Shown one piece after another: positions 1 through 64,000 of a stretch of DNA of 64,000 bases (positions within the stretch are counted from its first letter, which is position 1; each line of letters starts with the position of its first letter). The stretch lies in IMG/VR virus record IMGVR_UViG_3300032268_000832, positions 1-64,000 of that record; one strand, given 5' to 3'. The notes under the pieces are model-generated. The model did not search any database and was not told the origin of the DNA. It worked only from the letters and a program-made list of their open reading frames with translations. A program made the translations under genes and the position numbers.

Positions 1-22
1 TAATCAATTAAATAATTTTATT

Positions 23-631
23 ATGGAAAACATTTTAGGTGGACTTAAAGTCCTTGAAGGTAAAACTGAAACCAAATCAATCATAGAGGGTGTTTCGAGT
101 GAATTAAATGGAAAATTCACAATGAAACGTGGTAATTTCAGTATTGATTTAACTTACTATGCTCGTTTGTATGAAAAAAGTTTAAACGATAAAACTCAAA
201 TTGTTATAGCGATTGATGATTGGGAAATTCAAGATAGTACAAATGCAATGCTTGGGGATTTACCGATTGACAATGTTGGTTCTTTGCAAACTCAATTAAA
301 AAATAGTGGTTTATCTACACTTGCCAACAAGATAGGTTTTAATAGTGATGAAGAAAAACAAGCGTTATGTGAGGTTATTAAAAACCACAAATATTTTAAA
401 GTGATATTTGGGAAAAATGCAATTCTTTGGGAATCGTTAACTAAAGATGAACAAAAACTAATGGAGTTAAAGTATGTTTGTGAAAACTACGAAACTTGTG
501 GCGATTTTTATAAAAAAGAAATTGGTGCGTTTTATGGTATTAACAAAGACCCTAACGATGAAAATAACTACGATATAGTTATTCCAACACTTGAAATTTG
601 TCAGCAGAAGTTAGCTGAATTAAGTAAATAA
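23..631 (+). CDS. hypothetical early protein (202 aa)
   Basis: Long ORF with AT-rich CAATTAAAT leader; no recognisable motif. Confidence 0.8.
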   Translation: MENILGGLKVLEGKTETKSIIEGVSSELNGKFTMKRGNFSIDLTYYARLYEKSLNDKTQIVIAIDDWEIQDSTNAMLGDLPIDNVGSLQTQLKNSGLSTLANKIGFNSDEEKQALCEVIKNHKYFKVIFGKNAILWESLTKDEQKLMELKYVCENYETCGDFYKKEIGAFYGINKDPNDENNYDIVIPTLEICQQKLAELSK

Positions 632-671
632 TTTATTTCCATTCTATATATTTATTTATTTCTGAAAAAAT

Positions 672-700
672 CGACACTACTATTTGGTAGTGTCGGTTTT
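672..700 (+). terminator. intrinsic terminator overlapping the -33 box of the next promoter
   Basis: CGACACTAC-tatttg-GTAGTGTCG followed by TTTT. Confidence 0.7.
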
Positions 701-738
701 ATTCTTACCTTTGCACCACCAATTTAAAATAAAATGTT

Positions 739-1038
739 ATGGAACTATTAGTAGAACACATTGAATTAAACCACCCTTTGGCAAATGAGAATAGTACTTA
801 TAATGTCTTTTTAAAAGACAAGAAAGCCAAAAAACCTATCTTTGTTGCAGTTGAGAATAACGGAAAACAAAGACTTGAATTTGAGTTGTCAGGCGACCAT
901 AAATTGATTGCCAAGAATTTTAGAAAAGTAATTTTACAATATAGACTTGGTACTTTTACCGATGAAGACCAAGTAACCCTTGCTGATATTTTTATGTACG
1001 GCAAATTTAACTTATTGATTGACCATAACGTTAATTAA
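739..1038 (+). CDS. hypothetical early protein (99 aa)
   Basis: ATG 26 nt after promoter; followed by hairpin. Confidence 0.8.
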   Translation: MELLVEHIELNHPLANENSTYNVFLKDKKAKKPIFVAVENNGKQRLEFELSGDHKLIAKNFRKVILQYRLGTFTDEDQVTLADIFMYGKFNLLIDHNVN

Positions 1039-1055
1039 TTTAATTGGTGTGAACT

Positions 1056-1085
1056 TCCCGCAGAAATGCGGGATTTTCTTTTTAT
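1056..1085 (+). terminator. intrinsic terminator
   Basis: TCCCGC-agaaat-GCGGGA plus T-rich tail. Confidence 0.7.
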
Positions 1086-1165
1086 AAAAAAAAATGTTAA
1101 AATTTTTGGTAGTGTAAAATAATTGTTATACATTTGTATCGTTAAACCAATTAAATTATATCGTT

Positions 1166-1489
1166 ATGGATTATGTTAATAAAGTTCTTATTTCACTGAC
1201 CGACAATTATGGGTTTGAGTTTGGTAAGAATTACAAAGTTGTTTCTGACAATGGTCGAGAATTAGAATTTGAGAACGGACAACGTTTCTTCAAAGATAGA
1301 ATTGATTTGCATTTTGGCAAAAACTATTCAGAACTATTTGCCAAAGTAAAATATATTGTTGATACCAAAGAAATAGAAAACCATAAATTGTGTATTGAAA
1401 ATATTAGATTGGATAATAGAGTTATCAATAACAAAAAGAAGTTTGCCGAGAACGATAAGTATATCAACCGACTTAAAAAACTTTTGTAA
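1166..1489 (+). CDS. hypothetical early protein (107 aa)
   Basis: ORF behind promoter-leader repeat. Confidence 0.8.
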   Translation: MDYVNKVLISLTDNYGFEFGKNYKVVSDNGRELEFENGQRFFKDRIDLHFGKNYSELFAKVKYIVDTKEIENHKLCIENIRLDNRVINNKKKFAENDKYINRLKKLL

Positions 1490-1551
1490 ATATATTTGGT
1501 AGTGTAAAATATTTGTTATATCTTTGCATAGTTAAACCAATTAAATTAGTT

Positions 1552-1833
1552 ATGGCACATTCAAAAGAATTAATAGCTTTCAAAAAAAGTTTTGAAACCA
1601 ATACAAATATTAAAGTTTTTGGTGTTGAAGAAAATAGAACTTATTATCATTGGAAACGATTGATATTACCAAGTTTAAATTGTCAGGATATGTTAAAAGT
1701 TTCAAACTACATTTCAAACAATTTTTCAACACCAAATAAATTTACTCACTTACAAGTTTCATTGGGAACATATAATGGTAATTTAACCTTAACTTGTGAT
1801 GTTACATATATTAAAGAATTTATTATTAAATAA
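1552..1833 (+). CDS. hypothetical early protein (93 aa; start moved from 1513 to ATG 1552)
   Basis: The track's TTG start lies inside the promoter; ATG 1552 follows the conserved leader. Confidence 0.75.
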   Translation: MAHSKELIAFKKSFETNTNIKVFGVEENRTYYHWKRLILPSLNCQDMLKVSNYISNNFSTPNKFTHLQVSLGTYNGNLTLTCDVTYIKEFIIK

Positions 1834-1839
1834 CCCAGT

Positions 1840-1854
1840 GTACACATTTGTGTC
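1840..1854 (+). promoter_or_regulatory. second-class palindromic motif GTACACATTTGTGTC (also at 8743-8757, 11638-11652, variant 12108-12122)
   Basis: Interrupted palindrome ACACA-TT-TGTGT, 32-35 nt upstream of an ATG in three copies. Confidence 0.55.
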
Positions 1855-1886
1855 ATACACGTATAACCAATTAAATTAAATGACTT

Positions 1887-2306
1887 ATGTATGAAGTTAA
1901 TGAGATAGTAAAAGATTTAATAAAAACCGAAACAGGTATTGATATAAACGAAACAAGCCGATTAAGACCGATAGTTGAAATACGTTCACTTTATTATAAA
2001 ATAGTAAGGGAATTAGCACCAACACAAAGTTATCATCTTATTGGTAAGAGTGTGAAAAAAGACCACGCAAGCGTTATGTATGGTATTGCACAATTTGAGT
2101 TATATGCCAAGTATAATAAGCGTTTAATGTTACATTATCATAATATTAAAAATGCGTTCCTTAAACTTTATGACCATAACAATATTATTGCTTTGGATAT
2201 GGAAATTCAAATATTGGAGTATAAAATAAAAATGCTTAAAGAAAAAAGACTTGAATTAATTAATGCAACAATATTAGAGAATGGTGTTTCTGAACAGCAA
2301 GGGTAA
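1887..2306 (+). CDS. DnaA C-terminal (domain IV)-like HTH protein
   Basis: SRLRPIVEIRSLYYKIVRE...IGKSVKKDHASVMYG resembles the DnaA domain IV signature (IG..F.RDHTTV.HA). Confidence 0.6.
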   Translation: MYEVNEIVKDLIKTETGIDINETSRLRPIVEIRSLYYKIVRELAPTQSYHLIGKSVKKDHASVMYGIAQFELYAKYNKRLMLHYHNIKNAFLKLYDHNNIIALDMEIQILEYKIKMLKEKRLELINATILENGVSEQQG

Positions 2307-2394
2307 GGATTGGTATATTATAAAGGGATATAAAATATGGGCGGAAAGCAAAGAACAAGCCGAACAATTATATGAAAAAATAAAAAATTTTTAA
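2281..2394 (+). CDS. small hypothetical protein (37 aa, MVFLNSKGKDWYIIKGYKIWAESKEQAEQLYEKIKNF)
   Basis: Hand-translated; overlaps the previous gene's end and fills the gap before the next promoter. Confidence 0.45.
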   Translation: MVFLNSKGKDWYIIKGYKIWAESKEQAEQLYEKIKNF

Positions 2395-2462
2395 TAATAA
2401 ATTTGGTATATTAAAAAATTGTTATATATTTGCACTCACAAACCAATTAAATTTATTATATT

Positions 2463-2732
2463 ATGACAAGACAATTTACTGAAAGAATTGAATACAAAGG
2501 CACACGCTTTGAATCTAAAGTGGGTGTTGAATTTGACCAAGAAAATTGGAATGAGCTTTGGAATAAGGGTGTTATGAATGAAAACCAAATTGTATTGGCA
2601 AATGATTGGGAAACCACTTTTCCACCAAACAAATGGGGTACAAAGTATTCAAAGTATATGTATAGTGCAACGCTTGACAGATTAAGAGCGTGTACCTTTG
2701 GCGAGTTTTATGGTGGTGGTATCGTTGATTAA
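2463..2732 (+). CDS. hypothetical early protein (89 aa)
   Basis: ORF behind promoter-leader repeat. Confidence 0.8.
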   Translation: MTRQFTERIEYKGTRFESKVGVEFDQENWNELWNKGVMNENQIVLANDWETTFPPNKWGTKYSKYMYSATLDRLRACTFGEFYGGGIVD

Positions 2733-2744
2733 ATTAAATGACTT

Positions 2745-2951
2745 ATGAAACTATTAAAAAAATTAGTCAATTTAAACACTGGGTATTGGCTTGAAACACG
2801 TTTATATCAATACAAAGGTAAACTTGAAATTGGTTATGTTCTTTATCAAGGATATACCATATTTGGAATAAATGGTAAAGATAGAATTAATGTTTATGTT
2901 GATTTAAAAGACGCTAAAGAAGATTTAGAAAAACTTAATTTAACTGATTAA
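2745..2951 (+). CDS. hypothetical early protein (68 aa)
   Basis: Preceded by short leader ATTAAATTAAATGACTTATG. Confidence 0.75.
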   Translation: MKLLKKLVNLNTGYWLETRLYQYKGKLEIGYVLYQGYTIFGINGKDRINVYVDLKDAKEDLEKLNLTD

Positions 2952-2963
2952 ATTTAATAACTT

Positions 2964-3257
2964 ATGAAAAATAAAGAATTTGGGTTAGTATTAGATTTAA
3001 CTTGGTTAGAAACCAATGAAAGTGTGTTTGCAATATTGGAACGATTTGCAATTAATTTTTATCGTTTTGTTAATAACAAACACGAAATTAAATTAAATGA
3101 CGATAAAGATAAATTATGCGAGTTTCTTAAATCAAATAATATTGATTTCACTTGTGAAGTTAGCAGAGCAGATGAAAAAGATTTTTGGGTTTCATTTGAA
3201 TTAAAAGCTGATACCTATTTAGACGTTACAGACCGAATTGAATTAAGAGCAAGATAA
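2964..3257 (+). CDS. hypothetical early protein (97 aa)
   Basis: Preceded by ATTAAATTTAATAACTTATG leader. Confidence 0.75.
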   Translation: MKNKEFGLVLDLTWLETNESVFAILERFAINFYRFVNNKHEIKLNDDKDKLCEFLKSNNIDFTCEVSRADEKDFWVSFELKADTYLDVTDRIELRAR

Positions 3258-3269
3258 ATTAAATGGCTT

Positions 3270-3437
3270 ATGTTATACGATGAAAATAACCGAGTTATGA
3301 TTAACTCAATTAGTGAAGTAAACAACGCTAAATATAGAGTATCACTAAAAAGAAAAATTAGAAAATTTATACCTAAAGTATTACATAGTTCAATTAATAA
3401 TTTAAGTACAGAAACTTTAGAAAATATTTCATTTTAA
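3270..3437 (+). CDS. hypothetical early protein (55 aa, below track cut-off)
   Basis: Leader ATAAATTAAATGGCTTATG; hand translation MLYDENNRVMINS...ENISF. Confidence 0.6.
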   Translation: MLYDENNRVMINSISEVNNAKYRVSLKRKIRKFIPKVLHSSINNLSTETLENISF

Positions 3438-3508
3438 TATAAAAATATTTGGTAGTTTAAAATATTGTTATATCTTTGCACTCACAAACCAATTAAATTA
3501 AATGTATT

Positions 3509-4006
3509 ATGGAAAATTCAATTTTAAATTACGACTTAACAACATTAAAAAATATTGTTAATAAAAAAAATGTTAATGAAATTATTTTTAAAATTTTTGA
3601 TGACGATAAAAAACCAAATTGGACACCATTAATAAAAGTGGCTACTTTAAAAAAGAAAAGAGAAGAAAATTTAAGATACAATGGGGTTGTTAGTTCGTTT
3701 AATTCTAATGACGATTATAAGTTAGCTAAACTACTTATCAATAGTGGTGCTGATTTAAACTATCAAGATAAAAACGGAAATACCGCTTTGATTTATTGTG
3801 TTTATTATAATAATATTAAATTATTAAAATTATTAATTAAGTCAGGTGCTGATTTGAACATAAAAGATAATAATGGTTCAAGTGCATTAATAATTGCGGG
3901 TTATTCAAATAAATTTAATATTGGCGACATTTTAATTAAGTCAGGTGCTGACCAAAGAATAAAAAATAATAACGGAGATAATTATAGTATCTTTTTAAAT
4001 AAATGA
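3509..4006 (+). CDS. ankyrin-repeat protein
   Basis: Repeats LLINSGADLNYQDKNGNTAL / LLIKSGADLNIKDNNGSSAL / ILIKSGADQRIKNNNG. Confidence 0.9.
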   Translation: MENSILNYDLTTLKNIVNKKNVNEIIFKIFDDDKKPNWTPLIKVATLKKKREENLRYNGVVSSFNSNDDYKLAKLLINSGADLNYQDKNGNTALIYCVYYNNIKLLKLLIKSGADLNIKDNNGSSALIIAGYSNKFNIGDILIKSGADQRIKNNNGDNYSIFLNK

Positions 4007-4299
4007 AATACATAGACGATTTAAGTTTCTCAAACATTATCAATTTGATACAAGGAGAAGAAATAAAAGGTGCTGATATTCTAAATAATATCGCACACGA
4101 AATGGAAGAAAATAATAAAATAATTGAAAAACTTGAAAGCGATTTGGCTCGTGCTAAAAGTCGTAAAGGTGTTTTAATTGAAGGTTCTCAAAGAGTATTA
4201 CAACACTTGAAAAAAGAATATCCGTTAGCAGTTCAAAGGAATGGTTACATAGTTGTGGTTACAAAAGAAAAAATATCAATTGAACGCAATGTCTTGTAG
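4003..4299 (+). CDS. hypothetical protein (98 aa, coiled-coil), followed by attC-like hairpin
   Basis: ORF track; overlaps ankyrin gene stop. Confidence 0.7.
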   Translation: MKYIDDLSFSNIINLIQGEEIKGADILNNIAHEMEENNKIIEKLESDLARAKSRKGVLIEGSQRVLQHLKKEYPLAVQRNGYIVVVTKEKISIERNVL

Positions 4300-4304
4300 C
4301 ATTA

Positions 4305-4440
4305 CTGCCAACGTTTGATGATTGTATTAGTAGCGTTCTAAAATTACCAAACGTTTCAGATTAAAAATTAGATTACAATAAAACGCAAAACATTAAATTA
4401 TTCACAAACGTAGCTATTGATACAATTATTTGTTAGTAGC
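4305..4440 (+). mobile_element. solo attC-like inverted-repeat element
   Basis: CTGCCAAC-gttt-[18 bp stem 4317-4334 / 4413-4430, four G-T pairs]-t-GTTAGTAG. Confidence 0.5.
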
Positions 4441-4460
4441 TGTGTTTAAATTCAAAAATT

Positions 4461-4688
4461 ATGGAAAAATCAGCAGTACAATTTTTAGTGATAAAATTAG
4501 AAGAATTAATGTTAAAAAATGACTTCAATGAAATTTCAGATGAAGAATATTTGAAAGAAAAAGAAAATATTTTGATTATATCTAAACATAAAGAAAAAGA
4601 AAATATGATTAACTTTTTAAAGTCAGTTTTTCAACAAGAAAATTTTGATTATGAAAAAGCTTATAACGATTTTTTAAAACAAAAGTAA
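4461..4688 (+). CDS. hypothetical protein (75 aa)
   Basis: ORF starts 20 nt after the attC-like site. Confidence 0.75.
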   Translation: MEKSAVQFLVIKLEELMLKNDFNEISDEEYLKEKENILIISKHKEKENMINFLKSVFQQENFDYEKAYNDFLKQK

Positions 4689-4689
4689 A

Positions 4690-4887
4690 ATGATAAAAGT
4701 AAATTTAAAATTAATTAGTGAATTTCTCCCGTCAAAAGAAGAAGAAATTGAAATTACATTAGCTGAAATTATTGAATTAGCTAAAGAAAAAATAAAAAAT
4801 CAATATGAAAATGATGTTTATAATACTATTATTTATAAAGGATTTTCTTTTACAGATTCATTAAAAGAAAAAGAAGATATAAAATAA
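4690..4887 (+). CDS. hypothetical protein (65 aa)
   Basis: Tightly coupled ORF. Confidence 0.65.
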   Translation: MIKVNLKLISEFLPSKEEEIEITLAEIIELAKEKIKNQYENDVYNTIIYKGFSFTDSLKEKEDIK

Positions 4888-4944
4888 TTTTTTTATTTCG
4901 GAAATATTTCATATATTTGCATAACAATTTAAAAACAAATAGAA

Positions 4945-5400
4945 ATGAAACTAATAAAAATGACAGATTATATTTCACAAAAAAGAGATATAATAGACGA
5001 AGAAATGAGTAACGAAGACAGATTAACTATTTTACAATGTATTTTTGATTATAGTAAATTTTTAAAGACACCCTTAAAGTTAGATATGTTTATCCCTTGT
5101 GATGAAAAAATGAACATTTTAAAAAAACCTAAAAACAAAAGTAATTTAGGTAGTGGAAAAACTGATAGCGTTGAATTGTTAAAATACGAAAACAAGTTAA
5201 GAGATTACAGTTTTGCACTATCAAAGGTGTTATTTAAAGATTTTCATTTACACAAAGATGATGAAGATAACTTTAAAAAATGTGTTGCTACTCCTGGTTT
5301 TGTTTTACCATTTGAAGTATTATACACAATGAAAATTGAGGATATAGTTGATAACGATATTAAACTTACAAGTTTCGGACTTGCCACAATACATCAATAA
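4945..5400 (+). CDS. hypothetical protein (151 aa)
   Basis: ORF after a degenerate TAtaTTTG promoter. Confidence 0.8.
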   Translation: MKLIKMTDYISQKRDIIDEEMSNEDRLTILQCIFDYSKFLKTPLKLDMFIPCDEKMNILKKPKNKSNLGSGKTDSVELLKYENKLRDYSFALSKVLFKDFHLHKDDEDNFKKCVATPGFVLPFEVLYTMKIEDIVDNDIKLTSFGLATIHQ

Positions 5401-5509
5401 TTTAGTATAGTGTTTGTCGAAAATAAATAAAAAAGTTTTTAATAATTGTTTGGTAGTTTAATTAATTGTTATATATTTGCACTCACAAACCAATTAAATT
5501 TATTTAGTT

Positions 5510-5716
5510 ATGAGCAAATATCAAACAAAAATAGTTGACGCATTAAAAAACGGAGCTAAATTACAATGCACAGAGGGTGCTAATTATAAAACGTGGTTAG
5601 TTTACCCTAATGGTAAAATAGAAAATATTAGACGTGATTCAGCAAATAAAGTTTGTTTAGATTATGAAAATAAATTAGTGTTTGGGTTAAATGAGGGTAT
5701 AAGTTGGAAAAAATAA
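5510..5716 (+). CDS. hypothetical early protein (68 aa)
   Basis: ORF behind promoter-leader repeat. Confidence 0.8.
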   Translation: MSKYQTKIVDALKNGAKLQCTEGANYKTWLVYPNGKIENIRRDSANKVCLDYENKLVFGLNEGISWKK

Positions 5717-5726
5717 TTTTAATAAA

Positions 5727-5933
5727 ATGGAAGTCAAGTTAAAAAATGATGGCGAAAAAACCCCTAAAAGTATTCAAGCTGAAATTGAATTGAATAATAA
5801 AACAGATGATTGGGGTTATTTTAATCTTAAAATAATTGGATATGGAGGGAATGTTACACACGCTAAAATTAACTTAAAATATCAAATAGATGATTTAATT
5901 ACTGAACTACAAAATTTTAAAAATAGTTTATAA
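5727..5933 (+). CDS. hypothetical protein (68 aa)
   Basis: ORF track, A-rich leader. Confidence 0.7.
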   Translation: MEVKLKNDGEKTPKSIQAEIELNNKTDDWGYFNLKIIGYGGNVTHAKINLKYQIDDLITELQNFKNSL

Positions 5934-6003
5934 TTTATAATCTATACACACCAATATAGTTAAATTTTCGTTTTTTCAGTATATTTATATATAAAAAAAT
6001 AGT

Positions 6004-6264
6004 ATGGAAAACGAAATGAGAAAACACATTGACAAGTTTAATAATTTTATTAAAGAAGATATTATTAATAAAGGGGTTAAAACATCAACTAGGTTAGTTC
6101 AAGTTGATTATGAAGGTAAAAAAATGAACGCTGTTGCTATTGGATACGCATCTGGTCCTTATTTTAAGGAAGTTTATTATTTATTAGACGATATTCAATA
6201 TGATAATAATGATTTTAATAATGTAAAAGAAATTAATGGCTCGGATTTAATTATTGGTAGTTAA
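6004..6264 (+). CDS. hypothetical protein under a late-type promoter (86 aa)
   Basis: ATATTTAT at 5981-5988; N-terminus MENEMRKHIDKFNNFIKE ends in I-x-E. Confidence 0.75.
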   Translation: MENEMRKHIDKFNNFIKEDIINKGVKTSTRLVQVDYEGKKMNAVAIGYASGPYFKEVYYLLDDIQYDNNDFNNVKEINGSDLIIGS

Positions 6265-6280
6265 TTTTTTTTGGTATTAT

Positions 6281-6368
6281 ATAAATTAAATAACCCACTT
6301 AAAAAAAAGTGGGTTATTTATTTGGTATATTAAAATATTGTTATATCTTTGCACTCACAAACCAATTA
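6281..6368 (+). repeat. 88 bp perfect direct repeat, copy 1 (terminator + promoter + leader)
   Basis: Identical to 11033-11120; contains hairpin AATAACCCACT/AGTGGGTTATT. Confidence 0.9.
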
Positions 6369-6426
6369 TAAAAGTACAAAACAGAAAACAAATTAATAAC
6401 CAAAGCCTTAATTGCTACAATATATT

Positions 6427-6717
6427 GTTATGCATTCGGCTTTTTATCCACAATTATTATGGCAATTAAAATAGATGAATCACAGGAATATTTATTTGAA
6501 AAAAATCAAAATGTATGTGTTGTAGGTAAATTTCCAATCAATGCGACAAGATTATTTGTAACTAAACAAAAGAAAATAATAAAAGGCTATTGCACTTCTT
6601 GGTGGCAAAATGGTGGTCATTTTAAATCTTCTTTTTTGATTCTAAACGAAAGTTGCTCACAAGCTGATGCATAACGTTTTGCGTATAAAAAATCGTTTTA
6701 ATGTTTTTTATACGATG
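6427..6717 (+). mobile_element. integron-cassette-like unit 1 (one ORF plus attC-like hairpin)
   Basis: Starts GTTATGCATTCGGCTT; the gene ends in the complementary AAGCTGATGCATAAC (stop TAA inside TAAC); 11 bp stem 6682-6692/6704-6714; next GTT at 6717. Confidence 0.6.
6459..6674 (+). CDS. cassette-borne hypothetical protein (71 aa)
   Basis: Stop codon embedded in the TAAC inverse-core-like box. Confidence 0.7.
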   Translation: MAIKIDESQEYLFEKNQNVCVVGKFPINATRLFVTKQKKIIKGYCTSWWQNGGHFKSSFLILNESCSQADA

Positions 6718-6909
6718 TTATAAGATAGTATTTTTTGTGATAAAAGAAGCACCAAATGGTTGCTCAATGTAAAGATACCAACAATAAGGGTAGCGGGTGT
6801 ACAAAAGACCGTTTTAATACTATTTCGTTGGGTTTGGGTGGATGAAACTATAACTGCGGTTGAAACGTACCGTTCACAAAAAATATTTTTTATAACTAAT
6901 ATATGTTAT
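6717..6909 (+). mobile_element. integron-cassette-like unit 2 (non-coding or mini-ORF cargo)
   Basis: Start GTTATAAGATAGTATTTTTTGTG (6717-6739) pairs with end CACAAAAAATATTTTTTATAAC (6875-6896); followed by GTTAT at 6905. Confidence 0.55.
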
Positions 6910-7046
6910 TAATATTTGTTAACATTAATGAAATCAATACTTTAGTATAGTGTTTGTCGAAAATAGATAAAAAAGTTTTCTAAATATTTGGTAGTTTAAA
7001 ATATTGTTATATCTTTGCATCGTTAAACCAATTAAATTATATCGTT

Positions 7047-7205
7047 ATGAGTTCAAATAAAATGATTAAAAAATTATTATCAATAAATAATAATTATAAT
7101 AAAAAATGGTTAAAATCTTTATCTAAAGATTATTTAAACAAATTACTTATTGATAATATGATTATATCACAAGGTTGTCAAAATAAATTGATGTTAAATT
7201 TTTAA
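7047..7205 (+). CDS. hypothetical early protein (52 aa)
   Basis: ATG directly after promoter-leader 6987-7046; hand-translated. Confidence 0.55.
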   Translation: MSSNKMIKKLLSINNNYNKKWLKSLSKDYLNKLLIDNMIISQGCQNKLMLNF

Positions 7206-7219
7206 TTTTAAAATTAATT

Positions 7220-7630
7220 ATGGCTACAATAGAAAAAAAAGAATTTGCTTTATCACAATTAGCACCTTATTACGCTAACCCAAGCACTTGTGGGTATGAT
7301 AAAGAAAAGAAAACTTGTGAATACCTTACAACCGATGGGCGTATGTGTGTTGCAGGAAAGAATATGATTGAACCTAAAATTGGTTTAGTCAAGGGTATTG
7401 ATGATATACTTGCTGATTTAGACCACGAACAAGAGGGTTTATTTAAACCCGAAGTTGTTGGAATTTTAACATCAGTTGAATGGCGACGTATGCAATGTAT
7501 TCACGATAGTATTGCATTAGAACCAAACGACAAAGTTAGACTTAAAGTAACAATATTGCGATTAAATTTATTCACGATTGAAGAATTTGAGGAACGTGCA
7601 GAATTATTAAAAAATAATTTGGTAGTTTAA
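7220..7630 (+). CDS. hypothetical protein (136 aa)
   Basis: ORF track; Cys motifs CGY, CEY, CVAG. Confidence 0.8.
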   Translation: MATIEKKEFALSQLAPYYANPSTCGYDKEKKTCEYLTTDGRMCVAGKNMIEPKIGLVKGIDDILADLDHEQEGLFKPEVVGILTSVEWRRMQCIHDSIALEPNDKVRLKVTILRLNLFTIEEFEERAELLKNNLVV

Positions 7631-7677
7631 ATAATTGTTATATCTTTGCACTCACAAACCAATTAAATTAAATTGAT

Positions 7678-7956
7678 ATGAATTTAGTAGATAAAAGCGA
7701 ATTAGGAAATATTGAAGAAACTAAAATAATAGAATATAAAAATGGTGTTATTCAAGGTATTAAATTAGTTAGAACTAAAGCAACAGGGGAAGTTAGAACA
7801 CAATATATTGCTTATTTAAAACATAGTGTTTACCCAAGTGGAATTTTACGTTTTGAAACTTGTTTAAATGGTGGTGTTATTACAAACGTAAATCAAGCAA
7901 TTAACCAAGCAAAAATATTTGTTGATTGGAAAACAACAAAAGATTTGGTAAATTAA
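7678..7956 (+). CDS. hypothetical early protein (92 aa)
   Basis: ORF behind promoter-leader repeat. Confidence 0.8.
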   Translation: MNLVDKSELGNIEETKIIEYKNGVIQGIKLVRTKATGEVRTQYIAYLKHSVYPSGILRFETCLNGGVITNVNQAINQAKIFVDWKTTKDLVN

Positions 7957-8005
7957 AATAATTGTTATATCTTTGCACTCACAAACCAATTAAAACACTT
8001 AAACA

Positions 8006-8221
8006 ATGAAAAAATTAGTAGTATTATTTATCGTTTCAATAACATTCGTTTCTTGTTATTCAACCAAAGAAATTGTTGATGTACCATTAAAAGATGTTTA
8101 CATTCAATATAAAGAAACTAAATATCAAGTGTATAGATGTAGTGATAAATTTAATTATATTCTTAAATTAGACAAAAAAGGTAGATTGATTAGACAACAA
8201 GTTTATCTTGGTATAAAATAA
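8006..8221 (+). CDS. putative lipoprotein (71 aa)
   Basis: MKK + hydrophobic stretch + lipobox FVS-C17. Confidence 0.7.
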   Translation: MKKLVVLFIVSITFVSCYSTKEIVDVPLKDVYIQYKETKYQVYRCSDKFNYILKLDKKGRLIRQQVYLGIK

Positions 8222-8273
8222 ATATTTTTATATATTTGCACTCACAAACCAATTAAATTAAATTAAATGTATT

Positions 8274-8597
8274 ATGGCAGTTACTAATAGATACGCAAAA
8301 AGACTTCTTTTGGTTGATGAACTAATCAAGTTGAAGTATGATGTTTCCCCGAAGAAAATTAGTCCAAGAAAAAAGAGTTATATTATATCGAAAGATAATA
8401 TAATTTATAGAATGGATTTTAATACTGATTGGGTTACAATTAATCAAGACCAAGATAAATTGTATTGCGGAATAAATTTATTGAGTGGTAAAAGAATTGC
8501 TAATTGTATGGATAATCATTTGGTAAAGTTATTTAATGATGTTGTAGGTATTTTATATAATAAAACTAATATTAACGTACCAACAATTATTTTATAA
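8274..8597 (+). CDS. hypothetical early protein (107 aa)
   Basis: ORF behind promoter-leader repeat. Confidence 0.8.
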   Translation: MAVTNRYAKRLLLVDELIKLKYDVSPKKISPRKKSYIISKDNIIYRMDFNTDWVTINQDQDKLYCGINLLSGKRIANCMDNHLVKLFNDVVGILYNKTNINVPTIIL

Positions 8598-8663
8598 AAA
8601 TATTTGTGAGTGTAAATTATTTGTTATATATTTGCACTCACAAACTAAATTATTCAGTTATAT

Positions 8664-8741
8664 ATGAAAACTAAAAAAATTAAATGGCACAAATATTTTA
8701 TTGTTGCCTTTGGTATATGGTTAATAAATTTATTATCATAG
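8664..8741 (+). CDS. small membrane peptide (25 aa, MKTKKIKWHKYFIVAFGIWLINLLS)
   Basis: Has its own promoter (8603-8634); basic N-terminus plus hydrophobic helix. Confidence 0.55.
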   Translation: MKTKKIKWHKYFIVAFGIWLINLLS

Positions 8742-8825
8742 TGTACACATTTGTGTCTATTACGCGTAGTACTCATTAAATTAAATTATATGACAACGAT
8801 ATATAAACCAACAAATTAAAAAAAA

Positions 8826-9152
8826 ATGAAAGTATTAACAGCAGAATTAGTAGCATCGAATAAAAGAGAACGAATCTCTGGCGGTGTCTACATTGAATTT
8901 GAAACAACTGAAAATGTGAAAAAAGATGACTACTTTAAAGTAAAAGTAGAAGACTTTAGTTATGATTTTCAAGCAAATGGAGTAAAAGTAGAAGGGGATA
9001 AATTGAAAGTAACAGCAAGAGAAGTTGGATATTGGGCACAAAAACTTGACAGAAAGGGCGTTGATTTGAGATTAGTTATCGGAAGCGATGTAATTGCTGT
9101 TACTGATGAATCAGAAAAGTCTAAAATATACGAAAGGTCTTGTTGGTGTTAA
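8826..9152 (+). CDS. hypothetical protein (108 aa)
   Basis: ORF track. Confidence 0.8.
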   Translation: MKVLTAELVASNKRERISGGVYIEFETTENVKKDDYFKVKVEDFSYDFQANGVKVEGDKLKVTAREVGYWAQKLDRKGVDLRLVIGSDVIAVTDESEKSKIYERSCWC

Positions 9153-9169
9153 CAAATGTATTTAATTAT

Positions 9170-9224
9170 GGTAAAGTAAAATAATTGTTATATCTTTGCA
9201 CTCACAAAACCAATTAAATTTATT
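9170..9224 (+). repeat. 55 bp perfect direct repeat, copy 1 (copy 2 at 9617-9671), flanking one gene
   Basis: GGTAAAGTAAAATAATTGTTATATCTTTGCACTCACAAAACCAATTAAATTTATT in both copies. Confidence 0.9.
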
Positions 9225-9229
9225 CAGTT

Positions 9230-9610
9230 ATGATAATACAAATAAAACAATACAAATATGAGAAGACCGAAACGTCTTCAATGGATTTAGAGTTGCCAGA
9301 AGAAACGACTTATTTTTTTGAAACTCACGTTAGACGTTCAATAAGAATTAAACCCATATTCACAACGTGGAACAAGGTACGATACGACAAAGAAGAAGAA
9401 TTGTATTATTTTGAGGTTACTTGTGTTTATTTGTCTTCTAAATGTAAGATTGAGAAGTTTAGAGTTAATTTAGACGATTTCAAAAAAGATAAAGAGGTAA
9501 TTCAAAAGGATAACTTTTTAAATGCGTGGGTTAATGATTGGTTTGACAAGCGAACCAAAGAGCAGTTTGATGTTGATTTGAAAATAGCTATTGATAAAAT
9601 AAATGAATAA
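9230..9610 (+). CDS. hypothetical early protein (126 aa)
   Basis: ORF behind promoter-leader repeat. Confidence 0.8.
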   Translation: MIIQIKQYKYEKTETSSMDLELPEETTYFFETHVRRSIRIKPIFTTWNKVRYDKEEELYYFEVTCVYLSSKCKIEKFRVNLDDFKKDKEVIQKDNFLNAWVNDWFDKRTKEQFDVDLKIAIDKINE

Positions 9611-9676
9611 TTATTTGGTAAAGTAAAATAATTGTTATATCTTTGCACTCACAAAACCAATTAAATTTATTGTATT

Positions 9677-10066
9677 ATGAAAATCAATTTAGTAGAAGTA
9701 CCAAGACCAATGGTAAGCAGTTTTATGATGTTTGCTGAACCTGACTTAAATTTATTAAGAGAAACCAAAACAATAAGAGTTTCTTTTCATCACATTACCA
9801 AAACAAGAATTTCAACAAGTATTCAGTTTGGAGAATATTGTGTTAAAGCCAATAAATTTATTGACGGATATAAAATGCACAAAGACGTACAATGGAATCA
9901 TTTTAGTAGCGGACAACAAACAAGCCATTATTTTGTTAAATCAAAAAAACAAAATTATGATGTTTATAAAGAGTTTGTCATTAAATTAATTGAGAGCGTA
10001 ATAAAAGATAATTTCAAAATGGAATTAGACGAAATTACCATTAATTTGGAACAAAGAGAATTTTAA
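9677..10066 (+). CDS. hypothetical early protein (129 aa)
   Basis: ORF behind promoter-leader repeat. Confidence 0.8.
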   Translation: MKINLVEVPRPMVSSFMMFAEPDLNLLRETKTIRVSFHHITKTRISTSIQFGEYCVKANKFIDGYKMHKDVQWNHFSSGQQTSHYFVKSKKQNYDVYKEFVIKLIESVIKDNFKMELDEITINLEQREF

Positions 10067-10149
10067 CAAAATTTTAACATTTTCCCACTTGTATTAGTGG
10101 GAAATTGTTTTACCTTTGCACTCACAAAACCAATTAAATTTATTGAATT

Positions 10150-10614
10150 ATGAAAAAAGTATTATTAGTATCAGTATTATTTTTAGTTTCTACATTAACA
10201 TTTTCACAATGTTATAGAAGTAAAAGAAATTACGATAGAGAAAGTCATTTTGGACTTGTTGCTAACATCGGTACACTTAAATCATTAGGTGGCGAAATTT
10301 ACGTTAAATTTAATAACCATATAATCGGTGGCGGTTATGCAGGGGAAATTAATGGTGCTAAAGTGGTATCAGAAGAATTTAAAAACGAAACACTATATTT
10401 AACCTATGGTTATCAATATGAAAAATATACCTTTGGTGTTAGATATGGTAAACAAAATAAAGCAAGTTGGATTGATACAACTACAAAAGAAGTAACTCCT
10501 TATTCAACAATGGTTGGCGGTTATATGGGTTACAATTTTACGAATAAAGTTGCTATTAATTTAGGTTACGATACATTTAGCCAAGTAACAATAGGTATTG
10601 TTATGGGGTTATAA
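10150..10614 (+). CDS. secreted, outer-membrane beta-barrel-like protein (154 aa)
   Basis: Sec signal MKKVLLVSVLFLVSTLTFS|Q; alternating G/Y/aliphatic strands (YLTYGYQY, YTFGVRYG, VAINLGY). Confidence 0.6.
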   Translation: MKKVLLVSVLFLVSTLTFSQCYRSKRNYDRESHFGLVANIGTLKSLGGEIYVKFNNHIIGGGYAGEINGAKVVSEEFKNETLYLTYGYQYEKYTFGVRYGKQNKASWIDTTTKEVTPYSTMVGGYMGYNFTNKVAINLGYDTFSQVTIGIVMGL

Positions 10615-10662
10615 ACAATAAAATTAATATCCATAATGTTAATTTGATTTAAAGTTGATTTG

Positions 10663-10700
10663 AATAAGGGTTGTTAAATTTAACAATCCTTATTTTTTTT
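10663..10700 (+). terminator. intrinsic terminator
   Basis: AATAAGGGTTGTTA-aatt-TAACAATCCTTATT plus T run. Confidence 0.75.
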
Positions 10701-10775
10701 TTTAGTATTTGTTTGGTATATTAAAATATTGTTATATATTTGCATAGAATTAATAACCAATTAAATTAAATCATT

Positions 10776-11033
10776 ATGGGACACGAACAATTATTTAACG
10801 CATCAGAGCAACAACTTGCAGATTTTTGTCAAGCAAACATTAACAACAAAATGCAGTTAACACTCAAAGGACAAGGCAATTTTAAACACATTTCAGCAGT
10901 AGGATTGAATATTTGTTGTGTAAGTGTTAGAATGCTCGGGAAAGATAGTTATTATTACTTTGGTTGTATTAGAGCGCATATATATAACGAACTATTATAT
11001 AAGTTTGACCATAGACATAAACGCAGAAGTTAA
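10776..11033 (+). CDS. hypothetical early protein (85 aa)
   Basis: ORF behind promoter-leader repeat. Confidence 0.75.
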   Translation: MGHEQLFNASEQQLADFCQANINNKMQLTLKGQGNFKHISAVGLNICCVSVRMLGKDSYYYFGCIRAHIYNELLYKFDHRHKRRS

Positions 11034-11120
11034 TAAATTAAATAACCCACTTAAAAAAAAGTGGGTTATTTATTTGGTATATTAAAATATTGTTATATCT
11101 TTGCACTCACAAACCAATTA
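11033..11120 (+). repeat. 88 bp perfect direct repeat, copy 2
   Basis: Identical to 6281-6368. Confidence 0.9.
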
Positions 11121-11132
11121 AATTATTTAGTT

Positions 11133-11261
11133 ATGAAATCAATTTCAGTTTCTTTTTACGCTAAAACTTCTGACAACAAAGAAGTTAAATTAGAACAAAA
11201 TCCGTTTGTTGAAGTGTATCTTAAAACACCAAAAGAAACAACCCTTATTTGTGTTAATTAA
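11133..11261 (+). CDS. hypothetical early protein (42 aa; start corrected)
   Basis: The track's start at 11061 lies in the terminator; ATG 11133 follows the leader. Confidence 0.6.
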   Translation: MKSISVSFYAKTSDNKEVKLEQNPFVEVYLKTPKETTLICVN

Positions 11262-11281
11262 CCCAATAAATTAAATGACTT

Positions 11282-11548
11282 ATGAATGTAGATAATAAAC
11301 TAATAGCAGAATTTTTAGGTTACTCACAACCGCACCCTGATTATCCTGATACAACATATTGGTATAAAAAAGACTTTCCACCACTTACAATATTATCTTT
11401 TGACACTGATTGGAATTGGTTAATACAAGTAGTAAAAAAGATTGAGAGTTTGAACAAATTAGATAGTGTATTAATAAACACTGACATCAAAGAAGTTTAC
11501 AACGCTTGTGTAGAATTTATTAAGTGGTATAACGAACAACCTAAATAA
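11282..11548 (+). CDS. hypothetical protein (88 aa)
   Basis: Leader AAATTAAATGACTTATG. Confidence 0.8.
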   Translation: MNVDNKLIAEFLGYSQPHPDYPDTTYWYKKDFPPLTILSFDTDWNWLIQVVKKIESLNKLDSVLINTDIKEVYNACVEFIKWYNEQPK

Positions 11549-11559
11549 ATTAAATCACT

Positions 11560-11631
11560 ATGAAAAAATTAATTATTATAAAAGCAGTTATATTACTTGT
11601 AGTGATACTATTAATCTATCTTTTAAGATAA
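11560..11631 (+). CDS. small membrane peptide (23 aa, MKKLIIIKAVILLVVILLIYLLR)
   Basis: Leader AAATTAAATCACTATG; almost wholly hydrophobic. Confidence 0.55.
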   Translation: MKKLIIIKAVILLVVILLIYLLR

Positions 11632-11686
11632 GGTTATGTACACATTTGTGTCTATTACGTATATAACCAATTAAATTTAATGAATT

Positions 11687-11977
11687 ATGTCAGAATTAGT
11701 AACCAATAGCACCACAGATAATAAATTGATGTGGAGAGTAAATACACCTCAATTACTTAAAGAAATTATGCAAAATAATGAAGTGGCAATATTATCAAAA
11801 CCACTTGAAATATTTGCTACAATACTTGCAGAAGTAGGGGAAAGAGCAAGTGAATTAAATGACCCTAAATTAAACGCTCTTATGTGTCGTTTGGCAATAT
11901 ATGAAGTTGCAGACCCATACGACAAAGAATATAATTCAGAGTTAACCAATGATACAATAAAAAAAGGATACCAATAA
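11687..11977 (+). CDS. hypothetical protein (96 aa)
   Basis: Follows the second-class motif and leader. Confidence 0.8.
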   Translation: MSELVTNSTTDNKLMWRVNTPQLLKEIMQNNEVAILSKPLEIFATILAEVGERASELNDPKLNALMCRLAIYEVADPYDKEYNSELTNDTIKKGYQ

Positions 11978-12006
11978 ATTAAACCACAACCAACACAACA
12001 ACCAAG

Positions 12007-12030
12007 AAACGCCCCAAAAGGGCGTTTTTT
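12007..12030 (+). terminator. terminator closing the early array
   Basis: AAACGCCC-caaaa-GGGCGTTT plus T run. Confidence 0.8.
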
Positions 12031-12141
12031 TATTGTTTAAAGCGTTTTTATTCAAAAATGGTATATTGATACCAAAATTAATTAAACGTGCCTTAAAACG
12101 TATGTATGTACACTTTTGTGTCAGCGCCCACGTGCAAGGCA

Positions 12142-12269
12142 AATAAATTAAACCTCGTGAATAAATTAAACCTCGTGAATAAATTAAACCTCGTGAATAA
12201 ATTAAACCTGATGAATTAAACCTGATGAATTAAACCTGATGAATTAAACCTGATGAATTAAACCTGATG
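12142..12269. repeat. iteron-like tandem repeats (core AATTAAACCT x8)
   Basis: 3x AATAAATTAAACCTCGTG, 1x AATAAATTAAACCTGATG, 4x AATTAAACCTGATG; AT-rich tract at 12270-12323. Confidence 0.9.
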
Positions 12270-12323
12270 AATAAATTTATTTAGTTATTGCAGCATAAAA
12301 TAATAAATAAATAAATTTATTAT

Positions 12324-12537
12324 CACGTATGCGTGTAGCGTGTGTATGTGTGTGTATGTATGCGTGTAGCGTGTGTATGTGTGTGTATGTATGTGCGTAG
12401 CGTGTGTATGTGTGTGTATGCGTGTGTATGCGTGTGTATGCGTGTGTATGCGTGTGTATGCGTGTGTATGTGTGTGTATGCGTGTGTATGCGTGTGTGCG
12501 TAGCGTGTGTGCGTAGCGTGTGTGTGCGTATGCGTGT
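12324..12537. repeat. alternating purine-pyrimidine (TG/CG/TA) microsatellite-like tract
   Basis: Units TATGCGTGTAGCGTGTGTATGTGTGTGTATG and CGTGTGTATG repeated. Confidence 0.9.
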
Positions 12538-12674
12538 TGATTATTATTAAATTAATAACACTAAAAAAAAATTTAAAGTTTTTTATCTTTTTTGTTGTAT
12601 ATTAAATTTATTTTATATCTTTGCGGTGTTCAAAAAGAACGAAATTAAATTTTTAATCATTAAATTCTTACATT

Positions 12675-13235
12675 ATGGAAAATCAAGTTTTAAGAGTTAC
12701 AGAATTAGAGTTAAGCGAAATTTTAAAAAATTTCAAAGTTGTTAAGGGTATGGCGGTTTTTGGTACTATCTTCCAAACTACTATACCAAAAGCGTTAGTA
12801 AAAGATAGAATTACAAAAGAAAAAAACCCTTTTGCGGTTATTCAAAAGCAAAGTAAAGTAAGTTGTATTTTTAACGCTGATTACGAAAAGCAAGTTGTTA
12901 ATCAATTAAAGCGTGAAGATAAACCCGAAACTGATTACCACAAAGGTAATGCGGTTATGGAATTAGAATTTTTTGGTAATAATGACTTTTTTTGTAGAAA
13001 TGTAAAAAATCAAAAATCGGTTGTTAGATACCGACCAAATGACAATGTTAAACCTACTACGGAATATTTTGCTGATGATAAAAAAGTAAGTTTTGAACAA
13101 GTTAAAAATTTGTTGCCTGAAACAAGTAAAGCGACAAATCAAGGTACTGAAAGAGAAATTTTATGGCGAACAATTTATCTTTCAAACATAAACGAAATAA
13201 CGATAAATAAAGTTAAGTATATCGTTATAAGATAA
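12675..13235 (+). CDS. hypothetical protein (186 aa)
   Basis: Own TAtcTTTG promoter (12616-12623) and terminator (13243-13273). Confidence 0.85.
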   Translation: MENQVLRVTELELSEILKNFKVVKGMAVFGTIFQTTIPKALVKDRITKEKNPFAVIQKQSKVSCIFNADYEKQVVNQLKREDKPETDYHKGNAVMELEFFGNNDFFCRNVKNQKSVVRYRPNDNVKPTTEYFADDKKVSFEQVKNLLPETSKATNQGTEREILWRTIYLSNINEITINKVKYIVIR

Positions 13236-13242
13236 TAAATTT

Positions 13243-13273
13243 AATAAGGGCTAAATTTTAGCCCTTATTTTTT
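13243..13273 (+). terminator. intrinsic terminator
   Basis: AATAAGGGCTAA/TTAGCCCTTATT plus T run. Confidence 0.8.
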
Positions 13274-13430
13274 GCCCTATAATTAAATGTTAAATTTATG
13301 TTAAAATTTATATTATTATTTGTATATCTAATTTATTTTACAGCAACTCAAATAAAGCGTTTTAAACAACTTTGTTTAATTCTGGACACGATATACCTTT
13401 TTACAAAGATAATTCAATACAAGCAAAATA

Positions 13431-13660
13431 CACCCCCTATACACCCCCCTACACCCCCTTCCTCGTTACCCCCCTTCCCCTACGTTACCCATGCCGAGCC
13501 AAAGGTGGGGCATGATGATGTTCGCGAAATTTTTCCTGGAAATTTTTTTAGATGAAAAAAAGGGACCTATATAAGATTTTTTTTTTCTGGGGAATTTTTC
13601 GACTTAAAAAAAGAACACCCCTTTTTTCAAAAAAATTTTTTTAGGAATTTTTTGGGGTAA
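13431..13660. other. C-tract cluster (G4/i-motif potential) plus GC hairpin and phased A/T tracts; non-coding
   Basis: C5,C6,C5,C6,C4,C3 runs at 13433-13490; CATGCC...GGCATG at 13490-13514; repeated GAAATTTTT and A6-8 tracts. Confidence 0.7.
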
Positions 13661-13700
13661 AAAAAAGAGGCACCATATTAGCACCTCTTTCTTAGAAAAA

Positions 13701-14333
13701 TTATTTAGGGTTTATTTTATTTTCTAGATTATAGTAGTAAGTGTTTTCGTCACCTTTTTTAATTGTCCATCTATCTGACACTGATTCGCAGCACCATTCT
13801 TTATCATCCACCATCCAATCTGGTTTTTCTGGAAATGGTTTAGTTACGAACGACATATCTTTCCACATTAGTCTATTGTTTGGTTGTAGGGCAAAGTTAC
13901 CGTTATCTAATTTGATTAGGTGAGCTGCTTTGTATTGTGTTGGTTCGTTAGAGTATGGGTTGTCATACCAATCAAATGTCATTATATAGTTACCCCATTC
14001 ATTTGTTCCGTCTTTGAATACTACTTTTACTCTAGATTGCAATAGATAATCATAAACGGTACAAGTTACATCGTAACCGAAGCAGTCCCATAATTGAAGA
14101 TGGTCCAAGGTCATTTTAGGTGTTTCTTCTTTCCATGCTAGCATATGGATAGGGACTCTTGACCTAACGGCGCCTTCTTCTGTCATTACGTGAAAGGTAA
14201 GTGCTTTACCGCCTACAGATTGCGCACCAAATATAATTACGTCTTGCATACCTTGTCTTCCATCATGTTGGTACATGTGTTCGATTCTCATCTTAGCATA
14301 GAAGTGTGGTATTGTAACATTTAATGTGGCCAT
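13701..14333 (-). CDS. conserved phage hypothetical protein (210 aa)
   Basis: Conserved-looking blocks LQLWDCF and LDNGNFALQPNNR; terminator 13659-13690 downstream. Confidence 0.85.
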   Translation of the reverse strand: MATLNVTIPHFYAKMRIEHMYQHDGRQGMQDVIIFGAQSVGGKALTFHVMTEEGAVRSRVPIHMLAWKEETPKMTLDHLQLWDCFGYDVTCTVYDYLLQSRVKVVFKDGTNEWGNYIMTFDWYDNPYSNEPTQYKAAHLIKLDNGNFALQPNNRLMWKDMSFVTKPFPEKPDWMVDDKEWCCESVSDRWTIKKGDENTYYYNLENKINPK

Positions 14334-14336
14334 GTG

Positions 14337-14666
14337 TTATTTGGTTTTGTTTTTAATGATTAGTTCACCGAGCACTTCGAGTCTACCCACTTCTTTTTGG
14401 AATTGTGTTTGGGACATATCCAGAGATATTTTGTTGTAAGTTTCGTTGTATTCTTTTATGGCTTGTTCTATATCAAACTTTCCGTCTATGGCTTTTTTGT
14501 AATAAGCTGGTTTTACGTTAAAGTGGTTATATGTTAGCATTGCGTCGCCGCCTTTTTCTTTTGCGTTTGCTATTATTTTTTCGGCGCCAGCAAGTCTATT
14601 CTTTGCGAAGTCTTTATCGTCGAATACAAAATTTTCTCTAAGCAGTTGTTTTATGGTATGTTTCAT
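14337..14666 (-). CDS. putative internal head protein (N-terminal MKHTIKQLLRE)
   Basis: Shared N-terminal motif; late promoter at 14688-14699. Confidence 0.8.
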   Translation of the reverse strand: MKHTIKQLLRENFVFDDKDFAKNRLAGAEKIIANAKEKGGDAMLTYNHFNVKPAYYKKAIDGKFDIEQAIKEYNETYNKISLDMSQTQFQKEVGRLEVLGELIIKNKTK

Positions 14667-14714
14667 ATTTTTTAATGTTTTAAATTATATTTATAAATAC
14701 ATAAAAAAAGTAAA

Positions 14715-16301
14715 ATGAATACAAACATACGCAATATACTTAGAGAGGGACTTATTGTAGAGGCTTCAAAGAAAGATATTCTCATTAACAAGATTGGGTG
14801 GGATGAGGAGTCGGCTGATATACTTGATAGACTTTGTGGTCCGTTAAGTGTTTGGATGGGCAACAAGATTATTGAATACAAGGTAGAAGACTATGGGGAA
14901 TTTCCTGATGGTACTTCACCTCAAGACATAAAGAAGGTTATAATGGATACTCTTAACGGTGAAAGATTTGTCAACAGAAATCGTCAACAACTTACATCCA
15001 TCATGGACTGGATTCGTGTTGGTCTTAACGGCAACTTGGGTGAAAATAAAAATTTATCTTTTTGGGATTTATACAAAGCATCTGAGAAATGGCATGATGA
15101 ATTGGAAGTTGGTGCTGGTGATATTAACTATATTGAAGAGAATCCTATTATACTTGACTTTAGAGATGCTAACGGCAATGGATTTTATTGGGCTGATTTG
15201 GAAACATCAAGTTCAAAAGAGGAATGTAATCGTATGGGACATTGTGGTACTAGTAGCGCTGGTAGGATTTATTCTCTTAGACAAGTCACACAATTAAATG
15301 AAAAGTATAAGCTTAACAAGTCTGTGTTGACTGCTGCTATTGGTACCGATGGCATAGTGTATCAGATGAAGGGTGGAAAGAATAGCAAGCCTGAAGAAAA
15401 GTATCATCAGTATATTTATCCGTTGTTATTCTTAAAGAATGGTGATGATTATTTTATCAAGGGGTTTGGTAGTGAATATGATAGTGCTAGTGACTTTAAG
15501 TTGACTGATTTTAGTGATGATGTTATTGGTGAGATATTTGCTAAGCGTCCTGAGTTGTTTAACAAGAGAAGTCTTAAGAAGAAATTATTTGCTTTGGGTC
15601 TTATTCCTGAATTGCCTGAGGAGTATGTTAACATTGAGATTGCTGTTGATAATATTGAAAGATATGTAGACAGTAATTATTCTGATGTTATTAAGAGTGT
15701 GTTGAGTGGTGATGATTATGACTTATGGGATAATTATGATGCTGATTGGAAGAGTGCATTGGAGTATCATGTTAATAATGAGAGTACAGTTGAGATAATA
15801 AATGTATTAAGGGAGATGGCGGCAAAGAATGGTGTTGAATTTGATGATAGTATGAGTCTTGAGGAAATGATTGAGGAGTATGATGAGGACCAAGAGGTTA
15901 TAAACGCGATTCAGTTATCTGTCAACGATGCTGAGCGTGATGATTATATTAGTTACATATACAAACAATTAAAAAGTTCGCTTGAGGAATATGGTGGTGT
16001 TGAGAAGTTGGATGATACTGGTGTTAGCATGCGTGTTGATTTGGGCAAACTGATTGATGAATTGGAGGATGATGTTTATGAAGAGATAGCTGACAATTGT
16101 AATGATGATAGTGATTGTATATTTAATGAGATGGTTTCTGATAGTTGGATTGATAAACCTGATTTTTATTTGGATGATAGATATATTCCTGATGTTAGTG
16201 AGGAATATTTTAATGAGTTGTTACAAGAAAGACTTGGTGAGATAAGTTTAAATGAAAGCAAGGCTTTTATAAAGAATATGCTTAGAGAGAATTTTAAATA
16301 A
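14715..16301 (+). CDS. PcfJ-like domain protein with acidic C-terminus; LRE motif at both termini
   Basis: EECNRMGHCG...IYSLR...QMKGGKN; MNTNIRNILRE and FIKNMLRENFK. Confidence 0.65.
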   Translation: MNTNIRNILREGLIVEASKKDILINKIGWDEESADILDRLCGPLSVWMGNKIIEYKVEDYGEFPDGTSPQDIKKVIMDTLNGERFVNRNRQQLTSIMDWIRVGLNGNLGENKNLSFWDLYKASEKWHDELEVGAGDINYIEENPIILDFRDANGNGFYWADLETSSSKEECNRMGHCGTSSAGRIYSLRQVTQLNEKYKLNKSVLTAAIGTDGIVYQMKGGKNSKPEEKYHQYIYPLLFLKNGDDYFIKGFGSEYDSASDFKLTDFSDDVIGEIFAKRPELFNKRSLKKKLFALGLIPELPEEYVNIEIAVDNIERYVDSNYSDVIKSVLSGDDYDLWDNYDADWKSALEYHVNNESTVEIINVLREMAAKNGVEFDDSMSLEEMIEEYDEDQEVINAIQLSVNDAERDDYISYIYKQLKSSLEEYGGVEKLDDTGVSMRVDLGKLIDELEDDVYEEIADNCNDDSDCIFNEMVSDSWIDKPDFYLDDRYIPDVSEEYFNELLQERLGEISLNESKAFIKNMLRENFK

Positions 16302-16329
16302 AAAAAGGGCCAAATGGCCCTTTATTTTT
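16300..16329. terminator. bidirectional terminator
   Basis: AAAGGGCC-aaat-GGCCCTTT between convergent genes. Confidence 0.8.
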
Positions 16330-17779
16330 ATATGAATAATTTTTTTCTTAGTGATTCTTTTATTTGTTGTTTTTGTATTATTTCTTTGTAGTCTTTTTCC
16401 ACACCTAGAAGGTTTGCTATTTCATCTGGTGAGACATGGTTACCGTGTGATGGGTTACCCATTGATTCGTCAAGTGTTTTAATTTTTCTATTTACGTAAT
16501 CGATAAGATAGTTAACCACGTTAGATACGGTTTCAAATACCTTTACCATATTTTCTTTATTTCCACCCCACATGATTGTATAGTTAAGACTTGTTGTTTT
16601 TACGTCGAATCCGAACGCGTACATAAACATCCATGCTGATAGTTCTGCTTGTTGTTCGATTGTTTGGTGGGTGATACCTCTACCGATAAAGAACTTAGAA
16701 GTTTCGTCACCTTTGCTTGATAGGTATTTTTGGTGAAGTAATTCGTGAGTAATTTCGTGTGCTAGTGTTTTTGTAAGACCTACATCGTTTCCTTCGCTTC
16801 TAAGAAGTTTTATGATACCGCTACCGCTTGAACCTCTTGCGCCATCAAGGTCATCGATAAGTTCTGTTTTGATTCCTTTTTCATCACAGAAGTCCATTAG
16901 TGATTGGTATATTGGTCTAACTTCCTCAGATATAAGATTATCTTCATACCATTTGATATCTTTTCTTGCATCTTTTGCTTTTTCGATATAGTCTTCGGTA
17001 CCTTCAATTTGTTTTGTATCGGATACGTCGTATACTGGTGCGAATTTGAATTTAGATGTTAGTGAGTAGCCTCTAAGTTCTTTATCTAGTCTTATTTTTT
17101 CATTAGGTGTAAGTTCTTCGTATGAATTTTTATTTACTGATTTAATAAAGTTTTGTTTTATTATTTCAGCCTTATCTTTTGATATTTTATTGTTAACACC
17201 TTGTGGTGCCCATACCATTAGGGGTTTAGCATTTTCATTAACGGTTCTGTTGTATTTTTCAAGCCAGTTCTTTTTGCTATTAACGATTGAAGCTTTTGGG
17301 TTTTGGATTAGGATAAGGATTGTATTTCCGAATGTAAATTCATAACCTTGAGCAGCTTTAAAAGCGATTATTTTTCCCATTGTTTCTTTGAATTGTTCAT
17401 CGTTTTCAATGTTAACAAGCATTTCTTTGAAAGACGCCAATTTTTCTTTGATATCTTCTTCCTCTTGTTTGGTTAAGCTAAGGTCTGGGTTTGCTGATGG
17501 TTCATTTTCAGAAATATTTTTAATCATTTCGTCAATATCAAACGGCAAGTTTTGTGCTTGTTTAATTTCTTTAAGAGCTGGTTTGATGAGTTTTTCTATT
17601 GTTTCTTGTTCATTTTTCCCTAAGAACCAGAACCAAAATTTATTTGGGTTGTTCCATTTTGCGTTCTTTGATTTAAGAATTTCTTTATAAGGAAATACGT
17701 CACCAGTTATGTATACTATTGGGTATTCTCCAGTTTGTGTTTTTAACTTTGTTTTAAAAAGTTTGATTTCATTTGCCAT
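16328..17779 (-). CDS. polyvalent protein: DUF5710-like + ArdC-like ssDNA-binding + zincin metallopeptidase (ImmA/MPTase-like)
   Basis: YKEILKSKNAKWNNPNKFW; YEFTFGNTILILIQNPKA...W...RTV...LMVWAP; TLAHEITHELLH...EQQAE. Confidence 0.7.
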   Translation of the reverse strand: MANEIKLFKTKLKTQTGEYPIVYITGDVFPYKEILKSKNAKWNNPNKFWFWFLGKNEQETIEKLIKPALKEIKQAQNLPFDIDEMIKNISENEPSANPDLSLTKQEEEDIKEKLASFKEMLVNIENDEQFKETMGKIIAFKAAQGYEFTFGNTILILIQNPKASIVNSKKNWLEKYNRTVNENAKPLMVWAPQGVNNKISKDKAEIIKQNFIKSVNKNSYEELTPNEKIRLDKELRGYSLTSKFKFAPVYDVSDTKQIEGTEDYIEKAKDARKDIKWYEDNLISEEVRPIYQSLMDFCDEKGIKTELIDDLDGARGSSGSGIIKLLRSEGNDVGLTKTLAHEITHELLHQKYLSSKGDETSKFFIGRGITHQTIEQQAELSAWMFMYAFGFDVKTTSLNYTIMWGGNKENMVKVFETVSNVVNYLIDYVNRKIKTLDESMGNPSHGNHVSPDEIANLLGVEKDYKEIIQKQQIKESLRKKLFI

Positions 17780-17833
17780 AATAAATCTTTTTTATGATAA
17801 ATATAATATTTATGAATAAAAGAGACCAATTAT

Positions 17834-18436
17834 ATGAAAAATATCATTAAAAAATTGCTTAGAGAACAATTTGTAAGCGAAGAAAGGTATTCAAATGACA
17901 TACGAAAATTCTTAGACCAAGACCCAAAACGCATGACTACTGGTACTGCGTATTACATATCATCTATGGATACTTATATGAATAAGACGATAACGGATAA
18001 ATTTGGCAATAAGGTACCAAATCCAATGTATGGTAAGATATTCAAACATACTAGATTTATATTTGGTTGGAGGGATACGTTTGAGAGAGCTATGAAGCGA
18101 ATTAACCCTAACTATGTTGTTGGGGCTAAGAGTGGTAACTATAAGCCAGTTGATGGTTATGATATGCTTGAGGAAGGTAAGAATGGGTTATATTTCCCAA
18201 TTATTCCAACTGGGACTGAGTATGTGTATGTAATTTGCAATGGCCCATGTAGAGTTGCTGATAAGAATGAAGTTAAACCATTTTTTAAAGAAACCAATAA
18301 GTCTTATTGGTCAGAAGAAGGTAAAGCACCTTTTAGACAGTTGATAGTTGATAGAGCGGTTAAGATAACTGGTGGTGGTCATGAGTGGATAAATGATAAA
18401 TTAAAGTCTAAATGGCTTGGAATTGGAAATGTATAA
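17834..18436 (+). CDS. putative internal head protein (MKNIIKKLLRE)
   Basis: Shared motif; late promoter at 17806. Confidence 0.8.
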   Translation: MKNIIKKLLREQFVSEERYSNDIRKFLDQDPKRMTTGTAYYISSMDTYMNKTITDKFGNKVPNPMYGKIFKHTRFIFGWRDTFERAMKRINPNYVVGAKSGNYKPVDGYDMLEEGKNGLYFPIIPTGTEYVYVICNGPCRVADKNEVKPFFKETNKSYWSEEGKAPFRQLIVDRAVKITGGGHEWINDKLKSKWLGIGNV

Positions 18437-18438
18437 TT

Positions 18439-20619
18439 ATGAATAGTATAATAAAAAAATTACTTAGAGAATCGTTGGTTGTTGAATTTTATGGCAAAAG
18501 GGTTATTGAACCCATAACAAAAAGATTTAACGATTCTTCTGATGATATGATAAACAAATTGGGTATTGCTTTTTTGTTTAGGTCATTCTTCGGCGACATC
18601 ATGCAATATAAAACCAAAGAACAATTTGAGCAAACATTCAACAAATGGTATGATGGAATATTGAAAGAAATGATAAAAACCAAGGATTTTCCAGATAACA
18701 AAGATTTAGCCAAAAAATACTTAGACGCTTATATAAACAACATAGTTTCTATGGGTGACGCAGCAAGACCATTTTCATTTAAAGACTTAGAGAAAACACT
18801 AGTCGATTTGGTTAACAACAATCGTTGGATTTCAGATGAGGAAGTTAGTACTGGTGCTACGATATACAAACCTAATCAAGAGGATATAATGTATGAGGAT
18901 GACGAAGTCCTTATATTAAACACTGATACCAAGGCTAAATGTGTAAGATATGGTATGGGTGAAACTTGGTGTATAACCAAAGCTGATGCTAATTATTATA
19001 ACACGTATAGACTTAGCTATGGTGCCACACCTTATTTTGTGTTGCAAAAGAATGTTAATGGTGATGAGCACAAGTTGGTTATATTGAATTATGGTGGTCG
19101 TGATGCGTATGCTATTGCTGATAGAAGCAACACTGGTGAAAGAAGTGGTGGTCAACGTGACGCAATGTCTTGGTATGATATAGAGCAACAGTTACCTAAT
19201 TTACAAGGGCTTGAAGAATATTTCCCATATAGAGAGATTACTGATGACGAACGTCAGTATTCTGAATTGTTGGATAAGCTTAAAAATAATTTTATTGCTG
19301 ATGACTTACAAGAACTTATAGATAGATATACTGGAAAATTGGTTATAAACGGTTCGCCTATTACCTCTGGTGATTTTATTAGAGATTTAGCAGCAAATAG
19401 AATGGCATTTAACTTAGAGCAATTAAAGAGTCTAAGAAAAGAAACTATGGATAGTCTTATTGAGGCTGGGTATTTTGTGAATTTATATTACGACACAAAA
19501 TTATATGAGGAAGTGTTATCACCATCTCAAATAAATCGTATTATAAAATTAAAGATTGATAGCAACAAGGTACTTGAGGATGTTTTTTATCAATTTATGA
19601 CACCAGATGCTCTTAAAAAGTACATGATGTTAAGAATAAATGGTCACAACAATGGGGCGAATGATAATTGGAATAGTGGTATTAATGAAAGACCATTAGA
19701 CTACGATGAAGTTAACCTAATTAAAAAAATATTACCAGAAGCTAAAATAAATGCAAACAGATATGATTTTTCTAAAGAATATGATGCATTTTTAGGGTTA
19801 GTTGTTGACCCTAGTGTTATTAAAAACCCAGAAGTTAAAGAAAACTTAAATAAATTTTCAAAGTATCAAATACAACTCTTAATAAACACCAACCCTGATT
19901 TAACTAAATACTTAGTTAGGTTAGATAATTTTAAAGAAATACAAGATTGGCAATTGGCTAATATGTTAGAAGTTAACCCAAAACTTTATAAAGTGATACT
20001 TGACTCTTTACCAGAAGAAAGAAAACAAGAATTGTTAGAAAGATTACAATTTACTGAAATATTACCTTTTTTAATTAGGGATAAATATATCACAATAGAC
20101 ACTGAAGAGGAATTTAAAAAACTTAGATTTTCTCTTTTATACGATGGTAAAGGTAAGGCTTTTGTTTATAAACCAGAATTGTTAAGATTTATTACTAGTA
20201 GCTACGATTTAGAAAAATTGTTAATACAACAACCAACATTGTTTAAATACTTAGGTGATAAAATAGACATGCTAGCTGATTATGATTTAAAAGACATTAT
20301 AGTGAAAAACCCAAAAACCTTAAACTATATACCTGAGGAGCGTCTTGACGCTATGGGTGAGTATAGAATATACAGTATGATATATAGTAAACCAATACTT
20401 GCTCGTCAGTTATATCATAAGATTGGAATAAATTATATTATTGATTTGATTAAATCAGTTCCTAAGGTAATTCAATACTTACCAGATTCTGTACTTAGAC
20501 AATTGGATAAATATGATATGGTTAGTATCTTATACAAAAAAGAGTTGTATCCTTATATGGAACCAATTATTGACAAGTACATACCAGATGATAAAGATTA
20601 TATCTTAGATAGAATGTAA
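18439..20619 (+). CDS. putative internal head protein with PcfJ-related WC[IT] domain and C-terminal helical repeats (start corrected)
   Basis: MNSIIKKLLRE; YGMGETWCITK..YYNTY; repeats NPDLTKYL, NPKLYKVI, QPTLFKYL, NPKTLNYI, VPKVIQYL. Confidence 0.7.
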   Translation: MNSIIKKLLRESLVVEFYGKRVIEPITKRFNDSSDDMINKLGIAFLFRSFFGDIMQYKTKEQFEQTFNKWYDGILKEMIKTKDFPDNKDLAKKYLDAYINNIVSMGDAARPFSFKDLEKTLVDLVNNNRWISDEEVSTGATIYKPNQEDIMYEDDEVLILNTDTKAKCVRYGMGETWCITKADANYYNTYRLSYGATPYFVLQKNVNGDEHKLVILNYGGRDAYAIADRSNTGERSGGQRDAMSWYDIEQQLPNLQGLEEYFPYREITDDERQYSELLDKLKNNFIADDLQELIDRYTGKLVINGSPITSGDFIRDLAANRMAFNLEQLKSLRKETMDSLIEAGYFVNLYYDTKLYEEVLSPSQINRIIKLKIDSNKVLEDVFYQFMTPDALKKYMMLRINGHNNGANDNWNSGINERPLDYDEVNLIKKILPEAKINANRYDFSKEYDAFLGLVVDPSVIKNPEVKENLNKFSKYQIQLLINTNPDLTKYLVRLDNFKEIQDWQLANMLEVNPKLYKVILDSLPEERKQELLERLQFTEILPFLIRDKYITIDTEEEFKKLRFSLLYDGKGKAFVYKPELLRFITSSYDLEKLLIQQPTLFKYLGDKIDMLADYDLKDIIVKNPKTLNYIPEERLDAMGEYRIYSMIYSKPILARQLYHKIGINYIIDLIKSVPKVIQYLPDSVLRQLDKYDMVSILYKKELYPYMEPIIDKYIPDDKDYILDRM

Positions 20620-20625
20620 ATAAAT

Positions 20626-20653
20626 AAATGCTCACAAAAAAGTGAGCATTTTT
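20626..20653 (+). terminator. intrinsic terminator
   Basis: AAATGCTCAC-aaaaaa-GTGAGCATTT. Confidence 0.75.
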
Positions 20654-20714
20654 ATTTGCATTGGAATAAATAAGTTAGTATCTTTGTAAACATAACTAAA
20701 AAAAAACATAAATA

Positions 20715-21950
20715 ATGGGAAGACAAATTAACAAAGAAAAAGTCCTTGAAGAAAAGGGTGAGGTTAAACAATACACGTTATTTCAAGAAAATAGGTCACC
20801 TAAATTAGATTGGTTGTTGGATGTTTATAAGAAAGACCCTTACAAGGCGCGCGTTTTGTATTTTAATAACATTGGGTCTTTTTATTTAGAGCGAAAAGTT
20901 TGTTTTGAAAGGACAGATGGTAGTTTTGAAATTTGCAATTTTAGAAGAACATTTGGCATGACAAAAACCAATAGAATTTATTCTAGAGAAAAGAAAATTA
21001 ATTCGTTGATTTACAAAAACAAAAAGTTTTATTTTAAAAATGGTTCGTCTATTAAACACGCTATGTATGTTGATGTTGCATATCATTTTAATTTTGCCTT
21101 AAATTTTTTACAGACAAAATTTACGTGGATTAGAAATATAAAAGAGAATAAGTATTGTCATAACATTTCATTTTCATCAATTATGACGTATAAATTATTC
21201 AACGCGGATAAAATAATGAAACATTTATATAAGGCACCAACATCTGTAATTAAAACGTTGACCACTGAATATGAACAAAAATCATCTGGCTATGGTTATA
21301 TTTCAAAATTTGAATGGAAAAGAATTAGCCCATATTTAATAAACATTGAAAATTTGAAAACAGAATTTTTTACAAATCATTTGTTTAGGGACACGATTGA
21401 AATGGCGATTAAGTTAGACAAAAAAATTAACTGTTCATGGTCTGATAAAAGACTTAAACATGAACACGATACATGGGCTAAAGAACTACGAAAAATAATG
21501 CTTGAGTTTGAACCAGTGATTGAATTAAACCCTCACAGAATATTTGAAGACTTTGAAAAGTTTACTGGATACAAAATGCTTAGAACCAATCATGATTTGA
21601 TTGAGGAAGGACATAGACAAGACCATTGTGTTGCTGGTTATGGTAGTTCAGTATCAAATGGTTATTGTGGAATTTATCAAGTTAGCGGATACACACTTGA
21701 GGTTAGTTACAGACAAGATTATGGTATTGGTATTAAATCAAACAATCAAAAAACATTACACTATTCTCAGTTAAGAGGTTATAAAAATTGCTCAGCACCT
21801 AAAGAATTAGATGACACTGTTAAATCTTACATTGAAGCATTTAACACTAAATATAATTTTGATGAGTATGAAAAATACTTAAAACAACAAGAAAATACTG
21901 TTCAAGCAGTGTTTAGAGAAATAGAAGAAGTAAATTATCTTCCATTTTAA
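20715..21950 (+). CDS. PcfJ domain-containing protein
   Basis: DLIEEGHRQDHCVAGY...TLEV...QLRGYKN; host-type promoter TAtcTTTG at ~20679-20686. Confidence 0.75.
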   Translation: MGRQINKEKVLEEKGEVKQYTLFQENRSPKLDWLLDVYKKDPYKARVLYFNNIGSFYLERKVCFERTDGSFEICNFRRTFGMTKTNRIYSREKKINSLIYKNKKFYFKNGSSIKHAMYVDVAYHFNFALNFLQTKFTWIRNIKENKYCHNISFSSIMTYKLFNADKIMKHLYKAPTSVIKTLTTEYEQKSSGYGYISKFEWKRISPYLINIENLKTEFFTNHLFRDTIEMAIKLDKKINCSWSDKRLKHEHDTWAKELRKIMLEFEPVIELNPHRIFEDFEKFTGYKMLRTNHDLIEEGHRQDHCVAGYGSSVSNGYCGIYQVSGYTLEVSYRQDYGIGIKSNNQKTLHYSQLRGYKNCSAPKELDDTVKSYIEAFNTKYNFDEYEKYLKQQENTVQAVFREIEEVNYLPF

Positions 21951-21955
21951 ATAAT

Positions 21956-21984
21956 AAAGGGACCCAATCAGGTCCCTTTTTTTT
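21956..21984. terminator. bidirectional terminator
   Basis: AAAGGGACC-caatca-GGTCCCTTT. Confidence 0.8.
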
Positions 21985-22838
21985 TATGTGTTTTCTTGTA
22001 TTGACATTATTTGGTCGTAAGACTTAGAATTTATATCGTTTAATACTTCCATATATGGTGTACGTCTAAGCACTTTAAACACTAGATTTTCTAGTGAATA
22101 TTCACCACCGCTTTCAAGACCGCTTTTTCTATATTTTTTTATTTTGTCTTTAAGTTCTTGTGACTTATCTAAGGCTCTTTGGTAATCACCTTCAGTGTAT
22201 ATTTTTTTGATATCTTTAAGTTTATCAAAAAAAGATAATGCTTTCTTTTTTATTATATTTCTATTTATCTTAAGTTTTTCTTTTTCAGGTTTAAGGAGCC
22301 ATTTATTTCTTTTGACAGAATATACCGCGTTAGCAGAAAGAGTTTCTCTAATGTCTTGTAAATACAATTCTACGTCATATCCTTTGATAGTTATATCATG
22401 ATTCTTATTCCAAAGGTTTTTATAAGAGTCAAATAATTGTTTTATAAATTCTTCTTTGGTATCGATTGTTTCAAAATCAACAATTACATGTAAATCAACG
22501 TCAGAGTATTTTGACCAATTGTAGTTGGCAAGACTACCAGTGAATATAACATCTTTAATCACAAGTTTTTCTGGGCTTTTTAATCCATCAAAAAATTCTT
22601 GTGCTATAAGCATAAGCTGGTCGCTGATATCTTTTCTTAATTCTTCTTTATCCCAGAATTCTGGGTTAAGTGAAGGTTTCAATTGAAAACTATCTAGAAC
22701 TTCTTTTGGGATTTTTAAATCTTTGGTGATAGTATCTCCCAATGCGTTTGCAGCCTCTTCCAATTCATCAAGTTTTTCTGATGCTGGGGTAAGGTTATAG
22801 TTTTCTATTATGATATTTTTTTTGAAAAATAATTTCAT
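21984..22838 (-). CDS. Pol beta-superfamily nucleotidyltransferase
   Basis: GSLANYNWSKYSDVDLHV (GS...DxD) and third acid in YDVELY. Confidence 0.8.
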   Translation of the reverse strand: MKLFFKKNIIIENYNLTPASEKLDELEEAANALGDTITKDLKIPKEVLDSFQLKPSLNPEFWDKEELRKDISDQLMLIAQEFFDGLKSPEKLVIKDVIFTGSLANYNWSKYSDVDLHVIVDFETIDTKEEFIKQLFDSYKNLWNKNHDITIKGYDVELYLQDIRETLSANAVYSVKRNKWLLKPEKEKLKINRNIIKKKALSFFDKLKDIKKIYTEGDYQRALDKSQELKDKIKKYRKSGLESGGEYSLENLVFKVLRRTPYMEVLNDINSKSYDQIMSIQENT

Positions 22839-22889
22839 TTAACGTGTATTTTATCATAAATATTTAGTATTATAGTAAAAAAGTAAATT

Positions 22890-23237
22890 ATGGTAGAAAA
22901 ATACATTATTGACGAAAAAAATTATTGTGGTGAGTGTCCAGAATGCAAAGCATCTTGGGATAAGGGTGAAGCAATAAATCTTGTTCCAGAAAAAACAGCT
23001 AGAGAAGTTTATGGTTGGTCATCGGAAAACCAAAAACACATAAGCAAACTAATCAAGATTGAACCTACTGAATCACAAGCATGGGAAGGAATGAACACAC
23101 ATTTCCAATGCCCTGAGTGTTTTATATCATGGGATGCTATTACTGGTGACAGAACAGAGAAATACAAACTGATGACAGTTGATAACGAGGTGATGAAAAA
23201 ATTTATGGATAAATTAAAAAATAATAACAAAGGGTAA
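22890..23237 (+). CDS. zinc-binding hypothetical protein
   Basis: CPEC...CPEC pairs. Confidence 0.7.
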   Translation: MVEKYIIDEKNYCGECPECKASWDKGEAINLVPEKTAREVYGWSSENQKHISKLIKIEPTESQAWEGMNTHFQCPECFISWDAITGDRTEKYKLMTVDNEVMKKFMDKLKNNNKG

Positions 23238-23256
23238 TTAGTTAATATTTATTAGT

Positions 23257-23961
23257 ATGGGAATACTAGTATCAATTATTATACCATGTAAGAACGAAGA
23301 AGCTTATATTGGTAAACTGTTGGATAGTTTGGTTTTACAAAATCTAACAAACATTTATGAGATTATAATAGCTGACGCTGGGTCAACTGATTCAACGCTA
23401 TCTATAATCGACAATTACAAAGATAAACTTCATAATTTAAAAGTGATTGGCGGTAGTTTACCTAGTATTGGTAGAAACTTAGGTGCCATGGCTGCCAAGG
23501 GTGATATATTGTTGTTTATTGATTCTGATGTTTATTTTAAAGACAATAATATAATAAATCATTCATTTAGAAGGTTTAGAAAAAACAAATCTGAGTTATT
23601 GGGTTGTATGTTAAATATTGAGAATGACTTTTTTGTTAGGTTAATTTATTTTTTATGTAATGGTGTTATCAGGTTGTCAAAGTTAGATAAACCATTTGTT
23701 GTTGGGTCTTATTTTATGATTAACAAAGATAAGTTTTTTAAGCTTGGTGGTTTTGATGAGGATTTGATGCATTGTGAAGATTATTTTCTTAGTAAAGAAA
23801 TTAACCCTAAAAAGTTTAGTGTTGTAAATAAGTATGTTTATACTGACAATAGACGATTTAAAAAAATGGGTTATTTAAAAATGGTTACGTATTTTATTAA
23901 AAATATATTCAAAAAAAACGATAAAGATTATTTTAAAAAAGATATTGGTTATTGGTTATGA
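23257..23961 (+). CDS. glycosyltransferase family 2
   Basis: VSIIIPCKNEE, IIIADAGSTD, LLFIDSD, GGFDE..EDY. Confidence 0.9.
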   Translation: MGILVSIIIPCKNEEAYIGKLLDSLVLQNLTNIYEIIIADAGSTDSTLSIIDNYKDKLHNLKVIGGSLPSIGRNLGAMAAKGDILLFIDSDVYFKDNNIINHSFRRFRKNKSELLGCMLNIENDFFVRLIYFLCNGVIRLSKLDKPFVVGSYFMINKDKFFKLGGFDEDLMHCEDYFLSKEINPKKFSVVNKYVYTDNRRFKKMGYLKMVTYFIKNIFKKNDKDYFKKDIGYWL

Positions 23962-24677
23962 AATGTAGAACTATTATAATATCAGACATTCATTTGGGTT
24001 CACAATATTCTAGAGCCAAAGAAGTTACAGAATTTTTAACAAAAAATTCAGCGGAGACAATTATTCTTAATGGTGATATTATTGATGGTTGGGCTTTGAA
24101 GCGTGGTGGTATTTGGACCGATGAACACATGAAGTGTATTCGAAAATTAATGAAGTTATCAAAGAGTTCGACAGTTTATTGGATAAGAGGTAACCATGAT
24201 GATTTCCTACACGATTTCATTCCATTTGATTTTGGTAAGATAATGTTAAGAGAGAGCTTGTTTCATATAGGTTTAGATGGAAACAAATATTTGGTTTTGC
24301 ATGGTGATATTTTTGATGTTTTTGTTGATAAGATGGGATGGTTGGCTAAGATTGGTTCCGTTGGATATGACATGACTCTTTGGTTAAACAAATGGTATAA
24401 CAAATACAGAGCATACCGAGGATTACCATATTTTTCATTATCACAAAAAATAAAAGCCAGTGTAAAAACGGCAACAAATTTTATTGGTGATTTTGAAAAT
24501 CACATGGTAACACACGCTAGGTCGCTTGAATGTGATGGTGTTATATGTGGTCATATACACAAAGCTGAGATTAGAGATATTGACGGAATGGTATACATGA
24601 ATTCTGGTGATTGGGTTGAATCAAACACAGCTTTAGTTGAAACTCAAAAAGGTAAATGGAAAATAGTTAACTTTTAG
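23958..24677 (+). CDS. UDP-2,3-diacylglucosamine diphosphatase (LpxH-like metallophosphoesterase)
   Basis: SDIHLG, LNGDIID, RGNHD, LHGD, CGHIH, NSGDW; ATGA overlap with GT2. Confidence 0.8.
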   Translation: MKCRTIIISDIHLGSQYSRAKEVTEFLTKNSAETIILNGDIIDGWALKRGGIWTDEHMKCIRKLMKLSKSSTVYWIRGNHDDFLHDFIPFDFGKIMLRESLFHIGLDGNKYLVLHGDIFDVFVDKMGWLAKIGSVGYDMTLWLNKWYNKYRAYRGLPYFSLSQKIKASVKTATNFIGDFENHMVTHARSLECDGVICGHIHKAEIRDIDGMVYMNSGDWVESNTALVETQKGKWKIVNF

Positions 24678-25314
24678 ATTTTGGTGGTCTTTTGGACTTA
24701 GATGACTTGGCAGCCTTAAGCACATTGTTTATCTTAGCTTTTGGGTGTAATTTTTTCTTTTTTGGTTTATCGTCAGTTGTTTTCTTTTTCTTCTTCTTTT
24801 TTGGTATTGTATTTTCGAAGATTCTTTCTTTGAACCCAGACAAGTCTATGTTATATGGTTCCTGTGAAAGCATTGATATATCTAATATCCATTGATGTTT
24901 AGAAAGTAGTTTATGTTTATCAAACGATTCGACAATGTGTTTTTGAATTTGTGATTGAGTCCATTTGTTAACCTTGGCCAATTGTCTGTAACAAATATCT
25001 ACTTTACCGATTGCGATTGACCTACCGATGTGTTTAACCATATGACACTTTGGGCACAACGAAATAAGGCCAGTTAGTTTTTGGGTAAGAGTTTCTTCAT
25101 CGTATTGCCATATTTCATGACATTCTACGTTATGGTTGTATCCTTGGTTTTTACCAGTGTCACCACAAATTTCACATTTATTGTTTGCGTTTGCGTAGGA
25201 TATTTTTCTTATTTTATCCCAATCAGAGGTTGACAGGCATGTTCTCACATTGGAGAAGTGACAAGTCTTAGGGACAAGTTCTATTGTTAGTTTTGGGTTA
25301 GATTTTACGGACAT
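24667..25314 (-). CDS. HNH endonuclease-like protein with Lys-rich tail
   Basis: CEICG...HEIW...LCPKCHMVKH. Confidence 0.75.
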   Translation of the reverse strand: MSVKSNPKLTIELVPKTCHFSNVRTCLSTSDWDKIRKISYANANNKCEICGDTGKNQGYNHNVECHEIWQYDEETLTQKLTGLISLCPKCHMVKHIGRSIAIGKVDICYRQLAKVNKWTQSQIQKHIVESFDKHKLLSKHQWILDISMLSQEPYNIDLSGFKERIFENTIPKKKKKKKTTDDKPKKKKLHPKAKINNVLKAAKSSKSKRPPKSKS

Positions 25315-25750
25315 GAAAATATTGTTTGAAATCTTTTCTTTTTATTAGGTAACCATGAGTTTCGCTACCGATATCACCAGCGTTATAAAATTTTGGGAAA
25401 TCATGTTTTTTTATGAGTTCTTTTAAGTCTTTTGATTTAATAAACCATAATTCACCTAAGTATAAAAAATAAGTCACAAACCAATCGGCTTGTGTTACAC
25501 TAATTCCAGAAATTTTACCTCTAGATTGAAATTCTATAAAAATGTTACCAGTATCAAACAGTGGTGCACATTTTACATCGGTTTTAACTTCGTAAGTTAT
25601 TTCTTTATTGTTATTAGACATTTTGACGTCATAACGATTATCTTTATTTGAATCAACAAATGTTGAACCTTTTGTAATTAAGTATTCAGTAAGTATTTCT
25701 TCACCTTCGTTACCTAATTTTAAATCTTTAATAAAATTTAAATTTGCCAT
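25298..25750 (-). CDS. PD-(D/E)XK nuclease-like protein
   Basis: G..GE...YDV...YEVKTD...NIFIEF. Confidence 0.55.
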   Translation of the reverse strand: MANLNFIKDLKLGNEGEEILTEYLITKGSTFVDSNKDNRYDVKMSNNNKEITYEVKTDVKCAPLFDTGNIFIEFQSRGKISGISVTQADWFVTYFLYLGELWFIKSKDLKELIKKHDFPKFYNAGDIGSETHGYLIKRKDFKQYFHVRKI

Positions 25751-25792
25751 ATCTTTTATACAATAATAAGTAAAATATTTTAATAAGTCAAA

Positions 25793-26038
25793 TTAAAATT
25801 TAAGATATTGTGAGATTAAATTAGTTGTTTCTAAGTTGTTAAAACCAAATACAATTTCTAATGTTGATATCATTTCTTTTTTTAAATAAACTTTATCGTT
25901 TTGATTTGATAGCATATAGGTTTTTCCATTATCAAATATGATAGCTCTTTTAAATTTACCATTGTATTTTATCCTTTGTACCGCGTAGTTTCTATTTAAA
26001 TACTTTTGGATTAATTCTAAATCTTTTTCTGTTATCAT
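25793..26038 (-). CDS. hypothetical protein (81 aa)
   Basis: ORF; ATAAATAT at 26050. Confidence 0.7.
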   Translation of the reverse strand: MITEKDLELIQKYLNRNYAVQRIKYNGKFKRAIIFDNGKTYMLSNQNDKVYLKKEMISTLEIVFGFNNLETTNLISQYLKF

Positions 26039-26100
26039 ATTTTTTAATTATAAATATTGTTTAATTGGGTAATAAGTAGTATCTTTGTAAAAAAAAAATA

Positions 26101-26421
26101 ATGTCTAAGATTGATAATTACATAATTTTATCTATTGCTGAAAAAACATATGAGCAATTTAAAAAAACTAATTACATGACTTATTCTAGTTTTTGTAAAA
26201 AAATGAGTTTTTCTGTTAATTCAAATACGTTATCACAAAAAGAAAAAATTTTTATTTGTGATATAATAGATGAAATTGAATTAATTTATGGGTTAAAACC
26301 TTTGAATATTTGGGATTATATAAATTATTATTTTAATTTAGATGTTGAAGGGTTTGGTGATTATTACAAGTATTTAAAAACAATGGAAACTAACTATCCG
26401 TTATTGTTTATTGATAAATAG
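26101..26421 (+). CDS. hypothetical protein (106 aa)
   Basis: TAtcTTTG promoter just upstream. Confidence 0.65.
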   Translation: MSKIDNYIILSIAEKTYEQFKKTNYMTYSSFCKKMSFSVNSNTLSQKEKIFICDIIDEIELIYGLKPLNIWDYINYYFNLDVEGFGDYYKYLKTMETNYPLLFIDK

Positions 26422-26662
26422 GTATTGGTTTTATTTTACCTTCATTATATTCTGTTTTTTTAAATTCCATAAATTTAATCACAGTTTTAGTGATAAATTC
26501 AATAGTATACGGAGGACAAAATATTTCTGCAACTATTTTAATAACTATGTCAATAGCTGTCTTACGACTTCTTTTTTGACCAACACAATATAAGTAAATA
26601 GCTGGGTGTTCGTCAATTAATTCGTAATGTAAAAATTTGTATAAAATTATTTCGTCTGACAT
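26408..26662 (-). CDS. hypothetical protein (84 aa)
   Basis: ORF track. Confidence 0.6.
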   Translation of the reverse strand: MSDEIILYKFLHYELIDEHPAIYLYCVGQKRSRKTAIDIVIKIVAEIFCPPYTIEFITKTVIKFMEFKKTEYNEGKIKPIPIYQ

Positions 26663-26721
26663 TTATTTTTGGGTATTTAAAATTATATTTATAACTATAA
26701 CAAATTTTTAAAAATAAGTAA

Positions 26722-27039
26722 ATGGCTTTAGAATTAAATGAAAATAACGTTGAAGAGGCGTTGAAAACAAAAAAGATAACAGTTTTAGATTTCTGGGCAC
26801 CATGGTGCGGACCTTGTAGAATGCTTGGGCCGATTATTGATGAATTAAATACCGATAACGCTGATAAAGATGTTACTGTAGCAAAAATTAATGTTGAAGA
26901 AAATCAATCTTTAGCAGTAAAATATGGTGTTAGAGGTATCCCTACTGTTGTAATCTTTAAAGATGGTGAAGAACAAACTAGAAAAGTTGGTGTTGCATCG
27001 AAATCAGAATTTCAAACAATCATTGATGGGTTGTTGTAA
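26722..27039 (+). CDS. trxA: thioredoxin
   Basis: DFWAPWCGPC, cis-Pro GIPT. Confidence 0.95.
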   Translation: MALELNENNVEEALKTKKITVLDFWAPWCGPCRMLGPIIDELNTDNADKDVTVAKINVEENQSLAVKYGVRGIPTVVIFKDGEEQTRKVGVASKSEFQTIIDGLL

Positions 27040-27059
27040 TTTTTAGTTATGTTATGTTA

Positions 27060-27087
27060 AAAAGGTTCGGTTTTCCGAACCTTTTTT
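27060..27087 (+). terminator. intrinsic terminator
   Basis: AAAAGGTTCGG-tttt-CCGAACCTTTT. Confidence 0.8.
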
Positions 27088-27109
27088 GTTTTATAAAATA
27101 TTTATAAGT

Positions 27110-27451
27110 ATGAAAACAAAATTAATAATTACGGAATCGCAATTTAATAAAGTTAAATCTATTTTGGCTGAAAACACTATGCACGCTAGAATGGTAAAAG
27201 AAATGAAAGACTTTTTAAATGCAAACTACACCCCAACTGAAAATTATGTTCGCGAGGGTGGTGAGTATTTTGGTAAAACAATGTTTAAAGTTAACGCTGA
27301 TGAAGAGTTAATCTCAGCTAAACAACTTTATGAATACATGCTTTATAAATACGGTCTTAGTGAATCATTCACCCAACAAGTTATAAAAGATTGGGTTTCT
27401 GGTAAAATTAGTGAGGATAATATGTTATCTAAACATGTACCTATGCGATAG
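27110..27451 (+). CDS. putative internal head protein (MKTKLIITESQ; start corrected)
   Basis: Late promoter at 27098; I-x-E and L-x-E sites near the N-terminus. Confidence 0.75.
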   Translation: MKTKLIITESQFNKVKSILAENTMHARMVKEMKDFLNANYTPTENYVREGGEYFGKTMFKVNADEELISAKQLYEYMLYKYGLSESFTQQVIKDWVSGKISEDNMLSKHVPMR

Positions 27452-27453
27452 TT

Positions 27454-27777
27454 ATGGACCTCAAACCTAAAATACGAAAAATATTAAGAGAACACTACGG
27501 TGAATTTGAAACGTATCTAGAACACAAATACGAAGAAGTTTTGACTGAAAATTTAATCACTGGTTCAACAATAGTAAAAGAAGCTTGGGCAACTTACAAT
27601 CAAGTAGTTTTAGAATTAAAAAACAGTATAAAAAATACTTTAAAATTAAAAGAACTACAATATAAATTAACCGATAACTCAAACCCAAAAGACATGTGTA
27701 TAGAAGTTATTTCTGATATAAAAGACATGTCTCCAGAGCTAAAAAGACTCTATGAAAAGATAAAAAATCTGTATTGA
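27454..27777 (+). CDS. putative internal head protein (KIRKILRE)
   Basis: Shared motif; paralogue of the next gene (LKELQYKLTDNSNP). Confidence 0.75.
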   Translation: MDLKPKIRKILREHYGEFETYLEHKYEEVLTENLITGSTIVKEAWATYNQVVLELKNSIKNTLKLKELQYKLTDNSNPKDMCIEVISDIKDMSPELKRLYEKIKNLY

Positions 27778-27922
27778 TTTGGTTATCAATATTTTATGTA
27801 ACGTATTGATTTTCAATATGTTATAATCTAAATATTTTTTAATAGATAATTTCTATTGTTAGGTCTAACTGTAATGTTTAAGATATTTATAATTAAATAA
27901 CATTTTTAAATTTTGTAGATTG

Positions 27923-28261
27923 ATGGGCGTTAATATTTTTTTAAATACTACATGTCAAACTAAGAGAACTAGGTTAGACAAATTGTATTACGAGCACGTT
28001 AATTGTTTATTAAATGATTTAAACGAAGAGGACGAAATAAAGTGGGAAACTTATGGGTTAATTATAGATAGCTTACTAAATCAAGGGCACAATAATGTTT
28101 TAAAAGAGATTAAGTATAGAATGACAGATGGTGAAAACCCAAATGAAATTATCTTAGACTTAATACAAAGACATTCAGATACAGTTGATGGGATGATTTG
28201 GTTTTTAAAGAGAAGGGTTGAGGAATACTTAGAAGATGATTTTTTTAAAAAATTTTTTTAA
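27923..28261 (+). CDS. hypothetical protein, paralogue of 27454-27777
   Basis: LKEIKYRMTDGENP; late promoter at 27883. Confidence 0.7.
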   Translation: MGVNIFLNTTCQTKRTRLDKLYYEHVNCLLNDLNEEDEIKWETYGLIIDSLLNQGHNNVLKEIKYRMTDGENPNEIILDLIQRHSDTVDGMIWFLKRRVEEYLEDDFFKKFF

Positions 28262-28313
28262 ATTATTGCTTTATTCAATTATTTTTAGTATGTTTGTATA
28301 TTAAAGTATAAAT

Positions 28314-29708
28314 ATGGAAAAAGGTTTAACGGATAGATTAGTGTTTTTAGCTGAAACATTTGATGTTTTTGATTGTTCTTCAGATGAACTTCAAAAAAAG
28401 ATTAGTGGTTTTGAAAAAGAAAACTATGAAGTTCAGACAGTTTATTATGAGCAAAATGTAATTGCGTTGGTTTCATCAAAGGTAAACAACAAAGACCGTA
28501 TCATTAAGAAAGTTAGTGTTTGTATGGATGTTTTTTCTGAAATGATTGCTGCTGACCCAACTAAAAATAAGATGTATGTTCAGTGGATGCTTAACATGTT
28601 TTCTCGTTTTATGAAAGATGTTAAATCACAAGTTTATGGTATTAGGTTAGTTGGTGAAGATTTACCTCAAGCTGAGATGTATTTAAAGTTATTTGAAGAT
28701 AACAAAAGAAAGAAAAAATTTAAAGATTTATGTCTTGGTAGCTATTCATTGAAAGGTATAACGGACCCTACTGATATTAACCAATACAAATCTCTTTCAC
28801 AATTATTTGATTCGGTTGACCCGTTCATTGAAAGAGATGCTAGTGTAATTGAAAGAACCATTATGAAGTATGTAGATTTAGGTAAAGCGTATATTCCTGT
28901 TAAAGACAGAAAATTTACAGTTTATGTTCCTTTGACTTTAGACGCTTCAGTTGTGTTTGCAAAACACGCTAACTGGTGTACAGCTAGGGAAGGTAATGGT
29001 ATGTTTAAAAGTTATACAGAATCATACAAAACACCAGATGGTAAAAAATCTAAGTTATATGTTATCATAAACAACAAATTTTTTAGTGGGGAGTCAGATG
29101 AAATTTTTCAAGTTCATTTTGAGACAAACCAATTAAAAGATAGAAAAAATAGTCAAAACGTTACAATTTTTGAAAACGTTATGGCTGAAAGTGAAGGGGT
29201 TGCAAATTTTTTTAAAGAAGAGTTGTTAGTTTTAGCTAAGAATAAAAAAACAGTAAAACAAAATACGTATTTAGATTATTTATTAAAATTTGGTTTTGCC
29301 GAATCATTATTTGAATTATTGGAAGAAGATACACCTATTATTAAATTTATGGACCGAGAAATACCTAGAATCCCAAATGTTTCTAAATTTAAAAATTTGG
29401 ACCAGATAATTATTACTGGTGCTAAATTACAAGAGTTAGACCCTTCTGTTGGTGAATTAACTAAATTATCTATGTTAGTGTTAGCAAATAATAAATTAAT
29501 TTCTTTGCCAAGTGAGATTGGTAGTTTAAAGAATTTAGAGTTTTTAAATTTAAAAGGAAACAATATTAAATCGATACCTAATGAGATTTCTAATTTAGAT
29601 AAATCCAAAGGTGGTTCGTTATATCGCATAGTTGTTGATAAAAACGATATAGGAGATGAAAATTATAAAAAACTAAAAGAGTTGTTACCAACAACTAATT
29701 TTAATTAA
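28314..29708 (+). CDS. PcfJ-related WCT domain fused to leucine-rich repeats
   Basis: KHANWCTAR; LSMLVLANNKLISLPSEIGSLKNLEFLNLKGNNIKSIPNEISNL. Confidence 0.85.
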   Translation: MEKGLTDRLVFLAETFDVFDCSSDELQKKISGFEKENYEVQTVYYEQNVIALVSSKVNNKDRIIKKVSVCMDVFSEMIAADPTKNKMYVQWMLNMFSRFMKDVKSQVYGIRLVGEDLPQAEMYLKLFEDNKRKKKFKDLCLGSYSLKGITDPTDINQYKSLSQLFDSVDPFIERDASVIERTIMKYVDLGKAYIPVKDRKFTVYVPLTLDASVVFAKHANWCTAREGNGMFKSYTESYKTPDGKKSKLYVIINNKFFSGESDEIFQVHFETNQLKDRKNSQNVTIFENVMAESEGVANFFKEELLVLAKNKKTVKQNTYLDYLLKFGFAESLFELLEEDTPIIKFMDREIPRIPNVSKFKNLDQIIITGAKLQELDPSVGELTKLSMLVLANNKLISLPSEIGSLKNLEFLNLKGNNIKSIPNEISNLDKSKGGSLYRIVVDKNDIGDENYKKLKELLPTTNFN

Positions 29709-29766
29709 AATAATAAGGCTCCATTAATGGGGCCTTATTTATTATAACACATAAAAAATAAATGTT

Positions 29767-30297
29767 ATGGAATGGAAAAGAAATGGCAAGTTAATTGAAG
29801 AAAGTTTAGTAGATTACTTGGAAAAATTATTTGACGAACAGTTAGAAAAAAACAAAATGCTTAAAGTTTCAATTGGAACTGATTCACAAAAACTAAGTAA
29901 AACACTTTATAAGTTTGCTACCGTTATACTTATTTCAACTAGTGAAGATTTAGGTGGTGGTGTTATCGTTGGTCGTGGTGGTATGATTATCGCTTCAACT
30001 TATACACACGATTTCATGAAAAAAGGTGACGATGCTAGATTAAGAGATAAAGAATTAGTAAACGAAAGAATGGTTTTTGAGGTAGGGAAATCAATTGAAG
30101 TAGCAACACAAGTTGCTGAGTTATTAGATTTATATGAAATCCCTTTGGAAATTCACGCGGATATTAATCCAAACCCAAAACACGACTCAAATAAAGCTTT
30201 GCAGTCAGCAGTTGGTTACATTTTAGGTATGGGTTATGAATTTAAAATAAAACCAGAAGCATGGGCAGCCTCAACAGCGGCTGACAGAAAATGTTAA
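29767..30297 (+). CDS. RNase H-like YkuK-family protein
   Basis: SIGTDSQ...E...EIHADIN...A..AAD. Confidence 0.75.
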   Translation: MEWKRNGKLIEESLVDYLEKLFDEQLEKNKMLKVSIGTDSQKLSKTLYKFATVILISTSEDLGGGVIVGRGGMIIASTYTHDFMKKGDDARLRDKELVNERMVFEVGKSIEVATQVAELLDLYEIPLEIHADINPNPKHDSNKALQSAVGYILGMGYEFKIKPEAWAASTAADRKC

Positions 30298-30358
30298 ATT
30301 TATATTATTATTTGTTTTTTTACATAAATGTTAGTATATTTACATAAAAAGAAATCTT

Positions 30359-30520
30359 ATGGCTCGTTACGCATTAAAAACTAAAAATGGTGAAGTTATT
30401 AACACAATTAACGCTGATAACCAAACAACAGCAGCAGAATTATTTGCTGAAATTAAAAAAATTAACACTGAAGATTTGTTAAATATCTATGATGTTGATA
30501 TTTTTATTGGGGTAAAATAG
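30359..30520 (+). CDS. small hypothetical protein (53 aa)
   Basis: Hand-translated MARYALKTKNGEVIN... Confidence 0.6.
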   Translation: MARYALKTKNGEVINTINADNQTTAAELFAEIKKINTEDLLNIYDVDIFIGVK

Positions 30521-30581
30521 TTTTTTTTTATTTTTTGATATATTTATTAGTAAATAAGATTTTATTTTAAACCAAATAGAC

Positions 30582-30785
30582 ATGTCAAACACTAAAAAAA
30601 CTGTTAAAATCAAAGAATCTCACCTTGTTGATTTAATCGACAACATTGTTAATGAAGCTGTTGCTGTAAAAAAACAAGAGTGGATTAATGAACAAGCTAA
30701 AAAACAAAGTGAATCAAGCAAATTAATGGAAGCAAAAATTGCTAAATTAGAAAAAGCTGTTAGAAGACTTACTGAAGGTAGATAA
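30582..30785 (+). CDS. small putative head-associated protein (67 aa)
   Basis: Late promoter at 30540; IKE/VNE/LME/LTE sites; terminator 30813-30840. Confidence 0.7.
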   Translation: MSNTKKTVKIKESHLVDLIDNIVNEAVAVKKQEWINEQAKKQSESSKLMEAKIAKLEKAVRRLTEGR

Positions 30786-30883
30786 TTAAAAACTATCTAA
30801 ATTAAAAAAAATAAGACTGGAACATATATGTTCTGGTCTTTTGTTTTTTATACTTATTGATATATTTATCTTAAAAAGGTTTT

Positions 30884-31573
30884 ATGCAAAAAGTTATCGA
30901 AAAAATGGTAAAAACTCAAACACCATTAACATCATGTGTAATAAGAGATGAATATATTTCAGCTAGTGAAATTGCTTTTGATTGTATTTTTGATGGTACT
31001 TCAAAATTTTATCCATGGGAATTACCTAAATCATTACCAAAAGAATTTAAAATAGGTGTTATCGTTGGGTCTAGCGGTAGTGGTAAATCAACTATGTTAA
31101 AACATTTTGGTTTAGAGCAATCACCAGAATGGAATCCAGAAAAATCAATCATATCACATTTTGATTCACCAGAAGACGGTATAAAAAAACTAAGTTCAGT
31201 TGGTCTTAATTCTGTACCTTCATGGTATAAACCTTATCATGTTTTATCCAACGGTGAAAAGTTTAGAGCTGATTTAGCTAGAAAAATAAAATCTAATTCT
31301 GTAATTGATGAATACACTAGTGTTGTTGACAGAAATGTTGCTAAGGCTGCTAGCGTATCTTTATCTAGATATGTTAAGGATAATGGTATCCAGAATGTTG
31401 TATTGTCAACGTGTCATAGGGATATATTAGAATGGCTTGAACCTGATTGGGTGATTGATACAGATAGTGGTGAGCTAATCGACGGTTTTTTTTTGCCCGA
31501 CCAGAAATCAAACTTGACGTATATCGCGCAAACAATGATAGTTGGAGAATGTTTAGCGACCATCACTATTTAG
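30884..31573 (+). CDS. ABC-type ATPase (N-terminal part of probable ATPase-GNAT fusion)
   Basis: GSSGSGKST, LSNGE, VIDEY, STCH. Confidence 0.85.
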   Translation: MQKVIEKMVKTQTPLTSCVIRDEYISASEIAFDCIFDGTSKFYPWELPKSLPKEFKIGVIVGSSGSGKSTMLKHFGLEQSPEWNPEKSIISHFDSPEDGIKKLSSVGLNSVPSWYKPYHVLSNGEKFRADLARKIKSNSVIDEYTSVVDRNVAKAASVSLSRYVKDNGIQNVVLSTCHRDILEWLEPDWVIDTDSGELIDGFFLPDQKSNLTYIAQTMIVGECLATITI

Positions 31574-31968
31574 ATTCTAAAGTAAATAAAGCCGCTAGGT
31601 TTTATGTTGGAATCTGGGATGGAAATGTTGTTGCTTTTGGCGCGGCCATAACTATGCCTAGTGGTACAATTAAAAACGCGTGGAGGGGTCATAGAACGGT
31701 TGTGTTGCCAGATTTTCAAGGGATGGGTATAGGTGTTCGTTTTTCAGATATAATAGCGCAAATCCACTTAAATGAAGGTCATAGATATTTTTCTAGAACT
31801 GCGCACCCGCGCATGGGAGAATATAGGGAGAAATCACAGCTATGGAAACCTACCAGCAAGAACAAAAAATTAAGAACCGATGTTAAACATGAGAACGTGT
31901 ATAACAATCATTTTGCGGATAATAGACGAGTTTGTTATAGTCACGAATATATTGGTTTAAAAACCTAA
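31486..31968 (+). CDS. GNAT acetyltransferase (-1 frame continuation of the ATPase; ATG at 31549)
   Basis: RTVVLPDFQGMGIG acetyl-CoA motif; frame open from 31474 through the T9 run. Confidence 0.8.
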   Translation, partial: FFFARPEIKLDVYRANNDSWRMFSDHHYLDSKVNKAARFYVGIWDGNVVAFGAAITMPSGTIKNAWRGHRTVVLPDFQGMGIGVRFSDIIAQIHLNEGHRYFSRTAHPRMGEYREKSQLWKPTSKNKKLRTDVKHENVYNNHFADNRRVCYSHEYIGLKT

Positions 31969-32250
31969 GTTTTCTCTAATAAGTTTTTTAATTAATTTTT
32001 TTTGAGATTCTTTTAAATCTTTTTCCGCGTCTTTTTCCATTTTTTCAAGCCTGTCATAATAATCAGGGAATTCTGTAATGTGGTCCATAGCAATTTCTTT
32101 TGCTTTTTCTTTATCGTCGGTATGCTCCGATTCAATTTTAACCCCTTTTTTTAATTGTGCTTGTATTTTTTCAACAGATACATCGAATTTGTCGGCAATG
32201 TTTTGTAGTGACATGTTATCTGATTTACCGCCTTTAATTGTATTTTTCAT
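31957..32250 (-). CDS. hypothetical protein with C-terminal LIKKLIRE motif (start corrected)
   Basis: KGVKIESEHT...AKEIAMDHITEFPDYYDRL. Confidence 0.75.
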   Translation of the reverse strand: MKNTIKGGKSDNMSLQNIADKFDVSVEKIQAQLKKGVKIESEHTDDKEKAKEIAMDHITEFPDYYDRLEKMEKDAEKDLKESQKKLIKKLIRENLGF

Positions 32251-32252
32251 AA

Positions 32253-33020
32253 TTATACATAATCTTCTGGGTGGATTCTTCCCCATTTTCTCATTATTAT
32301 TCCAGCCAACGCGTTAGCTTCATTTTCAATAGGACTACCATCAGCACCATCTTTTTCTGTATCAGTTAAACGGCCATCTAAATTTTGTTTGTGGTGTACA
32401 AGCTCGTGTGCAATTGAACGCATTATGTCAATTTTAGCTCTATCCTTAACGTATACTTTAATTCTGCGGTCACTATTGTGATAATAAGCAGTTGTTTTAA
32501 GGTCTGGTGTTTTTTCAAAGGCTAATTCAACTGTTATATCATCATCAATACCTAACAATTTTTTTGCAAAGTTTACAAAATCAGACATGCTTAACACGTC
32601 TTCTTTTTCTTTGGTCATTAAAGACTCTCTAAGTAGAGCTTTAATTATTGGTTTAAAATCTTCTTTCATACCTAGTGTTTTTGGGTAACGAATCATAGTA
32701 TCGGTATATTCATAATTTTTATTATAACCCTTATTCATTTTGAATCCGAATTTTTTATAAAATTGAACCAACACGTTAACGCTTACACCGTCAATATTAT
32801 CTGGTGTCAATGTTATTATTTTCATGTTTGCATCTGCATATCTAATCAAATCATCCATAACTTTGGTACCAATTTTAAGGTTATTACCATAGTTGTTTTT
32901 TTGATATCTATATTCTGGTTTAACTTTAATCATAGATAACCTTAGACTAGTTTTAGTTTCACTAATATCTAAGTCTGATAAATATTCACCATATTTTTCT
33001 AATAATTCATTTTCTATCAT
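32253..33020 (-). CDS. GNAT-like + zincin metallopeptidase fusion (start corrected)
   Basis: IGTKVMDDLIRYAD...FYKKFGF; internal IIKALLRE; SIAHELVHHKQ...ENEAN. Confidence 0.65.
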   Translation of the reverse strand: MIENELLEKYGEYLSDLDISETKTSLRLSMIKVKPEYRYQKNNYGNNLKIGTKVMDDLIRYADANMKIITLTPDNIDGVSVNVLVQFYKKFGFKMNKGYNKNYEYTDTMIRYPKTLGMKEDFKPIIKALLRESLMTKEKEDVLSMSDFVNFAKKLLGIDDDITVELAFEKTPDLKTTAYYHNSDRRIKVYVKDRAKIDIMRSIAHELVHHKQNLDGRLTDTEKDGADGSPIENEANALAGIIMRKWGRIHPEDYV

Positions 33021-33037
33021 ACATATAAATATAAAAA

Positions 33038-33060
33038 AAACCCACAAAATTTGTGGGTTT
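33038..33060 (-). terminator. terminator after clpC
   Basis: AAACCCACAA-aat-TTGTGGGTTT. Confidence 0.7.
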
Positions 33061-33068
33061 AATTAAAA

Positions 33069-35570
33069 TTACGATTTTTTTGTTTTTTTAGGTTTTTCTA
33101 TTACAAGACTTTCTTGTTCTTTAGAATAAACAATCTTGATTGTATCACCTTCCTCAAACACTTCAGTAAGAATTTCATCGGCTACTAAGTCTTCAACATA
33201 ATGTTGAATCGCTCTGTTTAGCGGTCTAGCACCATACTCTTCGTCATAACCTTCTTTTGCTATAAAATCTAGAGCGCTATCAGAAATGTCTAAGTTAAAT
33301 TTCAATTCAGCTAAACGACTTTCTAAGTGTTTAATCTCAACATTGATAATTTCTCTAATATTTTCTTTTGAAAGAGAATTGAAAATGATAGCTTCGTCTA
33401 TACGGTTAAGAAATTCTGGTTTAAATTTCTTTTTAAGTGCTTTATCAATGATTGCTCTAGATTTAGCTTCTTCATTAAAAGCTGTTGAACCAGTATCAAA
33501 CCCCATAGTCTTACCAAAAGAGTTTGCCTCTTTAACACCGATGTTAGATGTCATAATGATAAGAGCATTTTTAAAGTTAACCTTACGTCCAAGACCATCA
33601 GTTAAATGACCTTCATCAAGTAATTGTAACAATAAGTTAAACACATCATCGTGAGCTTTTTCAATCTCATCAAATAAGATTACACAGTGTGGTTTACGTC
33701 TAACTTTTTCAGTTAACTGACCACCTTGGTCATAACCAACGTAACCTGGTGGTGGACCAACCAATCTAGACACAGAGTGTTTCTCCATGTATTCTGACAT
33801 ATCAACTCTAACAAGAGCATCAGCATCACCATAAACATGTTCGGCTAGCAATTTAGCAAGAAGTGTTTTACCAACACCTGTAGGGCCTAAGAAAATAAAT
33901 GAACCAACAGGTTTGTTTTTATCTTTGATACCAATTCTATTACGTTTGATTGCCTTAACAACTTTAACAACAGCATCGTCTTGACCGATTACTTTACCAC
34001 TCAATTCTTTGTCCATATTCATAAGACGTTTACTTTCTTGAGTTGAAATTTTGTTAAGTGGAATACCAGTCATCATAGAAACAACCTCAGAGATTAAATC
34101 AACACCAACTTCAGTTACTTTAACATCTAGACTTGTTTGCCAATCAACCATAGCTTTTTCTAAACTATCGGTAATTTCTTTTTCTTTATCGCGAAGTTTT
34201 GCAGCTTCTTCATATTGTTGTTTTTTTACGACTTCTGCTTTTTTCTCGTTTATAAGTTTTTTCTCTTCCTCAAGTTCTTTAATAACATCAGGTTTTTCAA
34301 CTGAAATATTAGTAGTAGCACCAGCTTCATCCAAAACATCGATAGCTTTGTCTGGCATTGCTCTATCCATAATGTATCTAGCTGATAATTTAACGCATTC
34401 TTCTATTGCTTCTTCAGTATATTTAACTTTGTGATGTTTTTCATACTTCTCTTTGATGTTCATCAAAATAGTTTTAGTTTGCTCTAAGGTTGGTTCTTCA
34501 ACTAGAACTTGTTGAAAACGTCTAGTTAACGCACCGTCTTTTTCAATGTTTTCTCGATATTCATCAAGTGTTGTAGCACCAATGATTTGTATTTCACCTC
34601 TAGCCAAAGCTGGTTTGAAAATATTAGACGCGTCTAAAGAACCGCTTGAGTTTCCAGCACCTACGATTGTATGTAACTCATCAATGAACAATACAATATC
34701 TGGATTGGCTTTACATTCTTCTAATATGGCTTTCATTCTCTCTTCAAATTGTCCACGATATTTTGTACCAGCAACAATTGAAGCTAAATCTAACATGTAT
34801 ATTTTTTTACCTGTTAGTGTTCTTGGAGCGTTACCCTCAAAAATAAGTTGGGCAAGTCCCTCTACTATGGCAGTTTTTCCAACACCAGGTTCACCAATAA
34901 GGACTGGATTGTTTTTCTTTCTTCTAGATAAAATTTGAGATACACGTTTTATCTCAATTTCTCTACCAACCACTGGGTCCACTTGTTCGTTTTCAACAGC
35001 CTTAGAGATATCTCTACAGAAATTATCTAAAACTGGTGTTTTTGTTTTTGAATCTTTGTTTTTAGGTTTTCTAAAAGATTCATTTTCATCATTTTCATCA
35101 TTGCTAAAAGCACTGTTTTTGTGTTCGAATTTGTCCATATTTGTAACGGTTTTTAAAAATTTGTTGTATGTTATACCAATTTCAGATAACATTTTAATTA
35201 ACGGTAATTTAGAGTCTAAAATACTAAGCATTACATGTGTCGTATCTATGTAGGTATCATTTAGTTTATCACAATGTTTGTCTAAGTTTTTGATTATAAC
35301 TTTCATTTCATCAGAAAATGGTAGACTTTTTCTGTTTGTACCTATTCTAGGGGTCAAGTCACTTTTTCTAACAAAATCAGATACTTTATCGTATACATCA
35401 AAAGTATCCACATTCATAATGTTTAACGCTCTAACACATTCGTTATCGTTGTCTATCATCATAGATAGAATCACATGTTCTGGTTTAATTTTATTATCAT
35501 CATGGTCTTTAGCTTCTCTAATGGCTTGATTCATGATAATTTTAACTTTTGGGTCTATTCTTCTATCCAT
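33069..35570 (-). CDS. clpC: ClpC-type ATP-dependent Clp protease ATPase subunit
   Basis: Clp-N domain; GEPGVGKT/IDELH; UVR-like middle domain QQYEEAAKLRDKE; GPTGVGKT/FDEIEKAH; MGF ClpP-docking loop; GARPL. Confidence 0.92.
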   Translation of the reverse strand: MDRRIDPKVKIIMNQAIREAKDHDDNKIKPEHVILSMMIDNDNECVRALNIMNVDTFDVYDKVSDFVRKSDLTPRIGTNRKSLPFSDEMKVIIKNLDKHCDKLNDTYIDTTHVMLSILDSKLPLIKMLSEIGITYNKFLKTVTNMDKFEHKNSAFSNDENDENESFRKPKNKDSKTKTPVLDNFCRDISKAVENEQVDPVVGREIEIKRVSQILSRRKKNNPVLIGEPGVGKTAIVEGLAQLIFEGNAPRTLTGKKIYMLDLASIVAGTKYRGQFEERMKAILEECKANPDIVLFIDELHTIVGAGNSSGSLDASNIFKPALARGEIQIIGATTLDEYRENIEKDGALTRRFQQVLVEEPTLEQTKTILMNIKEKYEKHHKVKYTEEAIEECVKLSARYIMDRAMPDKAIDVLDEAGATTNISVEKPDVIKELEEEKKLINEKKAEVVKKQQYEEAAKLRDKEKEITDSLEKAMVDWQTSLDVKVTEVGVDLISEVVSMMTGIPLNKISTQESKRLMNMDKELSGKVIGQDDAVVKVVKAIKRNRIGIKDKNKPVGSFIFLGPTGVGKTLLAKLLAEHVYGDADALVRVDMSEYMEKHSVSRLVGPPPGYVGYDQGGQLTEKVRRKPHCVILFDEIEKAHDDVFNLLLQLLDEGHLTDGLGRKVNFKNALIIMTSNIGVKEANSFGKTMGFDTGSTAFNEEAKSRAIIDKALKKKFKPEFLNRIDEAIIFNSLSKENIREIINVEIKHLESRLAELKFNLDISDSALDFIAKEGYDEEYGARPLNRAIQHYVEDLVADEILTEVFEEGDTIKIVYSKEQESLVIEKPKKTKKS

Positions 35571-35668
35571 CGGTTATTTCTTTTTTTTGCAAATATACGA
35601 AAATATTTTTAAATAGCAATATTGATTGTTTAGAAAATTATTAGTATATTTGTACAAAACAAAAAATT

Positions 35669-35890
35669 ATGATACCTACAGCACCTAAATTTGGAAAAGT
35701 TGAATTACTGGTTAAGACTGGCGGGGATGGTAGAACAAACATTACATTCGATGATTGTGGTCTTATGATTACAGGTGATTATATAATAGTAATCTTAGAC
35801 GAAAAAGATGAGTTAAACCACACCCTTACTAGTACTGGTAAAATTTTTCAACTAAAAGATATTGATTCTTATAAAACACATGCAAAATAA
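35669..35890 (+). CDS. hypothetical protein (73 aa)
   Basis: TAtaTTTG promoter at ~35645, divergent from clpC. Confidence 0.7.
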   Translation: MIPTAPKFGKVELLVKTGGDGRTNITFDDCGLMITGDYIIVILDEKDELNHTLTSTGKIFQLKDIDSYKTHAK

Positions 35891-35912
35891 CAATTATTAA
35901 ATAAAACAAATT

Positions 35913-36380
35913 ATGCTTTTAAAAAAACAAGAAAACAACAATGTAACTAAGGCTATTTATAGTTCTTCTAATATCTGCGCATCGACGTATGATAAAACTT
36001 CAAAAGACCTAACAATTATTTTTAACAACGGTGGTCAATACAGATACTCAAACGTTTCTGAAACCGACTACACTCGTTTTGAATTAGCAGATAGTCAAGG
36101 GGTTATTTTTAATTCTCATATTAAAAAACATGACTTTGAAAAAATGGATAAAGTTGACCCTAGTGCAATCTTATTGGAAGTAACTGAATTAAAAGACGCT
36201 GAGAAAAAGATAAAAGCGCAGTATGTTACAAATTCAATGATAACAGCTATCAATGCAGTTTCTGTTTATTACGAAAAAACTGAAAGTATCGACCCAGCGT
36301 TGTATGCTAAAATGAAGTCAGCTATGGATGACTATGAAAAAATAACAGCATCAGCTGCTGCTTCTATAGTTAACGACTAA
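35913..36380 (+). CDS. KTSC-domain protein
   Basis: SSNI...YD...L.IIFNNGGQYRYSNV...ADSQG.IFNSHIK. Confidence 0.8.
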   Translation: MLLKKQENNNVTKAIYSSSNICASTYDKTSKDLTIIFNNGGQYRYSNVSETDYTRFELADSQGVIFNSHIKKHDFEKMDKVDPSAILLEVTELKDAEKKIKAQYVTNSMITAINAVSVYYEKTESIDPALYAKMKSAMDDYEKITASAAASIVND

Positions 36381-36382
36381 CT

Positions 36383-36808
36383 ATGGAAATTACAAACCAA
36401 ACAACAATAAAGGATGTCGAAAGATGTCCTTTTATTGGTATTGTAGATTCGCCAATGTTTATGCATTTTGAACTTGATGAAGTTAGTAATTACGACCCAT
36501 TTTCATTACATAAAGTTAGTAGAGTTGTGATGAACTCTAAACCCATACAAATATTTACATTTAGAGGTAATTATAGAGATTTAGTTACAAACACTCAAGG
36601 TAAGGGCGGTATGGTTTATTTCTACCCAACAGTTGATGGTAAAATAGTTCATAGAGATTGTGATGGTGAGTATGTACGAATGGCTCAAGTTAAACTAACC
36701 AATTATGCTTTCAATCGAAAAGTTTATGAAAATGTTAGACAAGTTTTTGAACCAGAAATTGTTGAAAACCCACAAAAGAATTACAAATACATTTTAATTA
36801 GAAGATAA
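36383..36808 (+). CDS. hypothetical protein (141 aa)
   Basis: ORF in operon. Confidence 0.75.
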   Translation: MEITNQTTIKDVERCPFIGIVDSPMFMHFELDEVSNYDPFSLHKVSRVVMNSKPIQIFTFRGNYRDLVTNTQGKGGMVYFYPTVDGKIVHRDCDGEYVRMAQVKLTNYAFNRKVYENVRQVFEPEIVENPQKNYKYILIRR

Positions 36809-37086
36809 TGAAAAACAAAGACTATAAAAAATTAAGCCTTCTAAACTATGAAGGTGATGTGCTTAAAGCATATCACATTCCAACAGCTAACATTTTTCTA
36901 ATCGTTGATGACCATGGACACATTGTGGAATCTTGTACTAAGAAACAATTAATAGATTTTATTGAAGGGAGAAAAGAAATTACAACAAGTTACGGTAAGA
37001 CTTATAATTTTACCAAAGAACATGATAACGCTAAAAAATCACAAGAAGAAATTAACGAATTTTTAAGTTTACAAAAAGATGAGTAG
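36808..37086 (+). CDS. hypothetical protein (92 aa)
   Basis: TAATG coupling. Confidence 0.75.
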   Translation: MKNKDYKKLSLLNYEGDVLKAYHIPTANIFLIVDDHGHIVESCTKKQLIDFIEGRKEITTSYGKTYNFTKEHDNAKKSQEEINEFLSLQKDE

Positions 37087-37228
37087 TGAAGTAAACCTAA
37101 TAGATGATGATTTATGGGATTATTACAGTGGGTTACCAAATCCAATGTGGTATCAACACATTAAAGAATTAGAAGATGAAGAAGAAGATACAAGTAATAG
37201 TAATGATACTACAGCTGCTACTGAATAA
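37079..37228 (+). CDS. small acidic protein (49 aa)
   Basis: Hand-translated MSSEVNLIDDDLWDYYSGLPNP... Confidence 0.55.
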   Translation: MSSEVNLIDDDLWDYYSGLPNPMWYQHIKELEDEEEDTSNSNDTTAATE

Positions 37229-37252
37229 AATAAAACGTAAAAGAAAAAGCAT

Positions 37253-38569
37253 ATGGGATTTATGAACAAACTAGATAAAGATTACACAGACCTTCTTCAA
37301 GACATTCTTGATAACGGTACTGCTAAATCTGACCGTACTGGAACTGGAACGATATCAGTATTCGGAAGACAAATACGTCACAATATGAAAGACGGTTTTC
37401 CTTTACTTACAACCAAGAAAATGCCATTTAAAACAATTGTAACAGAACTTCTTTGGTTCTTACGAGGTGATACAAATATTAAGTATTTGGTTGATAATAA
37501 TTGTCATATTTGGGATGGTGATGCTTATAAGAACTATTTGAATGTCGTTATGTTTGAAAAACCTGACTACTTACACGAAAAATATGGGCATCTTAATATG
37601 AGTGTAAAAAAAGAAGGTGATAAGTATTTACCATTTACCCAAGAAGAATTTATCAACAAAATCAAAACAGATGATAATTTCGCTAAGACATGGGGTGATT
37701 TAGGTCCAATTTATGGTAAGCAATGGAGAGGTTGGAATGGTGTAGATAAAGAAGCATTTTTCAATTCAGATAATTTGGATGAAAGAAATAAAGATGCAAG
37801 ACACAGTATGTTCTATAAAGAATCTGAAATAGACCAACTTGAGGATGCAATTCAATTACTTAAAACTGACCCAGATTCGAGACGTAATAGAGTTTCTGCT
37901 TGGAATGCAGGTGAAATCAAAAACATGGTATTACCTCCATGCCACACCGACTTTCAGTTTTATACAAGAGAGTTGAGTAGACAAGAAAGAAGTGAATACT
38001 ATTACAAACATGGTAATAGTGAAGGTATAGTAGAAGGAAGTTTAGATAGGCCAATATGGAAAGATGATGAAACTGCCCACAAATGGTATAATGAAAGAAG
38101 CGTACCAACCAGAGCAATCTCTTTAATGTGGAATCAACGTTCAGTAGATACATTCTTAGGTTTACCATTCAACATTGCTTCTTATGGATTGTTATTAGAA
38201 ATAATAGCAAAAGAAGTTAACATGGTTCCTGACCAGTTGATTGGTAATTTAGGAGATGTTCATTTATATTCAAATCATATTGAACAAGCTAAAGAACAGA
38301 TTGGTAGAGAATTTACTGAAGAGGAAATATTAGAACATTTACAACAATCAGGTATGGATGCTTTAAAGCATGAACCTAGAATGGAACACATTTCTAAATT
38401 ACCTAAGCGAACAAGAGAACCCTTTCCGTTGCCAAAATTAGTTATGAACCCAATATTTTTAGCAAACTTAGAACATAAAGGATTTGATGAAGCTATAAAT
38501 GGAGAGGTTAATTTTCAAGTAGAAAATTATCAATCACATCCAACAATTAAAGCACCTTTGTCCAACTAG
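37253..38569 (+). CDS. thyA: thymidylate synthase ThyA with several insertions
   Basis: DRTGTGT, ELLWFLRG, LPPCH, QRSVD..LGLPFN, DVHLYSNH. Confidence 0.95.
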   Translation: MGFMNKLDKDYTDLLQDILDNGTAKSDRTGTGTISVFGRQIRHNMKDGFPLLTTKKMPFKTIVTELLWFLRGDTNIKYLVDNNCHIWDGDAYKNYLNVVMFEKPDYLHEKYGHLNMSVKKEGDKYLPFTQEEFINKIKTDDNFAKTWGDLGPIYGKQWRGWNGVDKEAFFNSDNLDERNKDARHSMFYKESEIDQLEDAIQLLKTDPDSRRNRVSAWNAGEIKNMVLPPCHTDFQFYTRELSRQERSEYYYKHGNSEGIVEGSLDRPIWKDDETAHKWYNERSVPTRAISLMWNQRSVDTFLGLPFNIASYGLLLEIIAKEVNMVPDQLIGNLGDVHLYSNHIEQAKEQIGREFTEEEILEHLQQSGMDALKHEPRMEHISKLPKRTREPFPLPKLVMNPIFLANLEHKGFDEAINGEVNFQVENYQSHPTIKAPLSN

Positions 38570-38596
38570 CATGATATTTATTTATAAAATAGTATC

Positions 38597-39097
38597 ATGT
38601 TTGAAGCGATTAAAAATCTTAGCCCAGCACATAGATTTCAAGCCTTTCTGGTTGTTGTTATCTTATCAACATTAACATCAATAGCAACAGCTTATATGTC
38701 TACAGATGATTGTAGTGGATTAGCTGGTCAGTATAATGTTCTTATTAAAAATTATACGGAAACGTTATCTTTAAATAATCAGTTGGTATCTGATAATAAT
38801 CAGAAGCAAAAGGATTTTATGTTGATTAAGAAAATGCTTGATAGTCTTGATGGGTTGGAACCAGAGATTGTAAAAACAACAACTATGAGTTCTAAAACAG
38901 AACCTAAAGTTATTAAACAACACCATTCTATTGTGACTAACGATACTATAGTTGTTGCAGCTTATAGACCAGAAGTTGTTGAAACACATAAAACTAAAAC
39001 TATAAATACTGAAACAACGATTACAAAAATGAGCGATAAACACAAAAAACTCTTAGGTAGTGTTTATAATGTTATAAATAAACATCAAAAACAATAA
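38597..39097 (+). CDS. membrane-anchored late protein
   Basis: N-terminal TM FLVVVILSTLTSIATAYM; late promoter at 38574; UUCG terminator 39103-39125. Confidence 0.7.
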   Translation: MFEAIKNLSPAHRFQAFLVVVILSTLTSIATAYMSTDDCSGLAGQYNVLIKNYTETLSLNNQLVSDNNQKQKDFMLIKKMLDSLDGLEPEIVKTTTMSSKTEPKVIKQHHSIVTNDTIVVAAYRPEVVETHKTKTINTETTITKMSDKHKKLLGSVYNVINKHQKQ

Positions 39098-39155
39098 AAT
39101 AAAAGCATCTTCGGATGTTTTTTTGTTTTAAGCAATATTTATAATAAAAAGTATA

Positions 39156-39518
39156 ATGGCAATAAATAACGATATAAGTAATTTTATAATACCAGCACAA
39201 TACGCTGGTTTATATGATTTAGTCTATACTAGTGTTGATGGAGGGCCAACGGGTTGTAATATAAACATAAACGGCGTTAATGTACAAATGGGTAGTGGTT
39301 CTACTATTGAAATTTTAGTTAGAACCGTTAGTGGCGGTGCTGGATGTTATTTATATGGTGATTACCCTGACGTTAGTGGTGGTATTAACACACCTTTTAT
39401 CTCAAACCCAATTCAAATAATGGTAGACGCGTTTAAAAATAGAGTTTCTAATGATGGTGGTACTTTTGTTTCAGAAACATGTTTAATAACAGAATTAACA
39501 AATTTAAACAACATTTAA
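39156..39518 (+). CDS. small virion-type beta protein (paralogue of 41094-41339) with C-terminal extension
   Basis: GGPTGC..NINGV.V.MG.GSTI.I.VRTVSGGAGCYLYGD. Confidence 0.75.
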   Translation: MAINNDISNFIIPAQYAGLYDLVYTSVDGGPTGCNININGVNVQMGSGSTIEILVRTVSGGAGCYLYGDYPDVSGGINTPFISNPIQIMVDAFKNRVSNDGGTFVSETCLITELTNLNNI

Positions 39519-39520
39519 TT

Positions 39521-40732
39521 ATGAGTATATTAGATAAAGCTACCTTGTTGGTAACACCAAACGCATATAAAACATCAAAAATATATAGTATTATACCTTC
39601 AGATGGTAGTGGTGATTTTACATTTTCTAGAGCTAGTGGTGCAACTATAATTAATTCAACAGGACAATATGAAATTGTTGGTACTAACATGCCTAGGATT
39701 GATTATGATTTTTCAGGTGGTTGTCCTACAATATTATTAGAACCACAAAGAACAAATCTATTTAGAGATTCAGAACCATCTACAACACCAGTAGCAGGTA
39801 CTATTAGTGGTGTCACTTTTAGTGCAAATGATTGGGGTATTGGTTTAAATGGTAAAGTAACATTTACTGGTAATTCAATACAAGCAACATATTATAATGC
39901 AGCTTCGATTGCCGCTGGTAATTCAATAACTATGAGTTTTATAGCTAAAAGAACGGACGGTCAAGAAGTTAGGTTTGGTTCTGGACTTGACAACGATATA
40001 TATGTTAGTATGCAAAATACAGCTGGTATAGGTAGTATTAGCAAAACATATTTAGGAAACAATTTATGGTATTGTAGTGCTACTAGAACATCTAATGGAG
40101 CTAGTACTAGTTATGGTCCTATTAAACAAACAACAAACGATAATACTGCGGTTGAAGTAAGCGCAATTATGCTGGTAACTAACGGTACTGGTGCCGCTTC
40201 TGCAAATACAGTTACATTAAGACCAGAATCTTATATTAAAACTACTGGTTCTACTGTAACTAAAGCAACTGAATCAATGGTAGATGTTATTAGTGGTTTT
40301 ACAGGTGGTGCAGCTGGTGGGTCATGGTATTTAAAAATAAATAATAACATAGCACAACATAGAGTCGCTACTGGTGGTGCTATTTGGGTTGGAACCAATT
40401 CTGGGTCGTCAGCTACTGGTGATTCAATACGTTTTGTAAATGATGGTACGAATGCTAGGTTAAGATTAACTAAAGTTCTAAATAGTGGTACACCAACAAC
40501 ACTATTAACCACAAGCGCCGACACTTTAAGTGCGGTAATGACTTGGGATGGTACTAATTTAAATGTGTTTACCAATGGGTCTAAAGTAGTAACTAATTCG
40601 GCTTTTTCTGGTTCTACATCATTAAATTATTTAGTTGGTAATGGTACTGATGTTCCTAAATATATAAAAACAATGGCTATATTTCCAATACCATTAACTG
40701 ATGAAGAAGCAATATCTTTAACAAATATATAA
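39521..40732 (+). CDS. putative fibre/spike protein with LamG-like C-terminal domain (start corrected)
   Basis: GDFTFSRAS.AT..NSTG...PRIDY...ILLEPQRTNL; S/T/G/N-rich; AVMTWDGTNLNVFTNG. Confidence 0.6.
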   Translation: MSILDKATLLVTPNAYKTSKIYSIIPSDGSGDFTFSRASGATIINSTGQYEIVGTNMPRIDYDFSGGCPTILLEPQRTNLFRDSEPSTTPVAGTISGVTFSANDWGIGLNGKVTFTGNSIQATYYNAASIAAGNSITMSFIAKRTDGQEVRFGSGLDNDIYVSMQNTAGIGSISKTYLGNNLWYCSATRTSNGASTSYGPIKQTTNDNTAVEVSAIMLVTNGTGAASANTVTLRPESYIKTTGSTVTKATESMVDVISGFTGGAAGGSWYLKINNNIAQHRVATGGAIWVGTNSGSSATGDSIRFVNDGTNARLRLTKVLNSGTPTTLLTTSADTLSAVMTWDGTNLNVFTNGSKVVTNSAFSGSTSLNYLVGNGTDVPKYIKTMAIFPIPLTDEEAISLTNI

Positions 40733-40733
40733 T

Positions 40734-41030
40734 ATGAAAGCATATAAATTAAAATATGAAAATAGTGAATCAGCTATGGCTGATTTTATTAACAAGGGTA
40801 TTTACATTAACACTAATGACGGTTTAGTTTATGGTGAAGGTGTATGTGCAGTTGTTGCCATTGGTTTAATAACTTTAACTGATGGTGTTTATGATAATGA
40901 AGGTAATGAGGTAACACCACCAACATACATTGATGGTTATCATTACGATGTGTTAAGCGAAATTGATTTTAATTTTGGTGACACAGAAATATTCCCTAAA
41001 AACCCAGTTCATGGTTTTTACGGATTCTAA
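40734..41030 (+). CDS. hypothetical fibre-associated protein (98 aa)
   Basis: Coupled to the preceding gene; EVTPPTY.DGYHYDV. Confidence 0.7.
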   Translation: MKAYKLKYENSESAMADFINKGIYINTNDGLVYGEGVCAVVAIGLITLTDGVYDNEGNEVTPPTYIDGYHYDVLSEIDFNFGDTEIFPKNPVHGFYGF

Positions 41031-41093
41031 TATATTTTTAATAATATTAGAATAAATGAAAAAATAATTATATTTATAAGTAAAAGAAAAATT

Positions 41094-41339
41094 ATGCCAA
41101 GAAATAACGATGTATATAGTATAATAGTACCCGCATTATCTGCAAATACAACAGCTCACACGTATACTACAATATATGGTGGTTCAGCTGGTTGTACTGC
41201 AACAATTAATGGTATTTCTGTTAGTGTTGGGGCGTCATCGTCAATTACTATAACAATAAGAACCATAAGTGGTGGTTCTGGTTGTTTTTTATTAGGCGAT
41301 AATCAGAACGTATATTTAGGTTCGCCTAATTTACCATAA
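41094..41339 (+). CDS. small virion-type beta protein (81 aa)
   Basis: GGSAGC..TINGISV...ITITIRTISGGSGCFLLGD; late promoter at 41070. Confidence 0.75.
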   Translation: MPRNNDVYSIIVPALSANTTAHTYTTIYGGSAGCTATINGISVSVGASSSITITIRTISGGSGCFLLGDNQNVYLGSPNLP

Positions 41340-41381
41340 AAAAAAAAAATAATTTAATAAAACAAAAGAAAAAATAAAACT

Positions 41382-42494
41382 ATGGACAAAAATTTTAAAA
41401 TTAATCCAATAGGTCTTAAAGGTAACGAAATTAACGAACGTATGAGACAACTTATGGGTGTTACACCTATTAACGAGGGTTTATCTCGCTCAACAGTTGA
41501 GTTAACAAAACTTGGACCAGATGGTAAGTCATACGGTATTGTTAGAGAAAATCACGAATATTATATCAAAGTATCTGATAAAACTTCAAATTTAACTGTT
41601 GAAGATTTTAAGTATATTGGTGGTTTACAAAATAAAAAACAAGAAGCTTACCCATCATACGCTAAAGCTACTAAACATTTAAACTTAAGATTTAACTCTA
41701 TTTGTGAGTCTTACGATATTGTTAATACATTTAATGTATTTGTTGATGATAAATTATTATCAGAAGGTGTAGCTAAAGAAGCTACAAAACACATTACAGA
41801 TACCAAAGGTAAAGACTTAGACGCTAAGGCTAAAGAAGAAGGTGGTGATAATTTGGCTGGTAAAAAAGTTATGGATGAAATGGAAGAAGTAACACTTACT
41901 GAAGATGAGTTAGCTATTGATGCAATGCTTAATGAAATGGAAGAATTAGATGAAGAAGAATCTAAAGACAACCCATGGGCTATTTGTACTGCTAGTGTTG
42001 GTCGTAAAGACAAAGAAAAATACGAAGCGTGTGTTAGAGACGTTAAAAAAGAAAAAGGTATCAAAGAAGAATTAAAAGGTAACCAATCAAAAATCGATGC
42101 CAATAAAAACGGTAAAATTGATGGTGAGGATTTTAAAATACTTAAAAAAGGTAAAGTTAAAGAAAATTTTGGTGTAGAACCAGAACAAGAACCAACAACT
42201 GATGAGTTAATGGATAGATTAGATAATATGTCAGCAGCTGAATTTATTGAATTATTAGGTGATGCTGGTAAAGATGTTATGAGATTTGCTAAAAGAAAAA
42301 TTGAAGCTGGGACTAAATTTATGTTAAATAAAATGGGTCACGAAGTTGATGAAGCTAAAGATTTCCCTGATTTAACAGGTGATGGTAAAGTAACTAGAGC
42401 TGATATTTTAAAAGGTAGAGGTGTTGATTTAGATGAAGAAATGACTATTGAGGAAATTCAAGAAGCTATTGCTGATTTAAAAAAAAAACTTTAA
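41382..42494 (+). CDS. acidic head-core protein with two EF-hand-like loops
   Basis: IDANKNGKIDGED, PDLTGDGKVTRAD; many L/I-x-E sites. Confidence 0.8.
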   Translation: MDKNFKINPIGLKGNEINERMRQLMGVTPINEGLSRSTVELTKLGPDGKSYGIVRENHEYYIKVSDKTSNLTVEDFKYIGGLQNKKQEAYPSYAKATKHLNLRFNSICESYDIVNTFNVFVDDKLLSEGVAKEATKHITDTKGKDLDAKAKEEGGDNLAGKKVMDEMEEVTLTEDELAIDAMLNEMEELDEEESKDNPWAICTASVGRKDKEKYEACVRDVKKEKGIKEELKGNQSKIDANKNGKIDGEDFKILKKGKVKENFGVEPEQEPTTDELMDRLDNMSAAEFIELLGDAGKDVMRFAKRKIEAGTKFMLNKMGHEVDEAKDFPDLTGDGKVTRADILKGRGVDLDEEMTIEEIQEAIADLKKKL

Positions 42495-44044
42495 CTGAAG
42501 GTAAAAAATACAAACTGAAGTTGGACAATCCAGCGCCAGCGGCTCCTGCCGTTCCTGCGCCTGCTCCAGCTGAACCAATAACAGAACCAGCTGATGACGC
42601 TGGTTTTGGCGATTTTGGTGGTGATGAAACACCAGCAGAAGAACCAGCAAATGATATGTCATTTGAAAAAGAACCTTTTGATGCTGGTGTTGATGCTGAC
42701 GAGGAAACGGACCCTAAAAAATTTATTGAGCAATTGAGTGGTAAGTTAGGTCAATCTTTAAGACAATATACCAAGGACCAAGGTCAACCAGATTTTGAGT
42801 TGGAAAAATTTGCTATTAATTCAGTTATTTCGGCAACACATACAGCTGAAATGGATGAAGAAGATAAAAACGATATTATTAAAAAGATAAATAAATCAGG
42901 TGAAAATGACGCACAAGATTTTGATGGTGACAATCAAGGTGATGCCGATGGTGGAGACAATTCTATCGGTGGACCCGATAACGGGGATGGTGATTCTGAT
43001 GAGCTTGATTTTTCATCAGATGAAGAAGTTAAAGAAAATGATTTCCATATTTATGAACGCGAAGATTTATTCTTAAAAAACCCAAAGAAAAATAATATGT
43101 TTCAACCAAATTCAAATGACATCTTAGATGAAATGAAACCATGTTGGTCAGGGTATAAACAAGTTGGAACGAAGGAAAAAGGTGGAAAAGAAGTACCTAA
43201 TTGTGTTGCTGTAAATGAAAATATTGGTGAATCAAACAATTATATGTTCTGGCAAAACCTTAAAACTATTGTACATGCAGGTTCTGAATTGTTAAATATG
43301 GATAAAAATTCGTTGGACGCTTTATTATCTGATGGACATGGTTGGGCGCTTGACCACATTGCAACTTCAGCAGACGATGTTGAGGAAGTATACCATTTTG
43401 CTGAAGGTGCTTTAAATGAAAGACATGAAGATTCTGGAGAAGAGATGGATTATTCAAAATGGTCAGAACCTATGAAATTAAACAAACCAGTTCAAGTTTC
43501 TAAAGATTTAGCATACCATCTTGCAAATAACATGGCATTGGGGGAATCTATTTTTAGATATGGTTCAGAGAAATTTCAAACACTTTTAAAAGAAGTTACA
43601 CAATTAAAAAATAAGGGTTTAATTGAGCTTAATGAGAATGACCAATTTATCGTTGAAGATTATGACAATGGTTTTATTGTTATTAACGAAAATAGAGTTA
43701 AATTAAATACGATATTTGAAGACTTTGATTCTGAAACTTTAAACGAAGCTGAGTATCAAGGTAAAAAAGTAGAAATAGGTAAACCTAAACGTGGTGGTTC
43801 TAAAAAATTCTATGTTTATGTAAGAAACCCTAAGACGGGTAAAGTTAAAAAAGTATCTTTCGGAGCTAAATCGGGTGGTGGTAATTTAGCAGTTAAATTA
43901 AAAGACCCTAAGGCTAGAAAAGCGTTTGCTGATAGACATAATTGTAAAACTAAAAACGATAAAACAAAACCAGGGTACTGGGCGTGTAGACTTCCAAGAT
44001 ACGCTAAATTATTAGGTTTATCTGGTGGTGGTACATGGTGGTAA
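42479..44044 (+). CDS. modular head-core protein, probable -1 frameshift extension of 41382 (track TTG start 42521)
   Basis: Frame open from 42476; Pro/Ala and acidic linkers; Cys/Lys-rich modules. Confidence 0.75.
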   Translation, partial: KKKTLTEGKKYKLKLDNPAPAAPAVPAPAPAEPITEPADDAGFGDFGGDETPAEEPANDMSFEKEPFDAGVDADEETDPKKFIEQLSGKLGQSLRQYTKDQGQPDFELEKFAINSVISATHTAEMDEEDKNDIIKKINKSGENDAQDFDGDNQGDADGGDNSIGGPDNGDGDSDELDFSSDEEVKENDFHIYEREDLFLKNPKKNNMFQPNSNDILDEMKPCWSGYKQVGTKEKGGKEVPNCVAVNENIGESNNYMFWQNLKTIVHAGSELLNMDKNSLDALLSDGHGWALDHIATSADDVEEVYHFAEGALNERHEDSGEEMDYSKWSEPMKLNKPVQVSKDLAYHLANNMALGESIFRYGSEKFQTLLKEVTQLKNKGLIELNENDQFIVEDYDNGFIVINENRVKLNTIFEDFDSETLNEAEYQGKKVEIGKPKRGGSKKFYVYVRNPKTGKVKKVSFGAKSGGGNLAVKLKDPKARKAFADRHNCKTKNDKTKPGYWACRLPRYAKLLGLSGGGTWW

Positions 44045-44982
44045 AATTTATGAATATGAAACCATATAAAGAAACAGAAAACGGAAACATTATAAGACGT
44101 ACATTTTCAGATAACATACCTGAAAGTGAGTTGGTGTGGCATAGAGACCATGAGGATAGAGTTGTTCTACCACTTAATGAAAATAATTGGATGGTTCAAT
44201 TTGATAACGAATTACCAATGAAGTTAAATGTTGGTGAAGAATTTTTTATACCTAAAGAAACATTTCATAGAGTTATTAAGGGTTCTGGTGAATTGCAAGT
44301 TGAAATTATAAAAACTGATTTTGACGAAGTTATCGAAGAAGGTGAGAAAAAAGCTAAAAGAGACGCTTGTTATCATAAAGTAAGAGCTAGATATGATGTA
44401 TGGCCATCAGCTTATGCTTCTGGTGCTCTTGTTAAGTGTCGTAAGGTTGGCGCTGCTAACTGGGGTAACAAATCGAATGAGGGTGAAGAAAATTTAGATG
44501 AACTGGAAGTTTATGAAGCAAAAAAAACTGATTTTTCAAAAGAAAAATCACAAGGTCTTCATGGATGGTTTTCTAGAAAAGGTGGTGAAGGTTCTAGTGG
44601 TTGGGTTGATTGTAACACATGCAGAAAAGACCCTGATACTGGTAGAAAGAAATGTAAACCATGTGGTAGACAAGATGGTGAAAAAAGAAAGTATCCTGCA
44701 TGTCGCCCAACACCATCATCTTGTGGGACAAGAGGTAAAGGTAAAAAATGGGGTAAAAAAAGTACTAATGAAGGGTTGAATATATCAGAAAAATTTAGTA
44801 TATTTGATAAAAATGAAATTAAGATGAGATTACACGAAACTTTTAACTATGAAGAACCGTTAGTATTACCAGCGGAACCTAAAACAAAACCCAAAGAATC
44901 ACCTATGATTCAACCGTCTAGACGTAATAAACCTTTCTTACCAGAAAGAGAATCACAACCAGACCCAAAAGCTGAAGAATAA
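44035..44982 (+). CDS. modular protein: cupin-like domain plus Cys/Lys-rich mini-modules
   Basis: ELVWHRD..FFIPKETFHRVIKG; RDACYHKV..WPSAYASGALVKCRK; WVDCNTC..CKPC..YPACRP. Confidence 0.75.
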   Translation: MVVKFMNMKPYKETENGNIIRRTFSDNIPESELVWHRDHEDRVVLPLNENNWMVQFDNELPMKLNVGEEFFIPKETFHRVIKGSGELQVEIIKTDFDEVIEEGEKKAKRDACYHKVRARYDVWPSAYASGALVKCRKVGAANWGNKSNEGEENLDELEVYEAKKTDFSKEKSQGLHGWFSRKGGEGSSGWVDCNTCRKDPDTGRKKCKPCGRQDGEKRKYPACRPTPSSCGTRGKGKKWGKKSTNEGLNISEKFSIFDKNEIKMRLHETFNYEEPLVLPAEPKTKPKESPMIQPSRRNKPFLPERESQPDPKAEE

Positions 44983-45395
44983 TGGAAGAATTATATTTGA
45001 TATATGTGAACTATGTGGGTAAAGATTATAAGGGAGATTACCTTTATGAATTTATATTTTCTGACACTACAGAAGATATAGATGGTGATGAGTGGGATAC
45101 ATACCCAGCTTCTGGAAGACCACAACCACCGCATGATTCTTTTATAAAAAAAGTTGGTAGACTTGAATCTGAGTTAAAATTAGATGTGATACAAAATAGT
45201 GACACATTTGCAGTTTGGGACGCTATTGATGGTGTAGTTGCTTTGGCTTGGGAAAATATTGACGATTATGACACGTATCCAGAAAAAAGAATTTGTTTTA
45301 AATTTGGTGAAGATTTATCTGAAGTTGAAGATAAATTATACGAAAAAGACCTAATATTGAATTATAATATAAACAAACATGAACACAAAAAATAA
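44982..45395 (+). CDS. conserved hypothetical protein (137 aa)
   Basis: ORF in late operon. Confidence 0.8.
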   Translation: MEELYLIYVNYVGKDYKGDYLYEFIFSDTTEDIDGDEWDTYPASGRPQPPHDSFIKKVGRLESELKLDVIQNSDTFAVWDAIDGVVALAWENIDDYDTYPEKRICFKFGEDLSEVEDKLYEKDLILNYNINKHEHKK

Positions 45396-46323
45396 ATTAA
45401 AAGAAGCCACATATATTGTCGCATCACCTAATGATGCTCAGACAATGGCTGGTACTAATAAATTAAAAAAAGACGACACTGTTATTATTGATAAAGCAGC
45501 GTCTGCTAAAAGTGCATCTTCAGCTTTGGTTGGTGAAATTGACAATGTAATTCAACCTCAAGATAGAGCAACGATAAAGTACTTATCAAATGTAAAAGAT
45601 GCTGAATCTGGACAAATAGCTCAACCGTTTAACCTTGGTGATAAAAAATACCAAATGGTAAGAGGTATAACACCAGATAAAAATGTAGTCATGGGTGTTT
45701 ATTGTTTTGATGAATTAAATGAAGATGGAAGTAACATGATTTACCATGTTGATGAATTTGAAAGTAAAATAGCTAGACCAATGCTTGAAATGGAAAAATT
45801 AACAACTGAAAGTGAAAATAAAAGCACTGAACCTGAAAGTCTTAACTTAGGTGAATTTAAACATTTTATTGTAAACGAAAAAACTGGTAAATTTAAAAAA
45901 TTTAAAACAATTCCAGAATTGGCCGCTACTACTATGCTTGAAGATGAGCGATATATGGGGTTACATGAATTTAAAAAATTTTTTGAAGGTAGAGTGTTTG
46001 GTACACCTAAGAAAAAAGAGTTAAGTGAAGTTGGATTGACTGGCCAAGAAAGTGATGAAGAAATGACTATTAAAGCTAAAAAATTAATGGGTCTTATTCA
46101 AAAAAGAATTCCAGCAACTATCATAGAGAGTATTAAAACAAACAAGTTGGCACAAAGAGAAGTTATTGCTGCATTTGCTGAAATGATTGGAGTTCCTAGA
46201 AATGGACTTACTGGATTAGTCCAAGGTATTAAAGATTTAGCTAAAACTGGTTCACAACCACAACAGCAACCAGTTATGGAAAATAGAGTAATAAAAACTA
46301 TAAAGAAAAAAGACATAAAGTAA
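45379..46323 (+). CDS. hypothetical late protein (314 aa)
   Basis: ORF in late operon. Confidence 0.8.
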   Translation: MNTKNKLKEATYIVASPNDAQTMAGTNKLKKDDTVIIDKAASAKSASSALVGEIDNVIQPQDRATIKYLSNVKDAESGQIAQPFNLGDKKYQMVRGITPDKNVVMGVYCFDELNEDGSNMIYHVDEFESKIARPMLEMEKLTTESENKSTEPESLNLGEFKHFIVNEKTGKFKKFKTIPELAATTMLEDERYMGLHEFKKFFEGRVFGTPKKKELSEVGLTGQESDEEMTIKAKKLMGLIQKRIPATIIESIKTNKLAQREVIAAFAEMIGVPRNGLTGLVQGIKDLAKTGSQPQQQPVMENRVIKTIKKKDIK

Positions 46324-46326
46324 TAT

Positions 46327-47595
46327 ATGAGCAATTACAGAAAAATAGCTGAACAAGCATTATTAAAATCACTAAACAGAAACAAATCAAAATTAAATGA
46401 AGGTGTTGTTTATGGTGATAATATAACAGAAAGAATGCACCCACAGTTAGAACAAGAATTAGCTGAAAGAAAACACTCGTTAGGTAAACACCCAGCTATA
46501 CCTGAGGGTGATGAAAATAACTTTGAACAAAAGATAATGGGTAAACGTTTCAGTGAAGTTGTTAACCGTTATAAACGCGCATTTGATGTTGATGAAATTG
46601 ATAACACTAAATTAATGTCACAAATGATGCCAATGGTTCACGAAACAATGGTTTTGGAAACTAAACACAAAAAAAACTTAGAAAAATTGGCTGAGAAAAT
46701 GATTCGCGATGAGTATGATATGCCAGAAGATATTGTTGAAATAAGAGCTACTTTGTCACCTAAGATTTCGTTAGAGGGTACTAAAAAACACCCAACACCT
46801 AAATCTAATGATTTTCAATTTGAAAGCCATGAAGATATGGTAAACGCAAAAGGTGAAATTTATAAAAGAAGATTTTTAAACGCAATGATTCAAGGTGCCG
46901 CGAAAAAAACAAATCATATGTTTCATATGGTTGATGATGAATTAACTAACATGGACCCAAGATTATTGAATCGTTATTCAAAGGTTATGTCGGCGGCTGA
47001 TTATATGTATTATGTTATACCTAAGATGGATAACGGTACCAGTGGTGGTGTTGTTAAGGTAACCTTCCCAACCGCTGATAACCCTAAGGCTGTTATTGAA
47101 GCTGAAGCTATGATTTTCCCAGTACTTATTCATGAACTAGTTAAAGGTGTTATGGAATTGTTATCAGCACATGGTTTACCTAAAGATAAAAAGTTAGGTG
47201 ATTATGTTGTTGATAAGGCAGATTTCTTATCAGCTGAACCATGGGATATGAGAATTGGACCAGCATTGTGGGATAGATTTACAGATTGTATTGATGCTGA
47301 CGATTTTAATTTAAAACATCAATTGTACATGGAGTTAGCTTCTATGCCAGTAAATGAATTCAATGAAAATATGAGAGAAATTTTAGCTGGTACAAACAAG
47401 GGTAAAAAAATGGTAAAAGAAATTATGAGTAGTGTTAAACAAGAACTACAAGAAGAAGAATTTGATAACGCTATGAATGAGTTAAATTCTAAAGAAGATA
47501 AAGAATATTACACATTAGATGAAATAATGTTTGGTAACGATATTGAACTGGATGAGGACGATGATGATGTCTTCAATAGTGATGATTTATTCTAA
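46327..47595 (+). CDS. conserved hypothetical late protein (422 aa)
   Basis: ORF; terminator 47598-47625. Confidence 0.85.
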   Translation: MSNYRKIAEQALLKSLNRNKSKLNEGVVYGDNITERMHPQLEQELAERKHSLGKHPAIPEGDENNFEQKIMGKRFSEVVNRYKRAFDVDEIDNTKLMSQMMPMVHETMVLETKHKKNLEKLAEKMIRDEYDMPEDIVEIRATLSPKISLEGTKKHPTPKSNDFQFESHEDMVNAKGEIYKRRFLNAMIQGAAKKTNHMFHMVDDELTNMDPRLLNRYSKVMSAADYMYYVIPKMDNGTSGGVVKVTFPTADNPKAVIEAEAMIFPVLIHELVKGVMELLSAHGLPKDKKLGDYVVDKADFLSAEPWDMRIGPALWDRFTDCIDADDFNLKHQLYMELASMPVNEFNENMREILAGTNKGKKMVKEIMSSVKQELQEEEFDNAMNELNSKEDKEYYTLDEIMFGNDIELDEDDDDVFNSDDLF

Positions 47596-47679
47596 GATAA
47601 GGGGCTTTTAGCCCCTTATTTATTTTAAAACCTTTATTTTACTTGATTTCAGCATATTTATAATATAAAAAGAAGAAAT

Positions 47680-49455
47680 ATGCTAACAGCACAAGAAATA
47701 TTTAAAGAGTATTCTAAATGTCTTATGAATCCAGTTTATGCGATTGAGAATTATTTAGAAACTTTTGATAAAACACAAGAAGGATTTGTACCTTTTAAAT
47801 TATTCCCTAGACAAAAGGAAATTATAGGTGCATATGAAAAACATAGATTTAATTTAGTTACTAAACCTCGACAAGCTGGTGTTTCGACTACAACCGCTGC
47901 TTATATGGCGATTAAAGTTGGTTGGGCTGATGAAGATAACCCAGAAGCTGTTTTGATTATTGCTAATAAGCAAGAATTAGCTTTTGAGTTTTTAGCTAAA
48001 ATTAAAGACTTTTTATCTCAATTACCTAGATGGGTTTGGGGTCACGAATACTACGGAAACCCTAAAAATGATGGTAAAACAATTTTCCTTACTGATTCTA
48101 AAAAAGAAATTAGATTACCTAATGGTAGTCGTGTTAAAGCAGTTGCAACATCTAAAGATGCCTTGCGTGGTTTTACACCTACGTTTCTTATTATGGATGA
48201 GGCTGCCTATATTGACAATGGTGCCGAAGTATTTGGTGCCGCTCTTACGGCATTAGGTACTGGGGGTAGAGCAACACTTATTTCTACACCTAACGGAATG
48301 GATTCTTTATATTTCAAAACTTACGACCAAGCTAAAACAAAAAAGAACAACTTTAATATCATTGAAATGAAATGGTATGAGGATTTGCGTTATAATAAAG
48401 ATTTAAGGTGGGTTAAGGGTGACGATGTAGAAAAAGAATTATATTTTTCATTTGAGTCTTACACAGCTAGGATTGAAGATGGGTGGAAACCTACATCTAC
48501 ATGGTACGAGCAAATGTGTATGGGTATGAACAATGATGCGCGTATGATTGCTCAAGAGCTTGATGTTTCATTTATAGGTTCTGGGGGTAATGTAATTAGT
48601 GAAGAATATATAGGTTTTCATGAAAAAAACAATGTGATTGAACCTAAGATTACTATGGGTCTTGAAAATGAAATATGGATTTGGGAAGAACCACAAGCTG
48701 GTCATCAATATATAATGGGTGTCGATGTATCTAGAGGTGATGGTGAAGATAGTTCTACGATAGTTATAATTGATTTCACTACTATGGAACAAGTCATGGA
48801 ATATCAAGGTAAAATACAACCAGATTTATTAGCTCAAATAGCAGAAGAATACGGTGAGTTATATGAAGCATATACTGTTGTCGATGTAACTGGAGGTATG
48901 GGTGTTTCAACTGTTCTTAAATTGTTGGAATTTAATTATAAGCGTTTGCATTATGATGACGCTAGTGGTAAAATATTATCAGCTAGACAAAGAGAATTAA
49001 CTAGTTATAATCAAAAGGATAAAATCCCAGGATTCCACGCCACAAATGTTCGTTTACCTATGATTTCAAATTTAGAATATAAAATTAGAACCAATGCTAT
49101 TAAAATTCGTTCTAGTAGACTTATTTCTGAAATGAAAACGTTTATTTATAAAAATGGTAGACCAGACCACATGGAAGGTTATCATGATGATTTACTTATG
49201 TCGTTAGCGATGTGTTTATGGGTTATGGAACATTCGTTTAAAAAATTAGAAAGACTAGAAAAACAAAATAAAGCAATTTTAAATAGTTGGTTGAATGGAG
49301 CTACTTCAAGTAGTTTACCTACCGTAACAGAAAGAGACCAAAATACTGGTGTTGTGACAAAAGTAGTTAACACTAACCACCCAGCTTATAAAAACGTTCA
49401 AGACCCTAGAGGTCAATATTCGTGGTTATTTTCTAAACCAGCAAATATGAGGTAA
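47680..49455 (+). CDS. terL: terminase large subunit (T4 gp17-like)
   Basis: KPRQAGVST, LIMDEAA, LISTPNG, nuclease MGVDVSRG.G.DSS, HDDLLMS. Confidence 0.95.
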   Translation: MLTAQEIFKEYSKCLMNPVYAIENYLETFDKTQEGFVPFKLFPRQKEIIGAYEKHRFNLVTKPRQAGVSTTTAAYMAIKVGWADEDNPEAVLIIANKQELAFEFLAKIKDFLSQLPRWVWGHEYYGNPKNDGKTIFLTDSKKEIRLPNGSRVKAVATSKDALRGFTPTFLIMDEAAYIDNGAEVFGAALTALGTGGRATLISTPNGMDSLYFKTYDQAKTKKNNFNIIEMKWYEDLRYNKDLRWVKGDDVEKELYFSFESYTARIEDGWKPTSTWYEQMCMGMNNDARMIAQELDVSFIGSGGNVISEEYIGFHEKNNVIEPKITMGLENEIWIWEEPQAGHQYIMGVDVSRGDGEDSSTIVIIDFTTMEQVMEYQGKIQPDLLAQIAEEYGELYEAYTVVDVTGGMGVSTVLKLLEFNYKRLHYDDASGKILSARQRELTSYNQKDKIPGFHATNVRLPMISNLEYKIRTNAIKIRSSRLISEMKTFIYKNGRPDHMEGYHDDLLMSLAMCLWVMEHSFKKLERLEKQNKAILNSWLNGATSSSLPTVTERDQNTGVVTKVVNTNHPAYKNVQDPRGQYSWLFSKPANMR

Positions 49456-49504
49456 TAACTATTTAATTTTACAATAAATTTAATATATTAAAATAAAAAA
49501 TACT

Positions 49505-51577
49505 ATGGCAAAAGATAATTTAACAATATTTCAAAAATTAAACAGAGTTGTTAACCCTGATTATAATCCACCACAAAAACAAACAACACAAAGATTTAAT
49601 TTGGGTGGTAATGAATTGCTTAAAACTACTAGCAAACAAGAATATGAAACAGCAAAATTACAAGCTCAACAAAATAAGTATTTACAAAGTACTTGGAAAC
49701 GTGTTGAAAATGGTTTGTTTCAACAATCTATAAATTACGAAACTACACGTGTTGGTTCTTACGCTGATTTTGAAGCCATGGAATTTTACCCAACAATCGC
49801 AGCCGCTTTAGACGTAATGATGGAAGAATCAACTACTGTTAATGACAGAGGTAGAGTTCTTAACATTTATTCTGATAGTAAGCGTGTTAAGGGTATCCTT
49901 GAAGATTTATTCTTTAACCGTTTGGATTTACATACTACATTACCTATGTGGACAAGAAATACATGTAAATACGGTGATAATTTTGTTTATTTGAATATCA
50001 ACGATAGACAAGGTATTATTTCCGCAAAACAAATGCCTAACTACGAGATAGAACGTAGAGAAGCTGGTTTATATGATTTAGTTAGCGGTAGAGAATATTC
50101 TGACGACCAATCTGAAAATAGAGATAGAGTTAAATTTTACTGGAGAGGGCGAGACGTTGAATTTAATTCATGGCAAATTGCACATTTTCGTTTGTTAGGT
50201 GATGACAGACGTTTACCATACGGTACCAGTGTTTTAGAGAAAGCTAGACGTATTTGGAAACAACTTATCTTATCTGAAGATTCAATGCTTGTATATCGTG
50301 TTACTAGAGCACCAGAAAGACGTGTTTATAAAATATATGTAGGTAACATTGATGACGCTGATGTTGAACAATATGTAAACGCTATTGCTGATAGATTTAA
50401 GCGTATGCCAATTGTTGACCCTCAAACTGGTCAAATTGATTTAAGATATAATCAGCTTTCTAATGACCAAGATTTCTTTATCCCAGTTAGGGATGAAAGC
50501 GCACCTAACCCAATTGATACGTTGCCTGGAGCTTCAAACTTAGACCAAATTGCAGATATTGAATACTTACAGAGAAATTTATTTACAGCGTTGCGAGTAC
50601 CGAAACCATTTTTAGGTTTCGAAGAAGCAACTGGAGAGGGTAAAAATCTTGCTTTACAAGATATTCGTTTTTCGAGAACAATTAACCGTATTCAACAATC
50701 TATGTTACAAGAACTAAATAAATTAGCAATTATTCATTTATTCTTATTAGGTTTTGAAGATGATTTAGATAACTTTACACTTACGTTAAATAACCCATCC
50801 ACACAAGCTGAAATGCTTAAGGTTGAACATATGCAGGTAAAAGTTTCACTAGTTAAAGATTCTGTATCTGATATTGGTAACGGATTTGGTGTTATGTCAT
50901 GGACTAGAGCTCATAGAGATATATTGGGTTGGTCTGACGATGAAATTAAACAAGATTTACTAGAACAACGAATGGAAAAAGCAGCATCCGCTGAATTACA
51001 AAATACATCAGCTGTTATTAAACATACTGGTATGTTTGACGCTGTTGATAAAATATATGGTGATTACCAAGCAGCTCTTAAAGGTGCTCAAGGTGGTGAT
51101 GAAGCTGGCGCTGAAGGCGGCGGTGGAGGTGGTAGCTTTGGAGGCGGCGGTGGAGGCGGCTTCGGAGGTGGTGGTCTAGGTGGTGAAGATTTAGACTTTG
51201 GAGCAGAAGCTGGTGGTGAAGACGCAGAAGCTGGTGGTGACACAGGTGATTTTGGAGCAGAAGCTGGTGCAGAAGAACCTGCGGCTGGAGCTGAGACAAC
51301 ACCTGATGCTGGTACAACACCTGAAACACCAGAAGCTTTATCGGAATCATTAAATAAAACACAAAAACTTTTAAGTGAACAAAAAATAAAATTAGAAAAT
51401 CAATTAAAAGTAAGGGCTGAAAAATATCAAAAAAGATTTGTTGATGTGTTGGTAGAGTCGGTTAAAAAAAATGACAAAGAACATGATGTTAGAGTTAAAA
51501 TTTACGATAAAAACGTAAAGATTAACGAAGATGTTAATAATATGATAAATGACATAAATAAAATGTTAGATGAATAA
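49505..51577 (+). CDS. gp20: portal vertex protein (T4 gp20-like) with Gly/Glu-rich C-terminal extension
   Basis: LSEDSMLVYRVTRAPERRVYKIYVGN...IDTLPGASNL..I.DIEYLQRNLFTALRVP. Confidence 0.93.
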   Translation: MAKDNLTIFQKLNRVVNPDYNPPQKQTTQRFNLGGNELLKTTSKQEYETAKLQAQQNKYLQSTWKRVENGLFQQSINYETTRVGSYADFEAMEFYPTIAAALDVMMEESTTVNDRGRVLNIYSDSKRVKGILEDLFFNRLDLHTTLPMWTRNTCKYGDNFVYLNINDRQGIISAKQMPNYEIERREAGLYDLVSGREYSDDQSENRDRVKFYWRGRDVEFNSWQIAHFRLLGDDRRLPYGTSVLEKARRIWKQLILSEDSMLVYRVTRAPERRVYKIYVGNIDDADVEQYVNAIADRFKRMPIVDPQTGQIDLRYNQLSNDQDFFIPVRDESAPNPIDTLPGASNLDQIADIEYLQRNLFTALRVPKPFLGFEEATGEGKNLALQDIRFSRTINRIQQSMLQELNKLAIIHLFLLGFEDDLDNFTLTLNNPSTQAEMLKVEHMQVKVSLVKDSVSDIGNGFGVMSWTRAHRDILGWSDDEIKQDLLEQRMEKAASAELQNTSAVIKHTGMFDAVDKIYGDYQAALKGAQGGDEAGAEGGGGGGSFGGGGGGGFGGGGLGGEDLDFGAEAGGEDAEAGGDTGDFGAEAGAEEPAAGAETTPDAGTTPETPEALSESLNKTQKLLSEQKIKLENQLKVRAEKYQKRFVDVLVESVKKNDKEHDVRVKIYDKNVKINEDVNNMINDINKMLDE

Positions 51578-51621
51578 GCTTTTTGCTTAAATCTACCATA
51601 TTTATTAATAAAAAATTAGTT

Positions 51622-52404
51622 ATGCAAAATTTTGGAAAAATAAAAAACGCTTTTAGTGAAATAATTGCAGAAGGGATAGTTTCAAACGATGAATCTAAAA
51701 AGATACTCTTCAAAAAATATATAAAAACACTTAGAGAAAACAAAGCGTTAAAAACACAATTTTTGGTTTACGAAAATATCGAAAATAAAATTGAATCTAA
51801 TAGAGAAAAAGCTACAGAATTTGTTAAAGAAAATATAGCTTTATTAAACCAATTTTCAAAAAAAGAATTACAAGAAGCTAATTTAAAGTTAGCTAAACCA
51901 ATTTTATTTGAAGATAGTTCTGTGATTTCTAATGATACTGAAAAGTTACATGAGGATATTTCTAAATTAATTTTTACCGAAAGAAGTCCTAAGAATATTG
52001 ATACTATAATTGAAGCTATTTCAGATATTGTTGATTACATTCTTGCAAATAAAGAAAAAGTGGTAACAGAATCTTATGGTGTTCCAAATAGTATGTTAAG
52101 TTCTATTCTTGTTGAAAAATATAATGAGAAATATAGTGAATCAATAACTGAAACTGAAAAAGAAGTTATTACTGTTTTAATTGAATCTACTGATGAAGAG
52201 AAAATAGAAGTGTATTCAAAAATATCTAGAGAATGTATTGATTTAATTGATAATAAATTAACAGAATCGGATTTAGAAACAAAAGACAAATTGTTACGTG
52301 TTAAAGATAAATTATTAAGAGACAAAGTGGAGTTAAATGAAGATTTTTCTAAAAACATATCTAAATTAGTTAGTTTAAAATTAACTTTAAATAACGATAA
52401 CTAA
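51622..52404 (+). CDS. helical head-assembly region protein (start corrected)
   Basis: Late promoter at 51598; charged helical protein. Confidence 0.8.
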   Translation: MQNFGKIKNAFSEIIAEGIVSNDESKKILFKKYIKTLRENKALKTQFLVYENIENKIESNREKATEFVKENIALLNQFSKKELQEANLKLAKPILFEDSSVISNDTEKLHEDISKLIFTERSPKNIDTIIEAISDIVDYILANKEKVVTESYGVPNSMLSSILVEKYNEKYSESITETEKEVITVLIESTDEEKIEVYSKISRECIDLIDNKLTESDLETKDKLLRVKDKLLRDKVELNEDFSKNISKLVSLKLTLNNDN

Positions 52405-52415
52405 ACATAAAAAGT

Positions 52416-52640
52416 ATGGGCGAGTTTCAAATGTCACCAAGTGAGAATATCTTAAAATTAAGAAAATTAACAGAAGAAATTTGTAATATAGAACCATCTG
52501 GGGACTGTGTTATTGAAAAATTGAGAACCGCAATTAAGAACGGTACTGAGGATATTTTATCTTCAAAAACGGAAAGAACAAAATTAAAATATTACGAAAA
52601 AATGTTTTCAGAAATTAAAACAATTATAAGCGAAAATTAA
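52416..52640 (+). CDS. hypothetical protein (74 aa)
   Basis: ORF track. Confidence 0.65.
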   Translation: MGEFQMSPSENILKLRKLTEEICNIEPSGDCVIEKLRTAIKNGTEDILSSKTERTKLKYYEKMFSEIKTIISEN

Positions 52641-52651
52641 TTAAAAATAAA

Positions 52652-52993
52652 ATGGCAGAAAATAAAGATACTTGGGCTGATTATAGTAAATTGGTGTTGA
52701 AAGAATTGGAGCGTTTGAATGAGAACCATGAAAAAATGCGTACTGATTTTGATAGTAGACTAAACGAGATGAATCTTAAATTAAACGATGTTAAGGGTAT
52801 TGAGAAATCTGTTAATCAAAACACCGATTGGATTCAAAAAGTTAATGAAATTTGGTCTCCAACTCAAATGAAAGAAGCTAAAGACGAATTATATAGACAA
52901 AAAAATCGTTGGGTCGCTGCAATTGCTATTATGTCTTTTATTCAAATTATTGTTGGTATTATAATATCGATTTGGGGTAAAATGGGGCATTAA
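52652..52993 (+). CDS. coiled-coil + C-terminal TM protein (holin-like)
   Basis: WVAAIAIMSFIQIIVGIIISIW helix after a heptad coil. Confidence 0.55.
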   Translation: MAENKDTWADYSKLVLKELERLNENHEKMRTDFDSRLNEMNLKLNDVKGIEKSVNQNTDWIQKVNEIWSPTQMKEAKDELYRQKNRWVAAIAIMSFIQIIVGIIISIWGKMGH

Positions 52994-53048
52994 GATGTGG
53001 TATTGACTTTTACCAGGTGTTTCATTATATTTGTATTAAAATACGAAT

Positions 53049-53534
53049 ATGAAATCAGGTAAACAAATTAAAGTCCAAGACCAACAAAATTATAACATAA
53101 CTTACGGTTGTGTAGATAATAAAAACCCTAAATCAATATATGTAAATATTACAGCGTGGTTAGAACCATTATCAGAAAACGAAGAAGATTATAATAAGAT
53201 TATAAAAAATCTTAATAAAAAAATTAGACAAAACCTTTATAATTTTTTATCTTCAGATAAATCAACAATTTTTTTAAAAGATAAGACTATTGTTGATTTA
53301 GATTTAAGAGAATCTGGTATTAAATTTGGGAAGAGGAGTTTCATGAGTTGTGAAATAACTTTATTTCAAAATGGTGAAATTTCCATAAATTCAGAATTAA
53401 TGAAACAAAATTTAAACAACGTTTCTTCTTTAATAATAGATAGAACATTTAATGAAGATAAGGACTTTAGATTCCATAAAAAAAAAATAATCAAATTTAA
53501 ACCCAGCAGTTGCTGGGTTTTTTTATTTAATTAA
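53049..53534 (+). CDS. hypothetical protein (C-terminus uncertain at A10 run)
   Basis: Host-type promoter at ~53027; ORF reads into the terminator at 53499-53520. Confidence 0.7.
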   Translation: MKSGKQIKVQDQQNYNITYGCVDNKNPKSIYVNITAWLEPLSENEEDYNKIIKNLNKKIRQNLYNFLSSDKSTIFLKDKTIVDLDLRESGIKFGKRSFMSCEITLFQNGEISINSELMKQNLNNVSSLIIDRTFNEDKDFRFHKKKIIKFKPSSCWVFLFN

Positions 53535-53562
53535 CATATTTATATCTATAAGAGTTTAAACT

Positions 53563-54288
53563 ATGGATATAAATTATAAAAATTTTAAGATATTAAAAAG
53601 AGGTGAAACTGGTTGGGGTGGCCTTATAGAGCATGACGCTGGTTATATATCACCTGATGAACCTAGAAACCAACCTTTCATAAACGAAATAAAAAAATTA
53701 GATACTGGAAATAAATTAGCCATTGTTGAACCTTTGATTGTTTATGTAGTGCTTCAAAAATACGGAATCCTAAACCGTAACGGTAGAGTATACCCAGAAG
53801 CTATTCTAAAATCACAAGACAAATTATACCAACAAGCCATAAAAGAGCGTAGAGCTGTAGGTGAATTAGACCACCCAGAATCTTCTATTATCGCTGGCGA
53901 TAGAATTTCACACAATATTATTGAAACTTGGTGGGAAGGTCATACACTTATGGGTAAGATGGAAATCTTAATGACACCAGGTTTTATAAACTACGGTATT
54001 GTATCAACCAAAGGTGATGAAGTAGCAAATTTATTAAGAAACAGAATTAAAATTGGTGTTTCTTCTAGAGGTGTAGGTTCATTAAAAGAAGGTAAAAACG
54101 GTGAACAAATTGTGCAAGACGATTTTGAAATAATTTGTTGGGATGTGGTTACAGCTCCATCAACACCAGATGCATGGATTGGTCGTAGTGCTGAAGAAAT
54201 GAGACCTTATGTTGAAAACGTAGAAGTTAAAAAACCAATTATAAAAGAAAATTTTAACGATAACTTAGATAAATTTTTATTAGAATAA
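53563..54288 (+). CDS. gp21: prohead core protease (T4 gp21-like)
   Basis: NRNGRVYP, GELDHP, SH.I, GVSSRGVGS, WDVVTAPSTPDA. Confidence 0.93.
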   Translation: MDINYKNFKILKRGETGWGGLIEHDAGYISPDEPRNQPFINEIKKLDTGNKLAIVEPLIVYVVLQKYGILNRNGRVYPEAILKSQDKLYQQAIKERRAVGELDHPESSIIAGDRISHNIIETWWEGHTLMGKMEILMTPGFINYGIVSTKGDEVANLLRNRIKIGVSSRGVGSLKEGKNGEQIVQDDFEIICWDVVTAPSTPDAWIGRSAEEMRPYVENVEVKKPIIKENFNDNLDKFLLE

Positions 54289-54408
54289 AAATATTTATTT
54301 ATTTTTTTTAATCAAAAATTGATTTTTGTTAAAAACACGCATATTTATTAACAAATGGGGTCAAACTCATGTTATTAATTTAATAAAAAAAACTTAATTA
54401 AAAAACAA

Positions 54409-55647
54409 ATGGCAGATAAAAAATCTATACTTGAAGAAGCACTTTTAGATATTAACCATATCAAAAATGCTCTTAATGCCAATACCAAAGAAATACTTCG
54501 TTCTGTTGCGAAAGAAGAAATTAACGGTGTTGTGAAAGAGTCTCTAGAAGAAGAGGCTTATGAAGAAGAAGACTTAGGTGGACCAATGGATGACATGGGT
54601 GCGCCAAGCGAAGAAGAAGGTGATATTGAAGTTGGAGGTTTTGAAGACGAAGAAGGTCTTGAAGACGAAATGGGAATGGATGATATTGAATCATCAGACG
54701 AACTTGATATGACTGGAGCATCAGATGATGAAGTTATTGCTATTTACAAAAAAATGAGTGGTGATGATGAAATCGAAATTGTTGGCGATGAATTACGCTT
54801 AAACATTAGCGAACCAGGAGAATATGTAGTTAAACTTAACGGTGCTGACAACATGGGTGGTGAAGACGAAGAAGATGAATTAGAATTAGAACCAGCTGAC
54901 GATATGTTAGGTGATGATGAAGAAGATTTAGATATCGACATCGAAGACACTGATGAAGAAGGTGACGAAGAAGATTTTGACTATGAAATCGAAATGGGTG
55001 ACGAAGATGAGTCTGAAGAAGACGAAGAATCTGACGAATTCGAAGCTGGTGAAGAAGAAGAAGAAGAAGAAGAAGAATCTGAAGAAGAAGAAGAAGAATT
55101 GGAAGAATCTTTAGGTTACACTAGAGGTTATGCTGGTAGACAAGGTGCTAGAAAAAGTGGTGCTGCTCATTTACCAAAACCAAAAGCTGAAAGTGTAAAC
55201 GAAACAGTTATGGCAAAAAAATTAGTTTCTGAAACTGCTAAAAGATATAATAGCTTATTAACTGAAGCTACTAAACTTAAAGCTGAAAATGTTGAATTTA
55301 GAAAAGCTCTTAAAGAGTTTAGAACTAAATTAGTAGAAACAGTCGTTTTCAACAGCAATTTAACTTACGTAACTAAATTGTTTATGGAGCACTCAACTAC
55401 AAAAGGTGAAAAAGATTCAATCCTTAAAAGATTTGATGATGTAACTAGCCTTAAAGAATCAAAAAAACTTTATAGAACTATTGCGAATGAATTGGAAGAT
55501 AGAAAACCAATTTCAGAATCTTTAGAAAATAAAATAATTAAAGAAGCTACTAGTGGTGTTTCAAAACAAATTGTAGAAAACACTGCATATGTAGACCCTT
55601 CAACAAAGAGAATCATGGATTTGATTAGCAGAGTTGAAAAAAGATAA
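54409..55647 (+). CDS. prohead core scaffold protein
   Basis: Extremely acidic centre, coiled-coil C-terminus; lies between protease and capsid. Confidence 0.8.
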   Translation: MADKKSILEEALLDINHIKNALNANTKEILRSVAKEEINGVVKESLEEEAYEEEDLGGPMDDMGAPSEEEGDIEVGGFEDEEGLEDEMGMDDIESSDELDMTGASDDEVIAIYKKMSGDDEIEIVGDELRLNISEPGEYVVKLNGADNMGGEDEEDELELEPADDMLGDDEEDLDIDIEDTDEEGDEEDFDYEIEMGDEDESEEDEESDEFEAGEEEEEEEEESEEEEEELEESLGYTRGYAGRQGARKSGAAHLPKPKAESVNETVMAKKLVSETAKRYNSLLTEATKLKAENVEFRKALKEFRTKLVETVVFNSNLTYVTKLFMEHSTTKGEKDSILKRFDDVTSLKESKKLYRTIANELEDRKPISESLENKIIKEATSGVSKQIVENTAYVDPSTKRIMDLISRVEKR

Positions 55648-55680
55648 TAATAATAAAACAAAATAAAAACTTAAAAAACT

Positions 55681-57510
55681 ATGTCACATTTATTGACTTC
55701 AGGACAAGTTGGTAACATCGGATTAAACCACATGAAGGCTATCCGTTTGGAAACACAACAAAAATGGGATTCTTTAGGGTTCTTAGACGGACTTAAAGGC
55801 CATGTAAAAGAAAATATCGCTCAGTTATATGAAAACCAAGCTTCTAGCTTGTTAACTGAAGCTACTACAGCTAATTCATCAGGTTCTTTCGAAACTGTTG
55901 TATTCCCAATTGTAAGAAGAGTTTTCTCTAAATTATTAGCTAATGACGTTGTATCTGTACAAGCTATGAACATGCCAATCGGTAAATTGTTCTTCTTTGT
56001 GCCGTTAACTTCAGAGCGTGTAAACGCTTCTGGTCAAGGTGGTGACCCATATGTTGACGGTGCTCAATATTCTGCTCACACTTCATTTGCAAATTACGGT
56101 TTACCTTCATGTGTTCAAACAACTGATGGTTGCGCTGTAACTCAGTGGATGGGTAAAAACTTATACGATTTATTCTACAATGATGGTTTGTTTGATAACT
56201 CTAAAGGTACGCTTACTATTAACACTGTATCTAATTTAAAAGTATATACATTATTAACTGGTGGTACTTTCTCAATAGTAACTGGTGGTTCAACTGTATT
56301 ACCAATCGCTGCTGATGGTTCAGTTAGAAACGTAATTGTTGCTCTTTCTGGTTTCTCAGCTGGTGCTGGTACTAATGGTAGAGAAGTATTGACAGGTCCT
56401 GATGGAAACGCTATGGATACTGAATCATTCTTAGCTTCATTAAAAGTTGTTGCTCCTGCTACATTATTAGATAGAGATGGTAACGCTGTTATCGGTATTG
56501 GTCAAGAAGTTCCTTTTAGACTTGTTACTCAAAGATATGGTGTTGGTATCGTAACTGGTCCAAACGTTGTTACCGATGGTAACGGTGTATGTTGGTTAGA
56601 ATTAGATTTAACTCACCCAGTTGGAACAACTGCTGTTGCTGGTGCTGCTGCTGCTGGTACAGCTACTTACGATGGTTATGTTGGTGCTTCTGCAACTACA
56701 TTTAGTTCATTCTCTGCTTTTACAGCTGCTTACGCTACTTATGCTAGTTTAGAGTTCGAAACAGAAATGGGTGAAGTATCATTCAGACTTGATGAAGTTG
56801 TTGTTTCTGTAGAAGAAAGAAAATTAAGAGCTACATGGTCTCCAGAGTTAGCGCAAGACGTTAGTGCATTCCACAACATCGACGCTGAAGCTGAATTAAC
56901 TGCAATGCTTTCTGAGCAAGTTGCTGCTGAAATTGACCGTGAAATCCTTAGAGATTTACGTAAAGCTGCTGCATGGCAATTACGTTGGGATTACAATGGA
57001 TGGAGAAAAGCTTCTTCTGCTGCGAGCCCATATACTCAAAAAGAGTGGAACCAAACTTTAATTACTAAATTAAACCAAATTTCAGCTCAAATCCATAAAT
57101 CTACACTTAGAGGTGGTGCTAACTTCATCGTTGTATCTTCAGAGATTTCTGCAATCTTCGACGATTTAGAATACTTCCACGTGTCAGACGCTAACCCAGA
57201 GCAAGACCAATACAACATGGGTATTGAGAGAATCGGTTCATTAGGTGGTAGATATCAAGTATATCGTGACCCATATGCACCAGCATACTCAATCATCATC
57301 GGTCACAAAGGGAAATCATTATTGGATACTGGATACATCTACGCTCCGTATGTGCCATTACAGTTGACTCCAACAATGTATAACCCATTCAACTTCGCTC
57401 CAGTGAAAGGTATCATGACTCGTTACGCTAAAAAAGTGGTTAACAACAGATTCTACGGACACTTGAGAGTTGACGGTGTACAAACATTCAACATCAACGA
57501 ATTAAGATAA
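55681..57510 (+). CDS. gp23: major capsid protein (T4 gp23-like)
   Basis: PIVRRVF..LLANDVVSVQAM; RKLRATWSPELAQDV.AFHNIDAEAEL; YAPYVPL; GIMTRY. Confidence 0.96.
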   Translation: MSHLLTSGQVGNIGLNHMKAIRLETQQKWDSLGFLDGLKGHVKENIAQLYENQASSLLTEATTANSSGSFETVVFPIVRRVFSKLLANDVVSVQAMNMPIGKLFFFVPLTSERVNASGQGGDPYVDGAQYSAHTSFANYGLPSCVQTTDGCAVTQWMGKNLYDLFYNDGLFDNSKGTLTINTVSNLKVYTLLTGGTFSIVTGGSTVLPIAADGSVRNVIVALSGFSAGAGTNGREVLTGPDGNAMDTESFLASLKVVAPATLLDRDGNAVIGIGQEVPFRLVTQRYGVGIVTGPNVVTDGNGVCWLELDLTHPVGTTAVAGAAAAGTATYDGYVGASATTFSSFSAFTAAYATYASLEFETEMGEVSFRLDEVVVSVEERKLRATWSPELAQDVSAFHNIDAEAELTAMLSEQVAAEIDREILRDLRKAAAWQLRWDYNGWRKASSAASPYTQKEWNQTLITKLNQISAQIHKSTLRGGANFIVVSSEISAIFDDLEYFHVSDANPEQDQYNMGIERIGSLGGRYQVYRDPYAPAYSIIIGHKGKSLLDTGYIYAPYVPLQLTPTMYNPFNFAPVKGIMTRYAKKVVNNRFYGHLRVDGVQTFNINELR

Positions 57511-57531
57511 TCATAATCTTATATAAATTTA

Positions 57532-57561
57532 AAAAAGGCTACCATTACGGTGGCCTTTTTT
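57532..57561. terminator. terminator after major capsid gene
   Basis: AAAAAGGCTACC/GGTGGCCTTTT. Confidence 0.8.
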
Positions 57562-57564
57562 ATT

Positions 57565-57672
57565 TTATGATAATTTATTAATTTCAGCTCGTATAGCAGT
57601 GCCTAATAATGTATCATTTGGTGTTGATTTAACCAGTTCAATAATTTTTTCTAAAAGTTCTTTATTTTCCAT
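57565..57672 (-). CDS. small protein (35 aa, MENKELLEKIIELVKSTPNDTLLGTAIRAEINKLS)
   Basis: Hand-translated; own TTTG-N20-TAtcTTTG promoter on the - strand. Confidence 0.6.
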   Translation of the reverse strand: MENKELLEKIIELVKSTPNDTLLGTAIRAEINKLS

Positions 57673-57727
57673 ATTTTTTTTTTACAAAGATACTAATTTT
57701 TTTATTAATTTGCAAATATTTATAAGT

Positions 57728-58489
57728 ATGAAAAAATTAATAAAAAAGTTAATTAGAGAAAGTTTAGAAGACATCGCTGGTTTTACAAACATAACACCAG
57801 AGGAACGCAAAGAAATCGATAGAAGATATAAAGAGTTTGTTTTATCTGATACTGAAAGCGCTGTTAAAGCTAAAAAACAACTTGACCATTACAATAAGGT
57901 AATAAGCGACCCAAAATTTGCCAACCAAGAATGGATTCCAAAAGCTTTTAAAGACCAAATTAGTGCATTACAAAATACAATTAATGCTGCTAAAAATAGA
58001 GATAGAAAAGCTGTGTATCATGAAATAGCTAGAAATTATTTATCATGGAAAAGATATGAAGATGATATAGTTAAAGCTAGAGAGTCTAGAACCTTTGGTA
58101 AAGAAGACATTATAAACCTATTTGTAGACGCTTTAGAAGGAGGTTCTAACTATTGGTATGAGATACGTCATTTACCTAACGAAGTTCGCTATAAAGCCAA
58201 GGAAATGGGTCAATCAGTATCTGAAGCTATAGGTGAGTATATTCTTAAAGGTGGTTATGTTCAATTTTATGATGCTGAAGAAGAATATGACGAAGATGAT
58301 TATACTGAAACACATTCAGATAATGGATTGTTGGGTACAGTAGATATGGATTCAATTCTAGAAGCAATAACAATAATAAAAAGAGATTACCCAGATGTTT
58401 GGGAAAATATACTTGATGAGCAATACGATGCAAACGATGCTGATATATTTTTACAATTATGCGTTATGGGTGATGTAGTATTTGGTTAA
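57728..58489 (+). CDS. putative internal head protein (MKKLIKKLIRE; start corrected)
   Basis: Late promoter at 57716; C-terminal ALEGGSNYW...DADIFLQLCVMGDVVFG domain. Confidence 0.8.
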   Translation: MKKLIKKLIRESLEDIAGFTNITPEERKEIDRRYKEFVLSDTESAVKAKKQLDHYNKVISDPKFANQEWIPKAFKDQISALQNTINAAKNRDRKAVYHEIARNYLSWKRYEDDIVKARESRTFGKEDIINLFVDALEGGSNYWYEIRHLPNEVRYKAKEMGQSVSEAIGEYILKGGYVQFYDAEEEYDEDDYTETHSDNGLLGTVDMDSILEAITIIKRDYPDVWENILDEQYDANDADIFLQLCVMGDVVFG

Positions 58490-58490
58490 T

Positions 58491-59135
58491 ATGAAAAAAA
58501 TATTTTTAATAATAACATTGTTCATGACAATGAACGTGTTTTCACAAACAGTTACAACAGATAATAAACTAATAATACCTCACGGGGACATTACGTTGTA
58601 TTTAACGAAAGATACATGTGCTTTGTTATCTAAACATGTTTTAAAGTATTCGAGCTTTCTAAAGCTTGATAAAGAGCGTGATAATCGTTGGTTTCAAGAT
58701 ACGTATAAGGGTAGATATTATAAAGACGCATATTTGAAAACTGGATATGATATTGGTCATCTAACACCGTCGCACATTACATCTTATGATAACGAATTAA
58801 ACCATATGTCTTTTAGCTTGTTCAATGCAGCGCCACAGTTGGCTGGATTTAACAGAGGTAAATGGGCCCAGATGGAAGGAGATGTTGAACGCATAATATC
58901 TGATAACAAACAAGATGTTGTTATTATTACTGGTGTTATATACGACCCAAACAACATAAGGTTTATGGGTAAATCTAGAATTCCTATACCATCAGCATTT
59001 TTTAAGGTTTTATTCATGAACGGTAAAACACAATGTTGGGTTGGTTCAAATATTAATGGTTTGATAGTGACTATTACTTTAAAGGATTTAAACGAATTAT
59101 TCAAAAAGAACAAAATGAATTTAACAATACAATAA
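58491..59135 (+). CDS. secreted DNA/RNA non-specific endonuclease (NucA/Serratia type)
   Basis: Signal MKKIFLIITLFMTMNVFS; YDIGHL, PQ..GFNRGKW..ME, IP..FFKV. Confidence 0.85.
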   Translation: MKKIFLIITLFMTMNVFSQTVTTDNKLIIPHGDITLYLTKDTCALLSKHVLKYSSFLKLDKERDNRWFQDTYKGRYYKDAYLKTGYDIGHLTPSHITSYDNELNHMSFSLFNAAPQLAGFNRGKWAQMEGDVERIISDNKQDVVIITGVIYDPNNIRFMGKSRIPIPSAFFKVLFMNGKTQCWVGSNINGLIVTITLKDLNELFKKNKMNLTIQ

Positions 59136-59657
59136 ATGAAAAATTTGATTAAACAATTACTTCGAGAAAATCTTTTAAGCGAGGTTAGTGATGATATTTA
59201 TGAAATAATTAGAACCCAATACCCTAATGCTAGAATTATGATGGAAGCTAGAGGTTCTGTTGATGGTGATAAGATAATATATAAACCTAAACAACAACCT
59301 GATAAACCTATGGCTAAACCTTTTGGATTATGGTATTCTATAGGTACTGAATGGATTGATTGGGTAAGAATGGAAATGCCACAATGGGAACGTGACCACG
59401 CATTTCTTTTGGATATTGATGATAGTAGATTATTAAAAATTAATACTTATGAAGATTTAAAATTATTTAATGAAGAATATGTTATTGATAATTATTATGT
59501 TGATTGGAAAAGAGTTAGTGAAAAATATGGTGGTATAGAAATAGTACCATATATTTATGAAGCTAGATATGAAATGCTTTGGTATTATACGTGGGATGTA
59601 GCTTCTGGTTGTATATGGGCACCTAATATGCTTAAAAAATCAAAATTAATACAATAA
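59136..59657 (+). CDS. putative internal head protein (MKNLIKQLLRE), possibly ADP-ribosyltransferase-like
   Basis: Shared motif; KPFGLWYS...DW..V...Y.GI...WDVASGCIW. Confidence 0.6.
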   Translation: MKNLIKQLLRENLLSEVSDDIYEIIRTQYPNARIMMEARGSVDGDKIIYKPKQQPDKPMAKPFGLWYSIGTEWIDWVRMEMPQWERDHAFLLDIDDSRLLKINTYEDLKLFNEEYVIDNYYVDWKRVSEKYGGIEIVPYIYEARYEMLWYYTWDVASGCIWAPNMLKKSKLIQ

Positions 59658-59680
59658 AAAAGGGCCATATGGCCCTTTTT
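59657..59680. terminator. bidirectional terminator
   Basis: AAAAAGGGCCATATGGCCCTTTTT. Confidence 0.85.
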
Positions 59681-59681
59681 A

Positions 59682-60725
59682 TATATACGTTAACTCGATT
59701 AATTATTTATTATGCTTTTGTACCGCAACTAGCACAGAACTTGTGTCCTTTACCTAATTTGGCACCACAGTTTGTGCAATATCTTTTTACATTGATATCT
59801 TCAACTGTGTTAACTTTTTGAGATACTGGAAGCAACTTAGCTTCAATAGTATAAAAAGCAAAATATTCAAAATCTTTATTTACTGTTTTGAATTTTTGGT
59901 CAGAATCAGAACCTTCTTCAACTCTACCAGTTTCAATTGATTTAGATTTCTTAGCAACCCCTTTAGTTAGATTTAAAGGTGTTTCAACACTTTTTTCAGT
60001 TTGCATCCAATCCATCGTTGCTGAACCGTCATGTACGCTTGAACTATAAAACGCGCTAGTTGATAAATTACTACTACCTCCAATGATTGTGTTAGTGGTT
60101 GTGAAGGTGTTAGTTATTGGTGTAGTTGAACCATAAACGTAACCACCAGTGTTAGTGTTATCGTAACGGATAATACCTTGGTCGTAGTTTTGTCCACCCC
60201 AGATATCTCTAGTACCACCAATTCTTAATATTGGGTTTCTTGGTCTAGGTTTTGACTCTCTGTAAAATTGAACCTTGAAATCACCATTATTTACTATTGC
60301 TTCTTTCACTTCTTGAGTGTTAGCTACTTCGTATGTGTCGAATAAGAATTTTTTGGCAACGTCTAAGTATCTATCTAAGAATACACGTTGACCTGGGCTC
60401 AATACAAGACCACCCTGTGAGATAACATTTCCGTTAAGTGTAATTTTAGCAAGTACAGATTCCGTAGTTGGATTGAAAAGTTCAATCTGGAACTCTTGCC
60501 CTTTTTGTAAATAATAAGTTGGCAAATCACCTTCTTTTTTGTAAAGTTTAACTCTACTTTTGTTCACAGCAATGTTTGCTGTTGGCATTTTTGGTGCCAC
60601 ATAGTTTAATTGTTTCATTTTTAATTAACTTTTAATTTTTGTTATTATTGTACCAATTTCTTTATTGCCTAGACAACTCTAAAGCCTATTAAGACTCGAA
60701 ACCAATACGTGAGTTAACGTATATA
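59682..60725. repeat. 15 bp perfect inverted repeat flanking one gene
   Basis: TATATACGTTAACTC (59682-59696) / GAGTTAACGTATATA (60711-60725). Confidence 0.85.
59710..60618 (-). CDS. conserved protein with C-terminal zinc ribbon
   Basis: YCTNCGAKL.KGHKFCASCG; beta-rich N-terminal domain. Confidence 0.85.
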   Translation of the reverse strand: MKQLNYVAPKMPTANIAVNKSRVKLYKKEGDLPTYYLQKGQEFQIELFNPTTESVLAKITLNGNVISQGGLVLSPGQRVFLDRYLDVAKKFLFDTYEVANTQEVKEAIVNNGDFKVQFYRESKPRPRNPILRIGGTRDIWGGQNYDQGIIRYDNTNTGGYVYGSTTPITNTFTTTNTIIGGSSNLSTSAFYSSSVHDGSATMDWMQTEKSVETPLNLTKGVAKKSKSIETGRVEEGSDSDQKFKTVNKDFEYFAFYTIEAKLLPVSQKVNTVEDINVKRYCTNCGAKLGKGHKFCASCGTKA

Positions 60726-60764
60726 ATATAAATATAATAATTTTTTTTTTATTTGTCAATACTT

Positions 60765-61103
60765 TTATTGAAAATCTGAACCCATTTCACATAATGTTGA
60801 TTGGATTTGGTGCCAATAAGTATCAGCTTCATCTGGCATTGAATCCCCAGACATACCATATTGTTTTATTTCACCATCAATTTCAATTTGTTCGTTTTTT
60901 AAATTTTTCAAAGGCGCGTAAATTCTTTTCATTACTTTTGTCTTTGTCGCTTCATCCATATCTTTTGTGGCAGCTTTTACATATCTAATTGCTTCGGTGT
61001 ATGAACCTATAGTCATTTTATTACATAGTGATTCCATCGCTGAATTCATTTCTTGACCATCAATAAGTTCCTCTCTTAGTAATTTTTTTATAAATTTTTT
61101 CAT
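60765..61103 (-). CDS. putative internal head protein (MKKFIKKLLRE)
   Basis: Shared motif; coupled to the upstream structural gene. Confidence 0.8.
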   Translation of the reverse strand: MKKFIKKLLREELIDGQEMNSAMESLCNKMTIGSYTEAIRYVKAATKDMDEATKTKVMKRIYAPLKNLKNEQIEIDGEIKQYGMSGDSMPDEADTYWHQIQSTLCEMGSDFQ

Positions 61104-62509
61104 TATTGTCCTTTTCTTAATTCTACTTGATTAACAATATTAAATTGACAAACATTTTTAAGTGTTGTTACTTCTAAATTTGATGTTGCTAATACATCTA
61201 AGTAATATGTGTTAGGGATAAGACTAGGTGTGTCCAATAAGAAATAATAATAATTATTGGCCATTTCTACAGGTTGAAAATCAATCACTGTTAATTCAGC
61301 ACCACCTTCTTTTACATATAATCTATATTGTAAGTTATCGATATATTGTGTTTGTTCTACTGTATATGGTATTCTAGCAGAAACAATAACCCTTCTAACG
61401 TCACCTCTTAATATGTTCTCTTGGTTTCTAACACCGCTTATATTTACAGCAACTTTTTTAGGTAACATATCGTTGGTTCCTATATTATAATATTCAAAAG
61501 AGGATTTAACTACAAAATCTAATGATAATTCTGGTCTAGAAACTCCGTTAATTACAACATTTTTCCAAACATCATTAAACATTGTTTCTACATTTCCACT
61601 ATTAGTAGGTACAATTATATCAATACTATACACACCCTTCGTAACATGGTTAACATCTGAAGAAGTATAAGCGCTAAATAAATTACCATTACTATCGTAT
61701 ACATCTACATTAGGTATTTGGTCTAAATTTGTTGGGTTTCCGCCAATATTTACGTAAAGATATAGTTTGTTATTCTTATCTAAGAAAAAGTTGTTTCTAT
61801 CGTCTTTAATGTGGTTCTCATAAGTTGTTTCAATATATGGTTCGTAGAATGTTTGCGTGTTGTTAGTAAAGAAACCAACATATTGAAGTGCCGTTGTGTT
61901 TAAAAGTTCGTAACCTCTAGCAAACGCAATCCCTAAACCATAGTTCGTATTACCAGTTAACACACCATTAACATAATCAGTAATGTCCATTTCAATATTT
62001 TCATTACCCTTGTCAAAATGTTGTGTTGTTACTGTGATACTAGAAGGTGAACCAGAATAAACACCAGTACCGCCACTCCAATTAAAACCTGTTTTTGGGT
62101 TAACCCAGTTTGATGGTCCTGTTGAGTACAGATAATCACCGCTAGTTAATATTGGAACTTCGTAATCATAACCAACACCGTTATCCCAATCTTGGTTTAT
62201 TTTAAAGAGTATTAAGTCAAACGAAGTAGCTCTATCTTTGGCAGCCATAGTACCGTTTAATAACCCAGTATCAAAAGATGCAGTGTTTGTAAGTCTAAGT
62301 GTATGTTTTAATTTCGATAAATCAGTATAAGTACCACCAGTGTACAACTGTTTTAAATTAGTTTCATCAAAATGAAATAAAAATCTGCTATATTTTTCAA
62401 TACCATCATAACCACCATAAAACAATTCAGTAACAGGATTTAAACCTGTGTTTGCTATTGTATTACTGATTATAGTATTATTTTTGTCGAAATATGTACG
62501 TATTACCAT
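61103..62509 (-). CDS. virion structural protein (baseplate region, beta-rich)
   Basis: Late promoter at 62524; adjacent to a gp5-like gene. Confidence 0.6.
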   Translation of the reverse strand: MVIRTYFDKNNTIISNTIANTGLNPVTELFYGGYDGIEKYSRFLFHFDETNLKQLYTGGTYTDLSKLKHTLRLTNTASFDTGLLNGTMAAKDRATSFDLILFKINQDWDNGVGYDYEVPILTSGDYLYSTGPSNWVNPKTGFNWSGGTGVYSGSPSSITVTTQHFDKGNENIEMDITDYVNGVLTGNTNYGLGIAFARGYELLNTTALQYVGFFTNNTQTFYEPYIETTYENHIKDDRNNFFLDKNNKLYLYVNIGGNPTNLDQIPNVDVYDSNGNLFSAYTSSDVNHVTKGVYSIDIIVPTNSGNVETMFNDVWKNVVINGVSRPELSLDFVVKSSFEYYNIGTNDMLPKKVAVNISGVRNQENILRGDVRRVIVSARIPYTVEQTQYIDNLQYRLYVKEGGAELTVIDFQPVEMANNYYYFLLDTPSLIPNTYYLDVLATSNLEVTTLKNVCQFNIVNQVELRKGQ

Positions 62510-62548
62510 GTTTTGTTTTTATTATAAATATCACAAAACTTAATAAAA

Positions 62549-63550
62549 TTAATTGATTCTAATGTTTTTAGATAACATAGTTTCTTCAAGTTTGGCAGCG
62601 TTCTTTTGAAATTCAAAAACAGCTTGTTTATTACCATCTATTGTTAAATCAGTTGGTGGTTTACCGTTACCGTTATGTACGTGTGATAAGAAAGCTTCTT
62701 TAAGTAAAATAAGGTATTGTAATAACACGTCGCCAAATGGTAATTGATGAGCGGTGGTTAATATTTTTTCCAATTCATCTGTTGATATTAAATCAACGTT
62801 ATTTGTAGTGTTAAAATTAGGTGAACCACCATGAGTTATAAAATTTATTTTATTTGATACGATATTGGTTACGCTACCTACTCTATCAGAAACTTCAGTT
62901 TCAGTTAATTTTGGTAAATTAACTTTGTTTTTGATTTGAATATAAGCTTGAGTTTCCGTATTAAATTTAATAGGGTAAGGGTTTGTTTGTGTGATTTGAG
63001 ACTCCACAAATTTACCAGCTCTAATAACTATTTCATTATCTTTTTGTGTGATGTCTGTATTGTATCTACCTTGAATTGAAATATCGTTTGGGTTCGGGAA
63101 AACACCTTTTAATTCAGGAATATTAGCTGGTGTAACGTTTGGTGCCACTGGACCAAAGGTAAACCCAGCCAACGCAGTTGTTCTGGCAGAATCAAAACTA
63201 AGTTTATTTAACTGAGAAATAATTGGCCCGATATATAAACGGTCAGCGCTTTCTTTTTGTTTGTTTAGTAAAAAGATTAACACCATTTCACCCACTTTAG
63301 GTTTTATTGATAAGTGTTTTGGTAATAAAGGTAAACACCATGGTAAAGCGTCATATCCACTAACACCTTCACCTAATAACTCGTCATCACCACCAGTTGT
63401 GACTGAACCTTTTACCCAAACTTTAACTCTATCTAAACCCAAAGGGTCATCAACGGCCATAACCTCACCAAATTTTAAATATTGAAAATTTAATGGGTCG
63501 TTGTCGTTGTTTTTTACACCTCTAGTTAATCTATTACTACCTTCTAACAT
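62549..63550 (-). CDS. baseplate hub/spike protein (gp5/VgrG-like OB-fold N-terminus)
   Basis: FGEVMAVDDPLGLDRVKV...WCLP...PKVGEMVLI; C-terminal FLSHVH. Confidence 0.7.
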   Translation of the reverse strand: MLEGSNRLTRGVKNNDNDPLNFQYLKFGEVMAVDDPLGLDRVKVWVKGSVTTGGDDELLGEGVSGYDALPWCLPLLPKHLSIKPKVGEMVLIFLLNKQKESADRLYIGPIISQLNKLSFDSARTTALAGFTFGPVAPNVTPANIPELKGVFPNPNDISIQGRYNTDITQKDNEIVIRAGKFVESQITQTNPYPIKFNTETQAYIQIKNKVNLPKLTETEVSDRVGSVTNIVSNKINFITHGGSPNFNTTNNVDLISTDELEKILTTAHQLPFGDVLLQYLILLKEAFLSHVHNGNGKPPTDLTIDGNKQAVFEFQKNAAKLEETMLSKNIRIN

Positions 63551-63732
63551 TAAGCTTCGTTTTTAAGTCTTTTTAAAATAATTTTATTAGCACTTTCAAA
63601 TCGTTTTTCAATTTCGATTAATTTATCGTAATCTTGAACCATTTTTAATTTTAAAGCTTCATAATCAGCTTCCATTTGTTTTATTTCAAACAAGATTTCA
63701 TTGTTTGATTTTTCTTCTAAATCTTCATTCAT
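63550..63732 (-). CDS. small coiled-coil protein (60 aa)
   Basis: ORF track; coupled. Confidence 0.7.
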   Translation of the reverse strand: MNEDLEEKSNNEILFEIKQMEADYEALKLKMVQDYDKLIEIEKRFESANKIILKRLKNEA

Positions 63733-63736
63733 AATA

Positions 63737-64000
63737 TTATCTAATTATTCCATTACCAATACCCATAGTTGTTGTAACACCTTGTATTAATACTGGCGCA
63801 CCTAAGTTTCCAATACCCACACCCATTATACCAACTCCAGGTGGGATGACAACATTAACAACACTTTCGGTTAATATGGCATTTATTATTTCCTCACATT
63901 GAATCGCTAACATAGCTTCAGAAGTGTTTGGACCGTCAGCAAAAACATCACCAACAACTAAACCAGCTTCTGATTGTCTAGAGATAATTCTAGAAGCAAT
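63737..64000 (-). CDS. partial structural protein (5' end beyond the window)
   Basis: Open frame IASRIISRQSEAG...VLIQGVTTTMGIGNGIIR*. Confidence 0.7.
   Translation of the reverse strand: MASRIISRQSEAGLVVGDVFADGPNTSEAMLAIQCEEIINAILTESVVNVVIPPGVGIMGVGIGNLGAPVLIQGVTTTMGIGNGIIR

Follow-up and report, generated by a model that had tools for sequence, protein, structure and literature searches.

A portable N-terminal peptide common to unrelated proteins of a freshwater T4-like jumbo phage, a candidate capsid address tag

About 20 unrelated proteins of a freshwater T4-like jumbo phage (306 kb) start with a common short N-terminal peptide, MKxxIKKLLRE. We estimate a probability of roughly 0.65 that this peptide is a protease-cleaved address tag, resembling the capsid-targeting sequence (CTS) of phage T4, that loads cargo into the head for injection. 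The source is IMG/VR record IMGVR_UViG_3300032268_000832, a whole genome of 306,463 bp; positions 1–64,000 constitute the window, the 64,000-nucleotide stretch of DNA that was described initially. Megablast against GenBank phages found no close relative, and the best capsid protein matches are 39–44% identical.

Tag copies and their genetic context

A preliminary description of the window listed eight otherwise unrelated ORFs with the peptide at their N termini, together with internal or C-terminal copies in the genes at 14715, 31957 and 32253. All of these copies are present (Table 1), so that h-K-x-L-L-R-E occurs in the window in eight N-terminal, two C-terminal and one internal copies. The cargo parts of the eight ORFs have no mutual BLASTP similarity at E ≤ 0.01, and a paralogous gene family is ruled out by the lack of similarity outside the leader. 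A genome-wide check with a regular expression and a position-specific scoring matrix (PSSM) raised the total to 21 copies (18 N-terminal, two C-terminal, one internal), the PSSM contributing two N-terminal variants beyond the regular-expression set; a degenerate internal copy was found later in 201709–203637.

The observation is confirmed as real and far beyond chance. A loose regular expression matches the whole genome 19 times, every time in tag context, versus 5.3 matches in random contexts in shuffled genomes. A search of 596 Gb of prokaryote genomes with the strict DNA pattern for M-K-x-x-I-K-K/Q-L-L-R-E gave 34 matches, of which about 31 are clearly due to chance; the pattern fits eight tags in this 0.3-Mb phage genome, as judged by inspecting the listed peptides rather than by a scan, and IMG/VR yielded at least 118 stretches. 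The prokaryote-genome null and the shuffles rule out a chance or low-complexity artefact. A literature search found none of the peptide strings in published papers.

In a set of 103 distinct tags, I5, L8, L9 and E11 show almost no variation, and 78 of the tags have a hydrophobic residue at position 4. The Arg preceding the Glu is likewise near-invariant, and the tag often continues x-L-h-x-E. Throughout the proteome, hh-x-E at N-terminal residues 9–13 is enriched 4-fold. Of 19 copies, 12 use CTT for the Leu before Arg-Glu, compared with 16% genome usage, which implies that the tag is also subject to some DNA-level process (for example, recent spread or gene conversion). This bias vanishes in relatives, where the peptide persists. 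Codon variation, together with retention of the tag despite divergence of the DNA, shows that selection is on the protein; a purely nucleotide-level element is ruled out by the same codon variation and by the interchange of leader types described below.

Table 1. Tag-bearing genes and head genes of the window
Feature	Position	Strand	Details
Tagged ORF	14337–14666	−	109 aa; tag MKHTIKQLLRE at 14634–14666
Tagged gene	14715–16301	+	528-aa cargo; N-terminal tag MNTNIRNILRE at 14715–14747
C-terminal copy in 14715–16301	16257–16289	+	SKAFIKNMLRE, then NFK-stop
Tagged gene	17834–18436	+	200-aa cargo; tag MKNIIKKLLRE at 17834–17866; ATATTTAT 20 nt upstream
Tagged gene	18439–20619	+	726-aa cargo; tag MNSIIKKLLRE at 18439–18471; operon behind 17834
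Nucleotidyltransferase-like protein	21984–22838	−	284 aa; variant leader MKLFFKKNIIIE at 22803–22838
Gene with type-3 leader	27110–27451	+	113 aa; leader MKTKLIITESQFNKVKSILAE at 27110–27172
Tagged gene	27454–27777	+	107-aa cargo; 13-aa tag MDLKPKIRKILRE at 27454–27492; behind 27110
DUF5661 protein	31957–32286	−	C-terminal copy QKKLIKKLIRE at 31972–32004, then NLGF-stop
Two-module protein	32253–33047	−	internal tag FKPIIKALLRE at 32625–32657, domain junction
gp20-type portal	49505–51577	+	
Conserved 260-aa protein	51622–52404	+	between portal and protease, position of T4 gp67/68
gp21-type prohead protease	53563–54288	+	phrog_207 7.6e-39; PDB 5JBL 1e-15
Acidic scaffold-like protein	54409–55647	+	412 aa; 12 [IL]xE sites
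gp23-type major capsid protein	55681–57510	+	L-L-T-E at residues 57–60 (55849–55860)
Tagged gene	57728–58489	+	253-aa cargo; tag MKKLIKKLIRE at 57728–57760
Tagged gene	59136–59657	+	173-aa cargo; tag MKNLIKQLLRE at 59136–59168
Tagged gene	60765–61103	−	112-aa cargo; tag MKKFIKKLLRE at 61071–61103

All eight N-terminally tagged genes had been placed behind one promoter box. An exact ATATTTAT lies directly upstream of seven of them or heads their operon, and the eighth (14337–14666) has GTATTTAT, one mismatch away. The gene at 57728 directly follows the capsid gene and its terminator, with the box at 57716–57723, 4 nt before its ATG; that at 60765–61103 is downstream of 61103–62509, which has ATATTTAT, and the box stands 17 nt upstream of the variant-leader gene 21984–22838. 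Since ATATTTAT also precedes terminase, protease and large structural genes, at 13–18 or 4 nt, it is probably a late promoter. In many tagged genes the box is only 4 nt from the ATG, implying leaderless transcripts, and no Shine-Dalgarno sequences were seen upstream of tagged genes. Metatranscriptome contigs cover the capsid gene strongly, 57.6–59.7 kb not at all and 59.7–61.15 kb (including 60765–61103) weakly, a coverage that decides nothing about expression of the tagged genes.

Leader types, cargo and module joints

The phage belongs to a large clade of uncultured freshwater jumbo phages, represented in IMG/VR by at least 600 contigs. Among the matches listed, these relatives encode more than 100 additional tagged proteins, and 120 tagged proteins from this genome and relatives form 56 clusters. 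Among orthologues the leader may be the canonical tag or either of two other types, or may be missing altogether, and all leader types end in hydrophobic-hydrophobic-x-Glu. At least two further interchangeable leader types exist besides the canonical one, which the preliminary description had missed. Homologues of 57728, for instance, have canonical, type-2, type-3 or no leaders, and more distant phages encode leaderless homologues of a CCA-adding enzyme, the 59136 family and the 57728 family. The cargo adjoining the capsid gene varies between phages whose capsid proteins are 100% identical. Related leaders also occur in the cultured Flavobacterium phage vB_FspM_immuto, whose gp082 is 67% identical to the cargo of 14337–14666 and begins MRLLELLRE.

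Four looser I-x-E variants proposed earlier fared unevenly. The gene at 21984–22838 has an orthologue with a canonical tag in relative L153, and the 27110 leader represents a conserved non-canonical type, MKxKLIITESQ...hLxE. The variant at 30582 only resembles this type by eye, and that at 6004 is unsupported except by its promoter.

Searches of the window cargo against Pfam and PHROG returned almost nothing, a PDB sequence search with four large cargo proteins gave no matches, and 18439–20619 has no Pfam, PHROG or PDB sequence match. The variant-leader gene 21984–22838 matches NTP_transf_2 (Pfam, 1.3e-4). Functional labels assigned earlier hold only in part. The Pfam PcfJ match falls on 20715–21950, which is without the canonical tag, and for 14715–16301 PcfJ is only an Atlas lead, as are repeat proteins for 18439–20619; the peptidase label corresponds to a weak PHROG match (E 0.0085). 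The ADP-ribosyltransferase (ART)-like label is a fold lead for 59136–59657: its model gave nothing below E = 1 in Foldseek against PDB, and a consistent but low-Z VIA list (Z ≤ 4.9) with weak AFDB PARP rows hints at an ART-superfamily fold. For the 57728 model, the fold search retrieved nothing beyond generic helical hairpins and a single uncharacterised AFDB cluster.

Two enzymes encoded outside the window, a CCA-adding enzyme and a kinase/2H-phosphoesterase, are the most clearly identified cargo. Both genes also possess promoters of the host type (TAnnTTTG), and the CCA gene retains its old start codon at M15, so these two enzymes may act mainly in the cytoplasm. Tagged proteins of relatives include ART-PolyVal (1.7e-12 in L131), NUDIX (1.8e-14 in L102) and GNAT (L176). 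The domains of tagged proteins further comprise 2H/CPD (L087), and there is a match to PHROG 10691, whose profile is 3925 positions long. These domains overlap with the repertoire of putatively injected proteins, which includes ART-PolyVal, NUDIX, GNAT and 2H phosphoesterase (PMC5512222). Mature cargo has a pI of 4.3–9.3, mostly below 7, and sizes of 5–84 kDa. General Pfam scans of tagged proteins returned no MuF, portal or relaxase delivery domains. In AlphaFold2 models of 59136 and 57728 the tag is a separate low-confidence helix (residues 2–13 or 2–14) followed by a break and a confident fold; for 57728, helix 2–14 gives way to a helical hairpin (24–120) and then an EGGSNYW domain.

Internal and C-terminal copies of the tag mark module joints and are not oddities, a feature that also escaped the preliminary description. 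In relative L117 the homologue of 14715–16301 runs through its tag into the homologue of 17834–18436 as one 737-aa ORF, and in L100, L133, L150 and L183 the 31957–32286 homologue extends past the same tag into further domains. Conversely, many IMG/VR contigs encode the C-terminal module of 32253–33047 (~133 aa) as a separate gene that has an N-terminal tag and its own ATATTTAT. A fusion via the tag in one phage thus equals two separately tagged genes in another, and four independent fused/split pairs each break exactly at the tag. One insertion, 16328–17779 on the opposite strand, also lies exactly at tags. The fusions observed, in 32253–33047, 201709–203637 and the proteins of L117, L100, L133, L150 and L183, join only two modules, and most cargo is single-module.

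Head genes and the proposed role of the tag

The head module is T4-like and follows T4 gene order, with portal, small core genes, protease, acidic scaffold and capsid. The gp21-like protease noted previously is upheld by its family and PDB matches (Table 1), and its His in D-H-P and Ser in S-S-R-G both align with T4 gp21. A tag-like KK-h-h-K/R-E followed by N is common to the protease C terminus (VKKPIIKE-N, 54226–54252) and the conserved core protein 51622–52404 (KKYIKTLRE-N, residues 31–39, 51712–51738), which also has FSEIIAE-G at residues 11–17. In the capsid protein, L-[LI]-x-E at residues 57–60 is invariant in more than 55 relatives and immediately precedes the part alignable with mature T4 gp23*; L-L-T-E is the likely maturation cut. 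The capsid site and the tag's L-L-R-E have one hh-x-E pattern, and the cargo 59136–59657 has a second site, L-S-E, at residues 14–16. The scaffold-like protein has no family match, and a complex prediction of scaffold, protease and tag residues 1–40 came out at 0.00, a score that the tool treats as giving no answer.

We infer from these features that the leader may be an amphipathic helix, M-K-x-h-I-K-K/Q-L-L-R-E, ending in a gp21-type site (hydrophobic-hydrophobic-x-Glu). Its task, late in infection, would be to dock cargo onto the prohead core during assembly; once the shell had closed, the prohead protease would cut after the Glu, leaving mature cargo free inside the head to be ejected together with the DNA. 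Between two domains the leader would serve as a cleavable joint, such that fused and split gene arrangements would give identical mature products, and a C-terminal copy would represent the upstream half of a joint. Through the canonical leader and at least two interchangeable types, this phage and the large freshwater clade around it would load ~20–30 fast-changing proteins, including RNA-repair and nucleotide enzymes and ART-type modifiers.

An address tag had already been proposed in the preliminary description. Its portability, the T4-type head module, the capsid hh-x-E, the late-promoter context and the detached helix in the models favour this reading. Against it, the tag is without sequence homology to the T4 CTS, a C-terminal copy would remain on the mature protein, unlike in T4, and most cargo is acidic or neutral and up to 84 kDa. 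Moreover, known gp21 cleavage does not need the near-invariant Arg, so the address-tag model leaves this constraint unexplained.

The fused and split pairs that break at tags, and the hh-x-E common to tag and capsid maturation site, would also fit a processing signal that only marks protease cuts at module boundaries in polyprotein-like fashion, without head targeting, the cargo being cytoplasmic or reaching the virion by another route; a cytoplasmic role is indeed conceivable for the enzymes whose genes have host-type promoters. Such a role seems unlikely, because T4-type prohead proteases work inside the closed prohead (PMC9026906) and a substrate must therefore already be in the core. Conservation 8–9 residues upstream of the cut (positions 4, 5 and 8) also exceeds what a gp21-type site needs, and exactly such positions direct targeting in T4. 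The near-invariant Arg and Lys, which cleavage does not explain, and the non-basic cargo could instead reflect a helix that docks at a non-capsid destination, such as the membrane, a multi-enzyme complex, a cavity of the tail or baseplate, or the phage-encoded ClpB-like unfoldase, and a ClpA/B-type AAA+ gene (33069–35570, minus strand) heads an operon with two tag-bearing genes. However, this would leave unexplained the strict Glu, the presence of hh-x-E in the capsid and core proteins as well, the exchange of the tag for other hh-x-E leaders and the late-promoter, capsid-adjacent context, and we regard this destination as improbable.

At the nucleic acid level, the conserved 33 bp might be a homology patch for cassette movement with the peptide as a by-product, as the CTT bias at one Leu codon, the module swaps and insertion 16328–17779 exactly at tags, and the differing capsid-adjacent cargo beside identical capsid proteins would allow. 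Yet codons are free at other positions, the peptide outlasts the bias in relatives, leader types with unrelated DNA substitute for each other, and reading frame and N-terminal register are always preserved; we consider a recombination joint very unlikely as the tag's function, and DNA recombination is probably a secondary benefit. Hardly credible is an mRNA element whose A-rich 5′ coding sequence aids initiation on Shine-Dalgarno-less or leaderless late mRNAs. The 4-nt spacing of the box and the lack of visible Shine-Dalgarno sequences agree with it, but internal and C-terminal copies are kept as protein in relatives, highly expressed late genes (capsid, portal) do without the peptide, and conservation is at the amino-acid rather than the nucleotide level.

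A broader form of the address-tag reading is put forward tentatively, at somewhat less than even odds. One element of ~11–16 aa would be a universal cleavable plug, combining capsid address, protease site and inter-module joint, and any gene gaining it or fused behind it would become an injected effector. The clade would pre-load RNA-repair enzymes (CCA-adding enzyme, polynucleotide kinase/2H phosphoesterase) with ART, NUDIX and GNAT modifiers, countering host anticodon-nuclease and nucleotide-signalling defences before phage gene expression.

Relation to known systems and significance

Targeting by the T4 CTS, MKTYQEFIAE, is directed by residues 4 and 7, and its processing by residues 8 and 10 (PMC9026906). 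The tag, known here from sequence alone, resembles it as a short N-terminal leader common to otherwise unrelated proteins, with hydrophobic residues at i, i+3 and i+4 and then x-Glu, a gp21-type protease encoded beside scaffold and capsid genes, and a cargo set that varies between related phages. Only this pattern is common to the two, and strings closer to MKTYQEFIAE occur only in the core protein 51622–52404 (FSEIIAE) and phage immuto (HFIAE). Unlike the CTS, the tag is one residue longer, strongly basic with its near-invariant Arg before Glu, and also found internally and C-terminally. It heads ~20 cargo proteins per genome versus 3–4, and these are mostly acidic enzymes, in contrast to the small basic internal proteins of T4.

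T4 Alt, an ADP-ribosyltransferase that is packaged and from which gp21 removes propeptides at both the N and the C terminus (PMC9026906), is a precedent for C-terminal processing. Similarities are enzyme cargo with a short leader, predicted here to be cleaved, the ART-fold lead (59136–59657) beside the capsid gene and ART-PolyVal cargo in relatives; the ART assignment here consists of weak fold matches, and the sequence is unrelated to that of Alt. Polyvalent proteins (Iyer et al. 2017, PMC5512222) have a similar vocabulary of ART-PolyVal, 2H phosphoesterase, NUDIX, GNAT and metallopeptidase-like domains and modules that are fused or split between genomes, and delivery with DNA is their proposed role. 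They are giant polypeptides of 2–15 domains anchored to MuF or portal domains (PMC5512222), whereas the modules here are mostly separate small genes with their own leader, or leader-joined pairs, and lack a fused, conserved processing peptidase domain.

The predicted large ejected protein load recalls phiKZ-like giants such as SPN3US and phiKZ, in which a gp21-related protease cuts many head-internal proteins after Glu in a short motif (PMC5694885, PMC7411985, PMC10052503). Their propeptides, however, are long and not one common portable peptide, a different short sequence has been reported as their cleavage motif, and their head lineage differs. Encapsulin cargo-loading peptides are also short and portable and address diverse enzymes to the inside of an HK97-fold shell, as predicted for the tag, but are usually C-terminal and uncleaved and bind the shell protein itself, and their cargo is not injected.

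If the leader works as proposed, the injected proteome of this clade would be readable directly from genomes, yielding a catalogue of dozens of candidate first-minute effectors. The T4 CTS principle would be extended to a different sequence, a larger enzymatic cargo and use as a joint in polyproteins, the last of which would connect the polyvalent protein concept to the internal proteins of T4. Packaged tRNA-repair enzymes would then constitute a new counter-defence route, and the tag could be a ready-made loading handle for phages of Bacteroidota.

Conservation of the tag peptide

Unrelated proteins of this jumbo phage share an N-terminal tag, M-K-x-h-I-K-K/Q-L-L-R-E (h, hydrophobic), ahead of the protein portion that we call cargo, and the existence of this family is confirmed. 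The eight N-terminal peptides, the two C-terminal copies and the single internal copy claimed in the preliminary description are all present at their positions. A loose regular expression run over the whole genome matches 19 copies, all in the same extended context; two N-terminal variants, MKDFIKNRLRE (237266) and MKDFIKQKLSE (213046), are picked up additionally by a position matrix. In all, 18 copies are N-terminal, with Met four to six residues ahead of the tag Ile, two are C-terminal and one is internal; a degenerate internal copy, LNEVKNTLREGLITE, lies in a 642-aa protein (201709-203637). When the first 16 residues are removed, BLASTP detects no mutual similarity among the tagged proteins.

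As a null, a strict back-translated pattern was run on 596 Gb of prokaryote genomes, yielding 34 matches, of which about 31 are plainly unrelated and three are contigs from this phage clade that had been placed in metagenome-assembled genomes (MAGs). The same pattern fits eight tags of the phage's own 0.3-Mb genome, as judged by inspecting the tag peptides rather than by scan, and at least 118 stretches in IMG/VR.

The copies differ in their codons for Ile, Lys, the first Leu, Arg and Glu, and more distant relatives keep the peptide with different codons; selection therefore acts on the peptide. The Leu directly preceding Arg-Glu is CTT in 12 of the 19 genome copies versus 16% in genome usage, a bias that fades in distant relatives. 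We attribute this bias to tags having recently spread, or undergone gene conversion, in this lineage, and regard the DNA-level process behind it as secondary rather than the tag's primary function.

Cargo, exchangeable leaders and joints

The strict DNA pattern recovers at least 108 distinct tagged ORFs from IMG/VR which, with the genome's own 20, form 56 BLASTP clusters among the matches listed. Tagged cargo in this genome includes several recognizable families (see table), and the remainder is without assigned function; relatives add ART-PolyVal (1.7e-12), NUDIX (1.8e-14) and GNAT cargo. These domains overlap the vocabulary of polyvalent proteins, which have been proposed to enter the host with the DNA (PMC5512222). 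Most of the tagged cargo is acidic, with sizes up to 84 kDa, in contrast to T4 internal proteins. For the ART-superfamily lead, the top 50 VIA rows of the structural model are nearly all RES toxins, ParT, PARPs and diphtheria-type or related ARTs, with Z at most 4.9; for the PARP rows in AFDB, E is about 0.04.

Two tagged genes enclose an untagged DNA/RNA non-specific endonuclease gene (58491-59135, + strand; Endonuclease_NS, 8e-29) whose product has a signal-peptide-like N-terminus. A PcfJ-like protein (20715-21950; PF14284, 2.9e-8) is encoded in the same region as a leucine-rich-repeat protein (28314-29708) and a nucleotidyltransferase-like protein (21984-22838).

Relatives of the CCA-adding enzyme (L084) with 73-100% identity keep the tag, and those at 63% and 39% identity start at the equivalent of Met15; the tag is therefore a 14-residue add-on that left the old start codon in place. 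In this genome the ancestral start persists at Met15, and a TAnnTTTG box, which from general knowledge of Bacteroidota promoters we take to be host-type, lies 4 nt before Met1. Host-type promoters additionally precede the genes of both RNA enzymes, this one and the kinase/phosphoesterase, and an internal start is retained in one; the two may occur in tagged as well as untagged form.

Leaders also replace one another. Members of the 59136-59657 family carry the canonical tag, other leaders ending in hydrophobic-hydrophobic-x-Glu (hh-x-E) or no leader, with h-x-E↓VSDD (↓, putative cut) as the common end point of every leader form; leaderless homologues are present in actinobacteriophages. The 57728-58489 family is a bare EGGSNYW domain of 116-149 aa in many phages, and in this clade gains a leader and a helical hairpin. 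At the locus directly after the capsid gene, phages of 74-80% capsid identity bear the canonical tag in some cases and another leader, MRRFDKDKNIQKANLLAE↓QRYL, in the rest, and other family members carry MKIIITESQ...hLxE. Two further leaders, types 2 and 3, are conserved in relatives too, and either can replace the canonical tag. Proteins at 21984-22838, 28314-29708 and 207161 have non-canonical N-termini here and canonical-tag orthologues elsewhere. In the predicted proteome as a whole, hh-x-E is at four times background where it ends at residues 9-13, and at 2.5 times where it ends at residues 14-18, an excess corresponding to roughly 30-35 leader-bearing proteins.

Related leaders are present in the cultured Flavobacterium phage vB_FspM_immuto (L216; NC_055915.1, 110-160 kb). 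Its gp082 has the leader MRLLELLRE↓A and is 67% identical to the product of 14337-14666; the TiaS annotation of gp082 is probably wrong. A further leader-type string, MKKSQLRQIIKE↓A, is on the protein at 113188-113946, and a 360-aa protein next to the protease contains ...HFIAE↓A.

Comparison with IMG/VR relatives (L-numbers) shows that the internal and C-terminal tag copies are joints between protein modules. For example, L117 has a single 737-aa ORF in which the homologue of 14715-16301 continues across the tag into that of 17834-18436; in this genome an opposite-strand gene (16328-17779) lies between the two, with a tag copy left on either side. L149 apparently has the same split arrangement with an intervening gene, the gap being judged from coordinates alone. 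The DUF5661 protein ends four residues past its tag, and its homologues in L100, L133, L150 and L183 extend beyond this tag with further domains. In many contigs the C-terminal module of 32253-33047 is a stand-alone, N-terminally tagged gene of about 133 aa with its own ATATTTAT, and the fusion recurs in L207, L161, L097 and apparently L202, whose locus stops at residue 175. Likewise, other contigs split the 642-aa protein into a 408-aa and a roughly 250-aa gene, each with its own tag. Equivalence of the fused and split forms requires that the joint be cut, or at minimum serve as a free linker, which supports a processing site. Several internal copies are preceded by their own h-x-E (LNE↓SK..., LNE↓VK...), suggesting that an internal tag could be excised on both sides.

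Genes 32253-33047 and 31957-32286 share an operon whose head, 33069-35570 (- strand), encodes a phage 833-aa ClpA/ClpB-type double AAA+ protein (AAA_2 1.7e-68, Clp_N, ClpB_D2-small).

Head genes, relatives and promoters

The window covers the initial 64 kb of one 306,463-bp contig with 31% G+C, and lake-water metagenomes contain near-identical sequence. Its head genes are T4-like and ordered as in T4. A gp21-like protease had been reported in this region, and the assignment holds: besides its PHROG match, the protein matches the T4 gp21 structure 5JBL at 1e-15, with the His of D-H-P and the Ser of S-S-R-G at aligned positions. The capsid protein matches mature T4 gp23*.

Features of the tag system, head module and promoters
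Feature	Position	Basis or remark
CCA-adding / poly(A) polymerase family enzyme	203675-204847	tagged cargo; PolyA_pol, 2e-37
P-loop kinase + 2H/CPD phosphoesterase	this genome	tagged cargo
ART-superfamily fold lead	59136-59657	tagged cargo; low-Z fold matches
Zinc-ribbon mini-protein	this genome	tagged cargo
DUF5661 protein	31957-32286	tagged cargo
Weak metalloprotease PHROG match	this genome	tagged cargo
Type 2 leader, M[RK]KFDKIKNIKKANLLxE↓QRYL	116558, 117232, 206203, 207161	unrelated proteins
Type 3 leader, MKxKLIITE[ST]Q..h..hLxE	27110, 115486, 120037	unrelated proteins
Terminase	47680-49455	head module
Portal	49505-51577	phrog_213, 2e-59
Four small genes	between portal and prohead protease	
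Prohead protease	53563-54288	phrog_207, 7.6e-39
Acidic scaffold-like protein, 412 aa	between protease and capsid gene	
Major capsid protein	55681-57510	phrog_138, 3.6e-66
Promoter-like boxes, window examples	57716-57723; 27098-27105	

The closest deposited phages, an uncultured 484-kb phage, a Microcystis phage and immuto, have only 39-44% capsid identity, and at least 600 IMG/VR contigs have 57-100%. We infer a Bacteroidota host because of the TAnnTTTG boxes, the lack of Shine-Dalgarno sequences and the nearest cultured relative. Contigs of the same clade (L225, L241, L235) sit inside MAGs labelled Methanobacterium, Gammaproteobacteria and Flavobacteriaceae, likely through binning contamination.

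The box ATATTTAT, probably a late promoter, is upstream of 55 predicted genes, at 13-18 nt or exactly 4 nt, including those for terminase, protease, a 260-aa core protein and several of 1000-1300 codons. The TAnnTTTG box is found ahead of 55 genes, among them the small ones at 0.7-8 kb. In both classes one sharp spacing group lies exactly 4 nt before ATG, implying that such mRNAs would be leaderless or nearly so. All eight tagged genes had been placed behind ATATTTAT or in an operon behind it; seven have an exact copy directly upstream or at the operon head, and the eighth has a one-mismatch version. A strong hairpin terminator (57530-57562) lies 3′ of the capsid gene, and the tagged gene beyond it, at 57728, restarts from its own ATATTTAT. 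River and lake metatranscriptome contigs cover the capsid gene deeply and end at 57512-57513, just ahead of the terminator.

Likeness to the T4 capsid-targeting sequence

The ten-residue T4 capsid-targeting sequence, MKTYQEFIAE, is sufficient for loading proteins into the prohead core, with residues 4 and 7 serving targeting and residues 8 and 10 processing by gp21 (PMC9026906, PMC8442874). The same pattern, offset by one residue, is present in the 103 distinct tags of this clade among the matches listed: 78 have a hydrophobic residue at position 4, Ile5, Leu8 and Leu9 hardly vary, and Glu11 is invariant. Positions 1-2 and 5-11 were fixed by the search pattern; positions 4, 13 and 14, which it left free, are hydrophobic too, and 35 of these tags have a second h-x-E at residues 14-16. 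Although the tag is not a member of the T4 family by sequence, it most likely works in the same way.

Candidate cleavage sites occur in the head proteins themselves. Residues 57-60 of the capsid protein, L-[LI]-x-E, are invariant in more than 55 relatives and are followed by eight variable residues and then the core that aligns with gp23*, so that hh-x-E is very likely where the clade's protease cuts, on the far side of the Glu. This protease itself ends in a tag-like VKKPIIKE↓N region, conserved in relatives, and the conserved 260-aa protein of the portal-protease interval contains FSEIIAE↓G and KKYIKTLRE↓N, also kept in relatives. C-terminal processing is known for T4 gp21 and Alt (PMC9026906). 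In two AlphaFold models from natural alignments, the tag is a separate low-confidence helix (residues 2-13 and 2-14), followed by a short break and then a confident fold.

The best available interpretation, well supported by comparative evidence, is that the tag is a prohead-loading leader cleaved by the protease, to which we assign a probability of about 0.65. The near-invariant Arg and Lys residues exceed the requirements of known gp21 specificity and thus point to a putative binding partner. The tag helix may instead dock at a place other than the prohead core, and a ClpA/B-type AAA+ gene does head an operon containing two tag-bearing genes. A single complex prediction of scaffold, protease and tag residues 1-40 scored 0.00, which the tool rates as no answer.

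Relative to T4, the proposed cleaved-leader system of this clade is new in using a different and very widely reused peptide, in having interchangeable leader types, and in placing the leader at joints between modules, its cargo being large and enzymatic, RNA-repair enzymes among it.

Follow-up and report, generated by a model that had tools for sequence, protein, structure and literature searches.

A conserved T9 site at which a predicted -1 shift would join an ATPase and an acetyltransferase in a jumbo phage gene

The sequence examined here, called the window, is the first 64 kb of a 306-kb IMG/VR virus record with about 30% G+C. It belongs to a tailed phage, as PHROG profiles identified a large terminase, a portal, and an HK97-type major head protein, the last being closest to those of T4-like phages of Microcystis and Flavobacterium and of an uncultured 484-kb phage. 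Within the window lies an open reading frame (ORF) for an ABC-type ATPase that is broken at a run of nine T's, past which the -1 frame encodes a GNAT acetyltransferase domain. The features of the locus are collected in Table 1. The terminator-like hairpin that ends the upstream gene, together with the repeated motif that follows it, suggests that the ATPase/GNAT gene is its own transcription unit; the motif, a possible phage promoter element by inference, had 5 matches at up to 1 mismatch against 0.9 expected, and 1 of 100 shuffles reached 5. The genes next to the locus (LRR protein, RNase H-like, DUF5661, ClpB-like) gave no functional link.

Table 1. Features of the ATPase/GNAT locus, in window coordinates
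Position	Strand	Feature	Details
30813-30840	+	Intrinsic-terminator-like hairpin	12-bp stem plus T tail; ends the upstream gene
30857-30869	+	Repeated upstream motif	TTGATATATTTAT; an exact copy lies at 30535-30547, before the gene at 30582
30884-31573	+	0-frame ORF, 229 aa (predicted short isoform)	Complete ABC-type nucleotide-binding domain, then a 26-residue tail encoded in the overlap; Walker A GSSGSGKS, residues 62-69; signature LSNGE, 121-125; Walker B VIDE, 140-143; H-loop H178
31471-31473	+	TGA in the -1 frame	Upstream limit of the region in which a shift can occur; same frame as ATG 31549
31474-31968	+	Open -1 frame	Reads ANRRFFFARPEIKLDVYRANNDSWRMFSDHHYL... from 31474; stop at 31966-31968
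31484-31486	+	GGT codon of the 0 frame	Followed by TTT TTT TTG
31486-31494	+	T9 run, the recoding site	In-phase X_XXY_YYZ heptamer T_TTT_TTT, 31486-31492; second overlapping heptamer T_TTT_TTG, 31489-31495
31492-31968	+	-1 frame coding region	Interdomain linker plus GNAT domain with acetyl-CoA motif FQGMGIG; after a -1 shift the product would be a fusion of about 360 aa (...ELIDGFFFARPEIK...)
31493-31573	+	Dual-coding overlap	0-frame tail and N terminus of the -1 frame GNAT; zone of suppressed synonymous variation
31499-31547	+	Candidate stimulatory stem-loop	5' arm 31499-31510 (RPEI codons), 3' arm 31536-31547 (DSW codons); in this window 4 bp, a 2x2 internal loop, 4 bp
31549-31551	+	Internal ATG in the -1 frame	Likely GNAT start for an annotator; not a conserved start
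31571-31573	+	0-frame stop TAG	26 codons past the heptamer; a by-product of the conserved HHYL codons of the -1 frame

The original prediction placed a candidate -1 frameshift at this T run, with an in-phase heptamer just after a -1 frame TGA, a -1 frame that reads into a GNAT domain, and a 0 frame that runs on for about 25 codons, and this observation proved correct in every detail. The -1 frame reads FFFARPEIKLDVYRANNDSWRMFSDHHYL and continues into the GNAT domain, which Pfam recognized above its cutoff (Acetyltransf_1, 23.6 bits against 20.7). The 0-frame product fell just under the cutoff of the ABC_tran model (24.3 bits against 25), which 57 of 58 relatives match. A single PHROG profile, phrog_11143 (357 positions; a phage ABC-GNAT fusion of unknown function), matched the 0-frame product at positions 35 to 194 (E, 9e-62) and the -1 frame product at positions 199 to 351 (E, 3e-43), so the break sits exactly at the T run. 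In the whole window, only four homopolymers of 9 or more lie inside ORFs of 100 aa or more, and the other three sit at ORF ends.

An alignment of 58 natural in-frame relatives showed both domains intact. The ATPase motifs GSSGSGKS, LSNGE, VIDE, and H178 were invariant or nearly so in two of our alignments (A1 and A3), and the FQGMGIG motif of the GNAT was invariant at Q278, G279, G281, and G283 of A1. An AlphaFold model of a native in-frame fusion (locus L059 of our set; pLDDT 88.4, pTM 0.80) placed the residues corresponding to the T run in an unstructured linker at 200 to 210, between the last strand of the ATPase and the first strand of the GNAT. PDB profile searches and Foldseek returned ordinary ABC nucleotide-binding domains (WzmWzt, MalK, and others with Foldseek) and ordinary GNATs, and no solved protein with this architecture; all NCBIfam hits were far below their cutoffs. 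A model of the short isoform, built from a shallow alignment, was poor (pLDDT 58, tail below 50) and gives no support for a structured role of the 0-frame tail.

We next asked whether the split is conserved. A word search, which returned roughly 7,500 relatives, found the window's own 229-aa protein on four contigs, and more than 100 protein clusters at 75 to 91% identity also had exactly 229 aa. Of 81 related viral loci, 67 keep the ATPase in frame 0 and the GNAT in frame -1, down to about 60% identity, and GGT TTT TTT TTG is unchanged in nearly all of these while neighboring third codon positions vary freely. The upstream -1 frame stop lies as close as 3 nt to the heptamer in many loci, and the 0-frame stop lies 28 codons after GGT in 66 of 67. 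A virtual -1 fusion (...G FFF A/V R P...) aligned without any gap to natural in-frame fusions, which include the T10 variants L056 and L059, nested inside the clade, and the distant relatives L069 to L080, whose linker has no slippery sequence. Homopolymers are error prone and T10 variants that give one ORF do exist (L056, L059/L062), so a sequencing or assembly error was considered. However, exact-pattern scans of IMG/VR for the run with its conserved flank gave 68 independent contigs with T9, from many samples, one with T10, and none with T8. Nonhomopolymer variants and finished isolate genomes show the same split, and synonymous suppression of the overlap (see below) would not arise from an error, which makes this explanation very unlikely.

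The T10 count bears on one of two outcomes that had been named beforehand as refuting a frameshift; the other was translation of the GNAT from ATG 31549 alone. In favor of two separate proteins, with the GNAT starting on its own or by coupling at the ATPase stop, an ATG lies in the -1 frame just before the 0-frame stop, annotators list two genes, and in Oenococcus and Lactococcus phages the annotated downstream ORF overlaps the ATPase stop by 4 nt. However, the Met of ATG 31549 is also present in in-frame relatives, and it is L, V, or I in three split loci (L038, L040, and L051). The 18 codons between the T run and the ATG show the codon-position pattern of the -1 frame, are conserved as protein, and align with in-frame relatives; in the structural model they form the first strand and the start of the first helix of the GNAT fold, which a product starting at that Met would lack. 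Decay to a pseudogene is argued against by the retention of all catalytic motifs in both halves across the clade. Independent initiation and decay are both considered unlikely.

The slippery sequence itself differs among relatives. Within the clade, L064 to L068 keep the split but carry GGA AAT TTT (A_AAU_UUU), and L029 has T8 followed by C; both preserve an in-phase heptamer. Outside the clade, a nucleotide search of isolated phages gave only short ATPase matches to Streptococcus phages, but protein-level searches revealed isolated Firmicutes phages with the same -1 split at the same linker: Streptococcus and Lactococcus P335 phages have CAG GTT TTT C (G_GTT_TTT), Oenococcus has ACA AAG G, Enterococcus phage 9184 has GCA AAA AAG (the classic A_AAA_AAG), and Thomasclavelia has CTG GGG GAG. 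In Escherichia coli, H_HH.U_UU.Y and V_VV.A_AA.R are the most efficient -1 heptamer classes (PMC4066793), and U_UUU_UUU, A_AAU_UUU, and A_AAA_AAG all belong to them. Many other isolated phages carry plain in-frame fusions, among them Aeromonas PX29, Vibrio VmeM-32, Nonlabens P12024S, Gordonia phages, and Burkholderia phiE255. A maximum-likelihood tree placed the jumbo-phage clade (55 rows, support 96; 49 T9, 3 AAATTTT, 1 T8, and 2 nested T10) apart from the Streptococcus/Lactococcus/Oenococcus split clade (support 100), each among in-frame relatives. The split therefore arose at least twice, and the two T10 in-frame forms are separate reversions.

To look for additional constraint on the overlap, codon differences between sequence pairs sharing an amino acid were compared with the rate for that amino acid elsewhere in the gene. 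Synonymous variation in the -1 frame fell to 0.37 of expectation over residues 202 to 229, exactly the 28-codon overlap, against 0.87 to 1.11 in all 267 other 28-codon windows. Third positions of the -1 frame are second positions of the 0 frame, so this is what selection on a translated 0-frame tail would produce, although an RNA element would also contribute. In 62 in-frame relatives the same codons showed a milder dip of 0.71, and an unexplained part of the constraint is therefore independent of the overlap. The tail is well conserved (consensus GFFLsdQkS.skYIaQ.mivGeCLKTItI).

Consensus folding of the whole split clade with RNAalifold gave no convincing structure (-0.7 kcal/mol), but a helix appeared when loci were folded singly and grouped by slippery-site type. 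All four distinct split loci that lack T9 (L029, L064, L066, and L067) have a perfect 11- to 12-bp helix starting 6 nt after the heptamer, with z-scores of -4.3 to -5.9. Three different arm sequences occur among them, which shows compensatory change, and the arms lie in the R-P-x-I codons and in the codons around the conserved Trp. When the same 12 positions were counted in every sequence, 11 to 12 paired in non-T9 split loci, 7.8 on average in T9 loci (mean longest run, 4.3), and 6.0 on average in in-frame relatives. On the alignment, 67.5% of cells paired against 19 to 43% for slid controls, with five pairs changed on both sides; 18 of 500 shuffles reached the covariation score, so this support is modest. 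The Streptococcus phages have an analogous CCCCAC/GUGGGG stem at the same 6-nt spacing. In the window itself, only 8 of 12 positions pair and the folding z-score is near 0. An upstream GGTGA lies 11 nt before the heptamer, but it is also the conserved Gly-Glu codons, and no SD-like stimulator could be separated from protein constraint.

These results bear on whether slippage is by the ribosome or by RNA polymerase, which could stutter on the nine A's of the template and add one U. Polymerase slippage as the sole or main route at this locus is possible, although we regard it as the less likely alternative. In its favor, the run is T9, not just a heptamer, and is fixed at nine, and T9 loci have lost, or never had, the strong hairpin carried by every heptamer-only locus (11 or more pairs in 4 of 4 against 1 of 49), which fits a route that needs no RNA stimulator. 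U7 is underrepresented in all three frames in E. coli genes, which the authors of that study link to transcriptional slippage (PMC4066793). An unstimulated U_UUU_UUU may shift ribosomes at only a low rate. Against it, sister lineages use A_AAU_UUU with only 4 to 5 T's, and unrelated phages use A_AAA_AAG or G_GUU_UUU, which are too short for polymerase slippage and are in phase for ribosomal slippage. The two extra T's can also be explained by dual coding, since they encode Phe in the -1 frame and Leu in the 0 frame, and one locus, L057, combines T9 with an 11-bp hairpin.

Taken together, our preferred reading, to which we assign a probability of about 0.85, is that this is one gene with a programmed -1 recoding site in the linker between its two domains. 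In this view, ribosomes that read straight through the run would release the 229-aa ATPase, while a fraction that slip back one base, or that read an mRNA carrying one extra U, would continue into the GNAT domain to give a fusion colinear with the in-frame enzymes of related phages. The inference of the original prediction, that frameshifting or slippage yields an ATPase alone plus an ATPase-acetyltransferase fusion, is strongly supported on comparative grounds. What the analysis establishes is the site, its conservation, its replacement by other slippery heptamers, the colinearity with in-frame fusions, and the extra constraint on the overlap, whereas the production of both proteins, their ratio, and the dimer described below are inferred from sequence and models alone. 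At the level of the family, in-phase heptamers of several kinds, a hairpin at the right spacing in non-T9 members, and colinearity fit ribosomal -1 frameshifting. For the T9 lineages, which include this window, the long run coincides with a weak hairpin, which fits either a more slippery ribosomal site or polymerase slippage; we put about half the weight on the former and somewhat less than half on the latter, and both may operate. Either way, the predicted outcome is two isoforms.

Because the isoforms share the nucleotide-binding domain, they would be able to form the usual ATP-sandwich ABC dimer, either as homodimers or as a heterodimer carrying a single acetyltransferase, with the slip rate setting the ratio. 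A complex prediction placed the long isoform with the ATPase-only part and two ATP in the canonical head-to-tail arrangement, with Walker A residues 61 to 68 against signature residues 121 to 124 in trans. The score was 0.84 against a best control of 0.23, a mark reached by 58 of 80 solved complexes and 2 of 110 mismatched pairs; the runs agreed in at least 95% of contacts, and the partner's pLDDT was at least 88. However, this prediction used our own alignment, the sequence of the relative L059 rather than that of the window, and a riding ligand, and it may reflect memory of solved ABC dimers, so it supports binding but does not show it.

The function of the enzyme is likewise a prediction. 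[quoted passage not shown] In the Firmicutes phages the gene sits between a ParB_N-domain gene and an ASCH-domain gene, just before the terminase. ASCH proteins include N4-acetylcytidine amidohydrolases and proposed tRNA ac4C erasers (PMC6972931; bioRxiv 10.64898/2026.02.27.708502), which makes cytosine N4-acylation of a nucleic acid an attractive guess, but one that rests on gene neighborhood alone, and the 306-kb record of the jumbo phage has no ASCH gene. A more speculative and, on present evidence, unlikely proposal is that the frameshift is a repeatedly evolved stoichiometry device for an asymmetric enzyme, in which an ABC dimer carrying one acetyltransferase would use ATP to write an N-acyl mark on phage nucleic acid, with N4-acetylcytosine the most specific candidate. 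Under this proposal, one clade would also have traded a classic heptamer plus hairpin (ribosomal) for a bare T9 run (polymerase slippage), a natural example of one route to a trans-frame product being replaced by the other.

Programmed -1 frameshifting and transcriptional slippage are established phenomena, and in phages programmed frameshifts are known mainly from tail chaperones and a few structural genes. No description of either in this gene family was found in a recoding review (PMC5009743), the GeneTack survey (PMC3711429), the heptamer study (PMC4066793), the PRFect paper (PMC10885494), or a full-text search for frameshifting in phage ABC ATPase-GNAT genes, a survey that did not extend to Iyer 2013 and Krishnan 2020. 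What is unusual here is that the site lies in a predicted DNA-modifying enzyme, that the split has arisen repeatedly at one domain junction, and that run length compensates for hairpin strength. It is fixed across a large clade of uncultured jumbo phages and recurs at the same junction in Streptococcus, Lactococcus, Oenococcus, Enterococcus, and Thomasclavelia phages. Current annotations split or mislabel this gene as "ABC transporter" plus "hypothetical protein," and the full-length enzyme will be missed unless the shift is modeled; anyone expressing it to find its product must supply the fusion, and perhaps both isoforms. The clade also offers a natural series for studying how slippery-run length and stimulatory structure compensate for each other (T9 with a weak helix, T8 or A_AAU_UUU with an 11- to 12-bp helix, and T10 in frame), and cultured hosts exist for the Firmicutes versions, so both the recoding and the chemistry are open to direct test.

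The closest described protein is the ABC ATPase-coupled GNAT of phages predicted to acylate a DNA base (Iyer et al. 2013, as cited in PMC7824862), exemplified by Tenacibaculum phage pT24. It has the same two-domain architecture, belongs to the same family (42% identity to the window protein in both halves by tblastn), and is found in T4-like jumbo phages, but its description in that review treats the gene as a simple fusion and mentions no frameshift. The original prediction called such fusions Mom-like, which is imprecise. Phage Mu Mom is also a GNAT-superfamily enzyme that modifies phage DNA bases, but it has no ABC ATPase, and the review lists the ABC-coupled GNAT as a separate family; Pfam scans at E up to 1 returned only the generic models Acetyltransf_1 and Acetyltransf_7, from a library that may or may not hold a Mom-specific model. 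TmcA and NAT10, ATP-dependent N4-acetylcytidine writers, are alike in outline, coupling an NTPase module to a GNAT acting on a nucleic-acid base, although the ATPase here is an ABC-type domain, not a helicase-type one. Among recoding sites, Shigella mxiE (T9; mentioned in PMC5009743) and Thermus dnaX (A9) are transcriptional slippage sites in which, as would be the case here, one extra base at a homopolymer of nine joins two frames into a longer product, but loci related to ours achieve the same split with short heteropolymeric heptamers that polymerases do not slip on. The E. coli dnaX tau/gamma frameshift (A_AAA_AAG, upstream SD, downstream hairpin) likewise gives two isoforms of a P-loop ATPase that share the ATPase module and assemble together, with a hairpin about 6 nt after the heptamer as in the non-T9 members, and Enterococcus phage 9184 uses the very same heptamer; in dnaX, however, the shifted product is the shorter one, whereas here it would be the longer one. 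Finally, the G/GT-type frameshift of phage tail assembly chaperones is also a conserved -1 shift that gives a short product and a C-terminally extended fusion, at a conserved position where the slippery sequence differs between lineages. The gene here encodes an enzyme with two catalytic domains rather than a structural chaperone, the shift sits exactly at a domain linker, and close and distant relatives exist as plain in-frame fusions.

An A10 run sits at the very end of a 370-amino-acid (aa) ORF (…GAT TTA AAA AAA AAA CTT TAA), where it is in phase as A_AAA_AAA, and the -1 frame is open from the run into the next ORF, of 507 aa. This is probably the site that the original prediction had listed as its first candidate -1 frameshift. 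Two more long homopolymers lie inside ORFs of the window, an A10 run near the end of one ORF and a T10 run near the start of another, which has a GTG start, whereas most other runs of 8 or more in the window are intergenic. Upstream of two consecutive start codons, at a distance of 15 to 35 nt, lies the exact repeat TTGATATATTTAT, following a strong terminator. The repeat may be a phage promoter element, and the genes concerned have no clear Shine-Dalgarno sequence. Also in the window, the phage encodes a full-length double AAA+ chaperone of the ClpB/ClpC type, with Clp_N, AAA, AAA_2, and ClpB_D2-small domains.

Positions of the features (window coordinates, except for the last row)
Feature	Position	Strand
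Repeat TTGATATATTTAT, exact copies	30535-30547 and 30857-30869	
Position listed along with the repeat	30495-30507	
Strong terminator	30813-30840	
ClpB/ClpC-type chaperone, 833 aa	33069-35570	-
ORF of 370 aa	41382-42494	
A10 run at the end of the 370-aa ORF	42479-42488	
ORF of 507 aa	42521-44044	
ORF with A10 near its end	53049-53534	
A10 run	53478-53487	
ORF with T10 near its start (GTG start)	57599-58489	
T10 run	57674-57683	
In-frame TGA in Tenacibaculum phage pT24 (LC168164.1)	about 3069-3073 of that record	

Relatives of the ATPase-GNAT gene that have no frameshift (the in-frame loci L069 to L080 and L085 to L164) also showed reduced synonymous variation over the linker and the GNAT N terminus, in the codons equivalent to window residues 195 to 230. 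The value there was 0.71 of expectation, against 0.86 to 1.06 elsewhere, a reduction for which we have no explanation. In two of the loci that carry A_AAT_TTT (L067 and L068), the 0-frame ORF extends far upstream, reaching 589 codons, and the virtual fusion is 722 aa, so that the ATPase may be fused to a further N-terminal domain.

The homologue from Tenacibaculum phage pT24 is in frame across the ATPase-GNAT junction but has an in-frame TGA inside the GNAT domain, and the record accordingly annotates two "ABC transporter ATP-binding" coding sequences. This could reflect an error, a mutation, or readthrough. In the Streptococcus and Oenococcus phages (L082 and L165 to L168), the gene belongs to a conserved triad located just upstream of the terminase, consisting of a ParB_N-domain protein annotated as "DNA modification methylase," the ABC ATPase/GNAT, and an ASCH-domain protein, with the ParB_N gene overlapping the ATPase start by about 22 nt. 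In Enterococcus phage 9184 and Thomasclavelia phage TR-TP1, the -1 frame product is longer, giving virtual fusions of 480 and 465 aa, respectively, and in phage 9184 it is annotated as "DNA polymerase." Both of these genes lie among replication genes rather than next to the terminase.

What the first reader, a model, noticed from the sequence alone, without database searches (positions are those of the whole stretch)
42470..42530. Candidate programmed -1 frameshift joining two head-core ORFs
Seen: ORF 41382 ends GAT TTA AAA AAA AAA CTT TAA. The in-phase heptamer T TTA AAA (42476-42482) and an A10 run lie between a -1 frame TGA (42473) and the 0 frame TAA (42492). The -1 frame continues KKTLTEGKKYKLKLDNPAP into the 507 aa ORF, which has only a weak TTG start and no promoter. 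Known: X XXY YYZ frameshifts set protein stoichiometry in phage tail chaperones and capsid genes. Inference: a short (370 aa) and a long (~887 aa) core protein are made. Caveat: a homopolymer assembly error gives the same picture.
Basis: partly seen in the sequence, partly recalled or inferred. Interest (0 to 1): 0.7.

Follow-up and report, generated by a model that had tools for sequence, protein, structure and literature searches.

The report
Conserved poly-A frameshift joining two phage ORFs
A run of ten A's joins two reading frames of an unknown gene in a large uncultured lake phage, and every DNA relative examined but one keeps this arrangement, so it is a programmed way of making a short and a long protein, not a sequencing error.

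Summary
ORF1 (41382-42494, 370 aa) ends ...GAT TTA AAA AAA AAA CTT TAA. The A10 run lies at 42479-42488. The -1 frame is open from 42476 to 44044.

An A10 run alone is not unusual here: the 306-kb genome has 36 A/T runs of 9 or more. Its position and conservation are far beyond chance.
- All 119 ORF1 homologues listed from the protein search end in KKK plus 1-5 residues.
- In 98 of 99 IMG/VR loci (66 distinct junctions; ORF1 identity down to about 40%), ORF2 sits in the -1 frame.
- The overlap always holds an A9-A12 run, never a shorter one, although the flanking codons differ.
- ORF2 often has no start codon for more than 100 codons, yet its protein is conserved from the run onward.
- One contig carries A11 and a continuous 791-aa fusion.

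Four DNA contigs, including the source sample, read A10. Two of three metatranscriptome contigs that span the run read A11.

The T_TTA_AAA heptamer is not conserved, and no conserved RNA structure follows the run. I conclude this is programmed recoding that makes 370-aa and 887-aa products. RNA polymerase slippage is the more likely mechanism, and ribosomal -1 slippage on A_AAA_AAA is the close rival. The "head-core" label has no support. A second conserved site of the same type (T9 at 31486) lies in the same window.

The parts
41382..42494 (+). ORF1 (370 aa, P0001), the product of standard decoding. It has a conserved 130-aa N-terminal domain, a variable middle with EF-hand/dockerin-like loops, and an invariant C-terminal KKK.
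   Evidence: All 119 listed homologues end in KKK plus 1-5 residues.
42479..42488 (+). A10 run, the recoding site. In the 0 frame it reads ttA AAA AAA AAA.
   Evidence: It is conserved as A9-A12 in 66 of 66 distinct junction contexts. DNA contigs read A10. Two of three RNA contigs that span it read A11.
42476..42482 (+). It is in phase but not conserved outside the window's own clade.
42473..42475 (+). TGA that closes the -1 frame upstream and sets the 5' limit of the shift window.
42492..42494 (+). 0-frame stop TAA, one codon after the run.
   Evidence: The 0-frame stop lies within 8 codons of the run in 66 of 66 contexts.
42496..42498 (+). +1-frame stop TGA. It would end translation of a transcript that had lost one A.
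   Evidence: The +1 frame stops within 8 codons in 66 of 66 contexts, and within 3 codons in 82% against 39% for the background.
42488..44044 (+). ORF2 part of the fused product in the -1 frame (518 aa from T at 42488; P0002 holds it with 4 leading residues). It contains a Pro/Ala linker, an acidic disordered region, helical domains, and a C-terminal phrog_7595 domain.
42506..42523 (+). KYKLKL motif in the -1 frame. It lies upstream of or across the only candidate start (TTG 42521) and is conserved through synonymous changes in all clades.

Best explanation
This is one gene decoded in two ways. Standard decoding of ORF1 stops one codon after a conserved A10 run and gives a 370-aa protein. A fraction of expression events enters the -1 frame within the run and continues through ORF2, which has no conserved start of its own, giving an 887-aa fusion (...ADLKKK-TLTEGKKYKLKL...). 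The most likely step that changes the frame is RNA polymerase slippage on the A10/T10 hybrid. Slippage adds one untemplated A, giving A11 mRNA that is then translated normally, as in Shigella mxiE and the reverse of Thermus dnaX. No phage RNA polymerase gene was found, so the host enzyme probably does this. Shown: the anatomy, its conservation, the lack of an ORF2 start, A10 in DNA, and A11 in some RNA contigs. Inferred: that both products are made and needed, their ratio, and which machine slips.
For: (1) In 18 of 19 loci and 80 of 80 loci, ORF2 is in the -1 frame and an A run lies in the 13-64 nt overlap. These reduce to 66 distinct junctions: A10 58, A9 4, A11 3, A12 1, and none shorter than 9. 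(2) All 119 listed ORF1 homologues from independent metagenomes end in KKK plus 1-5 residues. (3) The wobble base before the run is A in 61 of 66 contexts, across 8 different codons, against a background of 0.37. This means the nucleotide run is under selection, not only the Lys-Lys-Lys peptide. (4) In many loci the first ATG/GTG/TTG in the ORF2 frame lies 100-132 codons downstream, while homology to P0002 starts at residues 1-11. The window's TTG is CTG in L010/L011. (5) L059 is the canonical arrangement plus one A (A11) and encodes a continuous 791-aa protein that aligns to both ORFs. (6) Logan contigs of four DNA runs read A10, including the source sample at depth 23. Of three metatranscriptome contigs that span the run, two from different studies read A11, and a fourth contig ends exactly at the run. 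A Fisher test against the DNA tally (1 of 71) gives p = 0.003. (7) A minimum length of 9 matches the known slippage-prone length: A9 in Thermus dnaX and the run of Us in mxiE (PMC1088944). (8) In this genome, 63% of 7-nt runs and 49% of 8-nt runs lie inside genes, but only 4 of 36 runs of 9 or more do. (9) Both non-fusion frames stop within 8 codons of the run in 66 of 66 contexts. (10) No conserved RNA structure follows the run. The window's hairpin starts 30 nt downstream and has z = -1.95.
Against: The RNA evidence is thin. It rests on three contigs at depth 2-12 from Logan assemblies, not on raw reads. RNA libraries can carry DNA, reverse transcriptase also slips on homopolymers, and the RNA contigs could come from rare A11 strains such as L059. 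The run nearly always contains an in-phase A_AAA_AAA, which is what a ribosomal -1 shift needs. At the second site in this window (T9, 31486), five relatives carry the non-homopolymeric heptamer A_AAT_TTT at the same place, which argues for ribosomal shifting in those lineages. Neither protein product has been observed.
Confidence: 0.52

Rival explanations
1. Programmed ribosomal -1 frameshifting. The mRNA keeps A10, and tRNA-Lys pairs slip back one base on an in-phase A_AAA_AAA. Three Lys codons give several chances to slip. The same 887-aa product results.
For: An in-phase A_AAA_AAA is present in 65 of 66 contexts. The short overlap window with a 0-frame stop 1-8 codons later is typical. One of three RNA contigs reads A10. 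At the T9 site of the same window, five relatives have the classical heptamer A_AAT_TTT in place of the homopolymer. -1 frameshifts are common in phage genes (PMC5009743, PMC10885494).
Against: Seven A's would suffice, yet no lineage has fewer than nine, none uses A_AAA_AAG, and the wobble A before the run is kept. No conserved downstream stimulator was found. Two RNA contigs read A11. Stops are kept close in the +1 frame as well, which a pure -1 ribosomal shift does not need.
Confidence: 0.33
2. DNA-level phase variation. Replication slippage yields subpopulations of A10 (short form) and A11 (fused form) genomes, and the long protein comes only from A11 genomes.
For: L059 has A11 and a continuous ORF. 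At the T9 site, 3 of 48 relatives that carry a recoding motif have T10 and continuous ORFs. Baranov et al. note that such runs are also hypermutable in replication.
Against: Consensus DNA keeps the split arrangement in 66 of 67 distinct contexts, and all six clade-specific metagenome matches and all four DNA runs read A10. A variant that is rare in DNA would not explain strict conservation of ORF2 in genomes that could never express it.
Confidence: 0.05
3. Two separate genes. ORF2 is translated from its own start (TTG 42521 or a later ATG), possibly by termination-reinitiation, and the A run is incidental.
For: Gene callers annotate the two as separate proteins everywhere. One subclade has a conserved Met (MSTGLF...) 14 codons after the run.
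Against: The first start codon in the ORF2 frame is not conserved and lies 13-132 codons downstream. Gene callers pick many different starts. Protein conservation begins at the run (KKK[ST]L...KYKLKL), upstream of any start. The frame relation is -1 in 98 of 99 loci, which separate genes do not require.
Confidence: 0.05
4. Homopolymer assembly error or a pseudogene. The true genome would have A11 and a single ORF.
For: Homopolymers are error-prone. One relative (L059) is continuous, and L023 shows several homopolymer length differences.
Against: An independent Logan assembly of the source run reads A10 at depth 23, and three other DNA runs agree. Ninety-eight independent viral contigs and 119 protein calls show the same split. 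Run lengths of 9, 10, 11 and 12 all keep the -1 relation because they differ by flank substitutions, not by indels. Elsewhere in the genome, only one other long run interrupts a gene, and it is conserved too.
Confidence: 0.02

Closest known systems
Shigella flexneri mxiE (also spa13): programmed transcriptional slippage
   Same: Two overlapping ORFs are joined when RNA polymerase adds one untemplated nucleotide in a homopolymer run of about nine. The longer, fused protein needs the slip, and standard decoding gives a short product (PMC1088944; PMC5009743).
   Different: That case is a bacterial regulator gene. This one is a phage gene of unknown function, conserved across more than 60 distinct phage lineages, with an A9-A12 run. 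Slippage is shown experimentally for mxiE and only indicated here.
dnaX of Thermus thermophilus (A9, transcriptional slippage) versus E. coli (A_AAA_AAG, ribosomal -1)
   Same: Two products of fixed N-terminal identity come from one gene at an A run. Related genes reach the same result by polymerase slippage or by ribosomal frameshifting. The T9 / A_AAT_TTT alternatives at the window's second site mirror this.
   Different: In dnaX the recoded product is the shorter one. Here it is the longer one. The proteins are not homologous.
IS element transposases (orfA-orfB fusions at A runs or A_AAA_AAG)
   Same: A -1 frame fusion of two ORFs at an A-rich slippery run, with no own start for orfB.
   Different: There are no transposase domains, inverted repeats or multiple copies here. 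This is a single-copy gene in a fixed place in the phage genome.
Phage -1 frameshifts that set stoichiometry (lambda G/GT tail chaperone, T7 10A/10B, phage A2 major head protein)
   Same: A phage late-region gene gives a short and a C-terminally extended form through a shift into the -1 frame (PMC5009743; PMC10885494 reference 41).
   Different: Those use X_XXY_YYZ heptamers and ribosomes, and the proteins are identified as chaperone or capsid. Here the signal is a homopolymer of 9 or more. The extension (518 aa) is longer than ORF1. The protein matches no chaperone or capsid family. The gene is not next to a tape-measure gene, and the capsid gene lies elsewhere (55681-57510).

Membership tests
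Programmed transcriptional slippage (mxiE / Thermus dnaX / IS type) | Homopolymeric A or T run about as long as the RNA-DNA hybrid (9 or more) at the junction | tested here: met
   A9-A12 in 66 of 66 distinct contexts, never shorter. The window has A10.
Programmed transcriptional slippage (mxiE / Thermus dnaX / IS type) | Run length heterogeneous in RNA but fixed in DNA | tested here: inconclusive
   All four DNA contigs read A10. Two of three RNA contigs read A11, and one contig ends at the run. Only assembled contigs at low depth were available, not raw reads.
Programmed transcriptional slippage (mxiE / Thermus dnaX / IS type) | Such runs are otherwise selected against in coding sequence of the same genome | tested here: met
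   Share inside genes: 63% of 7-nt runs, 49% of 8-nt runs, and 4 of 36 runs of 9 or more, with 92% of the genome coding.
Programmed -1 ribosomal frameshift | In-phase X_XXY_YYZ slippery heptamer | tested here: met
   A_AAA_AAA is in phase in 65 of 66 contexts. T_TTA_AAA occurs only in the window's clade.
Programmed -1 ribosomal frameshift | Stimulatory RNA structure or SD-like element at the proper distance, conserved | tested here: not met
   The alignment fold of 15 diverse junctions gives no conserved pairs. The window's hairpin begins 30 nt after the run, z = -1.95. Many bacterial sites work without a stimulator, so this lowers membership only mildly.
Programmed -1 ribosomal frameshift | mRNA sequence unchanged at the site | tested here: inconclusive
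   One RNA contig reads A10 and two read A11.
Recoded gene of either mechanism | Downstream frame conserved as protein from the shift site and lacking its own conserved start | tested here: met
Recoded gene of either mechanism | Trans-frame protein observed | not testable with these tools
   No proteomic data are available and the phage is uncultured (no homologue in GenBank phages). The A11 contig L059 shows only that the fused frame is coherent.
Tail assembly chaperone G/GT frameshift | Pair of small ORFs just upstream of the tape-measure gene, with chaperone homology | tested here: not met
   No chaperone or tape-measure hit was found. The neighbours are unknown proteins followed by terminase, portal, protease and capsid.
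   No PHROG or Pfam function, no PDB sequence hit and no fold match. Virion presence cannot be tested here.
Assembly error / pseudogene | Split absent from relatives and from independent reads | tested here: not met
   The split is present in 98 of 99 loci and in all four DNA runs.

The most novel reading that the evidence does not exclude
A widespread clade of large (about 300-360 kb), AT-rich, uncultured freshwater phages uses programmed RNA-polymerase slippage on A/T runs of 9 or more as a regular gene-expression device. It does so in at least two unrelated genes per genome: A10 in this gene, and T9 in a phrog_11143 gene that is continuous in distant relatives. Some lineages have swapped the homopolymer for a ribosomal heptamer. 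To my knowledge this would be the first conserved transcriptional-slippage recoding described in dsDNA phages. The 2016 review's table of polymerase slippage in viruses marks its entries only as RNA viruses.
Probability: 0.4. Interest if true: 0.78.

Novelty: new member of a known kind. Interest (0 to 1): 0.62.

Why it matters
The two ORFs are annotated everywhere as separate hypothetical proteins. In fact they form one recoded gene family with thousands of homologues in the protein searches (1,374 ORF1 and 2,012 ORF2 hits). Gene callers therefore mis-annotate ORF2 starts systematically.

The site is a clean natural case for studying homopolymer recoding:
- The run length is held at 9-12 over deep divergence.
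- There are many natural flank variants.
- A sister site in the same genomes alternates between a T9 run, a classical heptamer and an unbroken frame.

This allows a direct test of when evolution uses polymerase slippage and when it uses ribosomal slippage, and of how a phage sets the ratio of a short protein to one extended by 518 aa. If the slippage is transcriptional, it extends that mechanism to dsDNA phages.

Tried and rejected
Function:
- PHROGs and Pfam gave only unknown-function families and a weak dockerin/EF-hand loop.
- A PDB sequence search found nothing useful.
- The Atlas feature search found only viral DUFs at scores of 0.88 or less.
- The AlphaFold model of the ORF1 N-domain (pLDDT 66) and of ORF2 (pLDDT 55, mostly disordered) gave no meaningful fold match: best Foldseek E = 0.056, best VIA Z = 5.9 on generic helical hairpins.

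Relatives among cultured phages:
- ORF1 has none.
- ORF2 shares only C-terminal modules with Melnitz gp18, immuto and pelagiphage proteins. These are single ORFs with other N-termini and say nothing about the junction.

RNA structure: there is no conserved structure after the run and none before it (z = +0.9).

Promoter scan: the count is no higher than in shuffles.

Phage RNA polymerase: no match to PF00940 or PF00562. The PF00940 control did not ring, and divergent phage polymerases could be missed.

Metagenome pattern scan: the pattern was too loose. Only 6 of 89 matches were true relatives, all with A10.

NCBI cluster names: none.

Literature: I found no paper describing this gene family or a poly-A recoding site in freshwater jumbo phages.

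Full report
**1. Observation**

The window is the first 64 kb of a 306,463-bp linear IMG/VR virus record (86% complete, about 31% GC) from freshwater metagenomes.
- ORF1 (41382-42494, 370 aa, P0001) ends GAT TTA AAA AAA AAA CTT TAA.
- The A10 run is 42479-42488.
- The -1 frame has TGA at 42473-42475 and is then open to 44044 (P0002, FKKKTLTEGKKYKLKLDNPAP...).
- The first start codon in that frame is TTG at 42521.
- A shift within the run gives a product of 369 + 518 = 887 aa.

**2. Is it more than chance?**

The run alone is not unusual. The genome has 24 A runs and 12 T runs of 9 or more. Almost all of them sit between genes, typically just before a start codon.

With 92% of the genome coding, the share of runs lying inside genes falls sharply with length:
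- 7-nt runs: 63%
- 8-nt runs: 49%
- runs of 9 or more: 4 of 36

A genome-wide search for long frames that overlap without a nearby start found only two joined by a long homopolymer: this one and a T9 run at 31486. The assembly is therefore not riddled with homopolymer breaks, and long runs are selected against in coding sequence.

**3. Relatives**

Both ORFs have many metagenomic homologues (1,374 and 2,012 hits) and are called as separate proteins on the same contigs. Key results:
- All 119 listed ORF1 homologues end in KKK plus 1-5 residues, although their middle parts differ greatly in length and content.
- In the first set of 19 IMG/VR loci, 18 have ORF2 in the -1 frame with an A9/A10 run in the overlap. 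The exception, L023, has several homopolymer length differences from its near-twin L021.
- In a second, profile-based set, 80 of 80 loci show the same arrangement.
- Collapsed to 66 distinct junction contexts, the run is A10 in 58, A9 in 4, A11 in 3 and A12 in 1. It is never shorter.
- Length differences arise from substitutions at the flanks, so the -1 relation is kept.
- The codon before the run varies (TTA, GTA, TCA, CCA, GGA, ATA, CTA, CAA) but ends in A in 61 of 66 contexts, against 37% A at third positions elsewhere in ORF1. The nucleotide run is therefore under selection, not merely a Lys-Lys-Lys peptide.

**4. ORF2 has no start of its own**

- The first ATG/GTG/TTG in the ORF2 frame lies anywhere from 13 to 132 codons after the upstream stop. 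In about fifteen loci it lies more than 100 codons downstream, while homology to P0002 begins at residues 1-11.
- The window's TTG is CTG in L010/L011.
- Gene callers choose many different starts.
- The peptide KKK[ST]L...KYKLK[LIV] directly after the run is conserved through synonymous changes.
- One contig, L059, is the canonical arrangement plus one A (A11). It encodes a continuous 791-aa protein whose N-terminus aligns to ORF1 and whose remainder aligns to all of ORF2. Removing one A from it recreates VKKKF-stop in the 0 frame.
- Among the 120 ORF2 homologues listed, it is the only fusion.

**5. Reads**

Only Logan contigs were available, not raw reads.

| Run | Type | Contig | Run length read |
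|---|---|---|---|
| X1 (source sample) | DNA | 18.7 kb, depth 23 | A10 |
| X2 | DNA | depth 4.4 | A10 |
| X24 | labelled RNA?, judged probably DNA | depth 3.1 | A10 |
| X15 | labelled RNA?, judged probably DNA | depth 8.8 | A10 |
| X22 | metatranscriptome | depth 11.6 | A10 |
| X23 | metatranscriptome | 151 nt, no other difference | A11 |
| X16 | metatranscriptome | 230 nt | A11 |
| X19 | metatranscriptome | ends exactly at the end of the run | does not span the run |

The DNA rows are and the RNA rows. Six clade-specific matches in the metagenome collection also read A10. Against the DNA tally (1 extra A in 71), two of three RNA contigs with an extra A gives Fisher p = 0.003.

This is suggestive, not conclusive. 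Depth is low, RNA libraries can contain DNA, reverse transcriptase slips on homopolymers, and the contexts are not independent.

**6. Mechanism**

Separate initiation of ORF2 does not fit sections 3 and 4. DNA-level phase variation may occur (L059; T10 variants at the second site), but it cannot explain conservation of ORF2 in genomes whose consensus is always the split form.

Two mechanisms remain, and both give the same protein.

For RNA polymerase slippage:
- The strict minimum run of 9 matches known cases: Thermus dnaX A9, the run of Us in Shigella mxiE, and IS elements (PMC1088944).
- The wobble A before the run is selected.
- A_AAA_AAG or 7-8-nt variants are absent.
- No conserved downstream structure exists.
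- Stops lie close in both the 0 and the +1 frame in all 66 contexts.
- Runs of 9 or more are depleted in coding sequence.
- A11 appears in RNA contigs.

For ribosomal -1 shifting:
- An in-phase A_AAA_AAA is nearly always present.
- One RNA contig reads A10.
- At the sister site, five relatives use the heptamer A_AAT_TTT.

I put polymerase slippage at about 0.5 and ribosomal shifting at about 0.33. They are not mutually exclusive. No RNA polymerase gene was detected in the phage (with caveats), and its terminase is distantly T4-like (about 30% identity). The host enzyme would therefore be the one that slips.

**7. What the protein is**

Its function is unknown.
- ORF1 has a conserved 130-aa N-domain, a modular variable middle with EF-hand/dockerin-like Ca-binding loops, and the KKK end.
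- ORF2 has a Pro/Ala linker, a long acidic disordered stretch, helical domains, a CxxxxC-type motif shared with several phrogs, and a C-terminal phrog_7595 domain. That domain occurs as a stand-alone small protein in pelagiphages and as the C-terminus of Melnitz gp18.
- Nothing links either ORF to a head core.
- The gene lies between thymidylate synthase (37253-38569) and a block of unknown genes followed by terminase (47680), portal (49505), protease (53563) and capsid (55681).

The split form is kept in 66 of 67 contexts rather than a simple fusion. This implies that the short form, or a set ratio of short to long, matters; that is an inference.

**8. Second site**

A T9 run at 31486-31494 (GGT TTT TTT TTG) splits a phrog_11143 gene into 30884-31573 (profile positions 35-194 of 357) and a -1 frame 31474-31968 (positions 199-351). 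Among 80 relatives:
- 40 keep T9 and the -1 relation.
- 3 have T10 and a continuous ORF.
- 5 have the -1 relation with A_AAT_TTT.
- 32 more distant ones (the 33 continuous, run-free loci include the cut locus L193) are continuous, with no T run of 6 or more at the junction; the four checked in full (L184, L196, L206, L215) have ORFs of 353-407 aa.

At this site the fused product is plainly the ancestral full-length protein. This shows that -1-frame recoding at a homopolymer works in this phage clade, and it mirrors the dnaX story of alternative mechanisms.

**9. Comparison and novelty**

The site works like mxiE, dnaX and IS-element recoding, and it serves the same purpose as phage G/GT or T7 10A/10B frameshifts. 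It belongs to none of those gene families. I found no description of this family or site. I rate it a new member of a known kind. If the transcriptional mechanism holds, it would extend programmed polymerase slippage to dsDNA phages.

Noticed in passing
window 31486-31494 (ORFs 30884-31573 and 31474-31968, + strand): A second conserved -1 recoding site. A T9 run splits a phrog_11143 gene. 40 relatives keep T9 and the -1 relation, 3 have T10 and are continuous, 5 use A_AAT_TTT instead, and 33 distant relatives are continuous with no long T run at the junction.
   Followed up: yes
window 41338-41349, 53478-53487, 26089-26098; genome 207127, 250497 and others: Most A/T runs of 9 or more lie just upstream of start codons, several in a similar context (cAT-A10-12-TAAT). 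This may be a leader or promoter element, and reiterative transcription could occur there.
   Followed up: no
window 44349-44466 (inside ORF 44035-44982): A stretch of about 120 nt is 77-81% identical at the DNA level to hypothetical genes of Prochlorococcus phages P-SSM2/P-SSM5 and Synechococcus phage ACG-2014f. It is a small, widely shared module (phrog_727) in otherwise unrelated phages.
   Followed up: no
window 37253-38569: The thymidylate synthase is 438 aa, while the Pfam model has 266 positions. The match spans residues 9-357 for model positions 1-229, so there is an insertion of roughly 120 aa.
   Followed up: no
window 33069-35570 (- strand): A large ATP-dependent protease/AAA+ gene (phrog_4871, E 6.7e-253) lies on the opposite strand in a short block with reversed GC skew.
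   Followed up: no
window 55681-57510: The major head protein is 609 aa, but the capsid homology covers only residues 345-586. There is a long N-terminal extension of unknown nature.
   Followed up: no
L023 (IMGVR_UViG_3300040786_000030) versus L021: L023 differs from its near-identical relative L021 by single-base losses in at least two A runs (A9 versus A10, A5 versus A6). It looks like a homopolymer-error-prone assembly and was set aside.
   Followed up: partly
L109, L110, L120 and proteins P0148-P0162: One subclade has a conserved Met (MSTGLF...) 14 codons after the run in the ORF2 frame, so ORF2 might also be made on its own there. The peptide upstream of that Met is still conserved.
   Followed up: partly
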